A stretch of DNA of 64,000 nucleotides from an uncultured Candidatus Rokubacteria bacterium (GTDB taxonomy: Bacteria; Methylomirabilota; Methylomirabilia; Rokubacteriales; DASRDR01): assembly GCA_963708025.1 (NCBI GenBank), contig CAVPSB010000007.1, positions 1 through 64,000 of the forward strand, read 5' to 3'. The position numbers and the translations under genes were made by a program. Positions 1-64,000 of the stretch are shown piece by piece. The stretch's first letter is position 1; the number at the start of each line of letters is the position of its first letter. A model generated the notes under the pieces. The model was not told the origin of the DNA, ran no database searches, and worked only from the letters and a program-made list of their open reading frames with translations.

Positions 1-94
1 CGAGGTTGCGACACACCCCACGTTTCGTGTTTTGGGCCGCCGTGCCGCGATTCAATGTGAGGGGACCCGACACCTTCCGGGCTAGAATCCGGCT

Positions 95-400
95 GTGGGC
101 AAGCTCCTCGTGCTCGTCTTGGTCGTGCTGGTCGCCGTCGCCGGGTACAACGCGTTCGTCTTCGGGGTCGTCCAGCCCTTTCCCCTGAGCTGGAACCACA
201 GCGCGGACGAGCTTCGCCTCATCGAGCTCGAGGGCGAGCGACGGCAGCTCGCGTCCAAGCTGGGCGCGGGCCAGCGGGTGACGAGCCTGGCTGGCGTCCC
301 CCAGGTGGGGACCCCGGACGATGACGAGAAAGCGGCCCTCGCGCGGCTGGACGGTGAGATCGCGTCCCTGCGTGCCCGCATCGAGGCGGCGGCGCGCTGA
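95..400 (+). CDS. Hypothetical protein with N-terminal membrane anchor and coiled coil
   Basis: 101-aa ORF with hydrophobic N-terminus (LLVLVLVVLVAVAG); TAGAAT -10-like hexamer at 83-88, 6 nt before the GTG. Confidence 0.65.
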   Translation: MGKLLVLVLVVLVAVAGYNAFVFGVVQPFPLSWNHSADELRLIELEGERRQLASKLGAGQRVTSLAGVPQVGTPDDDEKAALARLDGEIASLRARIEAAAR

Positions 401-428
401 GGCGGGGACGCCGGCTTCCGGTCCGGGG

Positions 429-722
429 TCAGTAGAGCTCGACGGTCCGCTCGCCCGAGCGCTCCAGCGACCGGGCGACGTCCGCCGAATCCAGGGCGTC
501 CTTGAGCGTCATCGTGTCGGTGACCCGGTCGAAGAACTGGCGCGTCACGACGAGGTTGTGGCGGTTCTGCTGGTTGGCCTGGCGGCCGACGGCGGCGACC
601 CTGACGACAAAGAGGTGGGCCACCGCGCCTCTCGAGTAGTCGTCGAAGCGCCCGGCCGGGAAGCGCTTGGCCAGGTACCTTCGCACTTCCTCGATCTTCC
701 AGCTCTCGATCCCGGCCGGCAT
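429..722 (-). CDS. Hypothetical protein (97 aa)
   Basis: C-terminal part of ORF 429..2000 (MPAGIESWKIEEVRRYL...); GAGGA SD before the ATG at 722; follows the HD-GYP gene. Confidence 0.7.
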   Translation of the reverse strand: MPAGIESWKIEEVRRYLAKRFPAGRFDDYSRGAVAHLFVVRVAAVGRQANQQNRHNLVVTRQFFDRVTDTMTLKDALDSADVARSLERSGERTVELY

Positions 723-748
723 GGCAGTCCTCGCCCCGATCGCGCGCC

Positions 749-1957
749 TCAGGCCACGGTGTCGCGCTCGCCGAGAGCCGCCGTCCCGTCGGCCGCCGGC
801 AGCGGGCCGGATCCCACCGGCGACGAGCGGATCATGCGCTCGAGGACGCGAACGAGCCGGGGATCGTACGCCTGGTGACCAGCCTGCCGGAGGACGGCCA
901 GGGCGCGGAGGGCCGGGAGGGGCCGCTTGTGCTTCCGGAGCGTGGTCATCGAGTCGTAGGCATCCGCCACGCCGACGATCTGACTGAAAGGGTGGATGTT
1001 CCAGGTCGCGGGAACCGAGGGGTAGCCGAGACGGTCCTCCCGGATCTGGTGCTCGAACGCGACGATCATCGGGATCCGGTTGAAGCCAGGCAGCCGGCTC
1101 AGCATGTCGGCCCCGCGGAGCGGGTAGCGGCGCATCACCGCCCACTCCGACTCCTCCAGCGGCCGGCTCTTCTGCAAGATCTCGACGGGGATCGTGATCT
1201 TGCCGAGATCGTGCAGGATGGCGGCCACCGCCAGCTCGCGGAGGTCGGTCTCCGACAGGCCGAGGGTGGCGCCGATCCCGATGGACAGCACGCACACGTT
1301 GACCGAGTGGTAGAGCGTGTACTCGTCGTACGACTTGATGTTGGCCAGTCGGAGAATCAGCGACGGGTCGGCCAGGATCTGGTCGAGGATCGCCGAGGTC
1401 AGCACGCGGAGGGACGAGAGCTGCTCGGCCGTCACCGGCTCCTTCCTCAGGATGCCGGCCTCGACGGTGCGGAGCATCTCCACCGCGCCGAAGTAGGCGC
1501 GGCGGGCCATGACCTCGCTGGTCTGCTCCTCGCGCCGGGCCGGCTCCTCCAGCACGATGTGGGTGACGCCCTTGCGGTCGGCCCAGGTCGCCACGTCGGC
1601 GCCGGTGCCGCTGCCGAGGATCTCGGTCAGCGCCTCGATCTCGGCGTCGGTCACGCCGTGGTGGAAGATGATGGCGCCGATCTTCCGCTCGGTCTGGCAG
1701 ACCTCGAGGAAGCGGCGGTACATCATGCTCTCCCGCGGCAGGATCCGGTTGCCGGCGATCAGCAGGTCTCCGAGGAACCGGTACTCGAGCGCGCTCTGGT
1801 ACTCGAGGCAGGCGGCGACGGCCTGGAGGAAGCCCTGCTGGGCACGCTGGATCTGGGGGTGCCGGGGTGGATACAGGCTGGCCAGGCGCAGGAGGCCGTT
1901 GAGCTGGGCGAAGACCTGCTCGACCTGATCGCGCGGTAGCTCGCTGATCGTCGGCAT
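749..1957 (-). CDS. HD-GYP domain protein (c-di-GMP phosphodiesterase-like, partly degenerate)
   Basis: HSVNV, ILHDLGK, GYP and VADAYDSMT motifs. Confidence 0.9.
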   Translation of the reverse strand: MPTISELPRDQVEQVFAQLNGLLRLASLYPPRHPQIQRAQQGFLQAVAACLEYQSALEYRFLGDLLIAGNRILPRESMMYRRFLEVCQTERKIGAIIFHHGVTDAEIEALTEILGSGTGADVATWADRKGVTHIVLEEPARREEQTSEVMARRAYFGAVEMLRTVEAGILRKEPVTAEQLSSLRVLTSAILDQILADPSLILRLANIKSYDEYTLYHSVNVCVLSIGIGATLGLSETDLRELAVAAILHDLGKITIPVEILQKSRPLEESEWAVMRRYPLRGADMLSRLPGFNRIPMIVAFEHQIREDRLGYPSVPATWNIHPFSQIVGVADAYDSMTTLRKHKRPLPALRALAVLRQAGHQAYDPRLVRVLERMIRSSPVGSGPLPAADGTAALGERDTVA

Positions 1958-1959
1958 TT

Positions 1960-2202
1960 TTCGGGACCTCCCGCCTACCCCCCCAGCCCCCCTCCCCCAC
2001 CCACCGGGGGGGAGGGGGAGCCGGAGAGGCCGACTGCGTCGCTCGTTCTTGCTCTCGGGACCTCCCGCCTACCCCCCCAGCCCCCCTCCCCCACCCACCG
2101 GGGGGGAGGGGGGAGCCGGAGAGGCCGACTGCTTCACTCGCTCCTGCTCTCCCGGCCCCGCTTCGGGGGGGGAGGGGGGGGTTGGAAGGACCGGTTGCTT
2201 CA
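1960..2202 (-). repeat. Family A C-rich/G-rich repeat, tandem copies (1960-2038, 2055-2137, partial 2165-2202)
   Basis: Near-identical cgggacctcccgcctacccccc...ccaccggggg..gagggggagccggagaggccgactgc units; reverse complement of the copies at 21.9, 27.8, 28.6, 57.0, 58.9 and 63.1 kb. Confidence 0.9.
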
Positions 2203-4211
2203 CCGGCTCTGGATTCGCCCGGGGAGGAGTCGTCGGCGCGGTCATCGACTTGATGGCTTCCAGCGCCAGATCCCGCACCGTCAGCTCGTTCCGCTGCCAG
2301 GGCCAGACCCGCCGGTTGGCCAGGGATTCGACGACCGAGCGCGCCTCCGGGCTCCCGATGGAGGCCAGGGCGCCGATGATCTCGCGCTTGATGAGGAGAT
2401 CGGTGGCGCTCTTCGTCGGCGTGGCCAGGAAGTCCCGGAGAGGGCCGACCGTGGTCGAGTCCAGCAGCCCGCTGAGGAGCTTGATGGCGGCCAGCCGCAC
2501 CTCGCTGTCGGGATCGGCCAGGTACTCGAGGAGCGGCTGGAGCGCCTGCTTGCCGCCGAGCAGGGCGAGGGCACGCGCGACCTCCCGCCGGACCTGCGGG
2601 TGCTCGTGACGCGCGACCTTGGCGATCGCCTCGAACGCGGTGGGGTCGCCGAGGCGCGCCAGCAGGGCGATCAGGCTCCTGGCGACGATCCAGGGGCTTT
2701 CGCCGAGGCGGGAGCGGATGGCCGGTGCGGCCGCCGGCCCGACGCCGGCGAGCACGTCTAGCATGCGCCCGCGCGGGGCGGCGTCCTGCTCCTCGGCCAG
2801 GATGGCGACGAATTCGTCCAGGGCCTCCCGGCTCACGAGGCGCAGGTACTCGGTCGCGCCGGCCACGTCGCTCGCGCTCTCGCTCCGGCGCAAGAGGTCA
2901 CCGAGCAGGGTGACCTGAGAGCGCCCGCCCAGCCTCCGGTGCAGGAGCTGGAGCCGGCGCTGGTGCTCGGCCTGCCACTCGGGTCGCAGCTCGCCGGGCT
3001 GGCCGAGCCACTGGAGGATGCGGAGCGCCAGGGAGAGCCGGTCCCGGCTCAGGGCCTCGGTAGCCGCCTCCTCGATGGCGTCGATGAGGAGAGTCGGGTA
3101 ACTTTCGGATTCCGTCTCGCCGATCAGGTGGAGCAGGATGTTGACGCTGTGGGGCAGGGTCTCATCCGGCGTGCACCCCCCCCGGGCGGCCCGCTGCAGC
3201 GCCAGCAGCCCGGGATCGTCGTCGGTGATGAGCCCCTCGATCGGGATGGCCGCCACCTCCTTCTCGGCGAGGGCGTCCTCCAGGCTCTCGACGACCCGGG
3301 CCTTCTTCCACTCCTCGGCCGGCAGGGCCTCGATCTCCGTCCGGAGGTTCTCCAGGCTGTTGGCCGGGAGGAGCCCCACCAGCTCGGCGAACTCGTCGCC
3401 CGACAGGCGCGCAGAGGAGGCTCAGGACGTTGAGGTCCGTCCGCACCGCCGGCAGGAGCCAGGCGGTGATGACGCTCGTCCGGAGCGGCTCGGGCAGCGT
3501 GATCAGGCACTCGTTCAGCGTCCGGTACCGGATCTCGCGGTCGGGCTCGGCTTCCGCCAGCGGAATCAGCATCTGGACAGCCCGGAACACGGCCTCGGCA
3601 CGATCGCCCGGCCGGGCCAGCTCGAGGAACCAGGCGGCGAGTCGCAGTCGGTCGTAGGTCATCTCGCGGAACTGCTCGGCCAGCCCAGCCAGGATCGTCG
3701 TCACCAGGCTGTCGATCATGTCGAGCATGGTGGTGGTCGGCCTGGGCCCGGCGGCGTCCCGTCCGGCGCCGTCGCCCCACAGGGGACCCCGGAGGGTGAG
3801 GTGGACGACGTTCCGCTGGACCAGGAGCTTGGAAAGGCCACCGGCCGCGTCCACGTCCTCGTGGCGGAGGTTCAGGCAGTCGAGGAAGTGCTGGAGCTCC
3901 CACGCCTCGACCGCCGGGTCGATGGCGATCTCGGTGACGCGCCGGGTCTCCATCTCGAAGCGGAAGGTCTCGAGGGCCTGGTCCCGGGTCGGGAGCTGAC
4001 CGCCGTCCCACTCGAAGCGCCCCGGCTCGATGCGCAGGAGGGGCGGCAGGCCTTCCCGCAGCGCGTGCTCGAGCGAGCGGTGGAGGCGCTGGACCCACTC
4101 GGTGGCCAGGGGGTTGCCGGCCGGGTAGAGCTTCACCGCCTTTTTCGCCCCCAGGAGCTCCTTCAGGAAGCCTTCCACGACCTGGGGGACCTGCGTCGTC
4201 GAGGTCGCCAT
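2069..4211 (-). CDS. HEAT-repeat protein, split by one extra base near 3413
   Basis: N-part MATSTTQVPQ...KLYPAGNP and C-part with HEAT repeats (HEHPQVRREVARALA, DPDSEVRLAAIKLL) join if one base at about 3413 is removed; the C-terminus runs into family A repeats. Confidence 0.8.
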
Positions 4212-4338
4212 CGCCACCTCTCGGGGGCGCCGCTCCACGGCGGGCCGGGCTCGAACAGTGCGCCATTGTAGCAGACGGGGGCGATCATCCCGAAGAAAGC
4301 CGCACCGCGTCATGGCGCCCGGCGCCGCCACGGTCGCC

Positions 4339-4367
4339 TTGACAGGACCGCGGTCGCGGGCTACAAC
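4339..4367 (+). promoter_or_regulatory. Sigma70-type promoter for murQ-anmK
   Basis: TTGACA (4339-4344), 17-bp spacer, TACAAC (4362-4367). Confidence 0.6.
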
Positions 4368-4375
4368 GATCGACG

Positions 4376-5323
4376 GTGCGCTCCGCGGCCCCGAAGCCTC
4401 GCCCCCGTCGCTCCCGTCGTCCTGTCCTCGACTACGCCGGGCTGCCGACCGAGCAGGTCAATCCGCGCACGCGACGGCTGGATCGGTTGAGTCCCCGGGC
4501 CCTGGTGGCCACGATCACGGCTGAGGACCGCCGGGCGGCGGCGAGCGTCGCGGCCGTGCGGGAGCCGCTGGCGCGGGCGGTCGAGATCGTGGCGACCGCG
4601 CTGCGAAACGGGGGGCGCCTCGTCTACGCCGGAGCGGGGACGAGCGGCCGGCTCGGGGTCCTGGACGCCGCCGAGTGTCCGCCGACCTTCGGGGTGCGGC
4701 CAGGGAGGGTCGTGGGGGTGATCGCCGGCGGGCGTCGCGCCCTGTGGCGGGCGGTGGAGGGCGCGGAGGACCGGGCCCGCGACGCCGAGGGCGCTCTCAC
4801 CCGACTGCGGCTGGGTCCAGCCGACGTCGTGTGCGCGATCTGCGCGAGCGGCGTGACGCCGTTCGCGCTGGGCGCCTTGCGGGCGGCTCGGCGGCGCGGC
4901 GCCCGGACGCTGGCCGTCACCTGCGCGCCGTCGCCCCGCCTGGCCGCCCTGGCCGAGGTCGTCATCGCGCCCCGGGTCGGGCCCGAGGTGCTCACCGGCT
5001 CCACCCGGATGAAGGCCGGGCTGGCGACCAAGATGATCCTCCATACGCTGACGACCGGGGCGATGGTCCGTCTCGGCAAGGTCTACGGGAACCTGATGGT
5101 GGACCTGCGCCCGACCAGCGCCAAGCTCCGGGCACGCGCCCAGCGGATCGTGTGCACGCTCACCGGGCTCTCGCCGGCCGAGGCGCGGGCCCTCCTCGGG
5201 CGCGCCGGCGGGAGGCCGACGGTCGCCGTGCTGATGCATCGACGCGGCGTGTCGGCGACCGCCGCGCGCCGCCGTCTCGCCGCCCATGGCGACGACCTCG
5301 GCGCCGCTCTGGGAGAGGGTTGA
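4376..5323 (+). CDS. murQ: N-acetylmuramic acid 6-phosphate etherase
   Basis: TEQVNP, GAGTSGRLGVLDAAECPPTFG, GPEVLTGSTRMKAG, GKVYGNLMVD. Confidence 0.95.
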   Translation: MRSAAPKPRPRRSRRPVLDYAGLPTEQVNPRTRRLDRLSPRALVATITAEDRRAAASVAAVREPLARAVEIVATALRNGGRLVYAGAGTSGRLGVLDAAECPPTFGVRPGRVVGVIAGGRRALWRAVEGAEDRARDAEGALTRLRLGPADVVCAICASGVTPFALGALRAARRRGARTLAVTCAPSPRLAALAEVVIAPRVGPEVLTGSTRMKAGLATKMILHTLTTGAMVRLGKVYGNLMVDLRPTSAKLRARAQRIVCTLTGLSPAEARALLGRAGGRPTVAVLMHRRGVSATAARRRLAAHGDDLGAALGEG

Positions 5324-6495
5324 TGACCGCGGACCCGCTGGCGGAATTCCTCGGGCTCCGGATGGTGGCGCCGCGGCGGATCGTCGGGCTCATCTCGGGC
5401 ACGAGCGCGGACGGGATCGACACGGCGCTCGTCGAGCTGGACGGGGCGGGGGAGACCACGCGGGTCCGTCTCCTCGAGTTCGCCACCCGACCCTATCCGA
5501 CCCCGCTCCGGGCCCGCGTGCTCGGCGCCAAGGACGCGGTGGCGGCGGAGCTGGTGGAGCTGCATTACGAGGTGGGCGAAGAATTCGCGCGGGCGGCGCT
5601 GGCGGTCATCGAGCCCGCCCGACGCCGCGGCCTCGCCGTCCACCTGATCGGCTCTCACGGCCAGACCGCGCGCCACCATCCGCGAGGGGAAGCTCCGGAC
5701 GGCCACGCCGCCACCTTGCAGATCGGGGAGCCGGCGGTCCTCGCCGAGCGGACGGGCTTGCCGGTGGTGGCGGATTTCCGACCGCGCGACGTGGCGGCCG
5801 GCGGCGAGGGCGCACCTCTCGTCCCCCTGGTCAACTGGCTTCTCTTCCGGGCACCCGGGCGCACGCGCGGGTGCCTCAACATCGGCGGAATCGCGAACGT
5901 CACGGTGCTGGGCGACCGGCTCGAGGAGGTGCAGGCCTTCGACCTCGGGCCGGGCAACATGCCGCTGGATGCCCTGGTGACGGCCTGGACCGACGGGGCC
6001 GAGACATTCGACCGCGATGGCCGGCGAGCCGCGGCGGGGCGGGTGGACGCCGATCTGGTGAAGGAGCTGCTGGCCCATCCCTTCTTTGCCGCGCCACCCC
6101 CCAAGTCAACGGGTCGCGAGGCCTTCGGCGTCGAGTTCGTACGCCCGCTCCTCGGCCGCTTCGCCGGGCGCGAAGCGGATCTGCTACGGTCGCTGACCCG
6201 GTTCGTGGCGGAGAGCATCGCGGACGGCATCCGCCGGCACGGGCGGCGGCCCGTCGACGAGGTCGTGGTGTCGGGGGGCGGCGCCTCGAATGGGTTGCTG
6301 ATGGCCGACCTCCGCGAGCGGCTGGCGCCCGTCGGGGTCCGTTCGCTCGCCGAGCTGGGCCTGGACCCGGACGCCAAGGAGGCGGTCGCCTTCGCGGTGC
6401 TGGCCAACGAGACGCTCTTCGGCCGACCGGGTAACGTGCCGGGGGCGACGGGGGCCCGCGGACCTCGGGTGCTCGGGAAGATCACCCTTCCTTGA
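5323..6495 (+). CDS. anmK: Anhydro-N-acetylmuramic acid kinase
   Basis: GLISGTSADGID, GSHGQT, DVAAGGEGAPL, NIGGIAN, KSTGRE, KEAVAFA; TGATG overlap with murQ. Confidence 0.95.
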   Translation: MTADPLAEFLGLRMVAPRRIVGLISGTSADGIDTALVELDGAGETTRVRLLEFATRPYPTPLRARVLGAKDAVAAELVELHYEVGEEFARAALAVIEPARRRGLAVHLIGSHGQTARHHPRGEAPDGHAATLQIGEPAVLAERTGLPVVADFRPRDVAAGGEGAPLVPLVNWLLFRAPGRTRGCLNIGGIANVTVLGDRLEEVQAFDLGPGNMPLDALVTAWTDGAETFDRDGRRAAAGRVDADLVKELLAHPFFAAPPPKSTGREAFGVEFVRPLLGRFAGREADLLRSLTRFVAESIADGIRRHGRRPVDEVVVSGGGASNGLLMADLRERLAPVGVRSLAELGLDPDAKEAVAFAVLANETLFGRPGNVPGATGARGPRVLGKITLP

Positions 6496-6530
6496 GACCC
6501 GCCAGGGGGGGCGTCAAGCTCATTACAGAT

Positions 6531-6654
6531 GAGTCAAGTTCTCGGGGGCGGGGCCGAGGAGCGAGCAGCGCTAGGACCAGAGCGCCAACCGCAGGCCGAA
6601 CGCCGAGGTCCGAGGGAGGACGACGCGATGCGACGCTCATCGGCCCCGCCCTAG
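6531..6654 (-). repeat. Family B structured repeat (short internal variant)
   Basis: Reverse complement reads CTAG-GGCGGGGCCGATGAGCGTCGCA...GCTGCTCGCTCCTCGGCCCCGCCCCCGAGAACTTGACTC, matching both ends of the 60105-60343 copy. Confidence 0.85.
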
Positions 6655-7034
6655 AGACCGGGGAAGAGGGAGGGCTGGTCGGCGGAGGCTCGCCGCCGGG
6701 ATGGGCGGGCCCGGGGCGGGCGCGCCGGCGTCTTGGCGGTCCTGGTCTTGGCCGGTGAGGGCCGCAGCCGCCGGTGAGTGGCACCGGTCCATCCCTTCTG
6801 GCGCGCGATCTTGTCGCCCTGCTTGATGACGAGCAGATCGACCAGCCGGGCCAGCGGGTGCCGGAGCAGCGTCAGGTACCTGATCCAGTAGCGCGGCGAG
6901 TAGGCCAGCGTGCGCATCTCGTCGAGGGCGAGCGCCAGGGCGGCGTGGTCGCCCTTGCCGGCCGCGAGCCGGAGGCGCTCGAGGATCCGCGCCTGACTGG
7001 CAGTGCGCCGCCCGCCGCGGTCAGTGCCGCTCAT
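6651..7034 (-). CDS. Hypothetical basic protein
   Basis: 127-aa ORF with protein-like core (LDEMRTLAYSPRYWIRYL) ending QPSLFPGL. Confidence 0.6.
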   Translation of the reverse strand: MSGTDRGGRRTASQARILERLRLAAGKGDHAALALALDEMRTLAYSPRYWIRYLTLLRHPLARLVDLLVIKQGDKIARQKGWTGATHRRLRPSPAKTRTAKTPARPPRARPSRRRASADQPSLFPGL

Positions 7035-7206
7035 CCGCCGTCCGTCGCCGCTCGCGTCGAACGATCCGGGCCGAGCTGGCGCCGACGAGCACCAGCGCCA
7101 CGACCGTCCCCAGGGCCTGCTTCCACCCGAACCCCGGGTAGGCCCCCGCGCCGATGAGATCGGCGGTCAACGCCACGATCCCCAGCAGCGTCCCGATCCC
7201 GAGCAC
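7021..7206 (-). CDS. Small two-TM membrane protein (start uncertain)
   Basis: C-terminal part of ORF 7021..8445 has two hydrophobic segments; AGGAGG and TGcTACAAT upstream. Confidence 0.5.
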   Translation of the reverse strand: MLGIGTLLGIVALTADLIGAGAYPGFGWKQALGTVVALVLVGASSARIVRRERRRTADERH

Positions 7207-7413
7207 GACCCAGTCGAGCGCGGCAGTCCCTCCTGAGCAGAGCGCCTCGGGGGATTGTAGCACGCGGCTCGGGCCACGATCGGCGGCGAGGCCGGAGCGC
7301 GCTTGGCCCGAGCGCGGCGTGCAGTGTAGACTCGGACCGGTTGGCTCCGTGAGGCCCCTCGGAAGGCTCACCCTCGCCACGCGCTGGCCCCTCGTCGGCG
7401 CCGGGAGCTGCGA

Positions 7414-8307
7414 ATGACCTCGATCGGCTTCATCGGCATCGGCAACATGGGTCTGCCCATGGTCGCGAACCTGATCAAGGCCGGGCATCGGGTCGAGGCG
7501 TTCGACGTCCGTCCGGAGGCGGTCGAGGCCGCCGTCAAGCGTGGCGCCCTGGCGGGCGGGCCGGCCGCCGAGACGGCGGCGCGGGTCTCCGTGGTCATCA
7601 CGATGCTGCCAAACTCGCCCCATGTCGAGGCGGCGTACCTGGGACCGAAGGGTATCCTGGAAGGCGCTCGGCCGGGGCTGACGTGCATCGACATGAGCAC
7701 CATCGATCCGGCCACGACCCGCCGCGTGGGAGAGCGGCTGGCCGCCGTCGGCGCCCGGATGCTGGACGCCCCCGTCTCCGGCGCAGTGCCGCGGGCGATC
7801 GAGGGCACGCTGACGATCATGGTGGGGGGCGACGCCGACCTGTTCGCCGCGGTGCGTCCGATCCTGGACGCGATGGGCGCCAACGTGATCCATGTCGGGC
7901 CGCTCGGCTCCGGCGAGGTGGCCAAGATCTGCAATAACCTGATCGCCGGCGTCTCGATGATCGCGGTGGCCGAGGCGTTCACGATCGGCATCCGGTCGGG
8001 TGTGGACCCCCGGATCCTGCACCAGGTGATCAGCAAGAGCTCCGGCAACTGCTGGGCGATCGAGCACAACTGTCCGGTGGCGGGCCTGGTCCCGAAGGCC
8101 GCGGCCAACCAGGAGTTTGCCGCCGGGTTCATGACCGACCTGATGGCCAAGGACCTCTCGCTGGCCCGGGCGGCCGCCCGGGACCTCGGCGCCACCTGCT
8201 TCTCGGGGACCCTCGCCCACGAGCTGTACACCCTGGCCAGCCGGCACGGCCTCGGCCGCCACGACTTCTCCTCCGTCATCCGGCTGCTGACCGCGTCCGG
8301 AACCTGA
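7414..8307 (+). CDS. mmsB: 3-hydroxyisobutyrate dehydrogenase family
   Basis: IGFIGIGNMGLPM, DAPVSG, AKICNN, LMAKDL. Confidence 0.85.
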   Translation: MTSIGFIGIGNMGLPMVANLIKAGHRVEAFDVRPEAVEAAVKRGALAGGPAAETAARVSVVITMLPNSPHVEAAYLGPKGILEGARPGLTCIDMSTIDPATTRRVGERLAAVGARMLDAPVSGAVPRAIEGTLTIMVGGDADLFAAVRPILDAMGANVIHVGPLGSGEVAKICNNLIAGVSMIAVAEAFTIGIRSGVDPRILHQVISKSSGNCWAIEHNCPVAGLVPKAAANQEFAAGFMTDLMAKDLSLARAAARDLGATCFSGTLAHELYTLASRHGLGRHDFSSVIRLLTASGT

Positions 8308-8422
8308 CGGAGGCGTCCCAGGCGGGATCGCGTCCGGAGAAGTTGGCGGCGGCGACATCCAACGGCACGTCTCTTGCGTCTCAAGGATGAGACCTCGAGT
8401 GCGTACCGGGGGAGGTAGAGCC

Positions 8423-8875
8423 ATGAAGCAGCTGATCGCCATCACGGTGGCCGGAATCGCCTGGGCGGTGCTCGCCGGGGGCGGGGCCGAGGCTCAGCAA
8501 CCCGCCGCGCCCGCCGCGAGCCCGCCGCCGGCGGAGTTCGGGACGCGGGCCCCGGCGCCGGCGCCGGCTGCCCGGCCCGAGCTGGGGCTGGAGCCGACGC
8601 GGCCGCCCGAGGAGGTGGGCGCGCGGGAGCAGGAGTTCTACCCGGGCCAGCTGATCAGGAGCAAACACGAGCCGGCCTTCGTCCGGCCGTTCGTGACGAG
8701 CGTTCCCACCTCTGCGACCTCGATGGCCCGGGTTGGGCTCAGCGGCTGGACCGCGCCCGCCGTGCCGTACGACGCGCCGGACTCGGGAGGCGTGGCGTTC
8801 GGGCTGACCATCGAGTGGGGAGTCCCACGGCCGGAGGCCAAGGCGCCAGAGGCGGAGCCAGCCGGTCAGCGGTAG
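8423..8875 (+). CDS. Hypothetical secreted protein
   Basis: GGAGGT SD; signal peptide ending AEA; Pro/Ala-rich linker. Confidence 0.7.
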   Translation: MKQLIAITVAGIAWAVLAGGGAEAQQPAAPAASPPPAEFGTRAPAPAPAARPELGLEPTRPPEEVGAREQEFYPGQLIRSKHEPAFVRPFVTSVPTSATSMARVGLSGWTAPAVPYDAPDSGGVAFGLTIEWGVPRPEAKAPEAEPAGQR

Positions 8876-8880
8876 ACCGA

Positions 8881-8905
8881 GGGAGGGGGGCCAGGCCCCC
8901 CTCCC
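8881..8905. repeat. GC-rich hairpin GGGAGGGGGG-loop-CCCCCCTCCC between convergent genes
   Basis: Perfect inverted repeat; a similar hairpin lies at 40215-40245. Confidence 0.55.
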
Positions 8906-8988
8906 AACCTCGGGGTCGGACTCGGGGTAGGACGGACGCGAGCCGCCCGCCGACCCCTCGGGGAGGCGGGAACCCGGGGGCCGGGCCG

Positions 8989-9282
8989 CTATCCCTTGGC
9001 GAGTCGCTCGATCTCGCGCTTGGAGAGCGGCTCGATCCGGCCGAGCAAGGCCTTGACCCGCCGCTCCGAGGTGTGGTCGGCGAGGATCAGCCGCTTCGAC
9101 CGCGTCCCGTTCACGATGAATGCCACCCAGTCGTCCAGGCTGGGCGTCCCGCGCCATTGAATCACCAGACCACTCGCCTTCAGCTTTTTCTGACCTTCGG
9201 ACTTGGCCAGGGGCTTCCGCGGGACCTCCATGAAATCCTCCGACCCGATCGGGCGAGAAAGATGAGATCGAGAATGCGCCAC
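8989..9282 (-). CDS. Hypothetical basic protein
   Basis: 97-aa ORF with protein-like composition (GLVIQWRGTPSLDDWVAFIVNG); the start may be the internal Met. Confidence 0.6.
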   Translation of the reverse strand: MAHSRSHLSRPIGSEDFMEVPRKPLAKSEGQKKLKASGLVIQWRGTPSLDDWVAFIVNGTRSKRLILADHTSERRVKALLGRIEPLSKREIERLAKG

Positions 9283-9485
9283 GAACGCCCTCTATAAATC
9301 GTCGGGGAGCCGGTTGGTGTCAAGAGTTTGTTTCGCCAATCGCGATGCGCCTGCGCAGCGGCGAGTCGATCAGCGCCGTGGATTCATCTGGCGTTGATGC
9401 ATGCCGCCCCCGCGAATGTCGATCTGTTGCGGAATCGCGGTCGCGACGCGCTCCATTGACGCGCCCGACGCGATGAATCACGCAC

Positions 9486-9512
9486 GGTGGATAGCTGTGG
9501 ATAAGTGGATAT
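9486..9512. promoter_or_regulatory. Cluster of DnaA-box-like 9-mers
   Basis: Perfect TGTGGATAA (reverse complement of TTATCCACA) at 9496-9504, flanked by two-mismatch copies at 9486-9494 and 9504-9512. Confidence 0.5.
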
Positions 9513-9543
9513 CCCGCGATGCCGGGTGCCGGTCCCCGCGAGT

Positions 9544-10443
9544 CTACGTCGCGAGAAGATCCTTGACGCGCGTCCCGAGCCAGCCCGCTTCGCGCTTGTC
9601 CCAGTAGAGGGCGCGGATTCGCCGGCTCAGCGGCCCTGGCGTCCCGCCGCCAAGCGGCTCGCCGTCGACCCGGCTCACCGGCATGATGCCGCCGGCCGTC
9701 GAGGAGAGAAAGGCCTCGTCGCCCTCGCGCAGGTCGGCGGGGGTGAGGTCGTCCTCGCGGGCGGTCACGCCCAGCTCGGCGGCCAGCTCCAGGACCGTCC
9801 GCCGCGTGATTCCTTCCAGCACGTTGCTCCGCGGCGTCAGCAGGACGCCGCGCTTGACGACGAAGAGATTGAAGCCGGGGCCCTCGGCGAGGTGGCCGGC
9901 CGGCGTGCAGAGGACGGCGGTGTCGGCGCCGCGATCGAGGGCCTCGAACAGGCCCCGCTGGAGATCCATCCAGTTGAAGTTCTTGACCCGGGGGTCCATC
10001 GCCTCGGCCGGGGTGCGGCGGTTCCCGGCCACCACCAGGTCGATCCCGGCCTCCTGCTTCTCCGGGCTGGCGATCCAGATGTAAGGGAGCGCGAACGCGA
10101 CGAACCGGTTCGCGCACAGCCGGGGGTCTCGCCGGGTGATCGACGGGAAGCTGCCGCGGGTGACGATCATCTGGACGTAGGCGTCCTCGAGCCCGGCGCG
10201 CTCCACGCAGCCCGCCAGGATCCGCTGGAGGGCGACTGGCGGGTGGGGGCAGGTCAGGCGCATCCCGGCGCACGAGCGGAGGAAGCGCGCCACGTGGTCG
10301 TCGAGCCGGAAGAACCAGCCCTTCCAGACCGAGACGGTGTCGTAGACCGCATCGCCCCGGGTGAAGCCGACGTCGAAGATCGAGATCTTCGCCTCGCCCG
10401 CGGGCAGGTACTCGCCGTCGATGAACGCGATGCCGTCCGCCAT
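9544..10443 (-). CDS. PLP fold-type IV aminotransferase, (R)-selective amine transaminase-like
   Basis: SIFDVGFTRGDAVYD, FRLDDH, IVTRG, DPRVKNFNW, EGPGFN, LEGITR, STAGG; AAGGAGG SD. Confidence 0.9.
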   Translation of the reverse strand: MADGIAFIDGEYLPAGEAKISIFDVGFTRGDAVYDTVSVWKGWFFRLDDHVARFLRSCAGMRLTCPHPPVALQRILAGCVERAGLEDAYVQMIVTRGSFPSITRRDPRLCANRFVAFALPYIWIASPEKQEAGIDLVVAGNRRTPAEAMDPRVKNFNWMDLQRGLFEALDRGADTAVLCTPAGHLAEGPGFNLFVVKRGVLLTPRSNVLEGITRRTVLELAAELGVTAREDDLTPADLREGDEAFLSSTAGGIMPVSRVDGEPLGGGTPGPLSRRIRALYWDKREAGWLGTRVKDLLAT

Positions 10444-10543
10444 GCTCGCCTCCTTGACGGCCGTGGGTCGGGCCGCCATACTCGCCGTGTTCGAAGCGCC
10501 CCGGTCGAGCCTAGCACACACGTGGGTCGTGGAAGGGAACGCG

Positions 10544-11371
10544 ATGCGAGTCATCCGGATCGGCCACAGCCCGGACGCCGACGACGCCTTCATGTTCTAC
10601 GCCCTCACCCACGGGAAGGTGGAGATGCCCGGTGTCCGGATCGAGCACGTCCTCGAGGACATCGAGTCCCTGAACCGGCGCGCCGCCACCGGGGAGCTCG
10701 AGGTGACCGCCATCTCCTGCGCCACCTACCCGTCGATCGCCGACCGCTACCGGATCATGGACCCCGGGGCGTCGATGGGGAAGGGGTACGGCCCCATCGT
10801 CGTCGCCCGGCGCCCCCTCGACGAGGCGGAGCTGGCCGAGAGCGCCATCGCGGTCCCGGGGCTCGGCACCACGGCCTACCTGCTCCTGCGCCTCGTCCTC
10901 GGCGATCCCCCGGTCATCGTGGTCCCCTTCGACCGGATCATCGAGGTCGTGCTCGAGGAGCAGGCCCACGCCGGCCTGCTCATCCACGAGGGGCAGATCA
11001 CCTACGCCGCGCTGGGGCTGGTCAAGGTGCTGGACCTCGGCGAGCGCTGGACCAAGGAGACGGGGCTCCCGCTGCCGCTCGGGATCAACGTGACCCGCCG
11101 CGATCTGGGGCCGGCGCTCGCCGCCCAGCTCTCGGAGGCGCTCCGGGCCTCGATCCGCTACGCTCACGCCCACCCGGAGGAGGCGGTGGGCTACGCGCTG
11201 CGCTACGGGCGGGGGATCGACGCCGCGACCTGCACCCGCTTCGTCCACATGTACGTCAACGACTACACGGTGACCCTGGGCGAGGAGGGCCGGCAGGCCC
11301 TGGAGACGCTCTACCGCCGCGCGGTGACGGCGGGGCTGCTGGCGGCGATGCCGCCGATCGACCCGCTGTAG
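10544..11371 (+). CDS. mqnD: 1,4-dihydroxy-6-naphthoate synthase
   Basis: GHSPDADDAFMFYAL, DIESLN, GLLIHEGQITY, LPLPLG, MYVN. Confidence 0.9.
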   Translation: MRVIRIGHSPDADDAFMFYALTHGKVEMPGVRIEHVLEDIESLNRRAATGELEVTAISCATYPSIADRYRIMDPGASMGKGYGPIVVARRPLDEAELAESAIAVPGLGTTAYLLLRLVLGDPPVIVVPFDRIIEVVLEEQAHAGLLIHEGQITYAALGLVKVLDLGERWTKETGLPLPLGINVTRRDLGPALAAQLSEALRASIRYAHAHPEEAVGYALRYGRGIDAATCTRFVHMYVNDYTVTLGEEGRQALETLYRRAVTAGLLAAMPPIDPL

Positions 11372-11442
11372 GGTCAGGCCTCAATCTATCGATCCCCGAG
11401 CGCCGAGCGCGGCCGGCTCCAGAATGTGATGAAGGCCGACCC
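11371..11442. repeat. Family C repeat, degenerate copy between convergent mqnD and mqnC
   Basis: GGGTCAGGCCTCAATC left arm overlapping the mqnD TAG; degenerate right arm GATGAAGGCCGACCC. Confidence 0.6.
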
Positions 11443-11443
11443 G

Positions 11444-12508
11444 TCACGCGCGCTCGTAGAGGGTCGTGCGCTGGACCGGCTGGAAGCCCGCCTCGCGGAT
11501 CAGGGCCACCATCTCCTCGACGTCGATGGTGTTGACGTAGTCGGCGGCCTTGTGGACGTTCTCCTCGAAGAGGGTGCCGCCCCAGTCGTCGGCGCCGAAG
11601 TGGAGCGCGACCTGCCCGGTCCGCTTGCCCTCCGAGAACCACGACGCCTGGACGTGGGGGACGTTGTCCAGGTAGCAGCGGGCGAGGGCGATCATGCGCA
11701 GGTAGGTGTTCGGCCCCGCGTAGTGCTTGATCCACTTCTCCAGCAGCGTGTTGCCCGGTTTGAAGGACCAGGGGATGAACGCGGTGAAGCCGCCGGTCTC
11801 GTCCTGCAGGCTCCGCACGGCGTCGAGGTGGTCGAGCACGTCGTCGGGCTGCTCGACGTGGCCGTACATCATCGTCGCCGTGGAGCGCAAGCCGACCCGG
11901 TGGGCCTCGCGGTGGACCGAGAGCCAGGCCTCCGGGCCGCCCTTCTTGGGGCTGATCCGCTGGCGGACGCGCTCGGACAGGACCTCGGCACCCCCGCCGG
12001 GTAGCGTGCGCTGGCCGGCCTCCTTGAAGCGCGTGAGGATCTCGCGGACTGGCAGCCCGGTGACCTGGGCCATCGTCTGGATCTCGGAGGCGGTGAAGAA
12101 GTGCGGCAGGACTCCGGGGAAGCGGCGCCCTGTCTCGCGGATCAGCTCCAGGTAGTAGTCGAGGCCGAGACCCGGGTTGTGGCCGCCCTGGAGCAGGACC
12201 GTGGTGGCGCCCCGGGCCACGGCGCGCTCGAGCTTCGCCATGACCTCCTCGACGGTCAGCGTGTAGGACTCCGGGTCGCCGGGCTTCCGGTAGAACGCGC
12301 AGAACTGGCAGTCGGTGATGCAGACGTTGGTGTAGTTCGGGTTGGTGTCGATGACGTAGGTGACGACCGGCTCGGGGTGGTGGCGGTAGCGCACGGTCTG
12401 GGCGAGCTGACCGAGGGCGAGGAGCGGCGCCTCGGTCAGGAGCCAGCGTCCCTCCTCCCGCCCGAGCCGCTGGCCGGCCTCGAGCCTGGCGGCGATCGCG
12501 GTGAGCAT
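11444..12508 (-). CDS. mqnC: Cyclic dehypoxanthine futalosine synthase (radical SAM)
   Basis: NYTNVCITDCQFCAF (CxxxCxxC), LLQGG, PGGGAEVL, TATMMYGH, FIPWSF, EENV. Confidence 0.9.
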   Translation of the reverse strand: MLTAIAARLEAGQRLGREEGRWLLTEAPLLALGQLAQTVRYRHHPEPVVTYVIDTNPNYTNVCITDCQFCAFYRKPGDPESYTLTVEEVMAKLERAVARGATTVLLQGGHNPGLGLDYYLELIRETGRRFPGVLPHFFTASEIQTMAQVTGLPVREILTRFKEAGQRTLPGGGAEVLSERVRQRISPKKGGPEAWLSVHREAHRVGLRSTATMMYGHVEQPDDVLDHLDAVRSLQDETGGFTAFIPWSFKPGNTLLEKWIKHYAGPNTYLRMIALARCYLDNVPHVQASWFSEGKRTGQVALHFGADDWGGTLFEENVHKAADYVNTIDVEEMVALIREAGFQPVQRTTLYERA

Positions 12509-13266
12509 CAGGACTCCAGCAGGCCGAGGAGCCGGCGGAACTCGGCCATGCCCTTCTCCTCGTCGGACCCCAGGCGGTAAGAGAAGCCGCGGAGATACGC
12601 GATCACGTCGTCCTCGCTGAGCCCCCACTCGCGCACGTCGCGGCGGGCACGGGCGATGGCGGGGAGGTCGCCGAGGCCGGCCTCGAGCGCGCGCCCCAGC
12701 GCCTCGCCGAGCGCGAGGCGGGCATCGGGACCGGCGTCGCGCCGGATCGCCCAGGCGGCGAACACACACGGCAGCCCGGTCCAGCGGGTCCACTCCTCGC
12801 CGAGGTCGAAGCACCGGGGCAGCGGCCACGCCCCGAAGCGCGCCCGGAGGGCCGCGTCCCCGATGAGGAGCACGGCATCGGCCGCCGCGTCGATGGGGAC
12901 CAGCTCGGGCCGCGCCACCTCGTCGCGGAAGGCGAGCAGGATCCGCAGGAGGCGGACCGAGGTCGCCGTCTCACCCGTCACCGCGATCCGGGCCGCGCCC
13001 AGCTCGGCCATGGGCCGGCTCGAGAAGAGGAACACGCTCTGGGCCCGCTCCCGGGTCGCGATGCCGAACGGGAGGAGGTGGAGCTCCGCCTCGAGCCGGA
13101 TGCAGTCGGCGAGGGGGAGGGGCCCGGCGTCGAGCCGGCCGTCGGCGACCGCCTGGCCCAGGGCCCGGGGCGGCAGGGCGTCGTGGAGCGGCCAGGGGAA
13201 CGCGTGGAAGAACGGCTCGACGTTCAGGTACGAGATGCGCCCGACCCGCGGCCTGGCGTCGCTCAA
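12508..13266 (-). CDS. mqnA: Chorismate dehydratase
   Basis: GRISYLNVEP, TATSVRLL, LLIGDAAL, DLGEEW..WTGLPCVFAAW; TTG start overlaps the mqnE stop. Confidence 0.9.
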   Translation of the reverse strand: MSDARPRVGRISYLNVEPFFHAFPWPLHDALPPRALGQAVADGRLDAGPLPLADCIRLEAELHLLPFGIATRERAQSVFLFSSRPMAELGAARIAVTGETATSVRLLRILLAFRDEVARPELVPIDAAADAVLLIGDAALRARFGAWPLPRCFDLGEEWTRWTGLPCVFAAWAIRRDAGPDARLALGEALGRALEAGLGDLPAIARARRDVREWGLSEDDVIAYLRGFSYRLGSDEEKGMAEFRRLLGLLES

Positions 13267-14363
13267 TTCCAGACCTGGACGACGTTGTAGAGCGCGTCCC
13301 GCTCGACGGGCACCTTGCCCGCGTCGCGGATCATCCGGAGGATCTGCTCTCGGGCCAGCCCGGCCGGGCTCTCGGCCCGGGCCGCGTGGGCGATGCGCTC
13401 GTCGACCAGGGTCCCGTTGACGTCGTCGGCGCCGAAGTGGAGCGCGATGGAGGCGGTGGCCTCGCCCAGCATCACCCAGTAGGCCTCGACGTGCGGAAAG
13501 TTGTCGAGCACCAGGCGGGAGGTGGCGACCATCTTGAGCGTCTCGATCGGCGACGCCTGCCGGGGCACCAGACGAGTGTCGCCGAGCTGGTAGAGGAGTG
13601 GGATGAAGGTGAGGAAGCCCGCCGTCTCGTCCTGGAGCGCCCGCAGCCGGAGCAGGTGCTCGACCCGCTCGGCGTAGGTCTCGATGTGGCCGTAGAGGAT
13701 CGTCGCGTTCGAGCGGATGCCGAGCCCGTGGGCGATCCGGTGGATCTCCAGCCACCGGTCGGCGCCCGCCTTGCCGGTGAAGTGGAGGGCCTTCTGGAGC
13801 CGCGGCGCGAAGACCTCGGCGCCGCCGCCGGGCATCGAGTGGAGCCCGGCCGCCTTGAGCCGGACCAGCGCCTCCCGCGGCTCGAGCTTCCAGCGCCGCC
13901 AGAAGTAGTCGATCTCGGCGGCGGTGAAGGCCTTGATCTGGGCCAGGGGCCGCTCCCGCCGGATGGCCCGCAGGAGGTCCTCGTAGTACTCGAACGGCCA
14001 GTCCGGGTGGTGGCCGCCGACGATGTGGACCTCCCGGATGTCGGGGTCGATCATCCGCACGATGTCCTCGGCGGAGTGCTCGAAGGCCCCGTCCTCGCCC
14101 TTCTTCCGGGCGAAGTCGCAGAAGGAGCAGGACAGCACGCACACGTTGGTCGGGTTGACGTAGCGGTTGATCACGAAGTAGACCCACTCGCCCGACTTCT
14201 TCTGCTTGACGTGCTCGGCCATGCGGCCGAGGGCGAGCAGGTCGGAGGTTTCGAGACAGGCCAGGCCCTCGTCGACACCGAGGCGCTCGCCGGCCCGGAC
14301 CTTTTCCCAGACGGCGGCGAGTCGCCGGTCGCGGACGCGGATCTCCTCGTCGCCTCTGTCCAT
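13263..14363 (-). CDS. mqnE: Aminofutalosine synthase (radical SAM)
   Basis: NPTNVCVLSCSFCDF, EVHIVGG, KAFTAAEI, SNATILYGHIE, AYWVM, ERDALY. Confidence 0.92.
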   Translation of the reverse strand: MDRGDEEIRVRDRRLAAVWEKVRAGERLGVDEGLACLETSDLLALGRMAEHVKQKKSGEWVYFVINRYVNPTNVCVLSCSFCDFARKKGEDGAFEHSAEDIVRMIDPDIREVHIVGGHHPDWPFEYYEDLLRAIRRERPLAQIKAFTAAEIDYFWRRWKLEPREALVRLKAAGLHSMPGGGAEVFAPRLQKALHFTGKAGADRWLEIHRIAHGLGIRSNATILYGHIETYAERVEHLLRLRALQDETAGFLTFIPLLYQLGDTRLVPRQASPIETLKMVATSRLVLDNFPHVEAYWVMLGEATASIALHFGADDVNGTLVDERIAHAARAESPAGLAREQILRMIRDAGKVPVERDALYNVVQVWN

Positions 14364-14529
14364 CCGGGCCTCCTCCGGTGATGCCGACGCCCGCATTCTA
14401 CGGTGGCCCGGCGCACGCGTCAACGAACGGCGCGGTCTCTGGCGGACCGGATCGACTCCCGGTGCGGGGCCGCGCGGCACCGTGTGATATAGTGCGAAGC
14501 GACCTCGACTCGAATCCGCGGAGGCGCGC

Positions 14530-14982
14530 ATGCCCGGCGAAGACCGGCAGTACTTCGAGGAGATCCAGGTCGGCAGCGAGTACGTATCTCCCGGCCGAAC
14601 GGTCACGGAGGCGGACATCGTAGCCTTCGCCGGCCTGTCGGGCGACTACAACGTCCTGCACACCGACGCCGAGTTCATGCGCACCTCGATCTTCGGCGAG
14701 CGCATCGCCCATGGCCTGCTGGGGCTGGCCATCCAGTCGGGCCTCGGCGCCCGGGCCACCTCCCGTCCCTTCGCCACGATCGCCTTCCTCGGGCTGCGCT
14801 GGCGGTTCAAGGGTCCGATCAAGATCGGGGACACGATCAAGGTGCGGGTCAAGGTGAGCGACAAGCGCGAGACCTCGAAGCCGGACCGCGGGATCGTCGT
14901 GCTCCAGCGCTCGGTCACGAACCAGCGAGGCGAGGTCGTGCAGGAGGGCGAGACCGATATCATGGTCGAGCGGCGGACCTGA
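14530..14982 (+). CDS. MaoC/PaaZ C-terminal-like dehydratase
   Basis: RTVTEADIVAFAGLSGDYNVLHTD, IAHGLL. Confidence 0.9.
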   Translation: MPGEDRQYFEEIQVGSEYVSPGRTVTEADIVAFAGLSGDYNVLHTDAEFMRTSIFGERIAHGLLGLAIQSGLGARATSRPFATIAFLGLRWRFKGPIKIGDTIKVRVKVSDKRETSKPDRGIVVLQRSVTNQRGEVVQEGETDIMVERRT

Positions 14983-15003
14983 CGGGGCGGGGCAGGCCGA
15001 CCG

Positions 15004-15438
15004 GTGGAGGCGCAGCGGTACTTCGAGGACGTCCCGGTGGGTCAGATGGTGCGCAGCCCCGGCCGGACGGTGACCGAGGCCGACGTGGTCCGGTTCGCGG
15101 GCATCTCGGGTGACCCCGAGGGGCTGGACCGGAGTCGGGTCCGGCCGGGGGAGGCGGCGGCGGTCCCGGACACCATGATCATCGCGCTGACCTCGGGGCT
15201 CGGCTTCCGCGTTCCGGCGCCCCAGCCGCTCGTCCTGGCCTTCATGGTGTGTGACTGGCACTTCCTGGCGCCGGTGCGGGTGGGCGACACCGTGTACTGC
15301 CAGACGCAGGTCACCGCCAAGCGGGGGCTGAAGGAGGGCGGGGTGCTCGTCGAGAAGCGGGAGATCGTCAACCAGCGCGGTGAGGTCGTGCAGGAAGGCG
15401 AGTACAAGCTCCTGGTCGCGCGTCGGCCCCGGGCGTGA
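15004..15438 (+). CDS. MaoC-like hot-dog protein with degenerate hydratase motif
   Basis: Paralog of the upstream gene (RTVTEAD, NQRGEVVQEGE) but lacks the His of D-x4-H. Confidence 0.85.
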   Translation: MEAQRYFEDVPVGQMVRSPGRTVTEADVVRFAGISGDPEGLDRSRVRPGEAAAVPDTMIIALTSGLGFRVPAPQPLVLAFMVCDWHFLAPVRVGDTVYCQTQVTAKRGLKEGGVLVEKREIVNQRGEVVQEGEYKLLVARRPRA

Positions 15439-16232
15439 GGGGCGAAAGGCTGCGCCGGCTCCCACGGCTGCTCTACTATCTCTACGGGCGGCGGCTGGAG
15501 TCGGAAGTGTTGCGGCGGCCGGTGCCGCAGCACGTGGGCATCATCCTCGACGGCAACCGGCGCTGGGCTCGCGCCCAGGGGCTGCGGGACCCGATCGAGG
15601 CGTATCGGCTGGGGGCCGAGAAGCTCGACGAGGTCCTGGCGTGGTGCGCCGACCTCGGCATCCCCGCGGTGAGCCTCTTCGCGTTCTCGACCGAGAACCT
15701 CACCCGCGATCCCGAGGAGGTCCGCGCCCTGATGTCGGTGATCGAGGCCAAGCTGAACGCCATCGCCGACGACCCGCGCGTCCATCGCCGTCGCGTCCGC
15801 GTCCGCGTGGTGGGGAAGCTCGACCTGGTGCCCGACTCCACGCTGGCCGCTGCTCGGCGGGCGGAGAGGGCGACGGCCGAGTACGGTGATCTGGCGCTCA
15901 CCTTCGCCCTCGCCTACGGGGGCCGGCAGGAGATCGCCGACGCGGTCCGCCGGCTCATCGGTGACCGCGCCAAGCAGGGGGCGTCGATCGAGGAGATCAT
16001 CGAGGGCGTCAGCCAGGAGGAGATCGGCCGCTACCTCTATGCCGCGGACCTCCCGGATCCCGACCTCATCATCCGCACGTCCGGGGAAGTCCGCCTCTCC
16101 GGGTTCCTGCTCTGGCAGAGCGCCTACAGCGAGTTCTACTTCTGCGATGTCCACTGGCCGGCCTTCCGGAAGATCGACTTCCTCCGCGCGATCAGAAGCT
16201 TCCAGCAGCGCGACCGCCGCTTCGGCGCGTAA
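15435..16232 (+). CDS. uppS: cis-prenyltransferase (UppS family)
   Basis: HVGIILDGNRRWA, FSTEN, YGGRQEI, PDLIIRTSGEVRLSGFLLWQ. Confidence 0.85.
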   Translation: MRGERLRRLPRLLYYLYGRRLESEVLRRPVPQHVGIILDGNRRWARAQGLRDPIEAYRLGAEKLDEVLAWCADLGIPAVSLFAFSTENLTRDPEEVRALMSVIEAKLNAIADDPRVHRRRVRVRVVGKLDLVPDSTLAAARRAERATAEYGDLALTFALAYGGRQEIADAVRRLIGDRAKQGASIEEIIEGVSQEEIGRYLYAADLPDPDLIIRTSGEVRLSGFLLWQSAYSEFYFCDVHWPAFRKIDFLRAIRSFQQRDRRFGA

Positions 16233-16237
16233 GCCCC

Positions 16238-16287
16238 GGGCCGATGACCGTCGCAACGTTCATCTCGGTCGGGCCCGGGGCAACTAG
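16238..16287 (+). repeat. Family B left-end remnant
   Basis: GGGCCGATGACCGTCGCAACGTTCATCTCGGTC matches 60115-60148; ends in CTAG. Confidence 0.7.
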
Positions 16288-16299
16288 CCAGGCCAGACG

Positions 16300-17418
16300 A
16301 TGGCTCGGGTGCTGATCACGACCGCGCCCTATGGAGCCGGCCACAACCGCGTCGCGACGGCGCTGGCCCGGGCCTTGACGGCCGAGGGGGCCTCGGCGGA
16401 GGTGGCCGACCACTTCGAGCGCTTCGTGTCCCCGACCTTCGCGCGGGCGAGCCGGGGCCTCTTCTGGCTGATCCTCCAGCACGCCCCGTGGCTCTGGCGA
16501 TGGGTCTGGGTCCTCTCCGCGCGACTGCCGACGCAGTCCCCGGCCATGGCGGGGGCGAACCGCCTCGGCGCCCGGCGGCTCGCCCGCCATCTGGCCGCGA
16601 CCCGACCCGACGTCGCGGTTCACGTCCATCCGACCGCGGCCGGGGCGATGTCCTGGCTCCGGGGCCGGGGGCTGACCCGGGTGCCCCAGGCGGTCGTGCT
16701 GACCGACTTCGCCGCCCACCCGCAGTGGATCTATCCCCGCGTGGAGCGTTACTTCGCGCCGAGCGAGGCGATCGCCGAGGAGCTGGTGGCCCGGGGGGTG
16801 CCGGCCGAGCAGGTGGTCGTCAGCGGCATCCCGATCGACGTCGCGTTCGCCGCCCCGCCGGACCGGGCGCGGCTCCGGCGGGAGCTGGGCCTGGCGGCCG
16901 AGCTGCCGGCGGTGCTGGTCATGGGCGGGATGCAGGGGCGGCTGGGCGGGATCGAGGACGTCTGCGAGGTGCTCACGGGGCTGCCCCCAGCGTTTCAGGC
17001 GATCGTCGTCTGCGGCGACCACGCGGCGCTGGCCGGGCGGCTCCGGGCGCGCTTCGCTGGTGATTCCCGGTTCCGGATCCTCGGCCGTGTCAGCGACGTG
17101 CACCGGATGATGGGCGCGGTGGACCTCGTCGTGACCAAGGCCGGCGCGTCCACGTGCGCCGAGGCCCTCGCGCTGGAGCGCCCGCTCGTTTTCTACCGCT
17201 CGCTCCCGGGTCAGGAGGAGACGAACGAGACGTGCATCGAGGCGGCCGGCGCCGGCGTCCGGGCGTCGGACAGGGGCGCCCTGGCGGGGATTCTCGCCCG
17301 CCTCCTGGCGGAGCCGCGGCGTCGCGCGGCGATGGCCGCGGCCGCCGGTCGGATCCGCCGTCCCGAGGCGGCCCGGATTGTGGCCAAGGAGCTGCTCGGC
17401 CTGGCGGGAAGCCGCTGA
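16300..17418 (+). CDS. MGDG synthase/UgtP-like glycosyltransferase (GT28)
   Basis: YGAGH, VLTDF..HPQW, GIPI, VTKAG, PGQEETN. Confidence 0.85.
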   Translation: MARVLITTAPYGAGHNRVATALARALTAEGASAEVADHFERFVSPTFARASRGLFWLILQHAPWLWRWVWVLSARLPTQSPAMAGANRLGARRLARHLAATRPDVAVHVHPTAAGAMSWLRGRGLTRVPQAVVLTDFAAHPQWIYPRVERYFAPSEAIAEELVARGVPAEQVVVSGIPIDVAFAAPPDRARLRRELGLAAELPAVLVMGGMQGRLGGIEDVCEVLTGLPPAFQAIVVCGDHAALAGRLRARFAGDSRFRILGRVSDVHRMMGAVDLVVTKAGASTCAEALALERPLVFYRSLPGQEETNETCIEAAGAGVRASDRGALAGILARLLAEPRRRAAMAAAAGRIRRPEAARIVAKELLGLAGSR

Positions 17419-17421
17419 CCG

Positions 17422-18117
17422 ATGCGTCTCGGCTGGACCGTCGCCCTTGCCGGAGCCGGCGCCTGGGTCGGGTACGGATGGGGCGCCCAGTGCGTGCTGC
17501 CGCTCACCGCGGTACGACGGGGGCCGGCCGGGCGCCGGCAGGTGAGCCTGACCTTCGACGACGGCCCCGACCCGGAGGCGACGCCGAAGCTCCTGCGCCT
17601 CCTGGCGGCCCGGAACGCCCTGGCCACCTTCTTCCTCGTCGGCGAGCGGGCGGCCCGCCACCCCGAGATCGCCCGTGCGATCGTGGACGAGGGGCACGAG
17701 GTGGGCAACCACACCTGGCGCCACCGGAATGCCTGGTTCCTCGGTCCGCGCGCGACCGCGGAGGAGATCGTCGGCGGGGCTCGCCTCCTGGCCGAGATCA
17801 CCGGTCGGATGCCACGGCTCTTCCGTCCCCCGTGGGGCATCGTCAGCATCGCCGCGCTCCAGTCGGTCCGGCGCGCCGGCTTCACCACGGTCCTGTGGTC
17901 GCTCCAGCCCGAGGGGCTCCGCCCGGTCGCCCCCGACGACCAGCTCCGCTACTGCGCGCGCCGCATGCACGATGGCGCGATCGTCTGCCTCCACGATGCG
18001 CCCGGCCTTCCCGGTGCCCCCGATCGCGTGCTCCGCCTGATTCCCGACCTGCTCGATCTCCTCGCCGATCACGGCTACGCGACCGTCCCCGCCGGCACGC
18101 TCCTCGGCTCAGCCTGA
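17422..18117 (+). CDS. Polysaccharide deacetylase (CE4/NodB)
   Basis: LTFDDGP, GNHTWRH, FRPPWG, LHD. Confidence 0.9.
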   Translation: MRLGWTVALAGAGAWVGYGWGAQCVLPLTAVRRGPAGRRQVSLTFDDGPDPEATPKLLRLLAARNALATFFLVGERAARHPEIARAIVDEGHEVGNHTWRHRNAWFLGPRATAEEIVGGARLLAEITGRMPRLFRPPWGIVSIAALQSVRRAGFTTVLWSLQPEGLRPVAPDDQLRYCARRMHDGAIVCLHDAPGLPGAPDRVLRLIPDLLDLLADHGYATVPAGTLLGSA

Positions 18118-18131
18118 GAGGGTGTGAGAAG

Positions 18132-18212
18132 GGGGTCAGGCCTTTCATTCTTATCAATCTGCCGGGTAAGGCGCCATAGCCCGAGAATTGTAAGATTGAA
18201 AGGCCTGACCCC
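18132..18212. repeat. Family C inverted-repeat element
   Basis: GGGGTCAGGCCTTTCA (18132-18147) ... TGAAAGGCCTGACCCC (18197-18212), perfect 16-bp arms with an AT-richer core. Confidence 0.9.
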
Positions 18213-18742
18213 TACGCTTGGCCTTGCAGGATCAGCTTGACTACTTCGGGCGCGATCTCGCGGGCGCGCCGGTCGAGCTCGGCCTCGGTCAGGTTGGCGA
18301 TCGGGTGCGGCATCGCCAGGAACCGGTAGTAGGGCACCCCCCACTGCTCGGCCATCGCCCGTCCCGTCACCTCGAACACGTCCGTCACGATCGCCGCCGA
18401 GGGCACCCCCGCCTTCTCCAGCAGGATTCCGTCGAGCACACTGCCCGACGAGCAGGACCCTCAGTCGCCGATCCCGGCGACCATGACGTCGCAGGTTTGC
18501 CGGAGCTCCTCGATGATCTCCTCGTGGGCCGGCACGCTGGCGTTCCGCTTGTGCCAGAGCCGCACCTCGGCCGCGTTGTATTCGCTCTTCAGGATGTCGC
18601 CGATCTTGAGGAGCAGCCGGTCGGAGTTGAACTTCGTGTTCTCGATGAGGCCGATCCGCTTGCCCTGGAGCGAGTCCGGTCGCGGCGCGTAGGCCAGCGC
18701 CTGCGGTCCCGGATCCGTGGTGGGATCGAGGAGCTCGATCAT
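18212..18742 (-). CDS. UGSC-family selenoprotein (176 aa, Sec at codon 94)
   Basis: ORF ending VAGIGD-TGA (18463-18461) continues in frame as GSCSSGSVLDGILLEKAGVP...PHP; UxxC motif; downstream hairpin. Confidence 0.88.
18430..18450 (-). promoter_or_regulatory. Candidate bacterial SECIS element
   Basis: CGUCGGGCA-GUG-UGCUCGACG 9-bp stem starting 11 nt after the UGA; G-first apical loop 20 nt after the UGA. Confidence 0.7.
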
Positions 18743-19776
18743 CGTGTGACCTCCTTGGTGACGGCCTGGGAAGAACGCTTGCTGCCCCAGCCGGGGATGT
18801 AGGCGGAGAAGGCGCCGGCCCGCCCGCCGGCCGCCACGACCAGGAGGTCGTCGGGCGACTCGACCAGCGGCCGCAGCCGCGTCTCGTCGTCGGGGAGCGG
18901 GGTGCCGGCCATGCGGTGGGTGCGCTTCAGGTGGCCGTGGGAGTTCTGGGTGTGCTCGAAGACGAAGCGCCGAATGTCCGCCTTGCTCCAGCCGTCCCCG
19001 GCGATGGTCCGCATGTGCTCGCCGGCCAGGACGACCGCGTACTGCGGCTGGCCCATCACGTTGCCGGAGATGCGCATGTCGTCGCAGAGCGTCGTGAGGA
19101 CGCCCTCGGCCGTGTTGGAGAGCTGGTTGTAGAACTGGTGCGGCGCCTCGGCGGCCATGACGGTCACCGCGCTCCGATCGGGCCCGAGGCCCCGCTCGAC
19201 GTGGAGCGGCGGCCACGGGCTCTCGGCCTCGTTCTCGGCGATCACGTAGGAGAGCTTTCCCGGGTGCCCGAGGGTGCCACGGTCGAGGGTGCCGGGCCGG
19301 GAGCCGCAGACGTTCCGCATGATCAGGCGGACCGCGCGCCCGATGGTCAGGTTCGCGCGCCAGCCCGGTCCGAACAGGTTGTCTCCCGCGTTGACATCCA
19401 GCTCGCGGGCGATCGGGCCGTTGACGACCATCAGGACGGCCGCCCCCGCCGTCGAGGTGCCGGGGCCGTGGTAGCTCCACCGGGGATCGGCGATCCCCTC
19501 GACGGCGGCGACGACGACTGGCATGTATTCCGGCCGGCAGCCGGCCATCACCGCGTTGATCGCCACCTTCTCGGCCGTGATGGAGACCGCCCGGTGCGCG
19601 ACGTAGGCGATCTCGTCTCCGGGGCTCCGACCGGCGGCCACCAGCATCGTCTCGACCCGGTCGGCCGTCGGCGGCACCACCGGGAGACCGTCGGTCCACC
19701 CCTGGGCGTGGCAGAACTCGATCGCGTCCGCGACGTCGCCGACGGCGTGACGCCGCGAGGTAAGTGCGGCCGACAC
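18739..19776 (-). CDS. Conserved partner protein of UGSC-type proteins
   Basis: GWTDGLPVVPPT, TAEKVAINAVMAGC.PEY, VVNGPI, RANLTIGRA, ENE.ESPW; ATGA overlap with the selenoprotein. Confidence 0.85.
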   Translation of the reverse strand: MSAALTSRRHAVGDVADAIEFCHAQGWTDGLPVVPPTADRVETMLVAAGRSPGDEIAYVAHRAVSITAEKVAINAVMAGCRPEYMPVVVAAVEGIADPRWSYHGPGTSTAGAAVLMVVNGPIARELDVNAGDNLFGPGWRANLTIGRAVRLIMRNVCGSRPGTLDRGTLGHPGKLSYVIAENEAESPWPPLHVERGLGPDRSAVTVMAAEAPHQFYNQLSNTAEGVLTTLCDDMRISGNVMGQPQYAVVLAGEHMRTIAGDGWSKADIRRFVFEHTQNSHGHLKRTHRMAGTPLPDDETRLRPLVESPDDLLVVAAGGRAGAFSAYIPGWGSKRSSQAVTKEVTR

Positions 19777-19778
19777 GG

Positions 19779-20003
19779 TCAGCGGGCCTGGTCCGCCTCC
19801 CGGACGGCCTTCTCGGCGCCCTGGAAGCCGATCTTCGAGTGGGTCCCGTCGCAGAACGGCTTGCGGGTGGATCCGCCGCACCGGCACAGGGCGACCACCT
19901 CGCCCTCGACCTTGAACTCCTTGCCCTCGGGGTCGAGAAGCGTGATCGGGCCCTTCACCAGGTACGGGCCGTTGGGACGGGTAGTGATCGTCACTTTCTC
20001 CAC
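19779..20003 (-). CDS. CDGSH iron-sulfur domain protein
   Basis: NGPYLVKG and ALCRCGGSTRKPFCDGTH; GGAGGT SD before the GTG. Confidence 0.92.
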   Translation of the reverse strand: MEKVTITTRPNGPYLVKGPITLLDPEGKEFKVEGEVVALCRCGGSTRKPFCDGTHSKIGFQGAEKAVREADQAR

Positions 20004-20092
20004 GTGGTCACCTCCGGGGGATCGCCCCTGAATCTCGACTACCGGGGGGCAGCATACCGCCGGCTTGTCCGGATTGAAAGGGCTGGGCGTGC

Positions 20093-21007
20093 CTAGCTTG
20101 CCAAATCCTCGCGGGCGGTGGCCTGGCGCTTTTCCCGTTCCCCGGCCGCCTGCTCGATCTCGGCGTTGATCTCGGCCCCGGTGAGCAGGATCAGGCCGGT
20201 GACGTACAGCCACAGGAGGAGGAGGATGACCCCTCCGATGGAGCCGTAGGTCGCGTTGTAGTTGGCGACGGAGGCGACGTAGACGCGGAGGCCGTACGAG
20301 GCGAGCAGCCAGCTCGCCAGCGCGAAGACGGAGCCCGGGGTCACCCAGTACCAGGGCTGGTCCACCGCCGGGGCCAGGTAGTAGATGAGGCTGATGCCGG
20401 CCAGCGCGACCGAGATGGCGACCGGCCAGCGCACGATCTCCCAGACGGCGGTGAAGACGCCGCCGAGCCCGACCCAGCCGGCCAGCGCCCGGCCGAGCTG
20501 CTCGCCGAAGACGAGCAGGAGGAGGCCACACAGCACGAAGAGCGCGAAGGCAATCGTCAGGACGATGGCGATGAGACGGCGCTTCCACCAGGGGCGATCG
20601 TCGGTGACCTCGTACGCCACGTTGAGGGCGCTCATGATGGACGCCGTGCCGCTCGAGGCGGCCCACAGCGCGCCGATGGCCCCGATCGACAGCAGCCCGG
20701 CGGAGGCGCCACGCGTCACCTCGGCGAGGGTCTTCTCGACCAGGGCCGCGGAGTCGCTCGGGAGGACCCGGCCGATCACCTCCAGCAGCCGGCCCATGAG
20801 GTCGGGCCCCGGCAGCAGTCCGAGGAGCGTGGTGAGGAAGAGCAGCATCGGGAACAGCGCGAACAGGAAGTAGTAGGAGAGGGCCGCCGCTCGGTCCGGG
20901 ATCTCGTCGTCCCAGAGCTCCTCGTACACGCGTCGGCCCAGGTCGCGAAGGGAGAGCCCACCGAGCTTCCAGGGGGAGATCCGGGGGCGGCTGCTCCGGG
21001 CCGTCAC
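20093..21007 (-). CDS. YihY/BrkB family inner membrane protein
   Basis: AAALSYYFLFALFP, ALNVAY, YNATYGSIGGVILLLLWLY...GAEINA. Confidence 0.92.
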   Translation of the reverse strand: MTARSSRPRISPWKLGGLSLRDLGRRVYEELWDDEIPDRAAALSYYFLFALFPMLLFLTTLLGLLPGPDLMGRLLEVIGRVLPSDSAALVEKTLAEVTRGASAGLLSIGAIGALWAASSGTASIMSALNVAYEVTDDRPWWKRRLIAIVLTIAFALFVLCGLLLLVFGEQLGRALAGWVGLGGVFTAVWEIVRWPVAISVALAGISLIYYLAPAVDQPWYWVTPGSVFALASWLLASYGLRVYVASVANYNATYGSIGGVILLLLWLYVTGLILLTGAEINAEIEQAAGEREKRQATAREDLAS

Positions 21008-21153
21008 GAGCCTCCGGGGAGCACGTTCCGTACCGGGCGGCGAGGGCGCCGCCGAGGACGAGCCGGGCCGAGTTGAGCCGGAAGGGGAAGAGCAGCAGGG
21101 CGGCCGCGGTCCGGCATGTCCCGAGAGTATACTCGGACGGGAGTCAGGGGGTC

Positions 21154-21843
21154 ATGGAGGGAGACCGAGTCCACGCGCGAGCCGCGGCCGCCGGTCAGCT
21201 CGAGCAGGACGGCTTGTCGCCGGCACTGGTGGGGTGGCTGGCCGCCGAGCCGCGGGCCACCGGGAACGTCCTGGATGTCGGGACCGGCACCGGCCGGCTC
21301 GCCCTGGCCCTCGCTCCGCGGGCCCGGCGGGTCCTGGGCCTGGACACCGACGCCGGCGCCCTGGTCGAGGCGCGGCGGCGGGCGCGGCGAGCCGGCGTCG
21401 GCAACGTCCTGTTCGTGGTGGCCGACGCCGAGACGGCGGACTACCGGGCCCTCGGCCGGCCCGACGCCGTGGTGGCCCACCTGTGCATGTCGGACCCGAT
21501 CATCGAGCGCGCCGGTGCCGGCCTCCCGCGCGGCGGTGCCCTCGCCTTCGCGGCCTTCCACGTCGACCAGTGGCGCGAGACGGGCCACGTCTCGCGCTTC
21601 GCCTACGAGGAGGAGCGAGCGCGGGCCGTGCTTGCCGCCGCCGGCTTGCGCGTGGAGAAACTGGAGATCGAGCGCGAGGTCACGCGGTTCGAATCGGCCG
21701 CGGACGCGCTCCAGGGTGTCGGGCGCCTCCGGGAGAAGTGGCAGGGCGACGGACGCTGGGCCGGCTGGGAGCGCTTCGTCGCCGACGGGGGCCGAACGCT
21801 GACGGAGAGCCGGCTGGTCGTCCTGGCCCGGAAGACGGAGTGA
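21154..21843 (+). CDS. Class I SAM-dependent methyltransferase
   Basis: VLDVGTGTGRLA, VLGLD, VADAE. Confidence 0.85.
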   Translation: MEGDRVHARAAAAGQLEQDGLSPALVGWLAAEPRATGNVLDVGTGTGRLALALAPRARRVLGLDTDAGALVEARRRARRAGVGNVLFVVADAETADYRALGRPDAVVAHLCMSDPIIERAGAGLPRGGALAFAAFHVDQWRETGHVSRFAYEEERARAVLAAAGLRVEKLEIEREVTRFESAADALQGVGRLREKWQGDGRWAGWERFVADGGRTLTESRLVVLARKTE

Positions 21844-21845
21844 GA

Positions 21846-22129
21846 GCGTGGAGCAATCGGCGCGTCCGGCCCCCCCCGGTGGGTGGGGGAGGGGGGCCGG
21901 GGGGGTGGGGCGGGAGTCCCGAGCTGAGCGCGGGTGAAGGCATGCAGTCCTCCGGCTCCCCTCCCCCCGGCCAAAGGCCGAAGGCCGTCCAATCGGTAGG
22001 GGAGGGGGGCCGGGGGGGTGGGCGGGAGGTGCTGAGCTGAGCACGGGTGAAGGCATGCAGTCCTCCGGCTCCCCCCTCCCCCCGGTGGGTGGGGGAGGGG
22101 GGCCGGGGGGGTGGGCGGGAGGTCCCAAA
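21846..22129 (+). repeat. Family A repeat, three tandem units
   Basis: Units joined by GAGCTGAGC(G/A)CGGGTGAAGGCATGCAGTCCTCCGGCTCCCC; the last unit ends GGAGGTCCCAAA-GTG at the queG start. Confidence 0.92.
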
Positions 22130-23161
22130 GTGCTGGCCCAGCGGGTGAAGATCGCCGGGAGGCGGCTCGGCTTCGACCTGGTCGCGATCGGCCCCGCCGA
22201 TCCGCCCGAGCACGCCGCGGAGTTCGCCGCCTGGCTCGACGCCGGGTACGCCGGCACGATGGGCTATCTGGAGCGCGGGCGCGCCGGGCGGCTCGAGCCC
22301 GGCCAGGTGCTCCCGGGAGCCCGCTCGGTCATCGCGGTCGCCCTCAACTACTATCAGGGCGCCGACGCGGCGGGTCCCGCCCACGTCTCCCGCTACGCGT
22401 GGGGCGCCGACTACCATGCGGTGATGGAGCCCCGCCTCCGCGCGCTGCTCGACGACCTCGTCGCCGCCGCGCCCGGCACCCGGGGGCGGGTCTACGTGGA
22501 CACCGGTCCCGTCCTGGAGCGGGACCTGGCGGCGCGAGCCGGCCTGGGGTGGATCGGGAAGAACACGATGCTGCTCCATCCGGCGCTCGGCTCCTATTTC
22601 TTCATCGGGGTCGTGCTGACCACCGCCGAGCTGGCCGCGGACAGCGGGCTGCCCGATCGCTGCGGGAGCTGCACCCGCTGTCTGGAGGCCTGTCCCACCC
22701 AGGCCTTCGTCGCGCCCTATGTTCTCGACGCGCGGCGCTGCATCGCGTATCTCACGATCGAGCATCGAGGCCCGATCCCCGTCGAGCTGCGGGAGGGGAT
22801 CGAGGGGCTGGCCTTCGGGTGCGACGTGTGCCAGGACGTCTGTCCGTGGAACCGGCGGGCGCCGGTCACGGCCGAGGCGGCCTTCGCCGCCCGGGAGCTG
22901 CCGGCCCTGACGGAGCTGGTGGCGCTCAACGACGAGGACTACCGGCAGCGTCTGGGCGGCAGTCCGCTTCGCCGGGCCCGGCGCCGCGGGCTGGCCCGGA
23001 GCGCGGCGGTGGCGCTCGGGAACACCGGCGACGTGGCGGCCGTGGCGCCGCTCGAGGCCGCGCTGGACGATCCCGACGCCGAGGTGCGGGAGCACGCCGC
23101 CTGGGCGATCGAGCGCCTGACCGGCCGGAGGAGGAGCGACGATGATCGACCGGACACGTGA
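22130..23161 (+). CDS. queG: tRNA epoxyqueuosine(34) reductase
   Basis: SRYAWGADYH, VDTGPVLER, GWIGKN, CGSCTRCLEACPT, RCIAYLTIE, GCDVCQDVCPWN. Confidence 0.95.
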   Translation: MLAQRVKIAGRRLGFDLVAIGPADPPEHAAEFAAWLDAGYAGTMGYLERGRAGRLEPGQVLPGARSVIAVALNYYQGADAAGPAHVSRYAWGADYHAVMEPRLRALLDDLVAAAPGTRGRVYVDTGPVLERDLAARAGLGWIGKNTMLLHPALGSYFFIGVVLTTAELAADSGLPDRCGSCTRCLEACPTQAFVAPYVLDARRCIAYLTIEHRGPIPVELREGIEGLAFGCDVCQDVCPWNRRAPVTAEAAFAARELPALTELVALNDEDYRQRLGGSPLRRARRRGLARSAAVALGNTGDVAAVAPLEAALDDPDAEVREHAAWAIERLTGRRRSDDDRPDT

Positions 23162-23756
23162 CGCGCTGGTGCTGGTGGACGTCCAGAACGACTTCTGTCC
23201 CGGGGGCTCGCTGGCGGTGCCGGAGGGCGACCGGGTGGTGCCGGTGCTGAACCGCTACGTCGGGCTGTTCGCGGCCGCCGGCGCCACGATCTTCGCCTCC
23301 CGCGACTGGCACCCGGTGAAGACGAAGCACTTCCAGGCGGACGGTGGTGCCTGGCCGCCCCACTGCGTGCAGGGGACATCCGGCGCTGCCTTCCATCCCA
23401 CACTCGCCGTTCCGGGGGACGCGGTCATCGTCTCGAAGGGCATGGACCCCGAGCTGGACGCCTACTCGGCGTTCCAGGGGGAGGACCCGGCCGGCCGGCC
23501 CCTGGCGGTCGCCCTCGCGGAGCGTGGGCTGCGGCGCCTCTGCGTGGGCGGGCTCGCCACGGACTACTGCGTCAGGGCCACGGTGCTCGACGCGCTCCGG
23601 GAGGGGTTCGAGGTGCTGGTCCTGGCGGACGCCGTCCGGGCCGTCAACGTGAAGCCGGGCGACGGCGAGCGGGCGATCGCCGAGATGCGAGAGGCCGGCG
23701 CCCGGTTCGTGACGCTCGACGCTCCCGAGGTGACCGCGCCGCCGGCCCGCGGATGA
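23142..23756 (+). CDS. pncA: Nicotinamidase/pyrazinamidase
   Basis: DVQNDFCPGGSLAV, DWHP, WPPHCVQG, GLATDYCV. Confidence 0.92.
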   Translation: MIDRTRDALVLVDVQNDFCPGGSLAVPEGDRVVPVLNRYVGLFAAAGATIFASRDWHPVKTKHFQADGGAWPPHCVQGTSGAAFHPTLAVPGDAVIVSKGMDPELDAYSAFQGEDPAGRPLAVALAERGLRRLCVGGLATDYCVRATVLDALREGFEVLVLADAVRAVNVKPGDGERAIAEMREAGARFVTLDAPEVTAPPARG

Positions 23757-24193
23757 CGACGGCCCGCGTCGGCGCCGCCGCGCTCCTGTTGCTGGCGGTG
23801 GGCGTCGCCTGGGAGAGCCGACGGCTGCCGCTCGGGACCCATCACGGGCCCGGCCCCGGGTATTTCCCTCTCCTCCTCGCTACTGCCCTCGCGCTGCTGG
23901 CCCTGGTGATCATGGCCCGCCGGGGGGAGGCGCTGCCCGTCGGGTCGCTGAGCTGGGTGGAGATCCCCCGGGCCCTGGCCATCTTCGGCGCGGCGGCGTT
24001 CGCCGCGCTCGCGCTGGAGCGCCTGGGGTACCGGCTCACCGTGGTCGCCCTCCTGGCCTTCCTGCTCGGTCTGGTGGAGCGCCGGCGCCCGTGGCTCGTC
24101 GTGGTCCTCGCGGTCGGCGTCGCGCTCGGCTCGTTCTGGGTTTTCGACACGCTTCTGCGCGTCCCGCTGCCTCGCGGGCCGGCCGCATTCTGA
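23753..24193 (+). CDS. tctB: Tripartite tricarboxylate transporter small TM subunit
   Basis: GPGPGYFP, LERLGY, LRVPLPRG. Confidence 0.88.
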   Translation: MTTARVGAAALLLLAVGVAWESRRLPLGTHHGPGPGYFPLLLATALALLALVIMARRGEALPVGSLSWVEIPRALAIFGAAAFAALALERLGYRLTVVALLAFLLGLVERRRPWLVVVLAVGVALGSFWVFDTLLRVPLPRGPAAF

Positions 24194-25714
24194 ATGGCCG
24201 AAACGCTGGCCAATCTCGCATTAGGCTTCTCGGTCGCCCTCAGCCCCAGCGTCCTGCTCTACGGCTTCGTGGGCTGCCTCGTCGGGACGCTGGTCGGGGT
24301 GCTGCCGGGCATCGGGCCGCTGGCGGGGATCAGCCTGCTCCTGCCGGCCAGCTTCGGTCTCGACGCCACCTCGGCGGTGGTGCTGCTGGCCGGGATCTAC
24401 TACGGCGCGATGTACGGTGGGTCCACGACCTCGATCCTCCTGCGGATCCCCGGCGAGGCCGCCTCGGTCGTGACGTGCCTGGACGGCTACGCCATGGCCC
24501 GGAAGGGCCGGGCGGGGCCGGCGCTGACCATCGCGGCGGTGGGCTCGTACCTGGCGGGGACGGCCTCCGTGGTGGCGCTCATGCTCATGGCCCCGCCGCT
24601 GGCCCGCATCGCGCTGCGCTTCGGCCCGCCGGAGTACACGGCCCTGCTGGTGCTGGGGCTGCTCGTGCTCGGCTACATGAGCGGCGGCTCGGTCCCGAAG
24701 TCGCTGGCCATGGCCATCCTGGGCCTGCTGCTCGGGATGGTCGGGATCGACCCGATGACGGGCTTCTTCCGGTTCTCCTACGGCCTCGTGGAGCTGGGGG
24801 ACGGGATCGGCATCGTGCCGGTGGCGGTCGGGCTCTTCGGCCTCGCCGAGATCCTCGCCACCGCCGGCCAGGCGGCGCCGCCGGCCGTGCTCCGCCCGCG
24901 GCTCCGGGACCTGCTGCCTTCCCGCGAGGAGTGGCGGCGGTCGTGGGGCCCCATCGGCCGGGGCAGCGTGCTGGGATTCGCCATCGGCGTCATTCCCGGC
25001 TCCGCCCACATCATCTCGAGCTTCGTCTCCTACGCGGTGGAGCGGCGGCTGTCGCGCCGCCCCGAGGAGTTCGGCCACGGCGCCGTCGAGGGGGTGGCGG
25101 GGCCGGAGTCGGCGAACAACGCGGCCACCTCCGGCGCCTTCGTCCCCATGCTCGCGCTCGGGGTCCCCTCGGGGCCGATCACCGCGGTCATGATGGCCGC
25201 GCTGATGATCCACGGCATCAGTCCCGGCCCGCTCCTGATCCGGGAGCAGCCGGCGCTCTTCTGGGGCTTCATCGCCAGCATGTACGTCGGCAACGTGATG
25301 CTGCTGATCCTGAATCTCCCGCTCGTCGGCCTGTTCGTGAACCTGCTGCGGATCCCGTACCCCGTGCTGTATCCGTTGATCCTGGTGTTCGCCATCCTGG
25401 GGGTCTACGCCGTCAACGCGAGCGTGGTCGACGTGTGGATCATGGCGGTGACCGGCGTCGCCGGGTACCTGCTCCGGAAGCTCGGCTTCGAGCTGGCCCC
25501 GGTCGTCCTCGGGCTCGTCCTGGGCCCGATGCTCGAGATGAGCCTGCGCCAGTCGCTGGCGCTCTCGGGGGGCAGCTACGCGATCTTCGTCCAGCGGCCC
25601 ATCGCGGCAACCTTGCTGGCGGCCGCCGCCGCCCTTATGCTGGTGTCACTCTGGCGGCGACCGCGACCCGCCCGGCCGGCGGGGGAGCCCGCCGCCGCTT
25701 CCGAGACCCCGTGA
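24194..25714 (+). CDS. tctA: Tripartite tricarboxylate transporter large TM subunit
   Basis: GVLPGIG, YYGAMYGGS, IPGEAAS, PESANNA. Confidence 0.93.
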   Translation: MAETLANLALGFSVALSPSVLLYGFVGCLVGTLVGVLPGIGPLAGISLLLPASFGLDATSAVVLLAGIYYGAMYGGSTTSILLRIPGEAASVVTCLDGYAMARKGRAGPALTIAAVGSYLAGTASVVALMLMAPPLARIALRFGPPEYTALLVLGLLVLGYMSGGSVPKSLAMAILGLLLGMVGIDPMTGFFRFSYGLVELGDGIGIVPVAVGLFGLAEILATAGQAAPPAVLRPRLRDLLPSREEWRRSWGPIGRGSVLGFAIGVIPGSAHIISSFVSYAVERRLSRRPEEFGHGAVEGVAGPESANNAATSGAFVPMLALGVPSGPITAVMMAALMIHGISPGPLLIREQPALFWGFIASMYVGNVMLLILNLPLVGLFVNLLRIPYPVLYPLILVFAILGVYAVNASVVDVWIMAVTGVAGYLLRKLGFELAPVVLGLVLGPMLEMSLRQSLALSGGSYAIFVQRPIAATLLAAAAALMLVSLWRRPRPARPAGEPAAASETP

Positions 25715-25728
25715 CCGAGGAGGAGCCG

Positions 25729-26703
25729 ATGAAGGCGCTCGTGCTGGGGCTGGCTGCTCTGGTGGTCGGGATCGGGGCGCTCGGCGGCGCCGAAGCCCAG
25801 GACGCGTTTCCGTCGCGCCCGCTCTCGATCGTCGTCCCGTTCCCGCCGGGCGGCGTGGCCGATCTCCACGCGCGGCCGCTGGCGCCGGTGCTCGAGCGGA
25901 TCCTCAAGCAGCCGGTGGCCGTGGTCAACAAGAGCGGGGCGGCCGGCGCGGTCGGGATGCAGGCGGTGGCGACGAGCAAGGCGGACGGCTACACGCTGCT
26001 CCTGGCGCTGTCGAGCATCTCGATCATCCCGGAGGTCGACCGCCTCTTCGGCCGGCCGCCCGCCTACTCGCGGGACCAGCTGGCCCCGATCGCCCTCCTG
26101 AGCGCCGACCCGACAGTCCTGGTGGTCCGGGCGGAGAGCCCGTGGCGGAGCGTGGCCGACCTGGTGGCCGACGCGAAGCGACGACCGGGCGCGATCACCT
26201 TCAGCTCGTCCGGCGTGTACGGCACCCTGCACATGGCCATGGAGCTGTTCTCCCATGCCGCCGGGATCCGGCTTCGCCACGTTCCCTACGCTGGCGGCGG
26301 CCCGGCGGTGACGGCCCTCCTCGGCGGACACGTGGACGCGCTGGCATCCGGCCCGAGCGTGGTGATCCCGCACCTCAAGGCGGGGACGCTGCGCGCGCTG
26401 GCGTGCTGGGGTGAGCGGCGGCTCCCGGCGCTGCCCGAGGTCCCGACGCTGAAGGAGCTGGGGTACGACGCCGAGTTCTACATCTGGGCGGGGCTGTTCG
26501 CGCCGAAGGCCACGCCGCCGGCGGTGTTGCGCGTCCTGCGAGACGCGGTCCGCCAGGCGGCCGCCGACCCCGAGTTCAAGGGGGCGATGGCCAAGCTGGA
26601 GACGCCGATCCAGTACCTGGACGCGGAGGACTTCCAGCGCTTCTGGGACAAGGACGCCCAGGCCCTGGCCGAGGGCGTGCGGCGCGTCGGTCGCGTCGAG
26701 TAG
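25729..26703 (+). CDS. tctC: Tripartite tricarboxylate transporter substrate-binding protein (Bug)
   Basis: Signal peptide; VPFPPGG, NKSGAAG, ADGYTLL, HVPYAGGGPA, PEVPTLKELG. Confidence 0.92.
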   Translation: MKALVLGLAALVVGIGALGGAEAQDAFPSRPLSIVVPFPPGGVADLHARPLAPVLERILKQPVAVVNKSGAAGAVGMQAVATSKADGYTLLLALSSISIIPEVDRLFGRPPAYSRDQLAPIALLSADPTVLVVRAESPWRSVADLVADAKRRPGAITFSSSGVYGTLHMAMELFSHAAGIRLRHVPYAGGGPAVTALLGGHVDALASGPSVVIPHLKAGTLRALACWGERRLPALPEVPTLKELGYDAEFYIWAGLFAPKATPPAVLRVLRDAVRQAAADPEFKGAMAKLETPIQYLDAEDFQRFWDKDAQALAEGVRRVGRVE

Positions 26704-26795
26704 CCCCCGAGCCGTGTGCTAAGATTTCCGCGTCAGGCCGTCCCGCTCGAGCTCGCGAACCGCTGAACCCCGAGCCAGGAGAAACCGCTCCGCCG

Positions 26796-27344
26796 ATGGC
26801 CATCCTGAAGGTCGCCCGCCTCGGCCACCCCGTGCTCCGACGCGTCGCCGATCCCGTCCCGCTCGGCGAGCTCGCGCGGCCGGAGATGCAGCGCTTCATC
26901 GACGACATGGTGGAGACGATGCACGAGTACGACGGCGTCGGCCTGGCCGCGCCGCAGGTGCACGTCTCGCGCCAGCTCGCCGTCCTCGAGGTCGAGTCGC
27001 ACCCGCGCCATCCGGACTTGCCGAAGATCCCACTGATGGTCATCGTGAACCCGGTACTCACCCCGATCGGCGAGGAGACGGGATCCGACTGGGAGGGCTG
27101 TCTCTCCATCCCCGAGTTCCGGGGCATGACCCCCCGTTACACCACTGTCCGCCTGGAGGCGTACGGCCGGAATGGGGAAAAGATCGAGCTGGTGGCCAAG
27201 GACTTCTTCGCTCGCGTGCTCCAGCACGAGACCGACCACCTCAAGGGGCGCGTCTACATCGATCGCATGCGCGACCTCACGACCCTCTCGCACATGCACG
27301 AGTGGATGCGCTACTGGGCGCGTCACGAGGGCGGGGAGCAGTGA
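26796..27344 (+). CDS. def: Peptide deformylase
   Basis: GVGLAAPQ, EGCLS, QHETDHL. Confidence 0.96.
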   Translation: MAILKVARLGHPVLRRVADPVPLGELARPEMQRFIDDMVETMHEYDGVGLAAPQVHVSRQLAVLEVESHPRHPDLPKIPLMVIVNPVLTPIGEETGSDWEGCLSIPEFRGMTPRYTTVRLEAYGRNGEKIELVAKDFFARVLQHETDHLKGRVYIDRMRDLTTLSHMHEWMRYWARHEGGEQ

Positions 27345-27721
27345 CGGGTCCAAGCCGCCCCATCCTCGCGCTCGTGCGCGATCTGCTCTTCCAGACCCGG
27401 ATCGCCGACACTGCCCGGCGGCTGGGCTACCCGTGCCGGACCGTCCGGGGCCTGGACGAGCTGCGGGCTGGCCTCGGCGACACGCCCGGCCTGGTGATGA
27501 TCGACCTCACCGCGACGGCGGTCGACCTGGACGCCGCGCTCGGCGCCATCGAGGCGGCCGGCCGGCCGGCCCCCGTGCTCGGGTGGACGACCCACGTCCT
27601 GTGGAAGGAGACGAAGCCGCTCCACGGCCGGTGCGACCGGGTGGTGACGCGCGAGGAGCTGACCGAGAAGCTTCCCGACCTCCTGCGGGCCTACCTCGAC
27701 CACTCGGCCCCGGCGCCCTGA
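27341..27721 (+). CDS. Receiver-like single-domain protein
   Basis: GTGA overlap with def; ILALVRDLLF...LVMIDL...VLGWTTHV alpha/beta pattern. Confidence 0.65.
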   Translation: MTGPSRPILALVRDLLFQTRIADTARRLGYPCRTVRGLDELRAGLGDTPGLVMIDLTATAVDLDAALGAIEAAGRPAPVLGWTTHVLWKETKPLHGRCDRVVTREELTEKLPDLLRAYLDHSAPAP

Positions 27722-27727
27722 GGTCAA

Positions 27728-27829
27728 CGTGTGAAGACGGTCTCCCCATGTCTGGCCGGGCGCTCCGAACCCCCCCCTCCCCCCGGTGGGTGGGGGAGGG
27801 GGGCCGGGGGGGTAGGCGGGAGGTCCCAA
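27728..27829 (+). repeat. Family A repeat
   Basis: CCCCCTCCCCCCGGTGGGTGGGGGAGGGGGGCCGGGGGGGTAGGCGGGAGGTCCCAA followed by TTG. Confidence 0.9.
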
Positions 27830-28489
27830 TTGGACACTGAAGCGTTCGTCAAGGATCTGGATGCGCGCAACCAGGAGCTGCTCCGCCGACTCGCGCCGGA
27901 GGCGGCGCTCGAGCCCGAGGTCGAGGGCGACCTGAGCGTGGTGAATCTCCTGAAGGTCGCGCTCAAGAACGAGATCGAGGCCACCGAATCCGCGGCCCGG
28001 TGGCTGGTCACGACGCCGGAGATCGACGTCAAGCTGGCCCTGGCCCGCCAGGTCGGCGACGAGGCCAAGCACTACCGGCTCATCGCCGACCGGCTCGCCG
28101 AGCTGGGATTCGACGCCCGCCAGTTCAACCCGCTGGCCAAGGGATACGGGCCCCTGTTCCAGTACCTGGACACGCTGGCGACGACGGTCGAGCGGGTGGC
28201 GGCCGGGCAGTTCACCCGCGAGGCGATCGCCATCGTGAAGAACCGCCAGTTCATCGAGTTCTGCGAGGCGGCCGGGGACGCGACGACCGCGCGGCTCTAC
28301 CGGGAGACCATCGAGCCCGACGAGCGGCACCACCACGACCTGGGCCGCCGGCTCCTCCTTCGCTATGCGACGACGGACGAGACCCAGGAGGCGGCCCGGC
28401 GCGCCTCCCGGCGAACCCTGGAGCTGGCCGAGGAGCTGCAAGGCATGGCGCTCAAGACCGCCGGGATCCACCATGCTCCAGGCTGCTGA
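27830..28489 (+). CDS. Ferritin-like di-iron protein
   Basis: NEIEA, GDEAKH, REA, DERHH ligand pattern; TTG start 5 nt after the repeat-borne GGAGGT. Confidence 0.8.
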   Translation: MDTEAFVKDLDARNQELLRRLAPEAALEPEVEGDLSVVNLLKVALKNEIEATESAARWLVTTPEIDVKLALARQVGDEAKHYRLIADRLAELGFDARQFNPLAKGYGPLFQYLDTLATTVERVAAGQFTREAIAIVKNRQFIEFCEAAGDATTARLYRETIEPDERHHHDLGRRLLLRYATTDETQEAARRASRRTLELAEELQGMALKTAGIHHAPGC

Positions 28490-28549
28490 GAACATCGGAG
28501 CCGGCAGGCGATGGCCGGGATGTCCCGGGCCGAGCCCTCGCGAGCAAAC

Positions 28550-28633
28550 CGAACTGAGAGCGTCGGGCTTCCGGCTCCCCCCTCCCCCCGGTGGGTGGGG
28601 GAGGGGGGTTGGGGGGTAGGCGGGAGGTTCCGA
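28550..28633 (+). repeat. Family A repeat
   Basis: TCCGGCTCCCCCCTCCCCCCGGTGGGTGGGGGAGGGGGGTTGGGGGGTAGGCGGGAGGTTCCGA. Confidence 0.9.
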
Positions 28634-28689
28634 TAGGAGGTTCGCGGGGGGGACCTCGACGATCCACTCCGAAGCTGATAGGTGATGAG

Positions 28690-29346
28690 ATGAAGTGGAC
28701 AGCGCGCTGGACGCCTCTCCTCCTCATCGTGCTTGCCCTGCTCGGGTTCGGAGCGTGCGGCGGCCGCAAGGCCGCGCCGCCCCTGTCGGCCGTCGTTGAC
28801 GCCCCGCTGCTGCGGGCCGGCTCGAGCTGGAGCTACCGGGTCACCGATACGACCTTCAAGGAGCCGCAGACGCTGACCCTGACCTTCCAGAAGGAGGACA
28901 TCTACAAGAACACCGGGGTCCTGGTCTTCGCCTCCGGCGCCGAGACCCTGTACTACGACCGTGACCTGAACTTCGTGGCCGTCATCCAGAACGGCCGGGT
29001 GGTCCGGGAGGCGTCGCCGTCCTATCGCGCCTTCGACTTCCCCTTCTACGTCGGCAAGGAGTGGCGGTCCGTCTTCACCTTCCAGGACTACGCCCGGACG
29101 CTCTCCTGGTCGCCGGTGGAGGTCTTCTGGAAGGCCAAGGAGTACGACGTCGTCAAGGTGCCGGCCGGGGATTTCCGCTCGTTCAAGCTAGTCAGTGATC
29201 CCAGCACGAACTGGGGGCTGGAAGAAGAGGTCTGGTACGCCCCGGAGGTCAGGCAGGTCGTGAAGTGGAAGCACGATCGTACATCCGCCCACTACCTCGG
29301 GAAGGGCAAGCAGACCGGCGAGCTCGTGCAGTACGCCCTGAAGTAG
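28690..29346 (+). CDS. Putative lipoprotein (beta-rich)
   Basis: Signal peptide with FGAC lipobox; VKVPAGDF and WYAPEV motifs. Confidence 0.75.
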   Translation: MKWTARWTPLLLIVLALLGFGACGGRKAAPPLSAVVDAPLLRAGSSWSYRVTDTTFKEPQTLTLTFQKEDIYKNTGVLVFASGAETLYYDRDLNFVAVIQNGRVVREASPSYRAFDFPFYVGKEWRSVFTFQDYARTLSWSPVEVFWKAKEYDVVKVPAGDFRSFKLVSDPSTNWGLEEEVWYAPEVRQVVKWKHDRTSAHYLGKGKQTGELVQYALK

Positions 29347-29360
29347 CCGCGGGAGGACCG

Positions 29361-30761
29361 GTGACCGCCCACGACCTCAAGATCGAGCACGGAACCGTCA
29401 TCACCCTGGATGGCCAGCGCCGGATCCTCAAGGACGGCGCGGTCGCCATCCAGGGCGACCGGATCGCCGCGGTGGACAAGACGGCCGCCCTCGCCGGCCA
29501 GCCGGCCGCCCGGACCATCGACGCCACCGGCCGCCTGGTGCTGCCGGGGCTCGTCTCGGCCCACTGCCACAACGTCCAGGCCCTGGCCCGGGGGCTCGGC
29601 GACGACGTCCCGGTCGAGCTGTGGACCTACGGCCGCATCTATCCCTACGAGACGCTGTTGACGGAGGAGGACGCTTACTGGTCCACGCTGCTCAACTGCG
29701 CCGAGATGATCCGGACCGGGACCACCTGTCACGCCGATCCTGGCGGCTACGTGATGGACGGCGTCGGGCGGGCCCTGACCGAGTGCGGAATGCGCGGGAT
29801 CTTCGCGTGGGCGGGAATGGACGACTTCCCGAAGGGGTTCGCGCCGCCGCCCGACTTCCCGGGGCGGAAGACCACCGAGGAGACGCTGGCCGCCAACGAG
29901 CGGCTGGTCAAGCGCTGGCACCAGACGGCGAACGACCGGGTGCGGGTCGGCTACGGCCTCCGCGTCGAGCCGAACGTCTCCGACGAGCTGTTCCAGGGCG
30001 TCCGGGACTACGCCGACCGCGATCAGACGCTGGTCCAGTTTCACTGCCTGCTGCTCGGCCTGTCCCAGGTGATGAAGGAGCGGGCGGGCATGAGCACGGT
30101 CCAGTGGATGGCCGGTCTCGGCGTGCTCGGGCCGAACTGGCTCCTGGCCCACATGAGCGACGCTTCGGACTCCGACGTCGTCATCGTCAAGATGCACGAC
30201 GCCAAGGTGGCCCACAATCCGGGCGCCTCGATGCACTCGACCTACGGGGCGGCGTCGAAGGGGAAGTTCCCGGAGCTGCTCGAGCGCGGGGTGACGGTCG
30301 GCCTCGGCTGCGACTCCACGGCCGCCAACAACAGCCTGGACATGTTCCGGGCCATGCAGCAGGTGGCGACGGTCCACAAGGAGGTGCGGCTCCAGGCCGA
30401 CCTGATCGCCCCCGAGAAGGCCCTGGAGATGGCCACCATCGACGGGGCCCGGGCCCTCGCCTGGGACGCCGCCATCGGGTCGCTGGAGCCGGGCAAGCGG
30501 GCGGACGTGATCGTCGTCAACACCTGCCGGACCAACTGGACGCCCATGCACGACTTCTCGATCGTGCCCAACCTGGTGTACGCCGGGGAGGGGGCGGACG
30601 TCGAGACGACGATCGTGGACGGCCGGGTCCTGATGGAGAACCGGCGGCTCTTGACCATCGACGTGGAGAAGGTGCTAACCGAAGGACAGCGGATCGCCGA
30701 GCGGATCGTCCGACAGCTCCCGTACCAGGAGACGCTGCGTCCGCGCTGGCCGATCGTGTGA
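29361..30761 (+). CDS. Amidohydrolase, MtaD/SsnA/AtzA-like
   Basis: PGLVSAHCH, EMIRTGTT, LAH, GLGCD, ATIDGARAL, GSLEPGKRAD. Confidence 0.9.
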   Translation: MTAHDLKIEHGTVITLDGQRRILKDGAVAIQGDRIAAVDKTAALAGQPAARTIDATGRLVLPGLVSAHCHNVQALARGLGDDVPVELWTYGRIYPYETLLTEEDAYWSTLLNCAEMIRTGTTCHADPGGYVMDGVGRALTECGMRGIFAWAGMDDFPKGFAPPPDFPGRKTTEETLAANERLVKRWHQTANDRVRVGYGLRVEPNVSDELFQGVRDYADRDQTLVQFHCLLLGLSQVMKERAGMSTVQWMAGLGVLGPNWLLAHMSDASDSDVVIVKMHDAKVAHNPGASMHSTYGAASKGKFPELLERGVTVGLGCDSTAANNSLDMFRAMQQVATVHKEVRLQADLIAPEKALEMATIDGARALAWDAAIGSLEPGKRADVIVVNTCRTNWTPMHDFSIVPNLVYAGEGADVETTIVDGRVLMENRRLLTIDVEKVLTEGQRIAERIVRQLPYQETLRPRWPIV

Positions 30762-30771
30762 GGGAGAAGAC

Positions 30772-31722
30772 ATGAGCGTGCTCGCCGAGAGACTGAGCTA
30801 CACCGCGCAGGACGGCTGGGGGAAGCTGCCGGAGGGCTGGCACTACGTCGAGGCGACCTCCGTCGGCGTGGACAGCCAGGGCCGCGTCTACGTCTACAAC
30901 CGGGGCGAGCACCCCGTCATCGTCTTCGACCGCGACGGCAAGTTCCTCCGCTCGTGGGGGGAGGGCGAGACCGTCCGCGCCCACGGGATCACGATCGGCC
31001 CCGACGACTCGGTGTGGCTCACCGACGACGGCGCCCACACCATCCGCCAGTTCACCGCCGACGGGAAGCTGCTGCTCACCCTCGGCAGCGCGAACAAGGC
31101 GGCCGATCCCCACAGCGGGAAGCCGTTCAACCGGCCGACCCACGTGGCCCTGTGCCCGCGGACCGGCGACGTCTACGTCTCCGACGGCTACGGGAACTCG
31201 AGCGTCCACAAGTACGACCCCCGGGGGCGGCACCTCCTCACCTGGGGCGAGCCGGGCACCGATCCCGGCTGCTTCAACATCCCCCACAACATCGCCACCG
31301 ACGCCGAGGGGCTCGTCTACGTGGCCGACCGGGAGAACCACCGCGTCCAGATCTTCGACGGTCAGGGGCGTTACCAGGGGCAGCTCAACAACCTGCACCG
31401 CCCCTGCGGGCTCTTCATCGATCGGCGGAACGGCGGGCGCGTGTACGTCGGGGAGCTGCCAAGCCACCTCCCGGTGAACGCGGCGGTCCCGAACCTGGGC
31501 GCCCGGGTCAGCATCGTGACCCTCAAGGGCGACCTCATCGGCCGCGTCGGCGGCCGCTTCGCGGGAGAGAAGCCCGGGGAGTTCGTCGCCCCGCACGGCC
31601 TGGTCGTCGACGCTCTCGGCGACATGTACGTCGCCGAGGTGGCGTGGACCGCCAAGGGTCGCCACGAGACGCCGCCCCGCGAGATCCGCTCGCTGCAGAA
31701 GCTCAAGCTGGACGGCGGGTAG
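30772..31722 (+). CDS. NHL-repeat protein (peptidyl-alpha-hydroxyglycine lyase-like)
   Basis: AHGI, FNRPTHVA, YVSDGYGN, PHNI, YVADRENHRVQIFD, PHGL. Confidence 0.88.
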   Translation: MSVLAERLSYTAQDGWGKLPEGWHYVEATSVGVDSQGRVYVYNRGEHPVIVFDRDGKFLRSWGEGETVRAHGITIGPDDSVWLTDDGAHTIRQFTADGKLLLTLGSANKAADPHSGKPFNRPTHVALCPRTGDVYVSDGYGNSSVHKYDPRGRHLLTWGEPGTDPGCFNIPHNIATDAEGLVYVADRENHRVQIFDGQGRYQGQLNNLHRPCGLFIDRRNGGRVYVGELPSHLPVNAAVPNLGARVSIVTLKGDLIGRVGGRFAGEKPGEFVAPHGLVVDALGDMYVAEVAWTAKGRHETPPREIRSLQKLKLDGG

Positions 31723-31952
31723 TCCGGGCCGGGCCGGGGCCGTGCGCTTGACTGCGGGGTGAGACGGGCCTAAAGTCCCTACCACAGGCGCAAGCCCGGG
31801 ACGTCCGGCCGCCGGGGGTGCAGCGTGCCCTGGATCGGATCGTCGGACAACCCTTCGAGGCCCTCGCCGACCATGAGAATGGCCAGCGGGGGCCTTCGTG
31901 TTTTCGCGGACCGGGAGAGGCGAGGGCAGGCGTCTGGAAAGGAGCGACCGCC

Positions 31953-32471
31953 ATGATCCAGCCCGACGTGACGAGCCCGGCCCGGGACGAGGTGAAGCCC
32001 GTCAGCTCCGACATCTACCAGGAGGGGATCCTGGCCGGCCTCCTCGGCGCGGCGGTGATCGCCCTCTGGTTCCTGATCCTGGACACCGCGTGGGGGCGGC
32101 CCCTCTATACGCCTTCCGTCCTCGGCGCCGCCCTATTCCGCCGGGAACTCGCCGCCTCACCCGGCCCGGTGCCGATCTCGTTCGAGATGGTCGCGGCCTA
32201 CACCTGGATCCACGGCCTCCTCTTCTGCGTGATCGGCGGGCTCGCCTCGCGCCTGCTGACCCTGGCCGAGGAGCGGCCGAACGTGGGCTTCGGCATCGTG
32301 CTCCTGTTCGTGGTGTTCGAGTTCGGCTTCGTCGGGGTCGCGCTGGCCTTTGCCGAGCCGCTGCTCCACGCGCTGACCTGGCCGGCCGTGCTGATCGGGA
32401 ACCTGCTGGCGGCCACGGCGATGGCCGTCTATCTGTGGCGGCGGCACCCCCACCTCACCATCCAGCCCTAG
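31953..32471 (+). CDS. Hypothetical multi-pass membrane protein
   Basis: Four hydrophobic segments; AAAGGAG SD. Confidence 0.75.
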   Translation: MIQPDVTSPARDEVKPVSSDIYQEGILAGLLGAAVIALWFLILDTAWGRPLYTPSVLGAALFRRELAASPGPVPISFEMVAAYTWIHGLLFCVIGGLASRLLTLAEERPNVGFGIVLLFVVFEFGFVGVALAFAEPLLHALTWPAVLIGNLLAATAMAVYLWRRHPHLTIQP

Positions 32472-32680
32472 TGGGCAGGGCCGATGAGCGTCGCAATGTC
32501 GATCTCGGTCGTGGGACGTCGCTCGGCCGCAGGCCTCGCGTACGTCCGACAGGTCGTCGTTTGGACGGCCTTCGGCCTTTGGGTCGTCGCCGATCCTCGG
32601 TGTACTCGGAGTACGCCTGCGGTCGGCAGACTCCCGGCGTCCGAGCGCTGCTCGCTCCTCGGCCCTGCCCCCGAGAAGGT
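32468..32680 (+). repeat. Family B structured repeat
   Basis: CTAG-TGGGCAGGGCCGATGAGCG ... CGCTCCTCGGCCCTGCCCCCGAG; internal GTACTCGGAGTAC and GGCCTTCGGCC hairpins. Confidence 0.9.
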
Positions 32681-32714
32681 GGCCATCCCCCATGGCTTTG
32701 AAGCTTCGAGGAGT

Positions 32715-32816
32715 CTAGTGCGCTAGTCGCGCGATCGTCGAGCCGATCAGGACGACGATGAGGACGGCGACGATCGCACCGATTCCGGCTGCCCACATGC
32801 GCGCATGGTCGCTCAT
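32715..32816 (-). CDS. Small single-TM peptide (33 aa)
   Basis: [47 protein letters not shown] overlap with the upstream gene. Confidence 0.55.
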
Positions 32817-33808
32817 GACTTCTCCCTCCGGGTGGTCCGGGTGAGCTGCTCGATCAGGGTCGTGTCGGCGGGTGGGAAGGGCAGGCGAGCCATCTCCCGC
32901 GGCGTGACCCAGCGGACGGGCTGATTCTCGCGGGGCTCGACCGGCTGATCTCCGATCTCGCAGCGGAAGAAGTGCAGCACGACCCGCTTCTCCGGATAGG
33001 TCCAGGGTACGACGGCGAGGCGGTCGCCCACGCGGGCGTCCACGCCCAGCTCCTCGGCTAGCTCCCGCCGCAATGCCGCCTCCAGGCTCTCGCCGGGCTG
33101 TCGCTTCCCGCCGGGAAACTCCCAGAGCCCGGCCAGATGCTTTCCTTCGCCCCGCCGGGTCACGAGGTAGCGGCGGCGGCGCGACACGACGGCGGCGACG
33201 ACCTCGACCACCGGGTAGCCGGCGCGGGCGGCCAGCTCGGCGAAGAGGGCGAGCAGCGACGGCCGGTACCCTGGCCAGACGCTCGGGTGGCGGCTCGCGT
33301 TCGCCGGGTGGAGGAGGACGACGACTTCGCGGCCGTCCCGCGAGAGCCGCCTCCCGTGGTCGTCCGGCAGGCGGATGGGCTGCGGGACGACGGCGCGGGC
33401 GGCGACGCCGCCGACGGCCACCACGACCGACGGGTCGAGCGCGGCGATCTCCCGGGCAAGGAACGGGCCGCAGCGGACCACCTCCGAGCGCAGGGGGCCC
33501 CGGTTCGCCGGCTTCCGACCGGGGGCGGACGGCCAGCACTTCACCGCGTTCGTGAGGTAGAAGAGGTCCTCGAGATCGAGGCCCAGGCGGCGGATCTCGC
33601 GGCGGAGCACCATCCCGCCGGCCCCCGTCCACTGCCGCCCGTTCTCGATGCTGGCGATCCCGGGCGCCTCCCCGACGAGCATGAAGCGGGCGTCGCGCCG
33701 CCCGGCGGCGGCGCCCGGGAACTTGCGGTACGGCTGCATGGTCGGGCAGACCGTGCAGCGTCCGACCGCGCCCAGGAGGCGGCCGAGCCCGCGGGAGGCG
33801 GCCGTCAT
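32813..33808 (-). CDS. Family-4-like uracil-DNA glycosylase fused to a MutT-type Nudix domain
   Basis: CTVC, VGEAPG, TNAVKC.P, C.PFL, LHPA, then [29 protein letters not shown]. Confidence 0.9.
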
Positions 33809-34497
33809 CGGCCGTCCCAGGGGAAGGCCCGGCAGAAGCCCCGCATGGGACACGGCAGGCAGAGTGGCTTGCGCGGGGTGCACCAGGTGGCGCCGAAGTC
33901 CATCAGGGCCTGGTTGAAGTCGTAGACGCGGGCGCGGGGCAAGAGGATCTCGGCCAGCCGCCAGAGCCCCGCCGTGCCGAGGTGCCGGCCGTCCTTGCCG
34001 TGGAAGACGCGGCCGAGGACGCGGCGGACGTTGGTGTCGAGGATCGGCGCCCGGCGACCGAAGGCGAAGGAGAGAACGGCCCCGGCGGTGTAGCGGCCGA
34101 TCCCCGGCAGCGCCTGGAGCGCCGCGTCTTCGTCGGGGAGCCGGCCGCCGTAGCGGGCCATGGCCTCGCGGGCGATGCCGTGGAGGTGTAGGGGCCGGAT
34201 GTTGTAGCCGAGCGGGTACCAGGTGCGGCGCACCTCGCTCACGTCGGCGGCCGCGAGGTCCGCGAGGGTCGGGTACCGGCCGAGGAACTCCCGGTACTTG
34301 GGGATCACTCGCTCGACCTGGGTCTGCTGGAGCATGATCTCCGATACCAGCACATGATACGGGTCGCGGGTGCGCCGCCACGGCAGGTCGCGGTGGTGCC
34401 GCCCGTACCAGCGAAGCAGCGCCTCCCGAAAGCGCCGGCGCAGCGCCGGCGAGGGCGCCGGGTGACGCGGAGCCCGGCCGGCCCTGGCCCTCGTCAC
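33805..34497 (-). CDS. mutY: A/G-specific adenine glycosylase (catalytic domain only)
   Basis: [50 protein letters not shown]....C. Confidence 0.88.
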
Positions 34498-34502
34498 GCC
34501 CG

Positions 34503-34671
34503 CTACTGCTGGGCCTGCCGGCCGGCGCCCACCGTGACATCGACGTCCAGCGAGCTCACGCTCGATCCCCGGTAGCTGCCCTTGATGGGAGTGACGTCCG
34601 CGTAGTCACGGCCGTAGGCGACGCGGACGTAGCGGTCGTTGACCCACGCGGTCGTTGGCAGGACGGCTCAT
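34503..34671 (-). pseudogene. C-terminal remnant of a transglutaminase-like gene
   Basis: Minus strand reads WVNDRYVRVAYGRDYADVTPIKGSYRG...LDVDVTV; no catalytic N-part and an in-frame TGA just upstream. Confidence 0.65.
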
Positions 34672-34704
34672 TTGCCGCATCTCACCCCGGGTTGACGGGA
34701 GCTG

Positions 34705-35289
34705 TCAACAACCTTCGGTGTTGGCGGCGGTGGCGATGGTGGCGGCGGGAGGGAGCGGCTCGACGAAGCGGCGGACGCGGAACCGGTAGAGCCTGACCGC
34801 GGCGTCGGCGGCCAGCCCGGCCTTGCCGCGCGCGATCTCGAGCTGTCGCTCGACGCTCTCCACGCCGTCGAGGTCGGGCAGGAGGACACCGCGCCGCTCC
34901 TCGCACTCGACAAGGACGCCGTAGATCTTCGGGTCCAGGTCCCCCGGCCCCGTCACGGCCTCGAGGGCCTCCACGACGTCAACCTCGTAGCGGAGGTCGG
35001 CCAGCTCGTCCGGACGGACCGGAGGGAAGCGCGGGTCCGTGGACGCGGCGGCGATGGCGCAGGCCACGATCTCGCGGGCGATGTCGGGGCGGGCCGGCGC
35101 CAGGGTGCCGACGCAGCCGCGGAGCCGGCCCCGCGCCCGGAGGGTCACGAACACCCCGCTCGGCCGGCCCAGCGCCTCCGGCACGTCGGGCGGCGGCCCG
35201 GCGACGAGACCCGTGCGGACGTACCGCTCCACGGCTTCCCGGGCCAGCGCGAGGGCCACCAGGCCGGGCGCGTCCAGGCTCTCGCCCAC
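34705..35289 (-). CDS. amrA: AmmeMemoRadiSam protein A (AMMECR1 domain)
   Basis: GVFVTL...LRGCVGT, AA..DPRFPPV, GVLLPDL. Confidence 0.88.
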   Translation of the reverse strand: MGESLDAPGLVALALAREAVERYVRTGLVAGPPPDVPEALGRPSGVFVTLRARGRLRGCVGTLAPARPDIAREIVACAIAAASTDPRFPPVRPDELADLRYEVDVVEALEAVTGPGDLDPKIYGVLVECEERRGVLLPDLDGVESVERQLEIARGKAGLAADAAVRLYRFRVRRFVEPLPPAATIATAANTEGC

Positions 35290-35333
35290 CGCCGAATCAT
35301 GCGCCCGCCCCAACCCCCGATCAAGCCCCGCTC

Positions 35334-35342
35334 TGCTATAAT
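35334..35342 (+). promoter_or_regulatory. Extended -10 promoter element
   Basis: TGcTATAAT 25 nt upstream of the ygfZ-like ATG. Confidence 0.5.
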
Positions 35343-35367
35343 GCGCCGGTAGGAATTCTTCCGGATC

Positions 35368-36450
35368 ATGGCCACCCGACTCCCCCTGCACGATCTCCAC
35401 GCGGCCCTCGGCGCGCGCTTCGGCGAGGCCGACGGCCGTCTGCTCCCGCTCCATTACGGCGACCCGGCCGCCGAGCATGCCGCGGTGCGCGAGCAGGTGG
35501 GGATCGTCGACCGGTCTCAGCGCGGGAAGATCGAGGTCACCGGGCGCGACCGGGTGGCCTTTCTCCAGGGGATGCTATCGAACGACGTCAAGGCGCTCCA
35601 GCCCGGGCAGGGGTGCCCGGCGCTATTCCTCGACGCCCACGGGAAGATCGTCTCGCTGCTGACCGTCCACGCACTGGCGGACCGCCTCCTCCTAGAGATG
35701 GACCGCCACCTCGTCGAGCCGACGCTGGCGGCGCTCGACCGGTTCCTGATCTCCGAGCGCGTGGAGTTCGAGGACGTGAGCGAGGCCTCCGGCATCCTGA
35801 CCCTGGCCGGTCCGGCCGCGCGGGGCACGGTGGAGAAAGTCGCCGAACAGGCGATTCCCGAGTTGGCGCTCCACCATCACGCCGGCCTGGGCGCCGACGG
35901 TCTCGAGCTGCGGGTCGCGGCGAGCGAGGAGACCGGCGAGGAGGCCTTCGACCTGTGGGTCGGCCCCGAGGGGCTGTCCAGGGCCTGGGGGCGCGCGCTC
36001 GCCGCCGGCGCTCGGCCGGTCGGCCGGGAGGCCTGGAACGTCCTGCGCGTCGAGGCGGGGGTCGTGTGGCACGGCGTGGACGTGGACGCCTCCACGCTCG
36101 TCATGGAGGCGCCGCTCGAGTCCGCCTACTCGCTGAACAAGGGCTGCTACATCGGCCAGGAAGTGATCGCGCGCGTCACGTACCGGGGCCACGTCAACCG
36201 GAAGATCGTCGGCTTCCGGTTCCCGGACGGGCGGATCCCGGCGCCGGGCGCTATCGTCCGGGTCGGTGACGCCGAGGTCGGGAGGATCACGAGCCCCGTC
36301 GTCTCGCCCCGGCTGGGCGGGCTCGCGCTGGGCGTCCTGCGGCGGGAGCACTGGGCGCCGGAGAGCCGGGTCGAGGTCGTGGCGGAGGGCGGCACGTTGA
36401 CGGCGGAGGTGGCCGAGCTGCCCTTCTACCGGCGCGGGGCGCGCGCCTGA
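35368..36450 (+). CDS. ygfZ: Folate-binding YgfZ/GcvT-family protein
   Basis: [16 protein letters not shown] and the YgfZ signature [12 protein letters not shown]. Confidence 0.85.
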
Positions 36451-38558
36451 TGTCATCCGACGCGACCGGGGCGACCGCCGCCGGCCGACGGCCGAACCGG
36501 CTGGCCCGGGAGAGCAGCCCCTACCTCCTCCAGCACCAGCACAACCCGGTGGACTGGTTCCCGTGGGGGGACGAGGCGTTCGAGCGGGCCCGGGCCGAGG
36601 GGAAGCCCATCCTGCTCTCGGTCGGCTACTCGGCCTGTCACTGGTGCCACGTGATGGAGCGCGAGTCGTTCGAGGACCCTGCCATCGCCGGCCTCATGAA
36701 CGAGCACTTCGTCAGCGTCAAGGTGGACCGCGAGGAGCGGCCAGACGTCGACTCCATCTACATGCAGGCCGTGCAGTCGATGACCGGCCACGGCGGCTGG
36801 CCGATGACGGTCTTCCTGACCCCCGAGGGCGTGCCCTTCTACGGGGGGACCTACTTCCCGCCGGCGGACCGCCACGGCATGCCCGGCTTCCCGCGGGTGC
36901 TGGAGGCGGTGTCGGCGCACTACCGGGACAACCGGGGGGATGCCGAGGCGGCCGGCCAGCAGCTCCTCGACCAGCTCCGCCAGTCCGGCGCGGTGCGGGG
37001 CGGCGCCGACCTCCTCTCCCGGGCGATCCTCGACCGGGCGTTCGGTCAGCTCGGCGCCGACTTCGACCGCCAGCACGGCGGCCTGGGCCGGGCGCCCAAG
37101 TTCCCGCAGCCCATGGCGTGGGAGTTCGTCCTGCGCTACTGGCGGCGGACGGGGGTGCCGAGCGCGCTCCAGATGACGCGGCTCACCCTGACCCGGATGG
37201 CGCGGGGCGGCATGTACGACCAGCTCGGCGGCGGGTTCCACCGCTACTCGGTCGACGGCGAGTGGCTCGTCCCCCACTTCGAGAAGATGCTCTACGACCA
37301 GAGCCAGCTCGTCCTCCTCTACCTCCAGGCCTGGCAGGCGACGGGGGAGGCGGAGTACCGGCGGATCGCCGTCGAGACGCTGGACTACGTCGTCCGCGAG
37401 ATGACCGACCCCGAGGGGGGCTTCTACTCGACCCAGGACGCCGACTCCGAGGGGGAGGAGGGGAAGTTCTTCCTCTGGAGCGAGGCCGAGCTGGGCGAGG
37501 CGCTCGACCCGGAGGAGGCGCGGGCGGCGGCCCGCTACTGGGGGGTCGCGGACGGCCCCAACTTCGAGGGGCGGAACATCCTCCACGTGCCCCGGGAGCC
37601 GGACGCGGTGGCATCATCGCTCGGCCTGTCCCGGCCGGCGCTGGACGACCTGGTGGCCCGCGCCCGGCGGAAGCTGTGGGAGGTGCGCGAGCGCCGCGTG
37701 AAGCCGGGGCGGGACGAGAAGGTGCTGGCCGGCTGGAACGGCATGATGCTGCGCGCGTTCGCCGAGGCCTCGAGAGCCTTCAATCGCCCCGACTACCGGG
37801 CGGTGGCCGAGCGGAACGCGGCGTTCCTGCTCGGAGCGCTGCGCCGGGACGGCCGGCTCCTGCGGACGTGGAAGGCGGGCCGGGCCAAGCTCCTCGGCTA
37901 CCTCGAGGACTACGCGATGGTCGCCGACGGGCTCGTGGCGCTCTACGAGGCCACGTTCGACCGCCGCTGGCTCGAGGCGAGCCGCGAGCTGGCCGACGAG
38001 CTGCTCCGCCTCTTCTGGGATCCGGAGGCCGAGGCGCTCTTCGACACCGGGACCGACCACGAGGCGCTGGTCGTGCGGCCCCGGAATCTCTTCGACTCCG
38101 CGGTTCCCTGCGGGACGTCGGTAGCCGCCGACGTCCTGCTGCGCCTGGCCGTCCTGACCGGCGACGATCGTTACGAGCGGATGGCGGTGACGGCGCTCCG
38201 CCCGATGGCGCCGCTCATGATGCGCTACCCGTCGGGCTTCGGCCGCTTCCTGTCGGCCCTGGACTTCCACCTGGGCCCGCGGGTGGAGGTGGCGCTGGTG
38301 TGGCCGGCCGGGAGCCCGGCCGACGCGACCGAGCCGCTGCTCCGAGAGGTCTTCTCCCGCTACTTGCCGGCGCGCGCCATCGCCGGAGCCCCCGAGGGCG
38401 GGACGGCCGGCCTGCCCCTGACCGAGGGCAAGGCGCCGCGCTCGGGATTGGTGACGGCGTACGTCTGCGAGCAGTACGCGTGCCAGGCGCCCACGAGCGA
38501 CGCGGCGGAGCTGGGTCGCCAGCTCGAGAGCCGGGCGGGGGTCGCCGCGCATGTCTGA
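36450..38558 (+). CDS. Thioredoxin-domain protein, YyaL/SSP411 (DUF255) family
   Basis: [42 protein letters not shown]. Confidence 0.93.
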
Positions 38559-38600
38559 GGTGCCCTCAACTCCCTCAACCCCAGAAGGAGGAACACGCCT

Positions 38601-40208
38601 ATGCGCTTGACCAGAGCCGTTATCGTGGTGGCCGCCGTCCTGCTGCTGCTCGGCAGCGCGGCGCCCGCGCTCGCCCAGACGTTCGTCTTCGGCGCCCAGG
38701 GCGAGCCGGTCCAGTTCGATCCGGCGGTGATCACCGACGGGATCTCGGCGAAGATCACCCGCCAGGTCTTCGACCAGCTCTACCAGTTCAAGGGCGCGAC
38801 GACGGAGGTCCAGCCGGCCCTCGCCGAAAAGGCCGAGCCGTCCTCCGACGGGAAGGTCTGGACGCTCCAGCTCCGGAAGAACGTGAAGTTCCACGACGGC
38901 GAGCCGTTCGACGCCAAGGCGGTCGTCTGGAACTTCGAGCGCTGGATGAACACCAAGCACCCCCAGCACGAGAACCAGCTCAAGGCCGGCCAGACCTTCG
39001 AGTACTTCGAGGGCCAGTTCGGCGGCTTCGACGACAAGTCGATCATCGCCAAGGTGGAGGCGACGGGCTCGCACACGGTCAAGTTCACCTTGAAGCAGCC
39101 CCAGGCCCCGTTCTTACAGAACATCGCCATGTTCCCCTTCGGCATCGCCAGCCCCAAGGCGGTGGAGAAGGCGGGGATCGAATTCGGCAAGAACCCGGTC
39201 GGCACCGGCGCCTTCAAGTTCGTCGAGTGGAAGCCGAACCAGGAAGTCGTCCTCGACGCGAACCCCGACTACTGGGGGTCCAAGGCCAAGGTCAAGCGAG
39301 TGGTGGTGCGGAACATCAAGGACAGCTCGCAGCGGCTGGCGGCCCTCAAGGCCGGCGAGGTCCACGCGATCGAGGGCATCAACCCCGACGACGTCAAGGT
39401 CATCCAGGCCGACCCCAACCTCTACGTCCTTCGCCGGCCGACCAACACCACCGGCTACGTCGCCTTCAACTACAAGGTGAAGGAGTTCCAGGACAAGCGG
39501 GTCCGCCAGGCGATCGCTCACGCGATCAACAAGAAGGCGATCGTCGACGCGATGTACGGCGGGAGCGGCCTCGTCGCCACGCAGTTCCAGCCGCCGCCGA
39601 TGTGGGGGTACAACAAGGAGATCAAGGACTACGAGTACAGCACGGTCAAGGCCCAGGACCTGCTGAAGCAGGCCGGCTTCGCGAACGGCCTGAGCGAGAT
39701 CACCTGGGACGACGGCAAGAAGGAGCCGCTCGTCTTCTGGTACATGTCGCGCTCGCGGCCGTACTTCCCGAACCCCAAGGAGATCGGGGAGGCCATGGCC
39801 GCCGACCTGGCCAAGGTGGGGATCAAGGCCCAGCTCCAGACGGTCGAGTGGGCCAACTACCTCGACAAGCGCAAGAACGGCCAGCTCCCGATCTATATGC
39901 TCGGGTGGACCGGCGACAACGGTGACCCCGACAACTTCCTCTGCTACTTCTTCTGCTCGCCGGGCGCCTCCCGCGAGGGCTTCTATTCCAACAAGCCCGT
40001 GGCCGACGTCCTGCTCCGGGCCCAGGCCCTGACCAGCCAGCCGGAGCGGGCGAAGCTCTACCGCCAGGCCGAGCAGATCGTCCACGACGACGTGGGCCGG
40101 GTGTTCATCGCCAACAACGAGCCCCCCCTCGCCTTCTCGAAGAAGATGAAGGGGTACGTTCCCAACCCGGTCGACGACGAGCGCTTCAACACCGTCGAGG
40201 TGCAGTAG
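38601..40208 (+). CDS. dppA: Peptide ABC transporter substrate-binding protein (family 5)
   Basis: Signal peptide; LRKNVKFHDG, PVGTGAF, GWTGDNGDPDNF. Confidence 0.9.
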   Translation: MRLTRAVIVVAAVLLLLGSAAPALAQTFVFGAQGEPVQFDPAVITDGISAKITRQVFDQLYQFKGATTEVQPALAEKAEPSSDGKVWTLQLRKNVKFHDGEPFDAKAVVWNFERWMNTKHPQHENQLKAGQTFEYFEGQFGGFDDKSIIAKVEATGSHTVKFTLKQPQAPFLQNIAMFPFGIASPKAVEKAGIEFGKNPVGTGAFKFVEWKPNQEVVLDANPDYWGSKAKVKRVVVRNIKDSSQRLAALKAGEVHAIEGINPDDVKVIQADPNLYVLRRPTNTTGYVAFNYKVKEFQDKRVRQAIAHAINKKAIVDAMYGGSGLVATQFQPPPMWGYNKEIKDYEYSTVKAQDLLKQAGFANGLSEITWDDGKKEPLVFWYMSRSRPYFPNPKEIGEAMAADLAKVGIKAQLQTVEWANYLDKRKNGQLPIYMLGWTGDNGDPDNFLCYFFCSPGASREGFYSNKPVADVLLRAQALTSQPERAKLYRQAEQIVHDDVGRVFIANNEPPLAFSKKMKGYVPNPVDDERFNTVEVQ

Positions 40209-40214
40209 GCTGAC

Positions 40215-40245
40215 ACCGGAGGGGGGCCGCCGGCCCCCCTCCGGT
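40215..40245 (+). repeat. GC-rich intercistronic hairpin after dppA
   Basis: ACCGGAGGGGGGCC-GCC-GGCCCCCCTCCGGT. Confidence 0.6.
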
Positions 40246-40271
40246 TCCTCCCGGGGAGGGCGCGGACCACA

Positions 40272-41276
40272 GTGACCCAGTACGCCATCCGGCGGGCGCT
40301 CACCGTGATCCCCGTGCTCCTCGGGGTGTCGATCCTCGTCTTCAGCTTCGTCCACATGATCCCGGGGGACCCCGCCCTCACCATGCTCGGGGAGCGGGCG
40401 ACGCCCGAGAAGGTCGCCCAGGTCCGGCAGCGACTCGGGCTCGACCGGCCGATCTACGAGCAGTATGCGATCTACCTCGGCAAGGTGCTCCAGGGCGACC
40501 TCGGCATCTCGATCGTCCGCGGGGATCCGGTGGCCCGGGACCTCCTGCGGCGCTTCCCGGCCACCGTCGAGCTGGCGGCCTCGGCGATCTTCCTCGCGCT
40601 GCTGCTCGGGATCCCGATCGGCATCGTCTCCGCGGTGTGGCGCAACTCGTGGATGGACAGCGTCTCCCGCGTGTGGGCGCTGGTCGGGGTGTCGATGCCG
40701 ATCTTCTGGCTGGGGGTCATGCTGGCCTGGTTCTTCGGGGTCCAGCTCGGGTGGCTCCCGACGGGCTTCCGGCTCGACAGCGCGACCGACTTCCGGCCCT
40801 GGACCAACTTCGTCGTTCTGGACGCCCTGGTGCAGGGGAACTGGGCGGTGCTCCGCGACGCGCTGCGCCACCTGGTCCTCCCCGCCATCGCGCTGGCGAC
40901 GATCCCCCTCGCCATCATCGCCCGGATGATGCGGGCCAGCATGTTGGAGGTCCTCTCCCGAGACTACATCCGCACCGCCGAGGCCAAGGGGTTGCCGCAG
41001 ACGGGCGTCGTCCTGCGCCACGGGCTGCGGAACGCGCTCCTGCCGGTGATGACGGTCGTCGGCCTCCAGATCGGGCGGCTCCTGGCCGGGGCCATCCTGA
41101 CCGAGACGATCTTCTCCTGGCCGGGGATCGGCCTCTGGGTCTACGACTCGATCGAGTCCCGTGACTACGCGATCGTCCAGGGGGCGAGCCTGTTCATCGC
41201 GGTGATCTTCGTCACGGTGAACCTGGTCACCGACCTGCTCTACGCGGTGGCCGACCCGCGCATCAAGTACGACTGA
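40272..41276 (+). CDS. dppB: Peptide ABC transporter permease
   Basis: IPGDPA, LGLDRP, FPATVEL, DYIRTAEAKG, TETIFSWPG, DPRIKY. Confidence 0.92.
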   Translation: MTQYAIRRALTVIPVLLGVSILVFSFVHMIPGDPALTMLGERATPEKVAQVRQRLGLDRPIYEQYAIYLGKVLQGDLGISIVRGDPVARDLLRRFPATVELAASAIFLALLLGIPIGIVSAVWRNSWMDSVSRVWALVGVSMPIFWLGVMLAWFFGVQLGWLPTGFRLDSATDFRPWTNFVVLDALVQGNWAVLRDALRHLVLPAIALATIPLAIIARMMRASMLEVLSRDYIRTAEAKGLPQTGVVLRHGLRNALLPVMTVVGLQIGRLLAGAILTETIFSWPGIGLWVYDSIESRDYAIVQGASLFIAVIFVTVNLVTDLLYAVADPRIKYD

Positions 41277-41426
41277 TGTTGGTCGCGGCGGGGGCACCGG
41301 CGCCGAGATCTCCCCTTTCCGGGGGAGGCAGGCCCGATCCGTTCGCCGAATGGCGAACGGTTGGGCTTCGCCCAAAGGGCCGTCGGCGGGGGGCGAAGCC
41401 CCCCGCCGAGAGAAGTACGACTGATG
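41265..41426. mobile_element. 134-bp hairpin-rich insertion flanked by a 14-bp direct repeat
   Basis: AAGTACGACTGATG at 41265-41278 and 41413-41426. Confidence 0.7.
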
Positions 41427-42327
41427 GCCACCACCGCCACCGCCGTCGAGCCGATCCTGCTGCCGGCGACCCGGAGCCAGAGCCCGGCCGCCCAGGCCTG
41501 GCGCCGGCTCCTGTCGAGCCCGGTCGCGCGGGCCGGGCTCGCGATCGTCTGCACGTTCCTGCTGATGGCGATCGTCACCCCGTTCGTCCACCACTACGAC
41601 GCGAAGACGGATTCCAACCTGATCCTGCGCCTGAAGCCCCCGACCGCCGAGCACCCGTTCGGCACCGACTCCCTGGGACGGGACATCCTGGTGCGCGTGC
41701 TCCATGGGACGCGGGTCTCGCTGGGCCTGGGGCTGAGCGCCGTCGCCATCGCCTCCGTCATGGGCTCGCTCCTCGGGCTGATCGCCGGCTACGCCGGCCG
41801 CCGGGTGGACCTCGTGATCAGCTTCTGCCTGGACATCCTGCTGGCCTTCCCCTCGACCCTGCTCGCCATCGCCATCGTGGCGATGATCGGCCCCGGGCTC
41901 CGCAACTCGCTCCTGGCGATCAGCCTGGTCTCGATCCCGATCTACGCCCGGATCGCGCCGAGCCGCCGTGCTCGAGCTGCGGGAGCAGGAGTTCGTGACG
42001 GCGGCCCGGGGCCTGGGCGGCGGCGCCCAACGCGTCCTCATGCGGCACATCTTCCCCAACACGCTGCCGCCGCTCATCGTCCAGACGACGCTGGCCATAG
42101 CCTTCGCCATCCTGGAGGCGGCCGCCCTCGGCTTCCTCGGCCTCGGTGCCCAGCCGCCGACGCCGGAGTGGGGCGCGATGCTGGCCGACTCCTACAAGTA
42201 CTTCACGAGCGGCGCCTGGTGGGTGTTCTTCTTCCCCGGGGCGGCCATCATGCTCTCGGTGCTCGGCTTCAACCTGCTGGGCGACGGGCTCCGCGACGCC
42301 CTCGACCCGCGCATGCGCACGGACTGA
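41424..42327 (+). CDS. dppC: Peptide ABC transporter permease (frameshift near 41960)
   Basis: HPFGTDSLGRDIL in one frame; EFVTAAR, HIFPN, GAQPPTPEWG, GDGLRDALDP in the next. Confidence 0.88.
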
Positions 42328-42435
42328 AGTGCTCTGAAGGAACTGCCGCGGATGCGTGACCGAGGAAAAATCCGGAGGGGGGTCCGGGGAGGAGCGCGCT
42401 AGCTCCCCCGGCCCGAACAATCCCGGAGGTATCGA

Positions 42436-43393
42436 ATGCGGACGCTGTACGCTCCGATCGAGGCCTACGAGCAGGGGAGCCTGAAGGTCTCGCCGCTCCA
42501 CACCCTCTACTACGAGCAGTGCGGCAACCCGGCGGGGACGCCGGTGGTCTTCCTCCACGGCGGGCCCGGCGGCGGCATCGATGCCGGACCATCGCCGCTT
42601 CTTCGATCCCGAGGCCTACCGCATCGTCCTCTTCGACCAGCGCGGCGCCGGCAAGAGCACGCCGCACGCGGCGCTCGAGGAGAACACGACCTGGGACCTG
42701 GTCGCCGACATCGAGCGGCTGCGGGCCCACCTCGGCATCGACCGGTGGGACGTCTTCGGCGGCTCGTGGGGGAGCACCCTCGCCCTCGCCTACGCCGAGA
42801 CCCACCCCGACCGCGTCCGCGCCCTCGTCCTCCGCGGGCATCTTCCTCTGCCGGCCGAAGGAGATCCGACTGGTTCTACCAGGAAGGCGCCAATGCCATC
42901 TTCCCGGACCGCTGGGAGGAGTACCTCGCGCCCGATCCCCGAGGCCGAGCGCGGCGACCTCGTGCACGCCTACTACCGGCGACTCGACCGAGCGACGACC
43001 AGGCGGTGCGGCTCGCGGCCGCCCAGGCCTGGAGCGTCTGGGAGGGGAGCACCTGCCGCCTTCTCCCCGACCCGACGCTCGTCGGCCGATTTCGGGGACC
43101 CTTACCGGCGCTGGCCCTCGCCCGCATCGAGTGCCACTACTTCGTCAACAACGGCTTCTTCGACGCCGACGACTGGCTCCTCGACACGTCCAGGCCGATC
43201 CGCCACATCCCCGGCGGTGATCGTCCAGGGCCGCTACGACGTCGTCTGCCCCGCGATGAGCGCCTGGGACCTCCACCGGGCCTGGCCCGAGGCGGAGCTC
43301 GCCATCGTGCCCGACGCCGGACATCATGCCCTCGAGCCGGGGATCATCGACGCGCTCGTCGCCGCCACCGACCGGTTCCGCGCCGCGCCGTAA
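42436..43393 (+). CDS. pip: Proline iminopeptidase (several frameshifts)
   Basis: LHGGPG, FDQRGAGKS, FGGSWGSTL, ARIECHYF, VQGRYD spread over three frames. Confidence 0.88.
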
Positions 43394-43394
43394 C

Positions 43395-44483
43395 ATGGGC
43401 CGCGCCCGCCTCCGCGATCTCGGGATCGAGCTCGGCCACTGGCCGACGGGCCCCCTCAATGCGATCACCGACGTCCCGGGGGTCCTGGTCGGCCACGCCA
43501 GCGTGATCCGCGACGTCCCGCGGGTCGCCCGGACCGGCGTGACCGTGATCGTCCCCGCCGAGGACGTCGGCCGGCGGTTGCAGGTCTTCGCCGGCTACGA
43601 GTCCCTGAACGGCAACGGCGAGATGACGGGTCTCCTGTGGGTCGCCGAGTCGGGATTCCTGACGACGCCGATCGGGATCACCAACACCCAGGACGTGGGC
43701 ACCGTCCGGGATGCGATCTCGTCCCAGCTGTTCGAGCGGCATCCCGAGGCCCGCTTCTTCCTGCCGGTCGCGGCCGAGACCTACGACGGCTGGCTCAGCG
43801 ACATCAGGGGCGCCCACGTGACGAAGGCCGAGGTCGCCGAGGCGCTGGGGGCCGCCCGGGACGGCCCGGTGGCCGAAGGCAACGTCGGCGGCGGCACCGG
43901 CATGATCTGCCACGAGTTCAAGGGCGGGATCGGCACGGCCTCCCGGGCCGTGACCACGCGGAGCGGGCAGTACACCGTGGGCGCCCTCGTCCAGGCGAAC
44001 TACGGGCACCGCCGGCTCCTCCGGGTCGACGGCGTGCCGGTCGGCCGGGAGATCGGTCACGACCGGGTCCCGAGCGCCTGGGGGCACCCGCGTCACGACG
44101 GCTCCATCATCGCGGTGATCGCGACCGACGCCCCGCTGATCGCCGGGCAGTGCGTCCGGCTCGCCAAGCGGGCGACGGTGGGCCTGGCCCGCGCGGGCGG
44201 GGTCGCCCACAACGGGAGCGGCGACATCTTCCTCGCCTTCGCCACCGGCAACGCGGTGCCGGCCGCCCCGCCCGCCCCGGTCGAGGTCAGGATGCTGCCG
44301 AACGAGCACATGGATCCGCTCATCGAGGGCGCGGCCGAGGCCGTCGAGGAGTCGATCCTCAACGCGCTCACCGCCGCCGAGACGATGACCGGCTTCCAGG
44401 GCCATCAGGCCCACGCCATCCCGCTGGACGACCTGGGGCTGGTGATGCAGCGGTACGGGAGAAGGGCCGGAGCTTCCTCGTGA
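43395..44483 (+). CDS. dmpA: DmpA/P1 family (S58) aminopeptidase
   Basis: NAITDVPGV, RTGVT, NGNGEMTG, EGNVGGGTGM, KGGIGTASR, DGSII, GSGDIF. Confidence 0.9.
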   Translation: MGRARLRDLGIELGHWPTGPLNAITDVPGVLVGHASVIRDVPRVARTGVTVIVPAEDVGRRLQVFAGYESLNGNGEMTGLLWVAESGFLTTPIGITNTQDVGTVRDAISSQLFERHPEARFFLPVAAETYDGWLSDIRGAHVTKAEVAEALGAARDGPVAEGNVGGGTGMICHEFKGGIGTASRAVTTRSGQYTVGALVQANYGHRRLLRVDGVPVGREIGHDRVPSAWGHPRHDGSIIAVIATDAPLIAGQCVRLAKRATVGLARAGGVAHNGSGDIFLAFATGNAVPAAPPAPVEVRMLPNEHMDPLIEGAAEAVEESILNALTAAETMTGFQGHQAHAIPLDDLGLVMQRYGRRAGASS

Positions 44484-44522
44484 GAGGTCTTCGTTCCGTT
44501 CGGGGGCCGGGGGTCACGCCGG

Positions 44523-44551
44523 TTGAACTCCCGTGAGCCGGGGCGTATAGT
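44523..44551 (+). promoter_or_regulatory. Sigma70-type promoter of the thi operon
   Basis: TTGAAC, 17-bp spacer, TATAGT directly before the riboswitch. Confidence 0.7.
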
Positions 44552-44562
44552 GACTAGCGAGA

Positions 44563-44651
44563 GCCGCGGGGGGAGAGCCACTGAGAACCGGGTGCTCGAG
44601 CCCGGGACCCCTCGAACCTGCTCCGGGTAATTCCGGCGAAGGGAACGCGGC
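44563..44651 (+). ncRNA. TPP riboswitch
   Basis: P1 GCCGCG/CGCGGC; GGGG..CTGAGA..ACCC..GAACCTG..GGTAAT.CC.GCG.AGGGA upstream of thiS. Confidence 0.93.
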
Positions 44652-44679
44652 GCGGCAGCCCGACGACGCAGCGACGGCA

Positions 44680-44708
44680 GACCGCACCGTGTCCCGGTGC
44701 GGTTTTTT
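44680..44708 (+). terminator. Intrinsic terminator (riboswitch expression platform)
   Basis: ACCGCACCG-TGTCC-CGGTGCGGT followed by a T run, just before the thiS ATG. Confidence 0.85.
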
Positions 44709-44713
44709 CGTTC

Positions 44714-44918
44714 ATGCGAATCGTCGTCAACGGGCAGCCGATGGAAGTCAGCGACGGGGCGAGCCTGGAGCAGCTCCTGGGGGAGCTGAAGGTGCGCCGC
44801 GCAGTTCACCGCCGTGGCGCTCAACCGGGAGGTGGCGCCCAGGTCGGGTTACGCGACGACCATCCTGCGCGAAGGCGACCGGGTGGAGATCGTCCATCCG
44901 ATGGCCGGCGGACGCTGA
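44714..44918 (+). CDS. thiS: Sulfur carrier ThiS (frameshift near 44800)
   Basis: MRIVVNG...; AVALNREV...LREGDRVEIVHPMAGGR in a second frame. Confidence 0.85.
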
Positions 44919-44934
44919 AAAGGAGGAGGCGACG

Positions 44935-45783
<849 letters not shown>

Positions 45784-45799
<16 letters not shown>

Positions 45800-46423
45800 T
45801 GTTCCGCCTCTGCCTGGTGACCGACCGCCGGGCCACGGCGGGCCGACCGCTGCTCGGCGGTCGTCGAGGCGTGCCTGGGCGCCGGCCTCCGCGCCGTCCA
45901 GCTCCGCGAGAAGGATCTGCCGGCCCGCGATCTCCTCCACCTGGCGACCGACCTGCGGGCCCTGACCGCCCGTCACCGGGCGCGCCTCGTCGTCAACGAC
46001 CGCGTCGACGTCGCCCTCGCGGTCGGCGCCGACGGCGTGCACCTTCCCGGCGCCGGCCTGCCGCCGGCCGCCGCGCGCGCTCTCGTGGGACCGGAGCGTC
46101 TCGTCGGCGTCTCGACCCACTCGGCGGCAGAGGCCGAGGCCGCCGCGACGGAGGGTGCCGACGTCGTGTTCTTCGGTCCGATCTACGACACCCCGTCCAA
46201 GCGATCGTTCGGCGAGCCCCGGGGGCTGGCGGAGCTGACCGTGGCCTGCCGGAAGACCCGGCTGCCGGTGATCGCGATCGGGGGCGTGACCGCCGTCCGG
46301 GTGCCGGAAGTGCGGGAGGCCGGGGCCGCCGGGGTGGCCGTCATCCGCGCGTTGCTCGAGGCCGAGGACCCGGCCGCCGCCACCAAGGCGCTGCTCGCCG
46401 CCTGCGAGCGGGCCTGGCCATGA
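45784..46423 (+). CDS. thiE: Thiamine-phosphate synthase family (frameshift near 45855)
   Basis: LCLVTDR, VQLREKDL, VNDRVDVA, GVHL, GVSTHS, TPSK, AIGGV. Confidence 0.85.
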
Positions 46424-47599
46424 GCGTGTCGCGTCGTCCCGACGTCGTCGTGATAGGCGCGGGCGCCATCGGCGCCGCCTGCGCCTACGAGCTGGCCGTC
46501 GCCGGCTCGCGGGTCACCGTGATCGAGCGGACCGAGCCGGGTGCCGAGGCCTCCGGTGCCTCGGCCGGGATGCTGTCGGCCTTCACCGGGGAGCGGGCCG
46601 GCCCCGCCGGCGAGCTGTACCGCATGAGCCGGGACCTCTACGAGCCGCTCGCCAGGGCTCTCCTCGACGAGTCGGGGGTGGACATCCACCACGAGCGGGG
46701 AGGGCCACCTCGAGCTGTGCATGGGCGAGGACGACGTCCGCCGGGCGCGGAAGCTGGCGGCCGACCAGGGGCGCGACCCGGAGCGGATCGAGTTCCTCAC
46801 CGCCGAAGAGGTCCGGGATCTCGAGCCCGAGGTGACCCTGGAGGCCAGAGGTGGGCTGTTCCTGCCCCGGAACGAGTGGGTGAACGCTGGCCAGCTGGTT
46901 ACCGCGCTCGTCCGGACGGCGACGATCCGTGGGGTCCGATTCCTCCTGGGCCAGCCGGTGGAGGAGCTCCTCCGATCGGGCGGGCGGGTCACCGGGGTGC
47001 GCGCCCGGGGCATCGGCACGGTCGAGGCAGGGGCGGTCGTGCTGGCGGCGGGGGCGTGGGCGAGCGAGATCGCGGGAGTGCCGCCCGAGCTGCGGCTGCG
47101 GCCGGTGAAGGGGCAGATGCTGGCCCTCGCCAACGATCCGCCCCTCATCTCGCGCGCGGTGGTCCGAGAGGAGATCTACCTGGTGCCCCGCTCCACCGGC
47201 GAGTGCCTGGTGGGTGCGACCGTGGAGGACGGCGTGGTCGACAAGACCGTCACCCCGTCCGCGCTGCACTGGCTGATCACCGAGGCGCTCACGACCGTCC
47301 CCGCCTTCGGGCGCGCGCCGTTCCTTCGCGCGTGGGCCGGCCTTCGTCCCGCGAGCTCGGACGGGCTGCCGGTGGTGGGACCGTGGCCCGACCTTCCCGG
47401 CCTCCACGTCGCTACCGGTCACTTTCGGAGCGGCATCCTGCTGACCCCGGTCACGGCCCAGATCATTCGCGACTGGATCACGAAGGGCCGCTGCGAGCTG
47501 CCGGCCGACCGATTCCTGCCGGACCGGCTGGTGAAGAAGCCTCGGGTTCCGGCGCCACCCTCCGCCCAGCCGAGCGGTGGGCAGGACGTCCCGAGCTGA
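46420..47599 (+). CDS. thiO: Glycine oxidase (frameshift near 46700)
   Basis: VIGAGAIG, ASGASAGML, PVKGQM, WAGLRP, GHFRSGILL. Confidence 0.88.
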
Positions 47600-47603
47600 C
47601 GCC

Positions 47604-48425
47604 GTGTACGGCACGCCTCCCGCCCCCTATCCCCAGCGAATCGTCTGCCTGACCGCCGAGACCACGGAAGTCGCCTTCGCCCTGGGGGCCGGCGCCCGGG
47701 TCGTCGGCGTCTCCGGGGCCGCGACCCGACCTCCCGAGGCCCGCGAGAAGCCGAAGGTCGGCGGATTCACGACGTTCCGGCTCGACAAGATCCTGGCCCT
47801 CCAGCCGGACCTCGCCCTCGCCTTCTCCGACCTCCAGGCGGACGTGGTCCGCGACCTGGTCCGGGCCGGCGTCCCGGTGCTGGCGCTGAACCAGCGCAGC
47901 CTGGCGGACGTCTTCCGCGCCATCCTCCTCATCGGCGGCGTCCTCGGCTGCGACGCCGGGGCCCGGGCGCTGATCGCGGACATGCAGGACGAGATCCGGC
48001 AGATCCGCGAGTTCTCGAGCATCTGGCCCGACCGCCCCCGCGTCTACTTCGAGGAGTGGGACGAACCGCCGATCGCCGGGATCCGATGGGTGTCCGAGCT
48101 GGTGGAGATCGCCGGCGGCCAGGATGTCTTCCCGGAGCTCCGCGACCGCGCCGACGCCCGGGGGCGGGTCGTGGACCTGGCCGAGGTGGCCCGGAGAGCG
48201 CCGCAGATCGTGGTGGCTTCCTGGTGCGGCAAGCCCGTGGATGTCGATGCCATCCGGCGGCGCCCCGGCTGGGAGACGATCGACGCGGTCCGGGACGGCC
48301 GGGTGTACTCCATCGCCTCCGCCGACGTCCTGGCCCCCGGCCCGTCGCTCCTGCGAGGGCTCCGGACCCTCCACGACATCGTCCAGGCGTACGTCACCGG
48401 GGCCCCGTTCAACCCTTCGGACTGA
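47604..48425 (+). CDS. BtuF-like (cobalamin/Fe-siderophore-type) substrate-binding fold protein without signal peptide
   Basis: PQRIVCLT.ETTE, FSDLQAD, VYFEEWDEP, WVSEL, SWCGK. Confidence 0.8.
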   Translation: MYGTPPAPYPQRIVCLTAETTEVAFALGAGARVVGVSGAATRPPEAREKPKVGGFTTFRLDKILALQPDLALAFSDLQADVVRDLVRAGVPVLALNQRSLADVFRAILLIGGVLGCDAGARALIADMQDEIRQIREFSSIWPDRPRVYFEEWDEPPIAGIRWVSELVEIAGGQDVFPELRDRADARGRVVDLAEVARRAPQIVVASWCGKPVDVDAIRRRPGWETIDAVRDGRVYSIASADVLAPGPSLLRGLRTLHDIVQAYVTGAPFNPSD

Positions 48426-48577
48426 GCTGAAGTCAAGGCTGAGTCGAACTCATGGAAGCTACTGACATATAATATCTTGTCTCGCTTCTGACACGCTCCG
48501 GATCGGCCGGGATCCCTGTGGTACGATGGAGGCAGTCGGTACGAGCAGCCACCCCCGGCTCCAGGAGACCCTCCCGG

Positions 48578-50038
48578 ATGGAATCAGCGGCCCCGGTCCG
48601 GACAGCTCAGGCCCCCGAGCGCTTCTTCGCCGACCGCTATGGCCTCACCCCCAGCCGACTCGAGCGGCTCCTCGGCTCGGCCGGTGGGGGACCCGTGGAC
48701 TACGCAGACATCTACCTCGAGCACCAGGTGAACGAGGAGATCGCGCTCGAGGACGGGGTGGTCAAGACGGCGTCGCGGACGATCAGCCAGGGCGCGGGCG
48801 TCCGGGCGCAGGCCGGGGTCCGGACCGGCTACGCCTACACGGACGACCTGGCCATCGAGCACCTGGAGCTGGCGGCCCGCCAGGCCCAGGCCATCGCCGA
48901 GCGGAGCGGCCGCTCGGGGGTGGTGCCGGTCAGGGGGGAGCGCGGGCCCCACGACCTCTACCGGCTGGCGGAGCCGCCCATCGACGCCGACCTGAGGCGC
49001 AAGGTGGACCTCCTCCGGCGGGTCGACGCGCTGGGCCGGGGTCACGATCCGCGGGTGCGCCAGGTGATCGCGACCCTCTGGAGCGAGGAGCAGCAGGTGC
49101 TCCTCGCCACCTCGGGTGGCTGGCAGGTCGGCGACGTCCGGCCGCTCACCCGGCTGAACGTCACCGTGGTCGTGGAGGAGAACGGCCGCCGCGAGATCGG
49201 CGGGTTCGGCGGCGGGGGTCGTGTCGGCTTCGACTTCTTCCTCGAGTCGGAGCGCTGGGCCGGCTACACGCGCGAAGCCGCCCGGCAGGCCGTGGTGAAG
49301 CTCTCGGCCGTCAACGCCCCGGCCGGCACCATGACCGTCGTGCTGGCGCCAGGCTGGCCGGGCATCCTCCTCCACGAGGCGGTGGGGCACGGCCTGGAAG
49401 GCGACTTCAACCGCAAGGGCGTCTCGGCCTTCACCGGCCGGCTCGGCCAGAAGGTCGCCTCGGAGCTGGTCACGGTGGTGGACGACGGAACGCTCGCCAA
49501 CCGCCGCGGCTCGCTCAACGTGGATGACGAGGGCACGCCCACCGGGCGCACGGTGCTGATCGAGAACGGGATCCTGCGCGGCTACATGCAGGACCGGCTG
49601 AACGCCCGGCTCCTCGGCATGCCGCTCACCGGGAACGGGCGGCGCGAGTCGTTCCAGCACCCGCCGATGCCGCGCATGACCAACACGTTCATGCTGGCCG
49701 GCCAGGACGACCCCGAGGAGATCATCCGGTCCGTGCCCCGGGGCCTCTACGCGGTTTCGTTCGGCGGCGGCCAGGTCGACATCACCAACGGGAAGTTCGT
49801 CTTCTCGGCGAGCGAGGCCTACCTGATCGAGGACGGCCGCATCACGGCGCCGGTCAAGGGGGCGACGCTGGTCGGCTCGGGGCCGGAGGTCCTGACCCGG
49901 GTGAGCCGGGTGGGCCACGACCTCCGGCTCGACGAGGGGATCGGGACCTGCGGCAAGGACGGCCAGTCGGTTCCGGTCGGGGTCGGGTTGCCGACGATCA
50001 GGGTGGACGGCATCACCGTGGGCGGGACGGAGGTCTAG
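48578..50038 (+). CDS. tldD: Metalloprotease TldD
   Basis: GWPGILLHEAVGHGLEGDFNRK, PRMTNT, GTCGKDGQSVPVGVG.PT. Confidence 0.95.
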   Translation: MESAAPVRTAQAPERFFADRYGLTPSRLERLLGSAGGGPVDYADIYLEHQVNEEIALEDGVVKTASRTISQGAGVRAQAGVRTGYAYTDDLAIEHLELAARQAQAIAERSGRSGVVPVRGERGPHDLYRLAEPPIDADLRRKVDLLRRVDALGRGHDPRVRQVIATLWSEEQQVLLATSGGWQVGDVRPLTRLNVTVVVEENGRREIGGFGGGGRVGFDFFLESERWAGYTREAARQAVVKLSAVNAPAGTMTVVLAPGWPGILLHEAVGHGLEGDFNRKGVSAFTGRLGQKVASELVTVVDDGTLANRRGSLNVDDEGTPTGRTVLIENGILRGYMQDRLNARLLGMPLTGNGRRESFQHPPMPRMTNTFMLAGQDDPEEIIRSVPRGLYAVSFGGGQVDITNGKFVFSASEAYLIEDGRITAPVKGATLVGSGPEVLTRVSRVGHDLRLDEGIGTCGKDGQSVPVGVGLPTIRVDGITVGGTEV

Positions 50039-50043
50039 CGGTC

Positions 50044-51381
50044 GTGGTTGATCGGCTGGAGGAGCTGCTCCGGCGGGCGCGCGCCCAGGGCGCGGTGGAG
50101 GCGGACGCCTTCCTGGTCGAGGACGAGATCCAGACCGTCCAGGTCCGGATGGGCCAGCTCGAATCCCTGAAGCACGCGCGCGAGAACCGCTGCTCCCTCC
50201 GGATCTTCACCGCCACCGGCTCGGCGTCGGCGACGACCTCCGACCTGTCCACGGCGGCACTGGGCCGCCTGATCGACGAGACGGTCGCCCTGGCCCGCGT
50301 GACGCAGCGCGACCAGCACTCCGGGCTGCCCGCGCCGGAGACGCTGGCCCGGGAGGTGCCGGAGCTGGACCTCTGGGACCGCGAGGGCCACGGTCTCCCG
50401 GTCGAGGCCAAGATCGAGCGCGCTCGGCGGGCCGAGGCGGCCGCGCTGGAGGCCGACCCGCGCGTCGAGAACTCCGAAGGCGCGGAGTTCTACGACCGGG
50501 TGAGCCAGGTCGCGTACGCCGGGACCGGGGGCTTCGCCGGACAGTTCCGGCTCTCGTCGTTCGCGCTCTCCGTCACGCCGGTGGCCGTGGAGAACGGCCA
50601 CATGGAGCGGGACTACTGGTACAGCTCGGCCCGGAAGCTGGCGGCCGTCGAGAGCCCGGAGGCCGTCGGGCGGGAGGCGGCCCGCCGGGCCTGCCAGCGA
50701 CTCGGCGCCCGGAAGCAGGCGACGGCCGAGGTGCCGGTCGTCTTCGACTCCGAGACGGCGGCCAGCCTGGTCCGCGCCCTCGCCGTCGCGGCCTCGGGCC
50801 CGAGCCTCTACCGCGGCACCTCGTTCCTGATCGGCCGGATGGGGGAGCGCCTCGCCCCGCCCGGCGTCAGCATCATCGACGACCCCCTCGTGCCGGGCGG
50901 CCTCGGCTCCCGGCCCTTCGACGGCGAGGGCCTGCCGAGCCGGCGAAGCTTCCTGCTGGACGGGGGTGTCCTGTCGGGCTATCTCCTGGACACCTACAGC
51001 GCCCGGCGCCTCGGACTCGAGGCCACCGGCCACGCCGCCCGCGAGAGCGGGGGCGGTGTGACCGTCGGCTACACCAACCTCTACCTGGCGCCCGGCCCCC
51101 ACGCCCCGGATGCGATCGTCCGCTCGGTCGAGCGCGGCCTCTACGTGACGGAGCTGATCGGGTTCGGGGTCAACTTCGTGACCGGCGACTACTCCCGGGG
51201 CGCGGTGGGACACTGGATCGAGCGGGGGGAGCTGGCCTATCCCGTCGAGGAGATCACGATCGCCGGCAACCTCCGCGACATGTACCGGGACATCGAGATG
51301 GTCGGGACCGACCTCGCCTTCCGGGACCAGACCGCGGCGCCCACGCTCAAGATCTCCCGCATGACCGTTGCCGGGCAGTAA
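50044..51381 (+). CDS. pmbA: TldE/PmbA
   Basis: SRPFDGEG, GVNFVTGDYSRGA, PVEEITIAGN. Confidence 0.92.
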   Translation: MVDRLEELLRRARAQGAVEADAFLVEDEIQTVQVRMGQLESLKHARENRCSLRIFTATGSASATTSDLSTAALGRLIDETVALARVTQRDQHSGLPAPETLAREVPELDLWDREGHGLPVEAKIERARRAEAAALEADPRVENSEGAEFYDRVSQVAYAGTGGFAGQFRLSSFALSVTPVAVENGHMERDYWYSSARKLAAVESPEAVGREAARRACQRLGARKQATAEVPVVFDSETAASLVRALAVAASGPSLYRGTSFLIGRMGERLAPPGVSIIDDPLVPGGLGSRPFDGEGLPSRRSFLLDGGVLSGYLLDTYSARRLGLEATGHAARESGGGVTVGYTNLYLAPGPHAPDAIVRSVERGLYVTELIGFGVNFVTGDYSRGAVGHWIERGELAYPVEEITIAGNLRDMYRDIEMVGTDLAFRDQTAAPTLKISRMTVAGQ

Positions 51382-52153
51382 CGCCGACCTGACCGACACT
51401 CACTGCCACCTGGCCGACCCGGCCTTCGCCGACCCCCGAGCCGCTCTCGAGCGCGCCGGGCGGGTCGGGGTCACGCGAGTCGTCGCCGTCGGCAGCGATC
51501 CCGCGAGCAACGCGGCGGTGCTGGAGCTGGCCGGGCGGCACCCCGAAGTCCTGCCTGCCCTCGGCTGTCATCCCGAGCGGCTCGACCTCACCGACGCCGA
51601 CCTCGACGCCGTCGAGGCGCAGGTCCTCGCTCACCGGACGCGGCTCGTCGCCCTCGGCGAGATCGGCCTGCCCTGGTACAGCCTGGAGGGCCGCGCCGAC
51701 GCCGGCGTCCTGGCGGCCCGGGGGCGCGAGCGACTCGGACGCCTCCTCGCGCTCGCGAAGCAGCTCGACCTGCCGGTCTCCCTCCACGCGCCCCACGGCG
51801 CCGCCGCCGACGCGCTCGAGCTGTTGACCCGGACGGGCGCCGGGCCGGCGGCGTTCCACTGGCACAAGGCCGAGCCGGCGGTGACGGAGCGGGTCGTGGC
51901 GGGCGGCCACTTCGTGGGGATCACGCCCGAGGTCGTCTACCGCGAGCGGGACAGGGTGCTCGTGCGCCAGGTCCCGTTGATCCAGCTGCTCCTCGAGTCC
52001 GACGGGCCGTGGCCGTATCGCGGCGAGCCGGGGGAGCCCGCGATGCTCGCCCGCTCGGCGGCGGCGATCGCAGAGATCCTCGGGATGCCGCCGGACGAGG
52101 TCGTCTCCGCCCTGGCCGAGAACGCCCGCCGCTGCTTCCGCCTACCCGCGTGA
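51368..52153 (+). CDS. tatD: TatD-family hydrolase
   Basis: DTHCHL, GCHP, GEIGL, LLESDGP. Confidence 0.85.
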   Translation: MPGSNADLTDTHCHLADPAFADPRAALERAGRVGVTRVVAVGSDPASNAAVLELAGRHPEVLPALGCHPERLDLTDADLDAVEAQVLAHRTRLVALGEIGLPWYSLEGRADAGVLAARGRERLGRLLALAKQLDLPVSLHAPHGAAADALELLTRTGAGPAAFHWHKAEPAVTERVVAGGHFVGITPEVVYRERDRVLVRQVPLIQLLLESDGPWPYRGEPGEPAMLARSAAAIAEILGMPPDEVVSALAENARRCFRLPA

Positions 52154-54379
52154 CGCGGCGACGGGGCGCCGCGGCCACTTGAAGGTCTGGATCAGCGCGG
52201 AGAAATCGTCGGTCCAGGCGGCCAGAGCCGGGTCGCCGCGGGCCTGACGCCAGCGAGGGTCGGCCGCCAGGGGAGCCAGGTCGGCCGGCTGGCGGGCCAT
52301 CACCACCCACTCCGACGGCCGCTTGCCTCTCTCGTACTCCTCGTCGCTCACCACGGCGTCGTCCTGGACGAGGGCCGCCAGGCTGGCGTCGCGGGCCAGG
52401 TTGGCGAGCACCGGCTCGAAGTCCATGTGCCGGTTCGAGATGTTGAAGACGAGGATCCCGCCCGCGGCCAGCTTGTCGAGGTAGAGGGCCAGCGCCTCGC
52501 GCGTGATCAGGTGAAGCGGCGGCGAGTCCGAGCTGTACGCGTCCAGGATGAGCAGGTCGTAGTCCCGGGGCGGCGCCGAGACGAGCGAGAGCCGCGCGTC
52601 GCCGAGCACGACCCGCACGCCGGGGACGCAGTCCCGCAGGAAGGTGAAGTACCGGTCGTCCCGCGCGATCCGCTCGACCACCGGGTCGATCTCGTAGAAG
52701 ATCCACCGCTGCCCCGGCGTGGCGTGACACGCGATGGCGCCGGCGCCGAGGCCGACGACCGCGACCGACTGGCGGAGCCGCGGCCCGCCGTAGGCGGCGA
52801 AGACCTGGCCGAGCGGGCCGGTCCGGTAGAAGTAGGCGAGCGGCTCCCGCCGCCGGGCCGGCTCCAGGCTCTGCATGCCGTGGAGCGTCGTGCCGTGGAG
52901 GAGGTAGTGGTACCCGCCCGGCTCGTCGCGGGTCACCCGGCTGATGCCGAAGAAGCTCCGCTCGGCGTAGAGGAGCCGCCCCTCCTCTCCCCGGTAGACC
53001 CCGGCGGCCACGAGGATGGCGGCGATCCCCAGGCCGAAGCGGACCGGCCGCCGCGAGAAGGCGAAGCAGACGAGGACGAGCAGCCCGAAGACGAGCCCCA
53101 TGTGCGCCCGGGCGCCCTCCGGATCGCGGGCCTGGACGATCGCGACCAGGCCGGCCCCGAGGAGCCCGAGGGCGATCGGGAGTGCCCCGTCGAGGACCCG
53201 CTGCATCGGCGTCGAGGCCGCCGCCTTCGGCCGGCGCACCAGGAGGCAGCCGAGGACGAGCGTCAGCGGGTACTCGAGCACGGTGGTGAAGAGGAGCGGG
53301 GCGAGCAGCGCCGTGAACGCCCCGCCCAGGACGCCGCCCACCGACATCCAGAGGTAGAACTCGGTGAGGTGGCCGGTCGCCGGGCGGTCCCGCGCCAGCT
53401 CGCCGTGGCACACCATCGCGATCACGAACAGCGCCAGGGGGTGGACCGGCAGCACCAGCGCCAGCGGCCCGGTGGCCCGCGAGGCGAGCACCAGGACGAG
53501 CGGGAGCATGGCGATGGGGAGCAGCTCCACCATGAGGGTATGGGGGAGCGGCGGGCGCCGCGCGAAGACGAGGATGAAGGTCAGGAGGTAGATCGCCAGC
53601 GGGATGACCCACAGGAGCGGGATGGCGGCGATGTCGGTGGAGAGATAGGTCGTCACCCCCAGCATGAGGCTCGAGGGCACGAACGACAGGAGCACCCAGC
53701 GTAGCCGGCGGGCGGCGGTGGGGGCCGGCGCGGCCTCGGGTAGCGGGCCGTCGGAGGCGCCCGCCACCGCCGGCACCGTCCGCCGGGCGAGGGAGCGCCA
53801 GACGAAGACGGCGCAGGCCAGGGTCAGCACGACGAGCAGGCCGTACGCCGCCGTCCAGAGCCCGCTCTGCTGGCCGAGGCGCAGGTACGGCTCGATGAGC
53901 GACGGGTAGCTCAGGAGCACCAGCATGCTGCCCAGGTTGCTGGCCGCGTAGAGGAAGTACGGATCGGCGGCCGCCCGGTGGCCGGTCGCCGTGAACCACT
54001 TCTGGAGAAGGGGCGCGCTCGTCGACACCACGAAGAAGGGCAAGCCGACGGCCACGGCCAGCACGGAGAGGAGCCAGGGGATGGGGCTGCCCTGGGCCGG
54101 CGGCGTCCACCCCGGGGGCACGCCGATGGGAAGCGCCAGCAGGGGGAGGAGCAGCACCACCGCGTGGAGCGCGACCTGGCGGCGCGGCCCGAGCCACGCG
54201 CTCGTGGCGTGGGCGTAGCCGTACCCGGCGAGAAGGGCCGCCTGATAGAACACCATGGCGGTGTTCCAGACCGCCGGCGCCCCACCGAGGAGCGGGAGCA
54301 CCATCCGCGCGAACATGGGCTGCACCAGGAACAGCAGGGTCGCGCTCAGGAAGATCGTGACCGTGTAGACGATGAGCAT
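52142..54379 (-). CDS. Multi-TM protein fused to a spermidine-synthase-like methyltransferase domain
   Basis: LLFLVQPM, LGGAPAVWN, DPYFLYAASNLGS, CHGELA, HGTTLHG, GLGAG, YEIDP, GDARL, LDAYSSD, WTDDFS. Confidence 0.88.
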   Translation of the reverse strand: MLIVYTVTIFLSATLLFLVQPMFARMVLPLLGGAPAVWNTAMVFYQAALLAGYGYAHATSAWLGPRRQVALHAVVLLLPLLALPIGVPPGWTPPAQGSPIPWLLSVLAVAVGLPFFVVSTSAPLLQKWFTATGHRAAADPYFLYAASNLGSMLVLLSYPSLIEPYLRLGQQSGLWTAAYGLLVVLTLACAVFVWRSLARRTVPAVAGASDGPLPEAAPAPTAARRLRWVLLSFVPSSLMLGVTTYLSTDIAAIPLLWVIPLAIYLLTFILVFARRPPLPHTLMVELLPIAMLPLVLVLASRATGPLALVLPVHPLALFVIAMVCHGELARDRPATGHLTEFYLWMSVGGVLGGAFTALLAPLLFTTVLEYPLTLVLGCLLVRRPKAAASTPMQRVLDGALPIALGLLGAGLVAIVQARDPEGARAHMGLVFGLLVLVCFAFSRRPVRFGLGIAAILVAAGVYRGEEGRLLYAERSFFGISRVTRDEPGGYHYLLHGTTLHGMQSLEPARRREPLAYFYRTGPLGQVFAAYGGPRLRQSVAVVGLGAGAIACHATPGQRWIFYEIDPVVERIARDDRYFTFLRDCVPGVRVVLGDARLSLVSAPPRDYDLLILDAYSSDSPPLHLITREALALYLDKLAAGGILVFNISNRHMDFEPVLANLARDASLAALVQDDAVVSDEEYERGKRPSEWVVMARQPADLAPLAADPRWRQARGDPALAAWTDDFSALIQTFKWPRRPVAASRG

Positions 54380-54497
54380 GGGGTCGTCGCCTGGCAGTCC
54401 AGCGTACGCCCGCACCGCGCCGGATTCCTAACATTCCGGCGGGATGGCCGCCGGTGGCCGGGCTCGCGGTAGAATCGGTGAGGAGACACGCGCAGGC

Positions 54498-55349
54498 ATG
54501 CGAGTCCGGACCGAGCGGGACTATTACGCAATCCTCGGTGTGGCCCAGACCGCCACCGATGACGAGGTCAAGCACGCCTACCGCCGTCTCGCTCTTCGCC
54601 ATCACCCCGACCGCAATCCGGGAGACCGGAAGGCCGAGGAGCGGTTCAAGGAGATCAGCGAGGCCTACGCGGTCCTGATGGACCCGCGCCGGCGGCGCGA
54701 GTACGAACGGCTCCGCCGGGCCCGCGCCGAAGGGTCCCGACCCCGCGAGCCGCGCTGGCGCGAGGAGGATCTGTTCCGCGACCTCTTCACCGATCCGCGG
54801 ACCGCCTCGATCTTCGACGAGCTGTCCCGCGAGTGGACCCGGATGGGACTGCGCTACGACGAGGCGTTCCTGCGTAACGTCTTCTTCCGTGGCCAGGGGG
54901 TCATCGTGATCGGGCCCTCGGGCATCCGCTGGATCGGCACCTTCGGCGGGCGGGCGCCGGCTGAGCGCGTGGCCGAGGGCGGGGAAGCCGGCGGGACGGC
55001 GAGCGGGGAGGTGGTGCCGTCGATCCCCGGCTTCCTTGGCCGGGCGTGGGGGCGGTTCAGGGAGCGCGTGGCCGCGCCGCTCCGGGCGCTGAAGCAGGCG
55101 CTGGCGCTCGATTCGGGCGAGCGAAGCCGGGGCGATCTCTCCTACGAGATCGCGCTGACCTCCGAGGAGCTCGGCCGGGGAGGCCGGTACCGCGTCACGA
55201 TCCAGCGGCCCGGCCGCACCGAGGAGCTGCTCGTCCGGATCCCCGTCGGGACTCGCGCGGGCACTCGCCTGCGATTGCGCGGAAAGGGAGAGCCCGGACG
55301 GGACGGCACCCCCGGCGACCTCTACCTCCTCGTCCGCCCCCGAAGCTGA
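54498..55349 (+). CDS. J-domain protein, CbpA/DnaJ-like without zinc finger
   Basis: [29 protein letters not shown]...GDLYL. Confidence 0.88.
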
Positions 55350-55577
55350 GCAGCGCGCAGCTCCGCGTTGGCCTGACCCAGCTCGTCGGCCCGCTGGACC
55401 AGCGCCGCGTGCTGAGCCCGGAGCTACGCCGCCACCCGATTTCGTCCCGGCGTCACCTTCCGATACGGACGCCCTCCGGCGGTCCCATCCCGGCCCTGTC
55501 TCGCCTGGGAGCACCACGCTGGTCTCCACGGTTGGTTGATCCTCACCGGCTGTCGTCGTAGAGTCGAACATGTCCAT

Positions 55578-56963
55578 GTGGCCCAATGGTTCCGGAGGGA
55601 GTGGGCTCTGGCCGGTCGAGGCGCCCGGCGCCGTGAGGGCGCGCCGACCGGTGACGACGATGGCCGGCCCCGGTCGGCGGGTCTGGTCCTGGGGGCCGTG
55701 TTGACGTCCCCGGGCCGCCGGCGTCTTGGCCGTGCCCTCGCCGCGCTGGCCGTCCTCGGTGGGATCGGCTACGGCGTCTGGTGGTATCTGGGGACGCGCC
55801 ACCAGGTCTCGACCGAGGACGCGAGCATCGAGGGGTCCGTCGTCATCGTCAGCGCCCGGGTGGCGGGCCCGGTGGCGAAGATCCTCGTGCGCGACAACGA
55901 AGAGGTCCGCGCCAATCAGGTAGTCGTGGAGATCGACCCGCGGGACTACGAGATCCGGGTCCAGCAGGCGAAGGCCGCGCTGGCCATGGCGGTGGCGAGC
56001 GAGCGGGCGGCGCAGACCGACGTGCCGATGACGCGAGCGACGTCGGCCAACCGGATCGAGCAGATGGACGCGGCGCTCGAGGCGGCCCGGGTCGCGGTCG
56101 AGATGGGGCGCGCCCAGGTCGCCGAGGCGCGGGCCCGGCTCGAGGGCCGGCTGGCCGCCGTGGCCGCCGCCCGCGCCGACGCCGCGGTCGCGGAGACGAC
56201 CGTGGACAAGGCGCGCCGGGACCACGAGCGCCTGGCCCGGCTGGCCGCCCAGGGGCTGGTCTCCAAGCAAGACCACGAGACGGCGGAGATCGGCGAGCGG
56301 GCGGCCCGGGCCGCGCTGGACGCGACCCACCGCCGGCTCGCCCAGGCCGAGAGGGAGGCCGAGCAGGCGGCGGCCGAGGTGCGAACCCGGGAGCTGACCG
56401 CGGACCAGGCGCAGCGCCGGACCCGGGAGGCCGCGGCGCTCCTCAGCGAGGCCGAGTCACAGAAGGCGCAGGTGCCGATGAAGGAGGCCGGTGCGGGCCG
56501 CGCCGTCGCCGAGGTCCAGCAGGCCCAGGCCGACCTCGCCGCCGCCGAGCTGCAGCTCGCCAAGAGTCGGGTCCGGGCGCCGGTGGACGGCATCGTGTCC
56601 AAGAAGACGGTGGAGCCGGGCCAGCTCGTCCAGCCGGGCCAGCCGCTGCTGGCGATCGTTCCGCTCCACGGCGTATGGGTCGTCGCGAACTTCAAGGAGA
56701 CCCAGATGGGGCGCATCCGTCCCGGCCAGCGGGCCACGGTCGTGGTGGACACCTTCCCCGATCGGCTCCTGCACGGGACCGTGGACTCGATCAGCGCCGG
56801 CACCGGCTCCCGCTTCAGCCTCCTGCCGCCCGAGAACGCCACCGGCAACTGGGTCAAGGTCGTCCAGCGCGTGCCGGTGAAGATCCTGCTCGACGGCTAC
56901 AAGCCGAACCCGCACATCCTGCGTCCCGGCATGTCGGCGACCGTCACCATCGACGTGCGGTGA
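55578..56963 (+). CDS. emrA: EmrA/HlyD-family membrane fusion protein (start uncertain)
   Basis: STEDA, RAPVDG, ANFKETQ, FSLLPPENATGNWVKVVQRVPV. Confidence 0.9.
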   Translation: MAQWFRREWALAGRGARRREGAPTGDDDGRPRSAGLVLGAVLTSPGRRRLGRALAALAVLGGIGYGVWWYLGTRHQVSTEDASIEGSVVIVSARVAGPVAKILVRDNEEVRANQVVVEIDPRDYEIRVQQAKAALAMAVASERAAQTDVPMTRATSANRIEQMDAALEAARVAVEMGRAQVAEARARLEGRLAAVAAARADAAVAETTVDKARRDHERLARLAAQGLVSKQDHETAEIGERAARAALDATHRRLAQAEREAEQAAAEVRTRELTADQAQRRTREAAALLSEAESQKAQVPMKEAGAGRAVAEVQQAQADLAAAELQLAKSRVRAPVDGIVSKKTVEPGQLVQPGQPLLAIVPLHGVWVVANFKETQMGRIRPGQRATVVVDTFPDRLLHGTVDSISAGTGSRFSLLPPENATGNWVKVVQRVPVKILLDGYKPNPHILRPGMSATVTIDVR

Positions 56964-56974
56964 GGGCCTGAGGC

Positions 56975-57068
56975 TGAGAGCGCGTGAAGCAACCGGGTTC
57001 TCCGACTCCCCCCTCCCCCCAGTGGGTGGGGGAGGGGGGCTGGGGGGGAGGGCGGGAGGTCCCGAACT
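56975..57068 (+). repeat. Family A repeat
   Basis: CTCCCCCCTCCCCCAGTGGGTGGGGGAGGGGGGCTGGGGGGGAGGGCGGGAGGTCCCGAA. Confidence 0.88.
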
Positions 57069-57069
57069 A

Positions 57070-58645
57070 ACACCTTGGCTCTCGGGCGAAGCCGCCCGCC
57101 GGTGGGTGGTCACGGTGGCCGTCATGCTGGTGGCCACCATGCAGATCCTCGACACCACCGTCACCAACGTCGCGCTGCCCCAGATGCAGGGGAGCCTCTC
57201 GGCGTCGGTCGACGAGATCACCTGGGTCTTCACGTCGTTCCTGGCGGCCAACGCCGTCGTCCTCCCGGCCACCGGCTGGCTCTCGACCCTCCTCGGCCGG
57301 CGCCGGTTCTTCTTCGCCAGCACCGTCGTATTCATGGCCAGCTCGCTCCTGGCCGCAATCGCGCCGAGCCTGCCGGTCCTGGTGGGGGCGCGCGTCCTGC
57401 AAGGGATCGGAGGGGGACCGCTCCTGCCGCTGTCGCAGGCGATCCTGATGGAGATCTTCCCGGCGCGCCAGCGCGGGCAGGCGATGGCGATCTGGGGCCT
57501 GGGCGTGATGTTCGCCCCCATCGTCGGCCCGACGCTCGGGCGGCTGGATCACCGACAACGTGAGCTGGCGGTGGATCTTCTACCTCAACCTGCCGATCGG
57601 CGCGCTGGCCCTGATCCTCGCCTGGGCTTTCCTGGAGGAGCCGACCTACTCGCCGGCGCCCGTCACGCGGATCGACGGGCTGGGGCTCGCGTTGATGGTC
57701 CTCGGGGTGGGCGCCATCCAGATCGCGCTGGACCGCGGCAACCGGCTGGACTGGTTCGACTCGCCCGACATCTCGATGCTGGTCGTGGTGGGGGGCGTCG
57801 CGCTGGTCGCCTTCGTCGCCCGCGAGCTGACCACCGAGCATCCGATCGTGGACCTGCGGGTGCTCGCCGACCGGACGTTCGCCATCGGCGCGCTCCTCAT
57901 CGCCCTCATGGGGTTCGGGCTGTACTCGAGCATGGTGCTCCTGACCCTGTACGTCGAGCACCTGCTGGGCTACGACGCCCTGACGACGGGTTACGTGTTG
58001 GCCCCCGGCGGTCTGGGCTCGATGATCTCCCTCGCGGTGGCCGGCCGGTTGGTGAACCGGGTCGACCCCCGCTGGCTGGTGTCCGTCGGCGCCGCCATCA
58101 TCGCGTACTCGCTCCAGCTCATGTCGTCCTTGAGCCTCGGCGCCGACTTCGAGACCGTGCTCTGGTCGCGCTTCGTCCAGGGGCTCGGGATGGGGCTCGT
58201 CTTCGTCCCGCTCACGACGATGACCCTGGCCGCCGTGCCGGCGGTGGGGATGACCAACGCCACCGGGGTGTTCAACGTGGTCCGGAACCTGGGTGGCAGC
58301 GCGGGGATCGCGGTGCTGACCACGCTGCTCTCCCGCCAGACCCAGGCTCACCAGGCGACACTCGTCGGCCGGGTGACCGTCTGGGATCCCGCGACGACCG
58401 AGCGCCTCGCCGCCCTCGAGCGCGTTTACGCGGCCGGCGGCGCCGACGCCCACACCGCCCAGACCCAGGCTCTCCAGCACCTCTATCTCGAGGTACAGCG
58501 GCAGGCTTCGATGAAAGCGTTCCTCGGGAACTTCTGGCTCCTGACGCTCTGCTTCGCGGCGTTCGTCCCCCTGGTCTGGTGCATGTCCCGGCCGACGCAC
58601 CTCGCGACGAAGGACGAGGTGCTACAAGCGGTCGAAGCGGGCTGA
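57070..58645 (+). CDS. emrB: DHA2-family MFS exporter (frameshift near 57540; start uncertain)
   Basis: LDTTVTNVALP, PLSQAIL, GPTLG / WRWIFYLNLPIG, DRG..LDWF, RNLGGS. Confidence 0.88.
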
Positions 58646-58658
58646 CGGCCCCCTCCCG

Positions 58659-58871
58659 GTGCCCTTCCGGCTGCCGCAGCTCGGCCGCCCCCAGGACACC
58701 TGGCCCGGCGTCACCATCAGCGGCGCCGTGATCCTGGCCGCGGCCGTTTTGGCCGACGCCTTCGGCGACCCGCCGCGCGGGGGGCCCCGCCTGATGGTCG
58801 GCCTTGCCCTCGGCTTCGTCCTCCTCGTCCTCGGCTACCTGCTCCGTTACTGGGAGCGGCGCCGCCCCTGA
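58659..58871 (+). CDS. Small two-TM membrane protein
   Basis: 70-aa ORF with two hydrophobic helices filling the gap. Confidence 0.5.
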   Translation: MPFRLPQLGRPQDTWPGVTISGAVILAAAVLADAFGDPPRGGPRLMVGLALGFVLLVLGYLLRYWERRRP

Positions 58872-58889
58872 CCCTCTAACTAAAGAGAG

Positions 58890-58973
58890 TCCAAACCAAG
58901 CGGTCCCTCCGGCACCCCCCTCCCCCCCAGTGGGTGGGGGAGGGGGGTCGGGGGGTGGGAGGGAGGTCCCGAA
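58890..58973 (+). repeat. Family A repeat
   Basis: CCCCCCTCCCCCCCAGTGGGTGGGGGAGGGGGGTCGGGGGGTGGGAGGGAGGTCCCGAA followed by CAAT-ATG. Confidence 0.9.
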
Positions 58974-58977
58974 CAAT

Positions 58978-60108
58978 ATGCGCTACGACCTGATCCTCAA
59001 AGGCGGTCACCTCATCGACCCCGCCGCCGGCCTCGACGCGCGCCGCGACGTCGCCTTCTCGGCAGGGCGGGTGGCGGCGGTGGACGCCGACATCCCCCGG
59101 GAGGCCGGGCGGGAGGTCATCGAGCTGGCCGGCGCCTACGTCGCCCCGGGACTGATCGACCTCCACGCCCACGCCTTCATCGCGGGCCACGACCTCGGGG
59201 TCGAGACCGATCCCATCTGCCGGGCCACCGGCGTCACCACGCTGTGCGACGCCGGCAGCACGGGGGCGGCAAACTTCACCGGGCTCCGCGAGTACGTGAT
59301 GGCGCGCGCCGAGACCCGGGTCCTGGCGTTTCTCCACGTGTCGGCCATCGGCCTCACCCATCTCGGGATCGGCGAGCACTCCTTTCTCGAGTACGCCGAC
59401 CCGGACCTGGCGGCCGGCGTGGCCCGCGAGCACCGCGACGTGATCCTCGGCATCAAGGTGCGGGAGCAGGTCGAGGTCGTCGGGGGCCACGGCCTCGAGC
59501 CCCTCCGCCGAGGGATCCGAGCGGCGGAGGCGGCCGGCGTCCCGGTGATCGTCCACGTCAACAACCCGCCGACCGAGTATGGCGAGGTGCTCGCCCTCCT
59601 GCGTCCGGGCGACATCGTGAGCCACTTCTTCCACGGGCGCGGGTCCGGCATCCTCGACGCCCAGGGCCGCATCAAGCCGACCGTTCACGAGGCGCGGCGC
59701 CGGGGCGTCCTCTTCGACGTCGCCCACGGGCGGAATCACGTGAACTTCCCGGTCGTGCGACGGGCCTTCGAGCAGGCCTTCTACCCGGACAGCATCTCCT
59801 CGGACCTGACCCGGCCGGGGCGAGCGGGTGTCGTCAAGGATCTGCCGACCACGCTGTCGAAGTTCCTGAGCCTCGGCATGCCGCTCGCCGAGGTCGTACG
59901 CGCGGCCACGGCGACGCCGGCGCGGGCGATCGGGCGCAGCGGGGAACTGGGCACGTTGCAGGTCGGCGCGGTGGGGGACGCGGCGGTGTTCAAGGTGGAG
60001 GAGGGGCGCTTCCCGTACGAGGACGCCGACCGCAACACCATCGAGGGCGCCATGCGTTGGGCACCCCGGCTCACGGTCCGGGCCGGCCGGCTGTGGTGGA
60101 CCGCCTAG
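58978..60108 (+). CDS. Amidohydrolase, dihydroorotase-like/deacetylase family
   Basis: PGLIDLHAH, GVTTLCDAGS, GIKVR, LRPGDIVSH, DVAHG, ISSD. Confidence 0.88.
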   Translation: MRYDLILKGGHLIDPAAGLDARRDVAFSAGRVAAVDADIPREAGREVIELAGAYVAPGLIDLHAHAFIAGHDLGVETDPICRATGVTTLCDAGSTGAANFTGLREYVMARAETRVLAFLHVSAIGLTHLGIGEHSFLEYADPDLAAGVAREHRDVILGIKVREQVEVVGGHGLEPLRRGIRAAEAAGVPVIVHVNNPPTEYGEVLALLRPGDIVSHFFHGRGSGILDAQGRIKPTVHEARRRGVLFDVAHGRNHVNFPVVRRAFEQAFYPDSISSDLTRPGRAGVVKDLPTTLSKFLSLGMPLAEVVRAATATPARAIGRSGELGTLQVGAVGDAAVFKVEEGRFPYEDADRNTIEGAMRWAPRLTVRAGRLWWTA

Positions 60109-60343
60109 GGGGCGGGGCCGATGAGCGTCGCAACGTCCATCTCGGTCTGGACGCGCTCGGCCTGCATCGATCGGACGGCCTTCGGCCTGTGGGCGTCCGT
60201 CCCGACCTAGGGTCGTCCTCGGTCGTCGCCGATCCTCGGCGTACTCGGAGTACGCCTGCGGTCGGCGACTCCCTGCGTCCATTGGACGGCCTTCGGCCTG
60301 TGGGCGCTGCTCGCTCCTCGGCCCCGCCCCCGAGAACTTGACT
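60105..60343 (+). repeat. Family B structured repeat (longest copy)
   Basis: CTAG + 19-bp arm 60109-60127 ... arm 60312-60330 + CGAG; internal hairpins. Confidence 0.92.
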
Positions 60344-60352
60344 CGTCAAGGA

Positions 60353-61153
60353 CTAGCGAGGACGGCCGAAGAACAGGAGGATCGCGATGCCGAGCGCGAT
60401 CCGGTACACCACGAACACCGTCAGCGTGCGGCGCTGGAGGTAGCGGATCAGGAACCACACCGCCGCCAGGCCAGCCACGAACGAGGTCAGGAGACCCACG
60501 CCGAGGGCGGCCGCCTCGCCGCCGGGGAGGCCGTGACGCAGCAGGGTGACCGTCTTCAGCAGACCGGCGCCGGCGGTGAGGGGCAGCCCGAGCAGGAAGG
60601 CCAAGCGAGCCGCGGTAGGGCGATCGAGGCCGGCGAAGAGCCCGGCCGAGACGGTGATGCCCGAGCGCGAGGTGCCCGGCGCCAGCGCCAGGATCTGGGC
60701 GCAGCCGATCGCCAGACCCCGAAGAACGCCGACGTCGCGCAACTCGTCCACGTGGGCCCGAGCGGCCCGGCGGTCGGCCCACCAGAGGATGAGGCCTCCC
60801 CCGATGGTGGCGAGAGCGACCGTGCCCGCCGAGCGCAGGTAGGCCTCGATGGGGCGCTCCAGGAGGACGCCGGCGATCGCGGCGGGGATGGTCCCGACGG
60901 CCAGGGCGGCGACGAGCCTGCGGTCCCGCCGCGACCCGGTCAGCGTGCCGATGGCGAGTCCGCGGAGCTCCGGGGCGAAGTAGCAGAGGAGCGCCAGCGC
61001 GGTCCCGAGGTGCACGGCGGCGTCGAAGGCGAGTCCCTGATCCGGCCAGCCGAGGAGCGCCGGGACGAGGATCAGGTGGCCAGACGACGAGATCGGCAAG
61101 AACTCGGTGACGCCCTGGACGAATCCCAGGACCAGCGCGTGGAGGAGCGTCAC
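60353..61153 (-). CDS. uppP: Undecaprenyl-diphosphatase
   Basis: QGVTEFLPISSSGHL, HLGT, PGTSRSGIT, F..YRI. Confidence 0.95.
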   Translation of the reverse strand: MTLLHALVLGFVQGVTEFLPISSSGHLILVPALLGWPDQGLAFDAAVHLGTALALLCYFAPELRGLAIGTLTGSRRDRRLVAALAVGTIPAAIAGVLLERPIEAYLRSAGTVALATIGGGLILWWADRRAARAHVDELRDVGVLRGLAIGCAQILALAPGTSRSGITVSAGLFAGLDRPTAARLAFLLGLPLTAGAGLLKTVTLLRHGLPGGEAAALGVGLLTSFVAGLAAVWFLIRYLQRRTLTVFVVYRIALGIAILLFFGRPR

Positions 61154-61317
61154 GTGGAGGCTACGGGGGCGTCGCTAGCGGTTTCCCACCGAGGACCGAG
61201 CCGCCCTGGGACGACGGGGCGCGAACGTCGCCGACGCGACCACTAGAGTAGGACCGTTCGCGCAACCGGAAAGACGGCCCGGGGCGCGGGGCGTGCGGGG
61301 CCAAGTGACGAGCCTGG

Positions 61318-61494
61318 CTAGGGCGGAGGGAATCGCCGACCGCGGGCGTACTCCGAGTACGCCGAGGATCGGCGACGACCCCAGAGGTCGGGACGGACGC
61401 CCTCAGGCCGAAGGCCGTCCGATCGACGCAGGCCGAGCGCGCCCCGGCCGAGATGGAGGACGACGCCAGGCGAAGTCAATTGGCTCCGCACTAG
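61318..61494 (-). repeat. Family B structured repeat (core conserved, variant ends)
   Basis: Reverse complement matches 60138-60273; bounded by CTAG at both ends. Confidence 0.85.
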
Positions 61495-62306
61495 CCTACG
61501 ATGTCCTCGCCGCCATCGACGCCCAGCACGTTGCCGGTCATCCAGTGGGTGCTCGAGTGCGCGAAGGCGACGATGGCGCCGGCGACGTCCTGGGTAGTGG
61601 TCAGGCGGCCGAAGGGGTTGCGGGCCAGGGCGGCCGCCTTGATCCTCTCGGACCCCGGGATCTTCTGGAGGGCCGGCGTGTCGGTCACCCCGGCCCGGAC
61701 GGCGTTGACGGTGATGCCCCGGGGCGCTAGCTCCATCGCGAGCTGGCGAACGTGGGATTCCAGCGCGGCCTTGGCCCCCGACACCGGCCCGTAGTTCGGC
61801 AGGACCCGGGTGCCGCCGCCGCTCGTCATCGCGAAGATCCGCCCGCCGCCACCCATCAGGCCACGAACTACGACGTCCTGGGTCCAGTAGACCAGCGTGT
61901 GAGCCATGACGTCCAGCGTCATGTCCATCTGGTCCTTGGACACCGCCTCCTTGATGGGCTCGGCGATGAACGGCTTGAGCGTCCCGAAGGCGAGCGAGTG
62001 GAGCAGCACCCGAAGCCGGCCGCTCTCGCCACGGGCCTCCAGGTGCTTCTGCACCGCGTCGAGCACCTCGGTCCGGCGGTCCGGGTCGGCGGCGTTGACG
62101 TTGAAGAAGAGCGCCTCGCGCCCGTGGCGGCGGACCTCGACGGCGATGCGCTCGGCATTGGGCAGCGTGGCCTTCCGGTCGAGATGCACGCCGGCGATTG
62201 ACAGGCCGGCCTCCGCGAGGGCGAGCGTCGTGGCCTCACCGAAGCCGGAAGACGCGCCGAGGATCAACGCCCAGCCGGAAAGACGGATCGGGGGGTCGGT
62301 CGCCAT
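61491..62306 (-). CDS. SDR oxidoreductase, FabL-like enoyl-ACP reductase
   Basis: LGASSGFG, Y-x6-K (YGPVSGAK), GVTDTPAL, NPFGRLT. Confidence 0.82.
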   Translation of the reverse strand: MATDPPIRLSGWALILGASSGFGEATTLALAEAGLSIAGVHLDRKATLPNAERIAVEVRRHGREALFFNVNAADPDRRTEVLDAVQKHLEARGESGRLRVLLHSLAFGTLKPFIAEPIKEAVSKDQMDMTLDVMAHTLVYWTQDVVVRGLMGGGGRIFAMTSGGGTRVLPNYGPVSGAKAALESHVRQLAMELAPRGITVNAVRAGVTDTPALQKIPGSERIKAAALARNPFGRLTTTQDVAGAIVAFAHSSTHWMTGNVLGVDGGEDIVG

Positions 62307-62333
62307 GGTGGGCGTCATTCTAGCACGAGGGAT

Positions 62334-63011
62334 TCAGCCGAGACGGCGGCGAAGCCATCCGGCCTTGAGTCGCCAGAGCCGCTCCTCACGCCGGCGGAAC
62401 GGCGGCGAGTCGCGGTACGCTCGGACGGCGTCAGCCGCCAGGAGCCGCGCCCGCTCGCGGTCCTCGGTCGCCAGGTAGGCTCGGGCGAGCTTGTAGCGGC
62501 CTTCCACGCTGGAGGCGTGGAGGGCGATGAAGGCCTCGAGCGGTGAGATCGCGTCGGCCGGGGAGCCCCGGCGGAGTTGGTAGTCCGCGAGGGCGAGGTG
62601 AGGCTCGCCATAGCGGAGCTTCGGGTCCAGGACGAGCGCGCGCTCGACGAGAGGGCGTCCGCCGCCGTCGCCGACACCGAGCCGCGCCGCGCCCAGGTAG
62701 TACAGCGTCTCCGGCGTGTCGGGCATGCGCGTCACGGCGGCCTCCAGGTGGGGCAGCGCGGCCGCCGGGCGGCCGGCCTCGACGAGGAGCCGGCCGAGGT
62801 CGCTGCGGGCCGCCGCATCGTGAGGATTGGCCCGCACGGCCTGTTTCAGCTCGCGGATCGCGCCCCAGCGCTCGACCGCGCGCGGGATCCGGAAGAGACG
62901 CCCCGACAGGTAGCCGTAGCCCGCCCCGGAGAGGAGCAACATTGCCAGCAGGGCCAGCAGCGGCTGACCCGTGATCCAGGAGAGGAGGGCCCACAGGAAG
63001 AGCTTCTCCAC
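62334..63011 (-). CDS. Membrane-anchored TPR protein
   Basis: Two N-terminal TM segments followed by TPR-like repeats (NPHDAAARSDLGRLL, ETLYYLG, EGRYKLA). Confidence 0.8.
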   Translation of the reverse strand: MEKLFLWALLSWITGQPLLALLAMLLLSGAGYGYLSGRLFRIPRAVERWGAIRELKQAVRANPHDAAARSDLGRLLVEAGRPAAALPHLEAAVTRMPDTPETLYYLGAARLGVGDGGGRPLVERALVLDPKLRYGEPHLALADYQLRRGSPADAISPLEAFIALHASSVEGRYKLARAYLATEDRERARLLAADAVRAYRDSPPFRRREERLWRLKAGWLRRRLG

Positions 63012-63094
63012 GGCGCCACGATACCCAGCGCGGCGCCTTGCCCGCAAGCGCAGGGGGCCCCGGCGATCGCCGACGACCTCCCCGAGCATCTGAG

Positions 63095-63367
63095 GGGTGT
63101 GAAGGAATGGGGTTCTCCGGCTCCCCCCTCCCCCCGGTGGGTGGGGGAGGGGGGTTGGGGGGTGGGCGGGAGGTCCCGAACTGAGGGCGTGTGAAGGAAT
63201 GGTTCGTCCGGCCCCCCTCCCCCCGCCAAAGGCCGCAGGCCGTCCAACGGTGGGGGAGGGGGGCCAAAGGCCGAAGGCCGTCGAAGGATCGGGTGGGCGG
63301 GAGGTCTCGAACTGAAGGCTTCGGGCGGGCCGGCCCCTCTCCCGGGGGGGTGGGTCGGAGGTTCCGA
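63095..63367 (+). repeat. Family A repeat, three tandem units (progressively degenerate)
   Basis: GTGTGAAGGAATGG at the start of the first two units; GGAGGT(C/T)(C/T)CGA at each unit end; the middle unit carries GGCCG(A/C)AGGCC hairpins. Confidence 0.88.
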
Positions 63368-63387
63368 TCTGGGTACAATCTTGGATC

Positions 63388-64000
63388 ATGGCCAACACGG
63401 CGGGCATCGTCCTCATCGGCAACGAGCTACTCTCCGGGAAGGTGGTGGACGCCAACGCCGCCTACCTCTGCCGCCAGTTCCGTGAGCTGGGCGTGGAGGT
63501 CCGGAAGGTCTCGGTCATCCCCGACGAGGTCGATCTGATCGCGCGGGAGGTCCGCGAGTTCCGCGCCGCCTACACCTGGGTCTTCACGTCGGGCGGCGTG
63601 GGCCCGACCCACGATGACGTGACGATCGAGGGCATTGCCCGTGCCGTCGGGGTCCGGGTCGTGCGCCACCCGGAGCTGGTGGGCCGACTGGAGGAGCTGT
63701 ACAAGGGCCGGCTCAATCCCGCCCGCCTGAAGATGGCCGAGATTCCCGACGGCGCCGAGCTGCTGGCGATGGACTCGCTCATCGTGCCCGTCCTGGCGAT
63801 CGGGAACGTCTTCGTCTTCCCCGGCGTGCCTGAGATCTTCCGGCAGAAGTTCGAGGCCATCAAGGAGCGCTTCCGCGAGCGGCCATTCTTGCTGCGGAGC
63901 GTCTACGTTCGGATCGGCGAGGGCAGTCTCGCCGAGCACCTGAACGCGATGCTGCAGGCGTTCCCCGACCTGCTCTGCGGGTCCTACCCGGAGTTCTCAA
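63388..64000 (+). CDS. CinA-like molybdopterin-binding domain protein (runs off the window)
   Basis: IGNELLSGKVVDAN, SGGVGPTHDDVT, FPGVP. Confidence 0.88.
   Translation, partial: MANTAGIVLIGNELLSGKVVDANAAYLCRQFRELGVEVRKVSVIPDEVDLIAREVREFRAAYTWVFTSGGVGPTHDDVTIEGIARAVGVRVVRHPELVGRLEELYKGRLNPARLKMAEIPDGAELLAMDSLIVPVLAIGNVFVFPGVPEIFRQKFEAIKERFRERPFLLRSVYVRIGEGSLAEHLNAMLQAFPDLLCGSYPEFS

Follow-up and report, generated by a model that had tools for sequence, protein, structure and literature searches.

REP elements lie close behind stop codons. MIRU (Supply et al. 1997), as outlined in PMC12548453 and PMC3184786, are gene-less units of 40-100 bp, sometimes tandem, that lie in operons along the direction of the genes. 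The same outlines report filled sites with short direct repeats, relatives with empty sites, and insertion at stop/start junctions, where a small ORF with coupling at -4 nt maintains translation of the downstream gene. Neisseria REP2 and the Borrelia IR repeats are portrayed in the relevant part of PMC3184786 as intergenic repeats with internal stem-loops that lie directly upstream of genes and bear a ribosome-binding site (RBS), REP2 additionally carrying a promoter and an ATG. In Chenal et al. 2025 (PMC11893778), Ssn (GIY-YIG) nucleases, with their NTS/SRM repeats, are described in connection with hairpin repeats that occur around genes in their hundreds. The idea of a repeat that supplies translation signals already has precedents in MIRU and REP2, and the repeat analysed here, family A, resembles both as they are described. 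The best explanation of family A is probably a lineage-specific, gene-less mobile element that inserts at stop codons and donates a ribosome site.

The window, the whole stretch of 64,000 nt that was analysed (1-64000), was searched with a profile made from eight of its own copies at E<1e-3 on genome scale. Eleven firm copies and two weak partial ones were found at seven loci, in agreement with the preliminary description, which had counted about 13 copies. At the HD-domain locus, two full minus-strand copies (1960-2050 and 2055-2143) and a degenerate one (2142-2209, also minus strand) form an array spanning 1960..2209. The array at the queG locus (21841..22129, plus strand) consists of three copies (21842-21922, 21928-22035 and 22040-22129); the methyltransferase stop codon, TGA 21841-21843, is the 5' TGA of the element, and a second repeat family is nested in the loop of the middle copy. 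Single plus-strand copies occur at the ferritin-like gene (27749-27830, with a diverged 5' part), the MFS (EmrB-like) locus (56976-57066) and the amidohydrolase locus (58883-58973). A further plus-strand copy (28546-28634) belongs to a segment, 28488..28636, that starts within the stop codon of the ferritin-like gene (TGA 28487-28489) and also contains a 62-nt part occurring once in the genome. The last array (63097..63368, plus strand) lies in a divergent spacer and comprises copies 63097-63180 and 63186-63311, the latter again with the second repeat family nested in it, and a partial 3' end (63343-63368). Rfam 15 gave no match at gathering score across the whole window.

At all seven loci the G-rich end of the element pointed toward a co-oriented downstream gene, as had been stated, and at four of them the element GGAGG lay at a working distance from the start. 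The spacings given earlier for these four proved exact when read on the sequence: 8 nt from GGAGGT 1971-1966 to ATG 1957-1955 for the HD-domain gene (minus strand), 6 nt from 22118-22123 to GTG 22130 for queG, 5 nt from 27819-27824 to TTG 27830 for the ferritin-like gene, and 10 nt from 58962-58967 to ATG 58978 for the amidohydrolase. Since orthologues from other genera align from residue 1-3, the starts of these four proteins are credible. The motif was unused at the other three loci. The gene at 28690 has its own ribosome site, 57 nt beyond the element. Copy 56976..57066, directly behind the stop of the membrane-fusion gene (TGA 56961-56963, part of a GTGA), sits where relatives encode the N-terminal leader of the MFS gene; the N-terminal region of this gene (near 57100) is disturbed, and the element GGAGG has no in-frame start at a working distance. 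The array 63097..63368 adjoins a TACAAT box, 20-25 nt before ATG 63388 and conserved in relatives, so that a conserved -10 box stands between element and gene.

The genome, a draft of 49 contigs, has 416 copies at E<1e-3, distributed over 382 loci and corresponding to about 0.45% of its length, and approximately 105 additional sites have the 3' terminus of the element alone. Some 400 copies break short-read assemblies. About 90% of the element bases fall outside gene calls, and the flanking genes are functionally unrelated to each other. A strict hairpin plus GGAGGT pattern had 175 matches in the genome and none in its reversed reading, which places the element far beyond chance; the same pattern had no match in 60 further genomes from the order. 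The unit measures about 90 nt, with modular variants of 52 to 180 nt, and its build is mosaic, with other repeats nested in loops. It is strongly asymmetric, with a variable 5' end and a fixed 3' end consisting of a near-perfect Shine-Dalgarno (SD) sequence (GGGAGGT) followed by 7-8 fixed bases. GGAGG was present in 342 of 353 copies, and the ATG lies outside the element. Tandem arrays occurred at 27 of the 382 loci and mixed-strand clusters, that is, inverted doublets, at none.

Family A is thus like MIRU, as the latter are described, in being small, gene-less, intercistronic and gene-oriented (242 sense versus 28 antisense copies in co-directional spacers, p=1e-43), in forming arrays (27/382), in having flanking direct repeats and empty sites in relatives, and in inserting at junctions in a way that leaves the downstream gene translatable. 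Unlike the MIRU of those descriptions, it has no unit ORF, with TGA-to-TGA lengths that do not keep to multiples of three (21/19/14 for the three remainders) and two frames closed by TGA near the 5' end of the consensus; a built-in SD takes its place. Family A is also about ten times more numerous, and the likeness is drawn from descriptions.

Gene and start calls came from a purpose-made caller based on codon bias and not from a validated gene finder. By these calls the upstream gene ran with the element at 308 loci and against it at 40, compared with 270 and 88 for the downstream gene. Loci in convergent spacers outnumbered those in divergent spacers (46 versus 10, p=1e-6; 808 versus 805 for background spacers), and the downstream neighbour was co-directional at 84% of elements, compared with 85% for any gene. 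Because of this convergent excess and the background level of downstream co-direction, the element is taken to be anchored to the upstream stop. The non-random orientation that the preliminary description had anticipated was therefore found, but it follows the stop codon of the upstream gene and not the downstream start.

The first regularity of the junctions concerns the TGA. The upstream stop was TGA at 265 of 308 loci, compared with 66% genome-wide (p=2e-15). At 109 of the 308 the element's own first (5') TGA was the exact end of the upstream reading frame; in only 14 loci did that frame end at the second TGA of the element, which is in a different frame. Of 332 loci, 102 had a TGA behind the terminal C, compared with 1.1% per position in the control. 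Among 191 loci with reliable ends, both TGAs were present at 63, the 5' TGA alone at 53 and neither at 55. We infer that integration is targeted to TGA, as opposed to selection having produced this outcome.

The stronger link to upstream ends (308 versus 40) than to downstream starts (270 versus 88), together with the 46 convergent against 10 divergent loci, is also what would be expected of a REP-like element acting at transcript 3' ends, where a GC hairpin protects or punctuates the upstream message and GGAGG is incidental, as a terminal recognition sequence. A strong 12-bp hairpin, a mosaic build resembling BIMEs, and the retention of GGAGG at 72 of 75 loci unable to use it as an SD agree with such a role. 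We nevertheless consider it unlikely. The hairpin is followed by G-runs without a U-tract, no terminator-like call fell on an element at the three loci scanned, and hairpin variants showed no compensatory change (225 T:A and 12 T:T, with no alternative pair). Most copies lie within strings of co-directional genes, where termination would be harmful; moreover, in-frame ATG is fivefold enriched directly after the element, and relatives show that at the junctions compared the native SD was displaced. A 3'-end role and a mobile element with a donated ribosome site can coexist. Family A is like REP, BIME and REPIN sequences in its high-copy extragenic GC-rich hairpins, mosaic build, nested repeats and position close behind stop codons; it is unlike them in that no Y1/RAYT gene was found, in the absence of inverted doublets (0/382), and in its strongly asymmetric unit of about 90 nt.

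The second regularity lies downstream. The organism has CCUCC in its 16S tail, and its native GGAGG sites show a spacer peak of 5-7 nt; the spacers given by the element are 5-13 nt. Where the downstream gene was co-oriented (237 loci), 88 had the start codon at -2 to +6 nt from the element's end, with the element GGAGG as the sole ribosome-binding motif within range; at 149 the start lay more than 6 nt away. In-frame ATG was found at -2 to +6 in 72 cases, versus 6 and 3 in the other frames, or in 10.1% of codons compared with 2.0% further in (odds ratio 5.4, p=2e-15). These positions suggest that ribosomes use the element's site at downstream genes. The earlier claim of a portable RBS is supported at these 88 of 237 loci and at four of seven in the window; at the remaining three in the window the motif is unused. 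Gene finders may misplace starts and gene ends near elements.

GGAGG was retained at 86 of 88 loci able to serve and at 72 of 75 with the next gene on the other strand; kept equally in every context (96-98%), it does not owe its conservation to a local role as SD, and it may belong to the element's recognition end. An imperfect inverted repeat (12 of 14 bases) links the GGAGG region, in the last 16 nt, to a CCTCC-containing stretch some 17-30 nt in from the 5' terminus and hence not terminal on that side; the match scored 10, where 500 shuffles reached 9 at most, and gave no pairing gain over slid copies. The motif may exist because of this inverted repeat. As in Neisseria REP2 and the Borrelia IR repeats, on the description available, an intergenic stem-loop repeat with an RBS stands immediately before genes. 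Unlike REP2 as so described, family A takes its start codon from the flank or from a duplicated TG, no promoter-like site was found in 56500-63600, and its main anchor is the upstream stop codon.

In the predicted minimum-energy fold the C-run and G-run pair as a 12-bp hairpin, as proposed earlier, and the five or more G-runs noted near the SD were counted as six of 3 or more in the 3' half (G4Hunter-type score 1.98 in 57018-57062). The sequence contains at least four G-runs of at least three with short loops, and is thus predicted to be capable of G-quadruplex folding. A translational switch had been suggested on this basis, in which C-run, G-runs and CCTCC alternately hide and expose the SD and place about 90 genes under a shared signal. 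The G-runs and the complementarity of the CCTCC stretch to the SD arm, whose forced pairing is predicted to cost only about 4 kcal/mol (-60.3 versus -64.4), would permit a switch, but folding lent it no support and we judge it very unlikely: predicted openness of the SD was 0.44, at least that of 150 native GGAGG sites folded identically (0.34), and the mean predicted probability of SD pairing with the far 5' region was 0.22. Neither pairing of the arms over 194 copies (0.72, versus 0.70 when slid by one) nor double changes (24, versus 10-33 in slid controls) indicated register-specific pairing or covariation, and the 5' arm was kept at 36 of 77 SD-using loci and at 118 of 229 others (p=0.51).

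A partner enzyme was sought beside the repeats, after the method described in Chenal et al. 2025 (PMC11893778); the transposase families covered were Y1, DDE_Tnp_1 and IS110. The RAYT or IS200 TnpA partner expected earlier was not encountered, PF01797 having no match in the 49-contig draft, while the controls matched in 6 of 14 genomes. No reverse transcriptase was found in the genome, and no small GIY-YIG nuclease; the sole PF01541 match lies at the N-terminus of an open frame that is at least 593 aa long and by its architecture looks like UvrC. Family A therefore shares with the Ssn/SRM systems, so far as they are described there, hairpin repeats around genes by the hundred, and differs in the absence of a small stand-alone GIY-YIG nuclease. 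None of the five DDE_Tnp_1 and seven IS110 genes was flanked on both sides by copies, the nearest copy lying 574 nt away in one case and otherwise at least 2.5 kb. Family A is thus MITE-like in being small, gene-less and numerous, with flanking TGAs as a target-site duplication (63/191 loci), and it differs in having no parent insertion sequence among these genes. The sharp TGA association offers a tractable route to the integration mechanism.

Relatives from other genera were compared at five junctions, and the element was absent from all of them, as an earlier proposal of empty sites had foreseen. Their junctions were tight, many of them ATGA or GTGA overlaps, and had the native ribosome site beside the start. 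At the methyltransferase/queG junction 11 of 11 relatives lacked the element, five having a GTGA/ATGA overlap and four an 8-9-nt spacer. The ferritin-like, amidohydrolase and HD-domain junctions had their own site in or beside the upstream stop: an ATG start with AGGAG overlapping the stop for the ferritin-like gene, a 13-40-nt spacer with a GGAGG-like site for the amidohydrolase, and a TGA overlapping the start or 1 nt from it for the HD-domain gene. At the ABC junction (contig 7, 74999) four relatives had ATGA and two GTGA, where this genome has ATGA, the element and TTGA, the gene continuing from there. At contig 18, 163385, the single relative found shows TGA, SD and then ATG, matching prediction.

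On the preferred reading, family A would be the commonest form of a gene-less mobile element of about 90 nt, which would settle in sense orientation directly after a stop codon, mostly on TGA itself. TGA would then flank the element on both sides, keeping the upstream gene's stop and leaving a second TGA behind the element. At a formerly tight junction the native ribosome site would be stranded about 90 nt or more upstream, and the downstream gene would initiate from the element's SD, its start codon in some cases rebuilt from the element's last base and the duplicated TG. Insertion inside operons might thereby be survivable. This would be a clear natural case of selfish DNA suited to operons without breaking them, keeping the stop for the gene in front and bringing a ribosome site for the gene behind; in an uncultured soil lineage, dozens of housekeeping genes without relation to each other (queG, amidohydrolase, ferritin-like, ABC permease) would share one mobile sequence as their translation start region. 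A more radical version, which we regard as quite improbable, is an element that homes to stop codons, recognising sense-strand TGA without the usual enzymes. It would need an undescribed recombinase or a host process coupled to the termination of transcription or translation, and would have rewired initiation of about 90 genes onto one G-quadruplex-prone leader, possibly answering a common signal.

That the copies are not mobile at all, but an old intercistronic regulatory box evolved by the host and inherited vertically, or an assembly artefact, is scarcely credible. That no mobilising gene was found among the families searched and that core-like copies are present in five other genera are in its favour, to be set against the same junctions without the element in relatives, the strict pattern (175 here, none in 60 genomes of the order), the tandem arrays (27/382), the unrelated flanking genes and copies in contigs of independent soil runs. 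The spreading gene-less element of the preliminary description is in this respect upheld, by 416 copies, by other genera lacking them at the corresponding junctions and by a gap in two soil runs. In contigs of these runs, X1 and X6, 149 nt (28488..28636) are missing; the joint 28487->28637, which shares three letters on both sides, lies in a 2532-nt contig, of which 250 and 764 nt match the two sides. As the gap includes 62 unique bases, it is not a clean excision of a single element. A soil contig of a close strain spans the copy at 27749-27830. The copies in the five other genera are diverged and of the core, and five of the eight loci examined abut start codons.

The repeat called Family A, a gene-less element of about 90 nt with GGAGGT near its 3' end, was confirmed at all seven loci of the preliminary description by reading of the sequence and by profile search, which together gave 13 copies of a single repeat, 11 of them firm and 2 weak. 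The full unit, represented by the copy at 56976-57066, reads as four successive segments: a 5' part opening with TGA; a hairpin of 12 bp with a 7-nt loop, formed by a C-run with one T within it and a G-run with one A within it; additional G-runs; and, at the 3' end, GGGAGGT and then CCCGAA(C), which vary very little. The GGAGG is 7 nt from the end of the element and, in the outer arms, belongs to an imperfect inverted repeat (12/14) with a CCTCC-bearing stretch of the 5' part.

A profile built from eight window copies was run at a threshold of E<1e-3 on the 8.17-Mb draft genome (71% G+C, 49 contigs) and detected 416 copies, which cover 37,141 bases (0.45% of the genome). These formed 382 loci (355 single copies and 27 tandem arrays of 2-6 copies), none of which had mixed strands. 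The last one or two model positions were reached by 353 of the 416 copies; on the 5' side the start varied between model positions 3 and 36. Unit lengths clustered near 92, 114 and 136 nt. Preservation of the coding frame across the element was rejected. The 3'-terminal motif, with two or fewer substitutions, occurred 441 times, 105 of them at a distance of more than 40 nt from any of the 416 copies. The 25 outlying motifs that were inspected belonged to units of 52-180 nt in which Family A termini surrounded different inner hairpins or none. Because the same two termini enclose different or no inner hairpins, the element is modular. Variant forms were seen on contig 7 at 64113-64258, just beyond the window end, and at about 100 other sites: longer ones of about 150-180 nt had both termini and a different, larger nested hairpin inside, and in minimal ones of 52-58 nt the hairpin was absent altogether.

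A strict hairpin-plus-GGAGGT pattern matched 175 times in this genome; read backwards it matched nowhere here, and 60 further genomes of this order had no match. A few diverged core copies were recovered by BLAST and profile searches from five further genera of the family, and Rfam gave no match. At about 1430-1600 of L084 (genome G002), a duplicate of about 40 nt of the upstream gene's 3' end was present on both sides of a core copy.

The preliminary description had the G-rich end pointing at the start of a co-oriented downstream gene. Strand and frame were called in the 300-nt flanks of all loci using codon log-odds trained on 966 long, high-GC3 frames, a home-made caller whose gene calls are approximate, start positions above all. 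The upstream flank of the 382 loci was coding on the same strand at 308, on the opposite strand at 40 and without a call at 34; the corresponding downstream counts were 270, 88 and 24. Genome-wide, orientation follows the upstream gene end. In co-directional spacers 242 copies were sense and 28 antisense. Convergent spacers held 46 loci and divergent spacers 10, against a genome background of 808 convergent and 805 divergent. Selection for service to downstream starts would be expected to place a cassette preferentially in divergent spacers and to keep it out of convergent ones; the opposite was observed. Where the upstream gene was co-oriented, the gene after the element was co-directional in 242 of 288 determinable cases (84%), compared with 2153 of 2522 (85%) for TGA-ending control genes that lack the element. 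From these spacer and neighbour counts it follows that Family A tracks gene ends and is indifferent to the next gene.

The 5' junction was examined by following the upstream reading frames as far as their stop codons at the 308 loci with a co-oriented upstream gene. The stop was exactly the TGA that begins the element at 109 loci, and at approximately 95 the frame stopped ahead of the element; the remainder were mostly copies with a diverged 5' part, for which projection of the element start is imprecise. The upstream stop was TGA at 265 of the 308 loci, compared with 66% of 5,391 confident genes. At the other end, TGA directly followed the terminal C at 102 of 332 loci, compared with 1.1% per position nearby. 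Among 191 loci at which both ends were reliable, both TGAs were present at 63, the 5' TGA only at 53, the 3' TGA only at 20 and neither at 55. The TGA on both flanks is read as a target-site duplication at stop codons. The base before the 3' TGA was nearly always the element's own C, regardless of the base before the 5' TGA, and the base following it was variable; this makes TGA, or possibly TGAG, the repeated unit. Alternatively, the element may itself carry a TGA at both ends and survive best where the first of these replaces a stop codon. This explanation would predict similar counts for the two stop-bearing frames, since the element contains a second TGA 10 nt further on in another frame; upstream frames ended at the second TGA at only 14 of the 308 loci, compared with 109 at the first.

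Family A was absent from the orthologous junctions compared in relatives, which were from other genera of the same family. In a collection scan, QueG had relatives at no more than 64% identity, drawn from many phyla. Synteny at the methyltransferase/queG junction was retained in 11 of 11 relatives, none of which had the element, of which this genome has 286 nt; instead there were GTGA or ATGA overlaps in five and spacers of 8-9 nt in four, with GGAG-like motifs within the end of the upstream gene. At the ferritin-like junction AGGAG overlaps the upstream stop in the relatives, with a 10-nt spacer before ATG, and here the gene has a TTG start immediately after the element. The amidohydrolase gene was preceded in relatives by spacers of 13-40 nt with a native site; in this genome the element's site is the only one in range. 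At the HD-domain junction of relatives TGA overlapped the start or was 1 nt away. The ABC ATPase/permease junction (contig 7, 74999) was ATGA in four relatives and GTGA in two, and here reads ATGA, element, TTGA, with the gene continuing. For a locus on contig 18, the sole relative found had TGA, a Shine-Dalgarno (SD) sequence and ATG, which matched the prediction made from the sequence after the 3' TGA. The contig 43 junction was uninformative, with variable signal peptides at the orthologue N-termini; that of a tctB-like gene differed in the one fair match, and the response regulator on contig 19 had no orthologue match at 1e-30. One locus, at which the ATG opens a frame of 29 codons only, was left out. 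Some of the compared junctions host other hairpin repeats in other genera, which marks them as hot spots.

Soil contigs from two runs of different studies joined position 28487 to 28637, with three letters shared at the junction; a contig of 2,532 nt matched 250 and 764 nt on the two sides of the gap at about 96-97% identity. The absent 149 nt begin within the ferritin-like gene's stop codon and include the copy at 28546-28634 and 62 nt that occur nowhere else in the genome. Presence and absence of this segment thus differ at a point anchored on the stop codon, but the event was not a clean loss or gain of a single unit. At 21841-22129 the soil contigs broke inside the array, and at 27749-27830 one contig bridged the locus, with the Family A copy present. 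Joints between different Family A copies were disregarded as repeat cross-matches. The only RNA runs contained a fraction of 0.05 of the sequence words sampled.

The 16S rRNA of this organism ends in the usual tail, which contains CCUCC. Among 3,010 ATG starts away from elements, an SD core was present in 53%, compared with 19% in a control stretch, and native GGAGG peaked 5-7 nt before the start; these sequence features indicate that the organism initiates with SD sites. Distances of 8, 6, 5 and 10 nt from GGAGGT to the starts of the HD-domain, queG, ferritin-like and amidohydrolase genes had been proposed earlier and proved exact, with orthologues from other genera aligning from residue 1-3 of all four proteins. 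At 237 loci the 3' end was complete and the downstream gene co-oriented. The first in-frame start was at -2 to +6 from the element end at 88 of these, giving a spacer of 5-13 nt. At these positions ATG was in frame 72 times, compared with 6 and 3 occurrences in the two remaining frames, and in-frame ATG per codon was 10.1%, compared with 2.0% at +23 to +40. The recurrent start forms were TG(A) joined to the last A of the element; TTG or ATG replacing the terminal C, and then A; and C-TGA-TG. Duplication of TGA at ATGA, GTGA and TGATG junctions would leave such forms. The other 149 loci had a start further away, and 42 of 100 first in-frame candidate starts tested there had an SD core of their own.

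The GGAGG was kept at 86 of 88 loci able to use it; the counts were 125 of 129 for loci whose start is distant and 72 of 75 for those followed by a gene on the opposite strand, so local SD use does not explain its conservation. This independence of context, together with its place in an inverted-repeat arm, is the reason for ascribing the motif to the element's own end; we think that its SD activity lets copies survive at tight junctions. Consistent with tolerance, co-directional junctions that bear an element and have no leftover spacer numbered 60 of 210 (~29%); among ordinary TGA junctions, ~38% had a start within -4 to +10. The latter figure was obtained by SD-aware start choice, the background based on the first in-frame start having been discarded for over-calling 4-nt overlaps. 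Such stop/start overlaps (xTGA) were very common genome-wide, at 549 of 2143 TGA junctions, a share that may be over-called. The proposal of a portable ribosome-binding site stood for four of the seven window loci and for 88 of 382 loci genome-wide, roughly a quarter; supply of the site is secondary to the habit of insertion anchored on stop codons.

The three other window loci were outside this reading. The gene at 28690 starts 57 nt past the element (locus 28488-28636) and has its own purine-rich site. Before the cinA-like gene, which starts at 63388 in the window, relatives (L176, L177, L179) have a promoter-like pair, TTGCTC-17-TACAAT, 20-25 nt before the ATG; in the window only TACAAT is retained, within 63370-63387, and the element array (63097-63368) abuts it, so that the element is probably upstream of the transcript. 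The copy at 56976-57066 is inside the region that relatives encode as the N-terminal leader of the MFS gene, after a GTGA junction, and the gene has no in-frame start at a working distance from it. This EmrB-like gene (57100-58731) changes frame about 147 codons in and continues in another frame from about 57560; relatives aligned to residues 1-147 of the first frame only. The change is either an assembly indel or the mark of a pseudogene. On the minus strand, the frame of a HEAT-repeat gene (start 3379) passes the point at which relatives stop and crosses a degenerate Family A copy into a second copy, which adds about 55 repeat-encoded codons as a C-terminal tail (2069-2245).

The G-rich half of Family A satisfies the sequence definition of a G-quadruplex, and a hairpin or G-quadruplex translational switch had been suggested. 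Forced pairing of CCTCC with the SD sequence cost about 4 kcal/mol, and the predicted openness of the SD was 0.44, not below the 0.34 of 150 native sites. There was no compensatory change in the hairpin or the outer arms, and the 5' arm was not preferentially lost at SD-using loci, so nothing in these predictions and comparisons supports a switch. The fold z-score of one copy was unremarkable (-1.2), and a promoter scan of positions 56500-63600 found nothing.

Insertion sequences are frequently missing from draft assemblies. The mobility search covered the Y1, RVT_1, GIY-YIG, DDE_Tnp_1 and IS110 families. The RAYT or IS200 TnpA envisaged as a flanked partner was not recovered, there being no Y1 transposase in the 49-contig draft; the draft likewise yielded no RVT_1 reverse transcriptase and no small GIY-YIG nuclease, and none of its 5 DDE_Tnp_1 and 7 IS110 genes was flanked by Family A copies. 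Among known systems, MIRUs are characterised in one review as mobile repeats whose insertion points are start codons, the gene still being translated via a coupled small ORF at -4 nt (PMC12548453). The Delihas review reports tetranucleotide direct repeats for them and, in M. leprae, empty sites, and states that Neisseria REP2 and Borrelia IR repeats carry a promoter, ribosome-binding site and ATG (PMC3184786). Hairpin repeats are tied to GIY-YIG nucleases by Chenal et al. (PMC11893778). The literature search, which did not extend to supplementary files, found no account of Family A or of any SD-bearing repeat anchored on TGA.

A further abundant repeat, a short hairpin unit of the form GGCC...GGCC, was present in the window at 21964-21995, 32555-32600, 60165-60321 and 63225-63290, with about 620 short-BLAST matches genome-wide to a 22-nt probe. 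It was often nested in the Family A loop and occupied the same operon junctions in other genera. Two arms at 60136-60280 and 61321-61457, 93% complementary and about 1.1 kb apart, bracket a minus-strand gene (60353-61153) and may represent another mobile unit; pieces related to these arms were found at 6528-6654 and 32467-32627.
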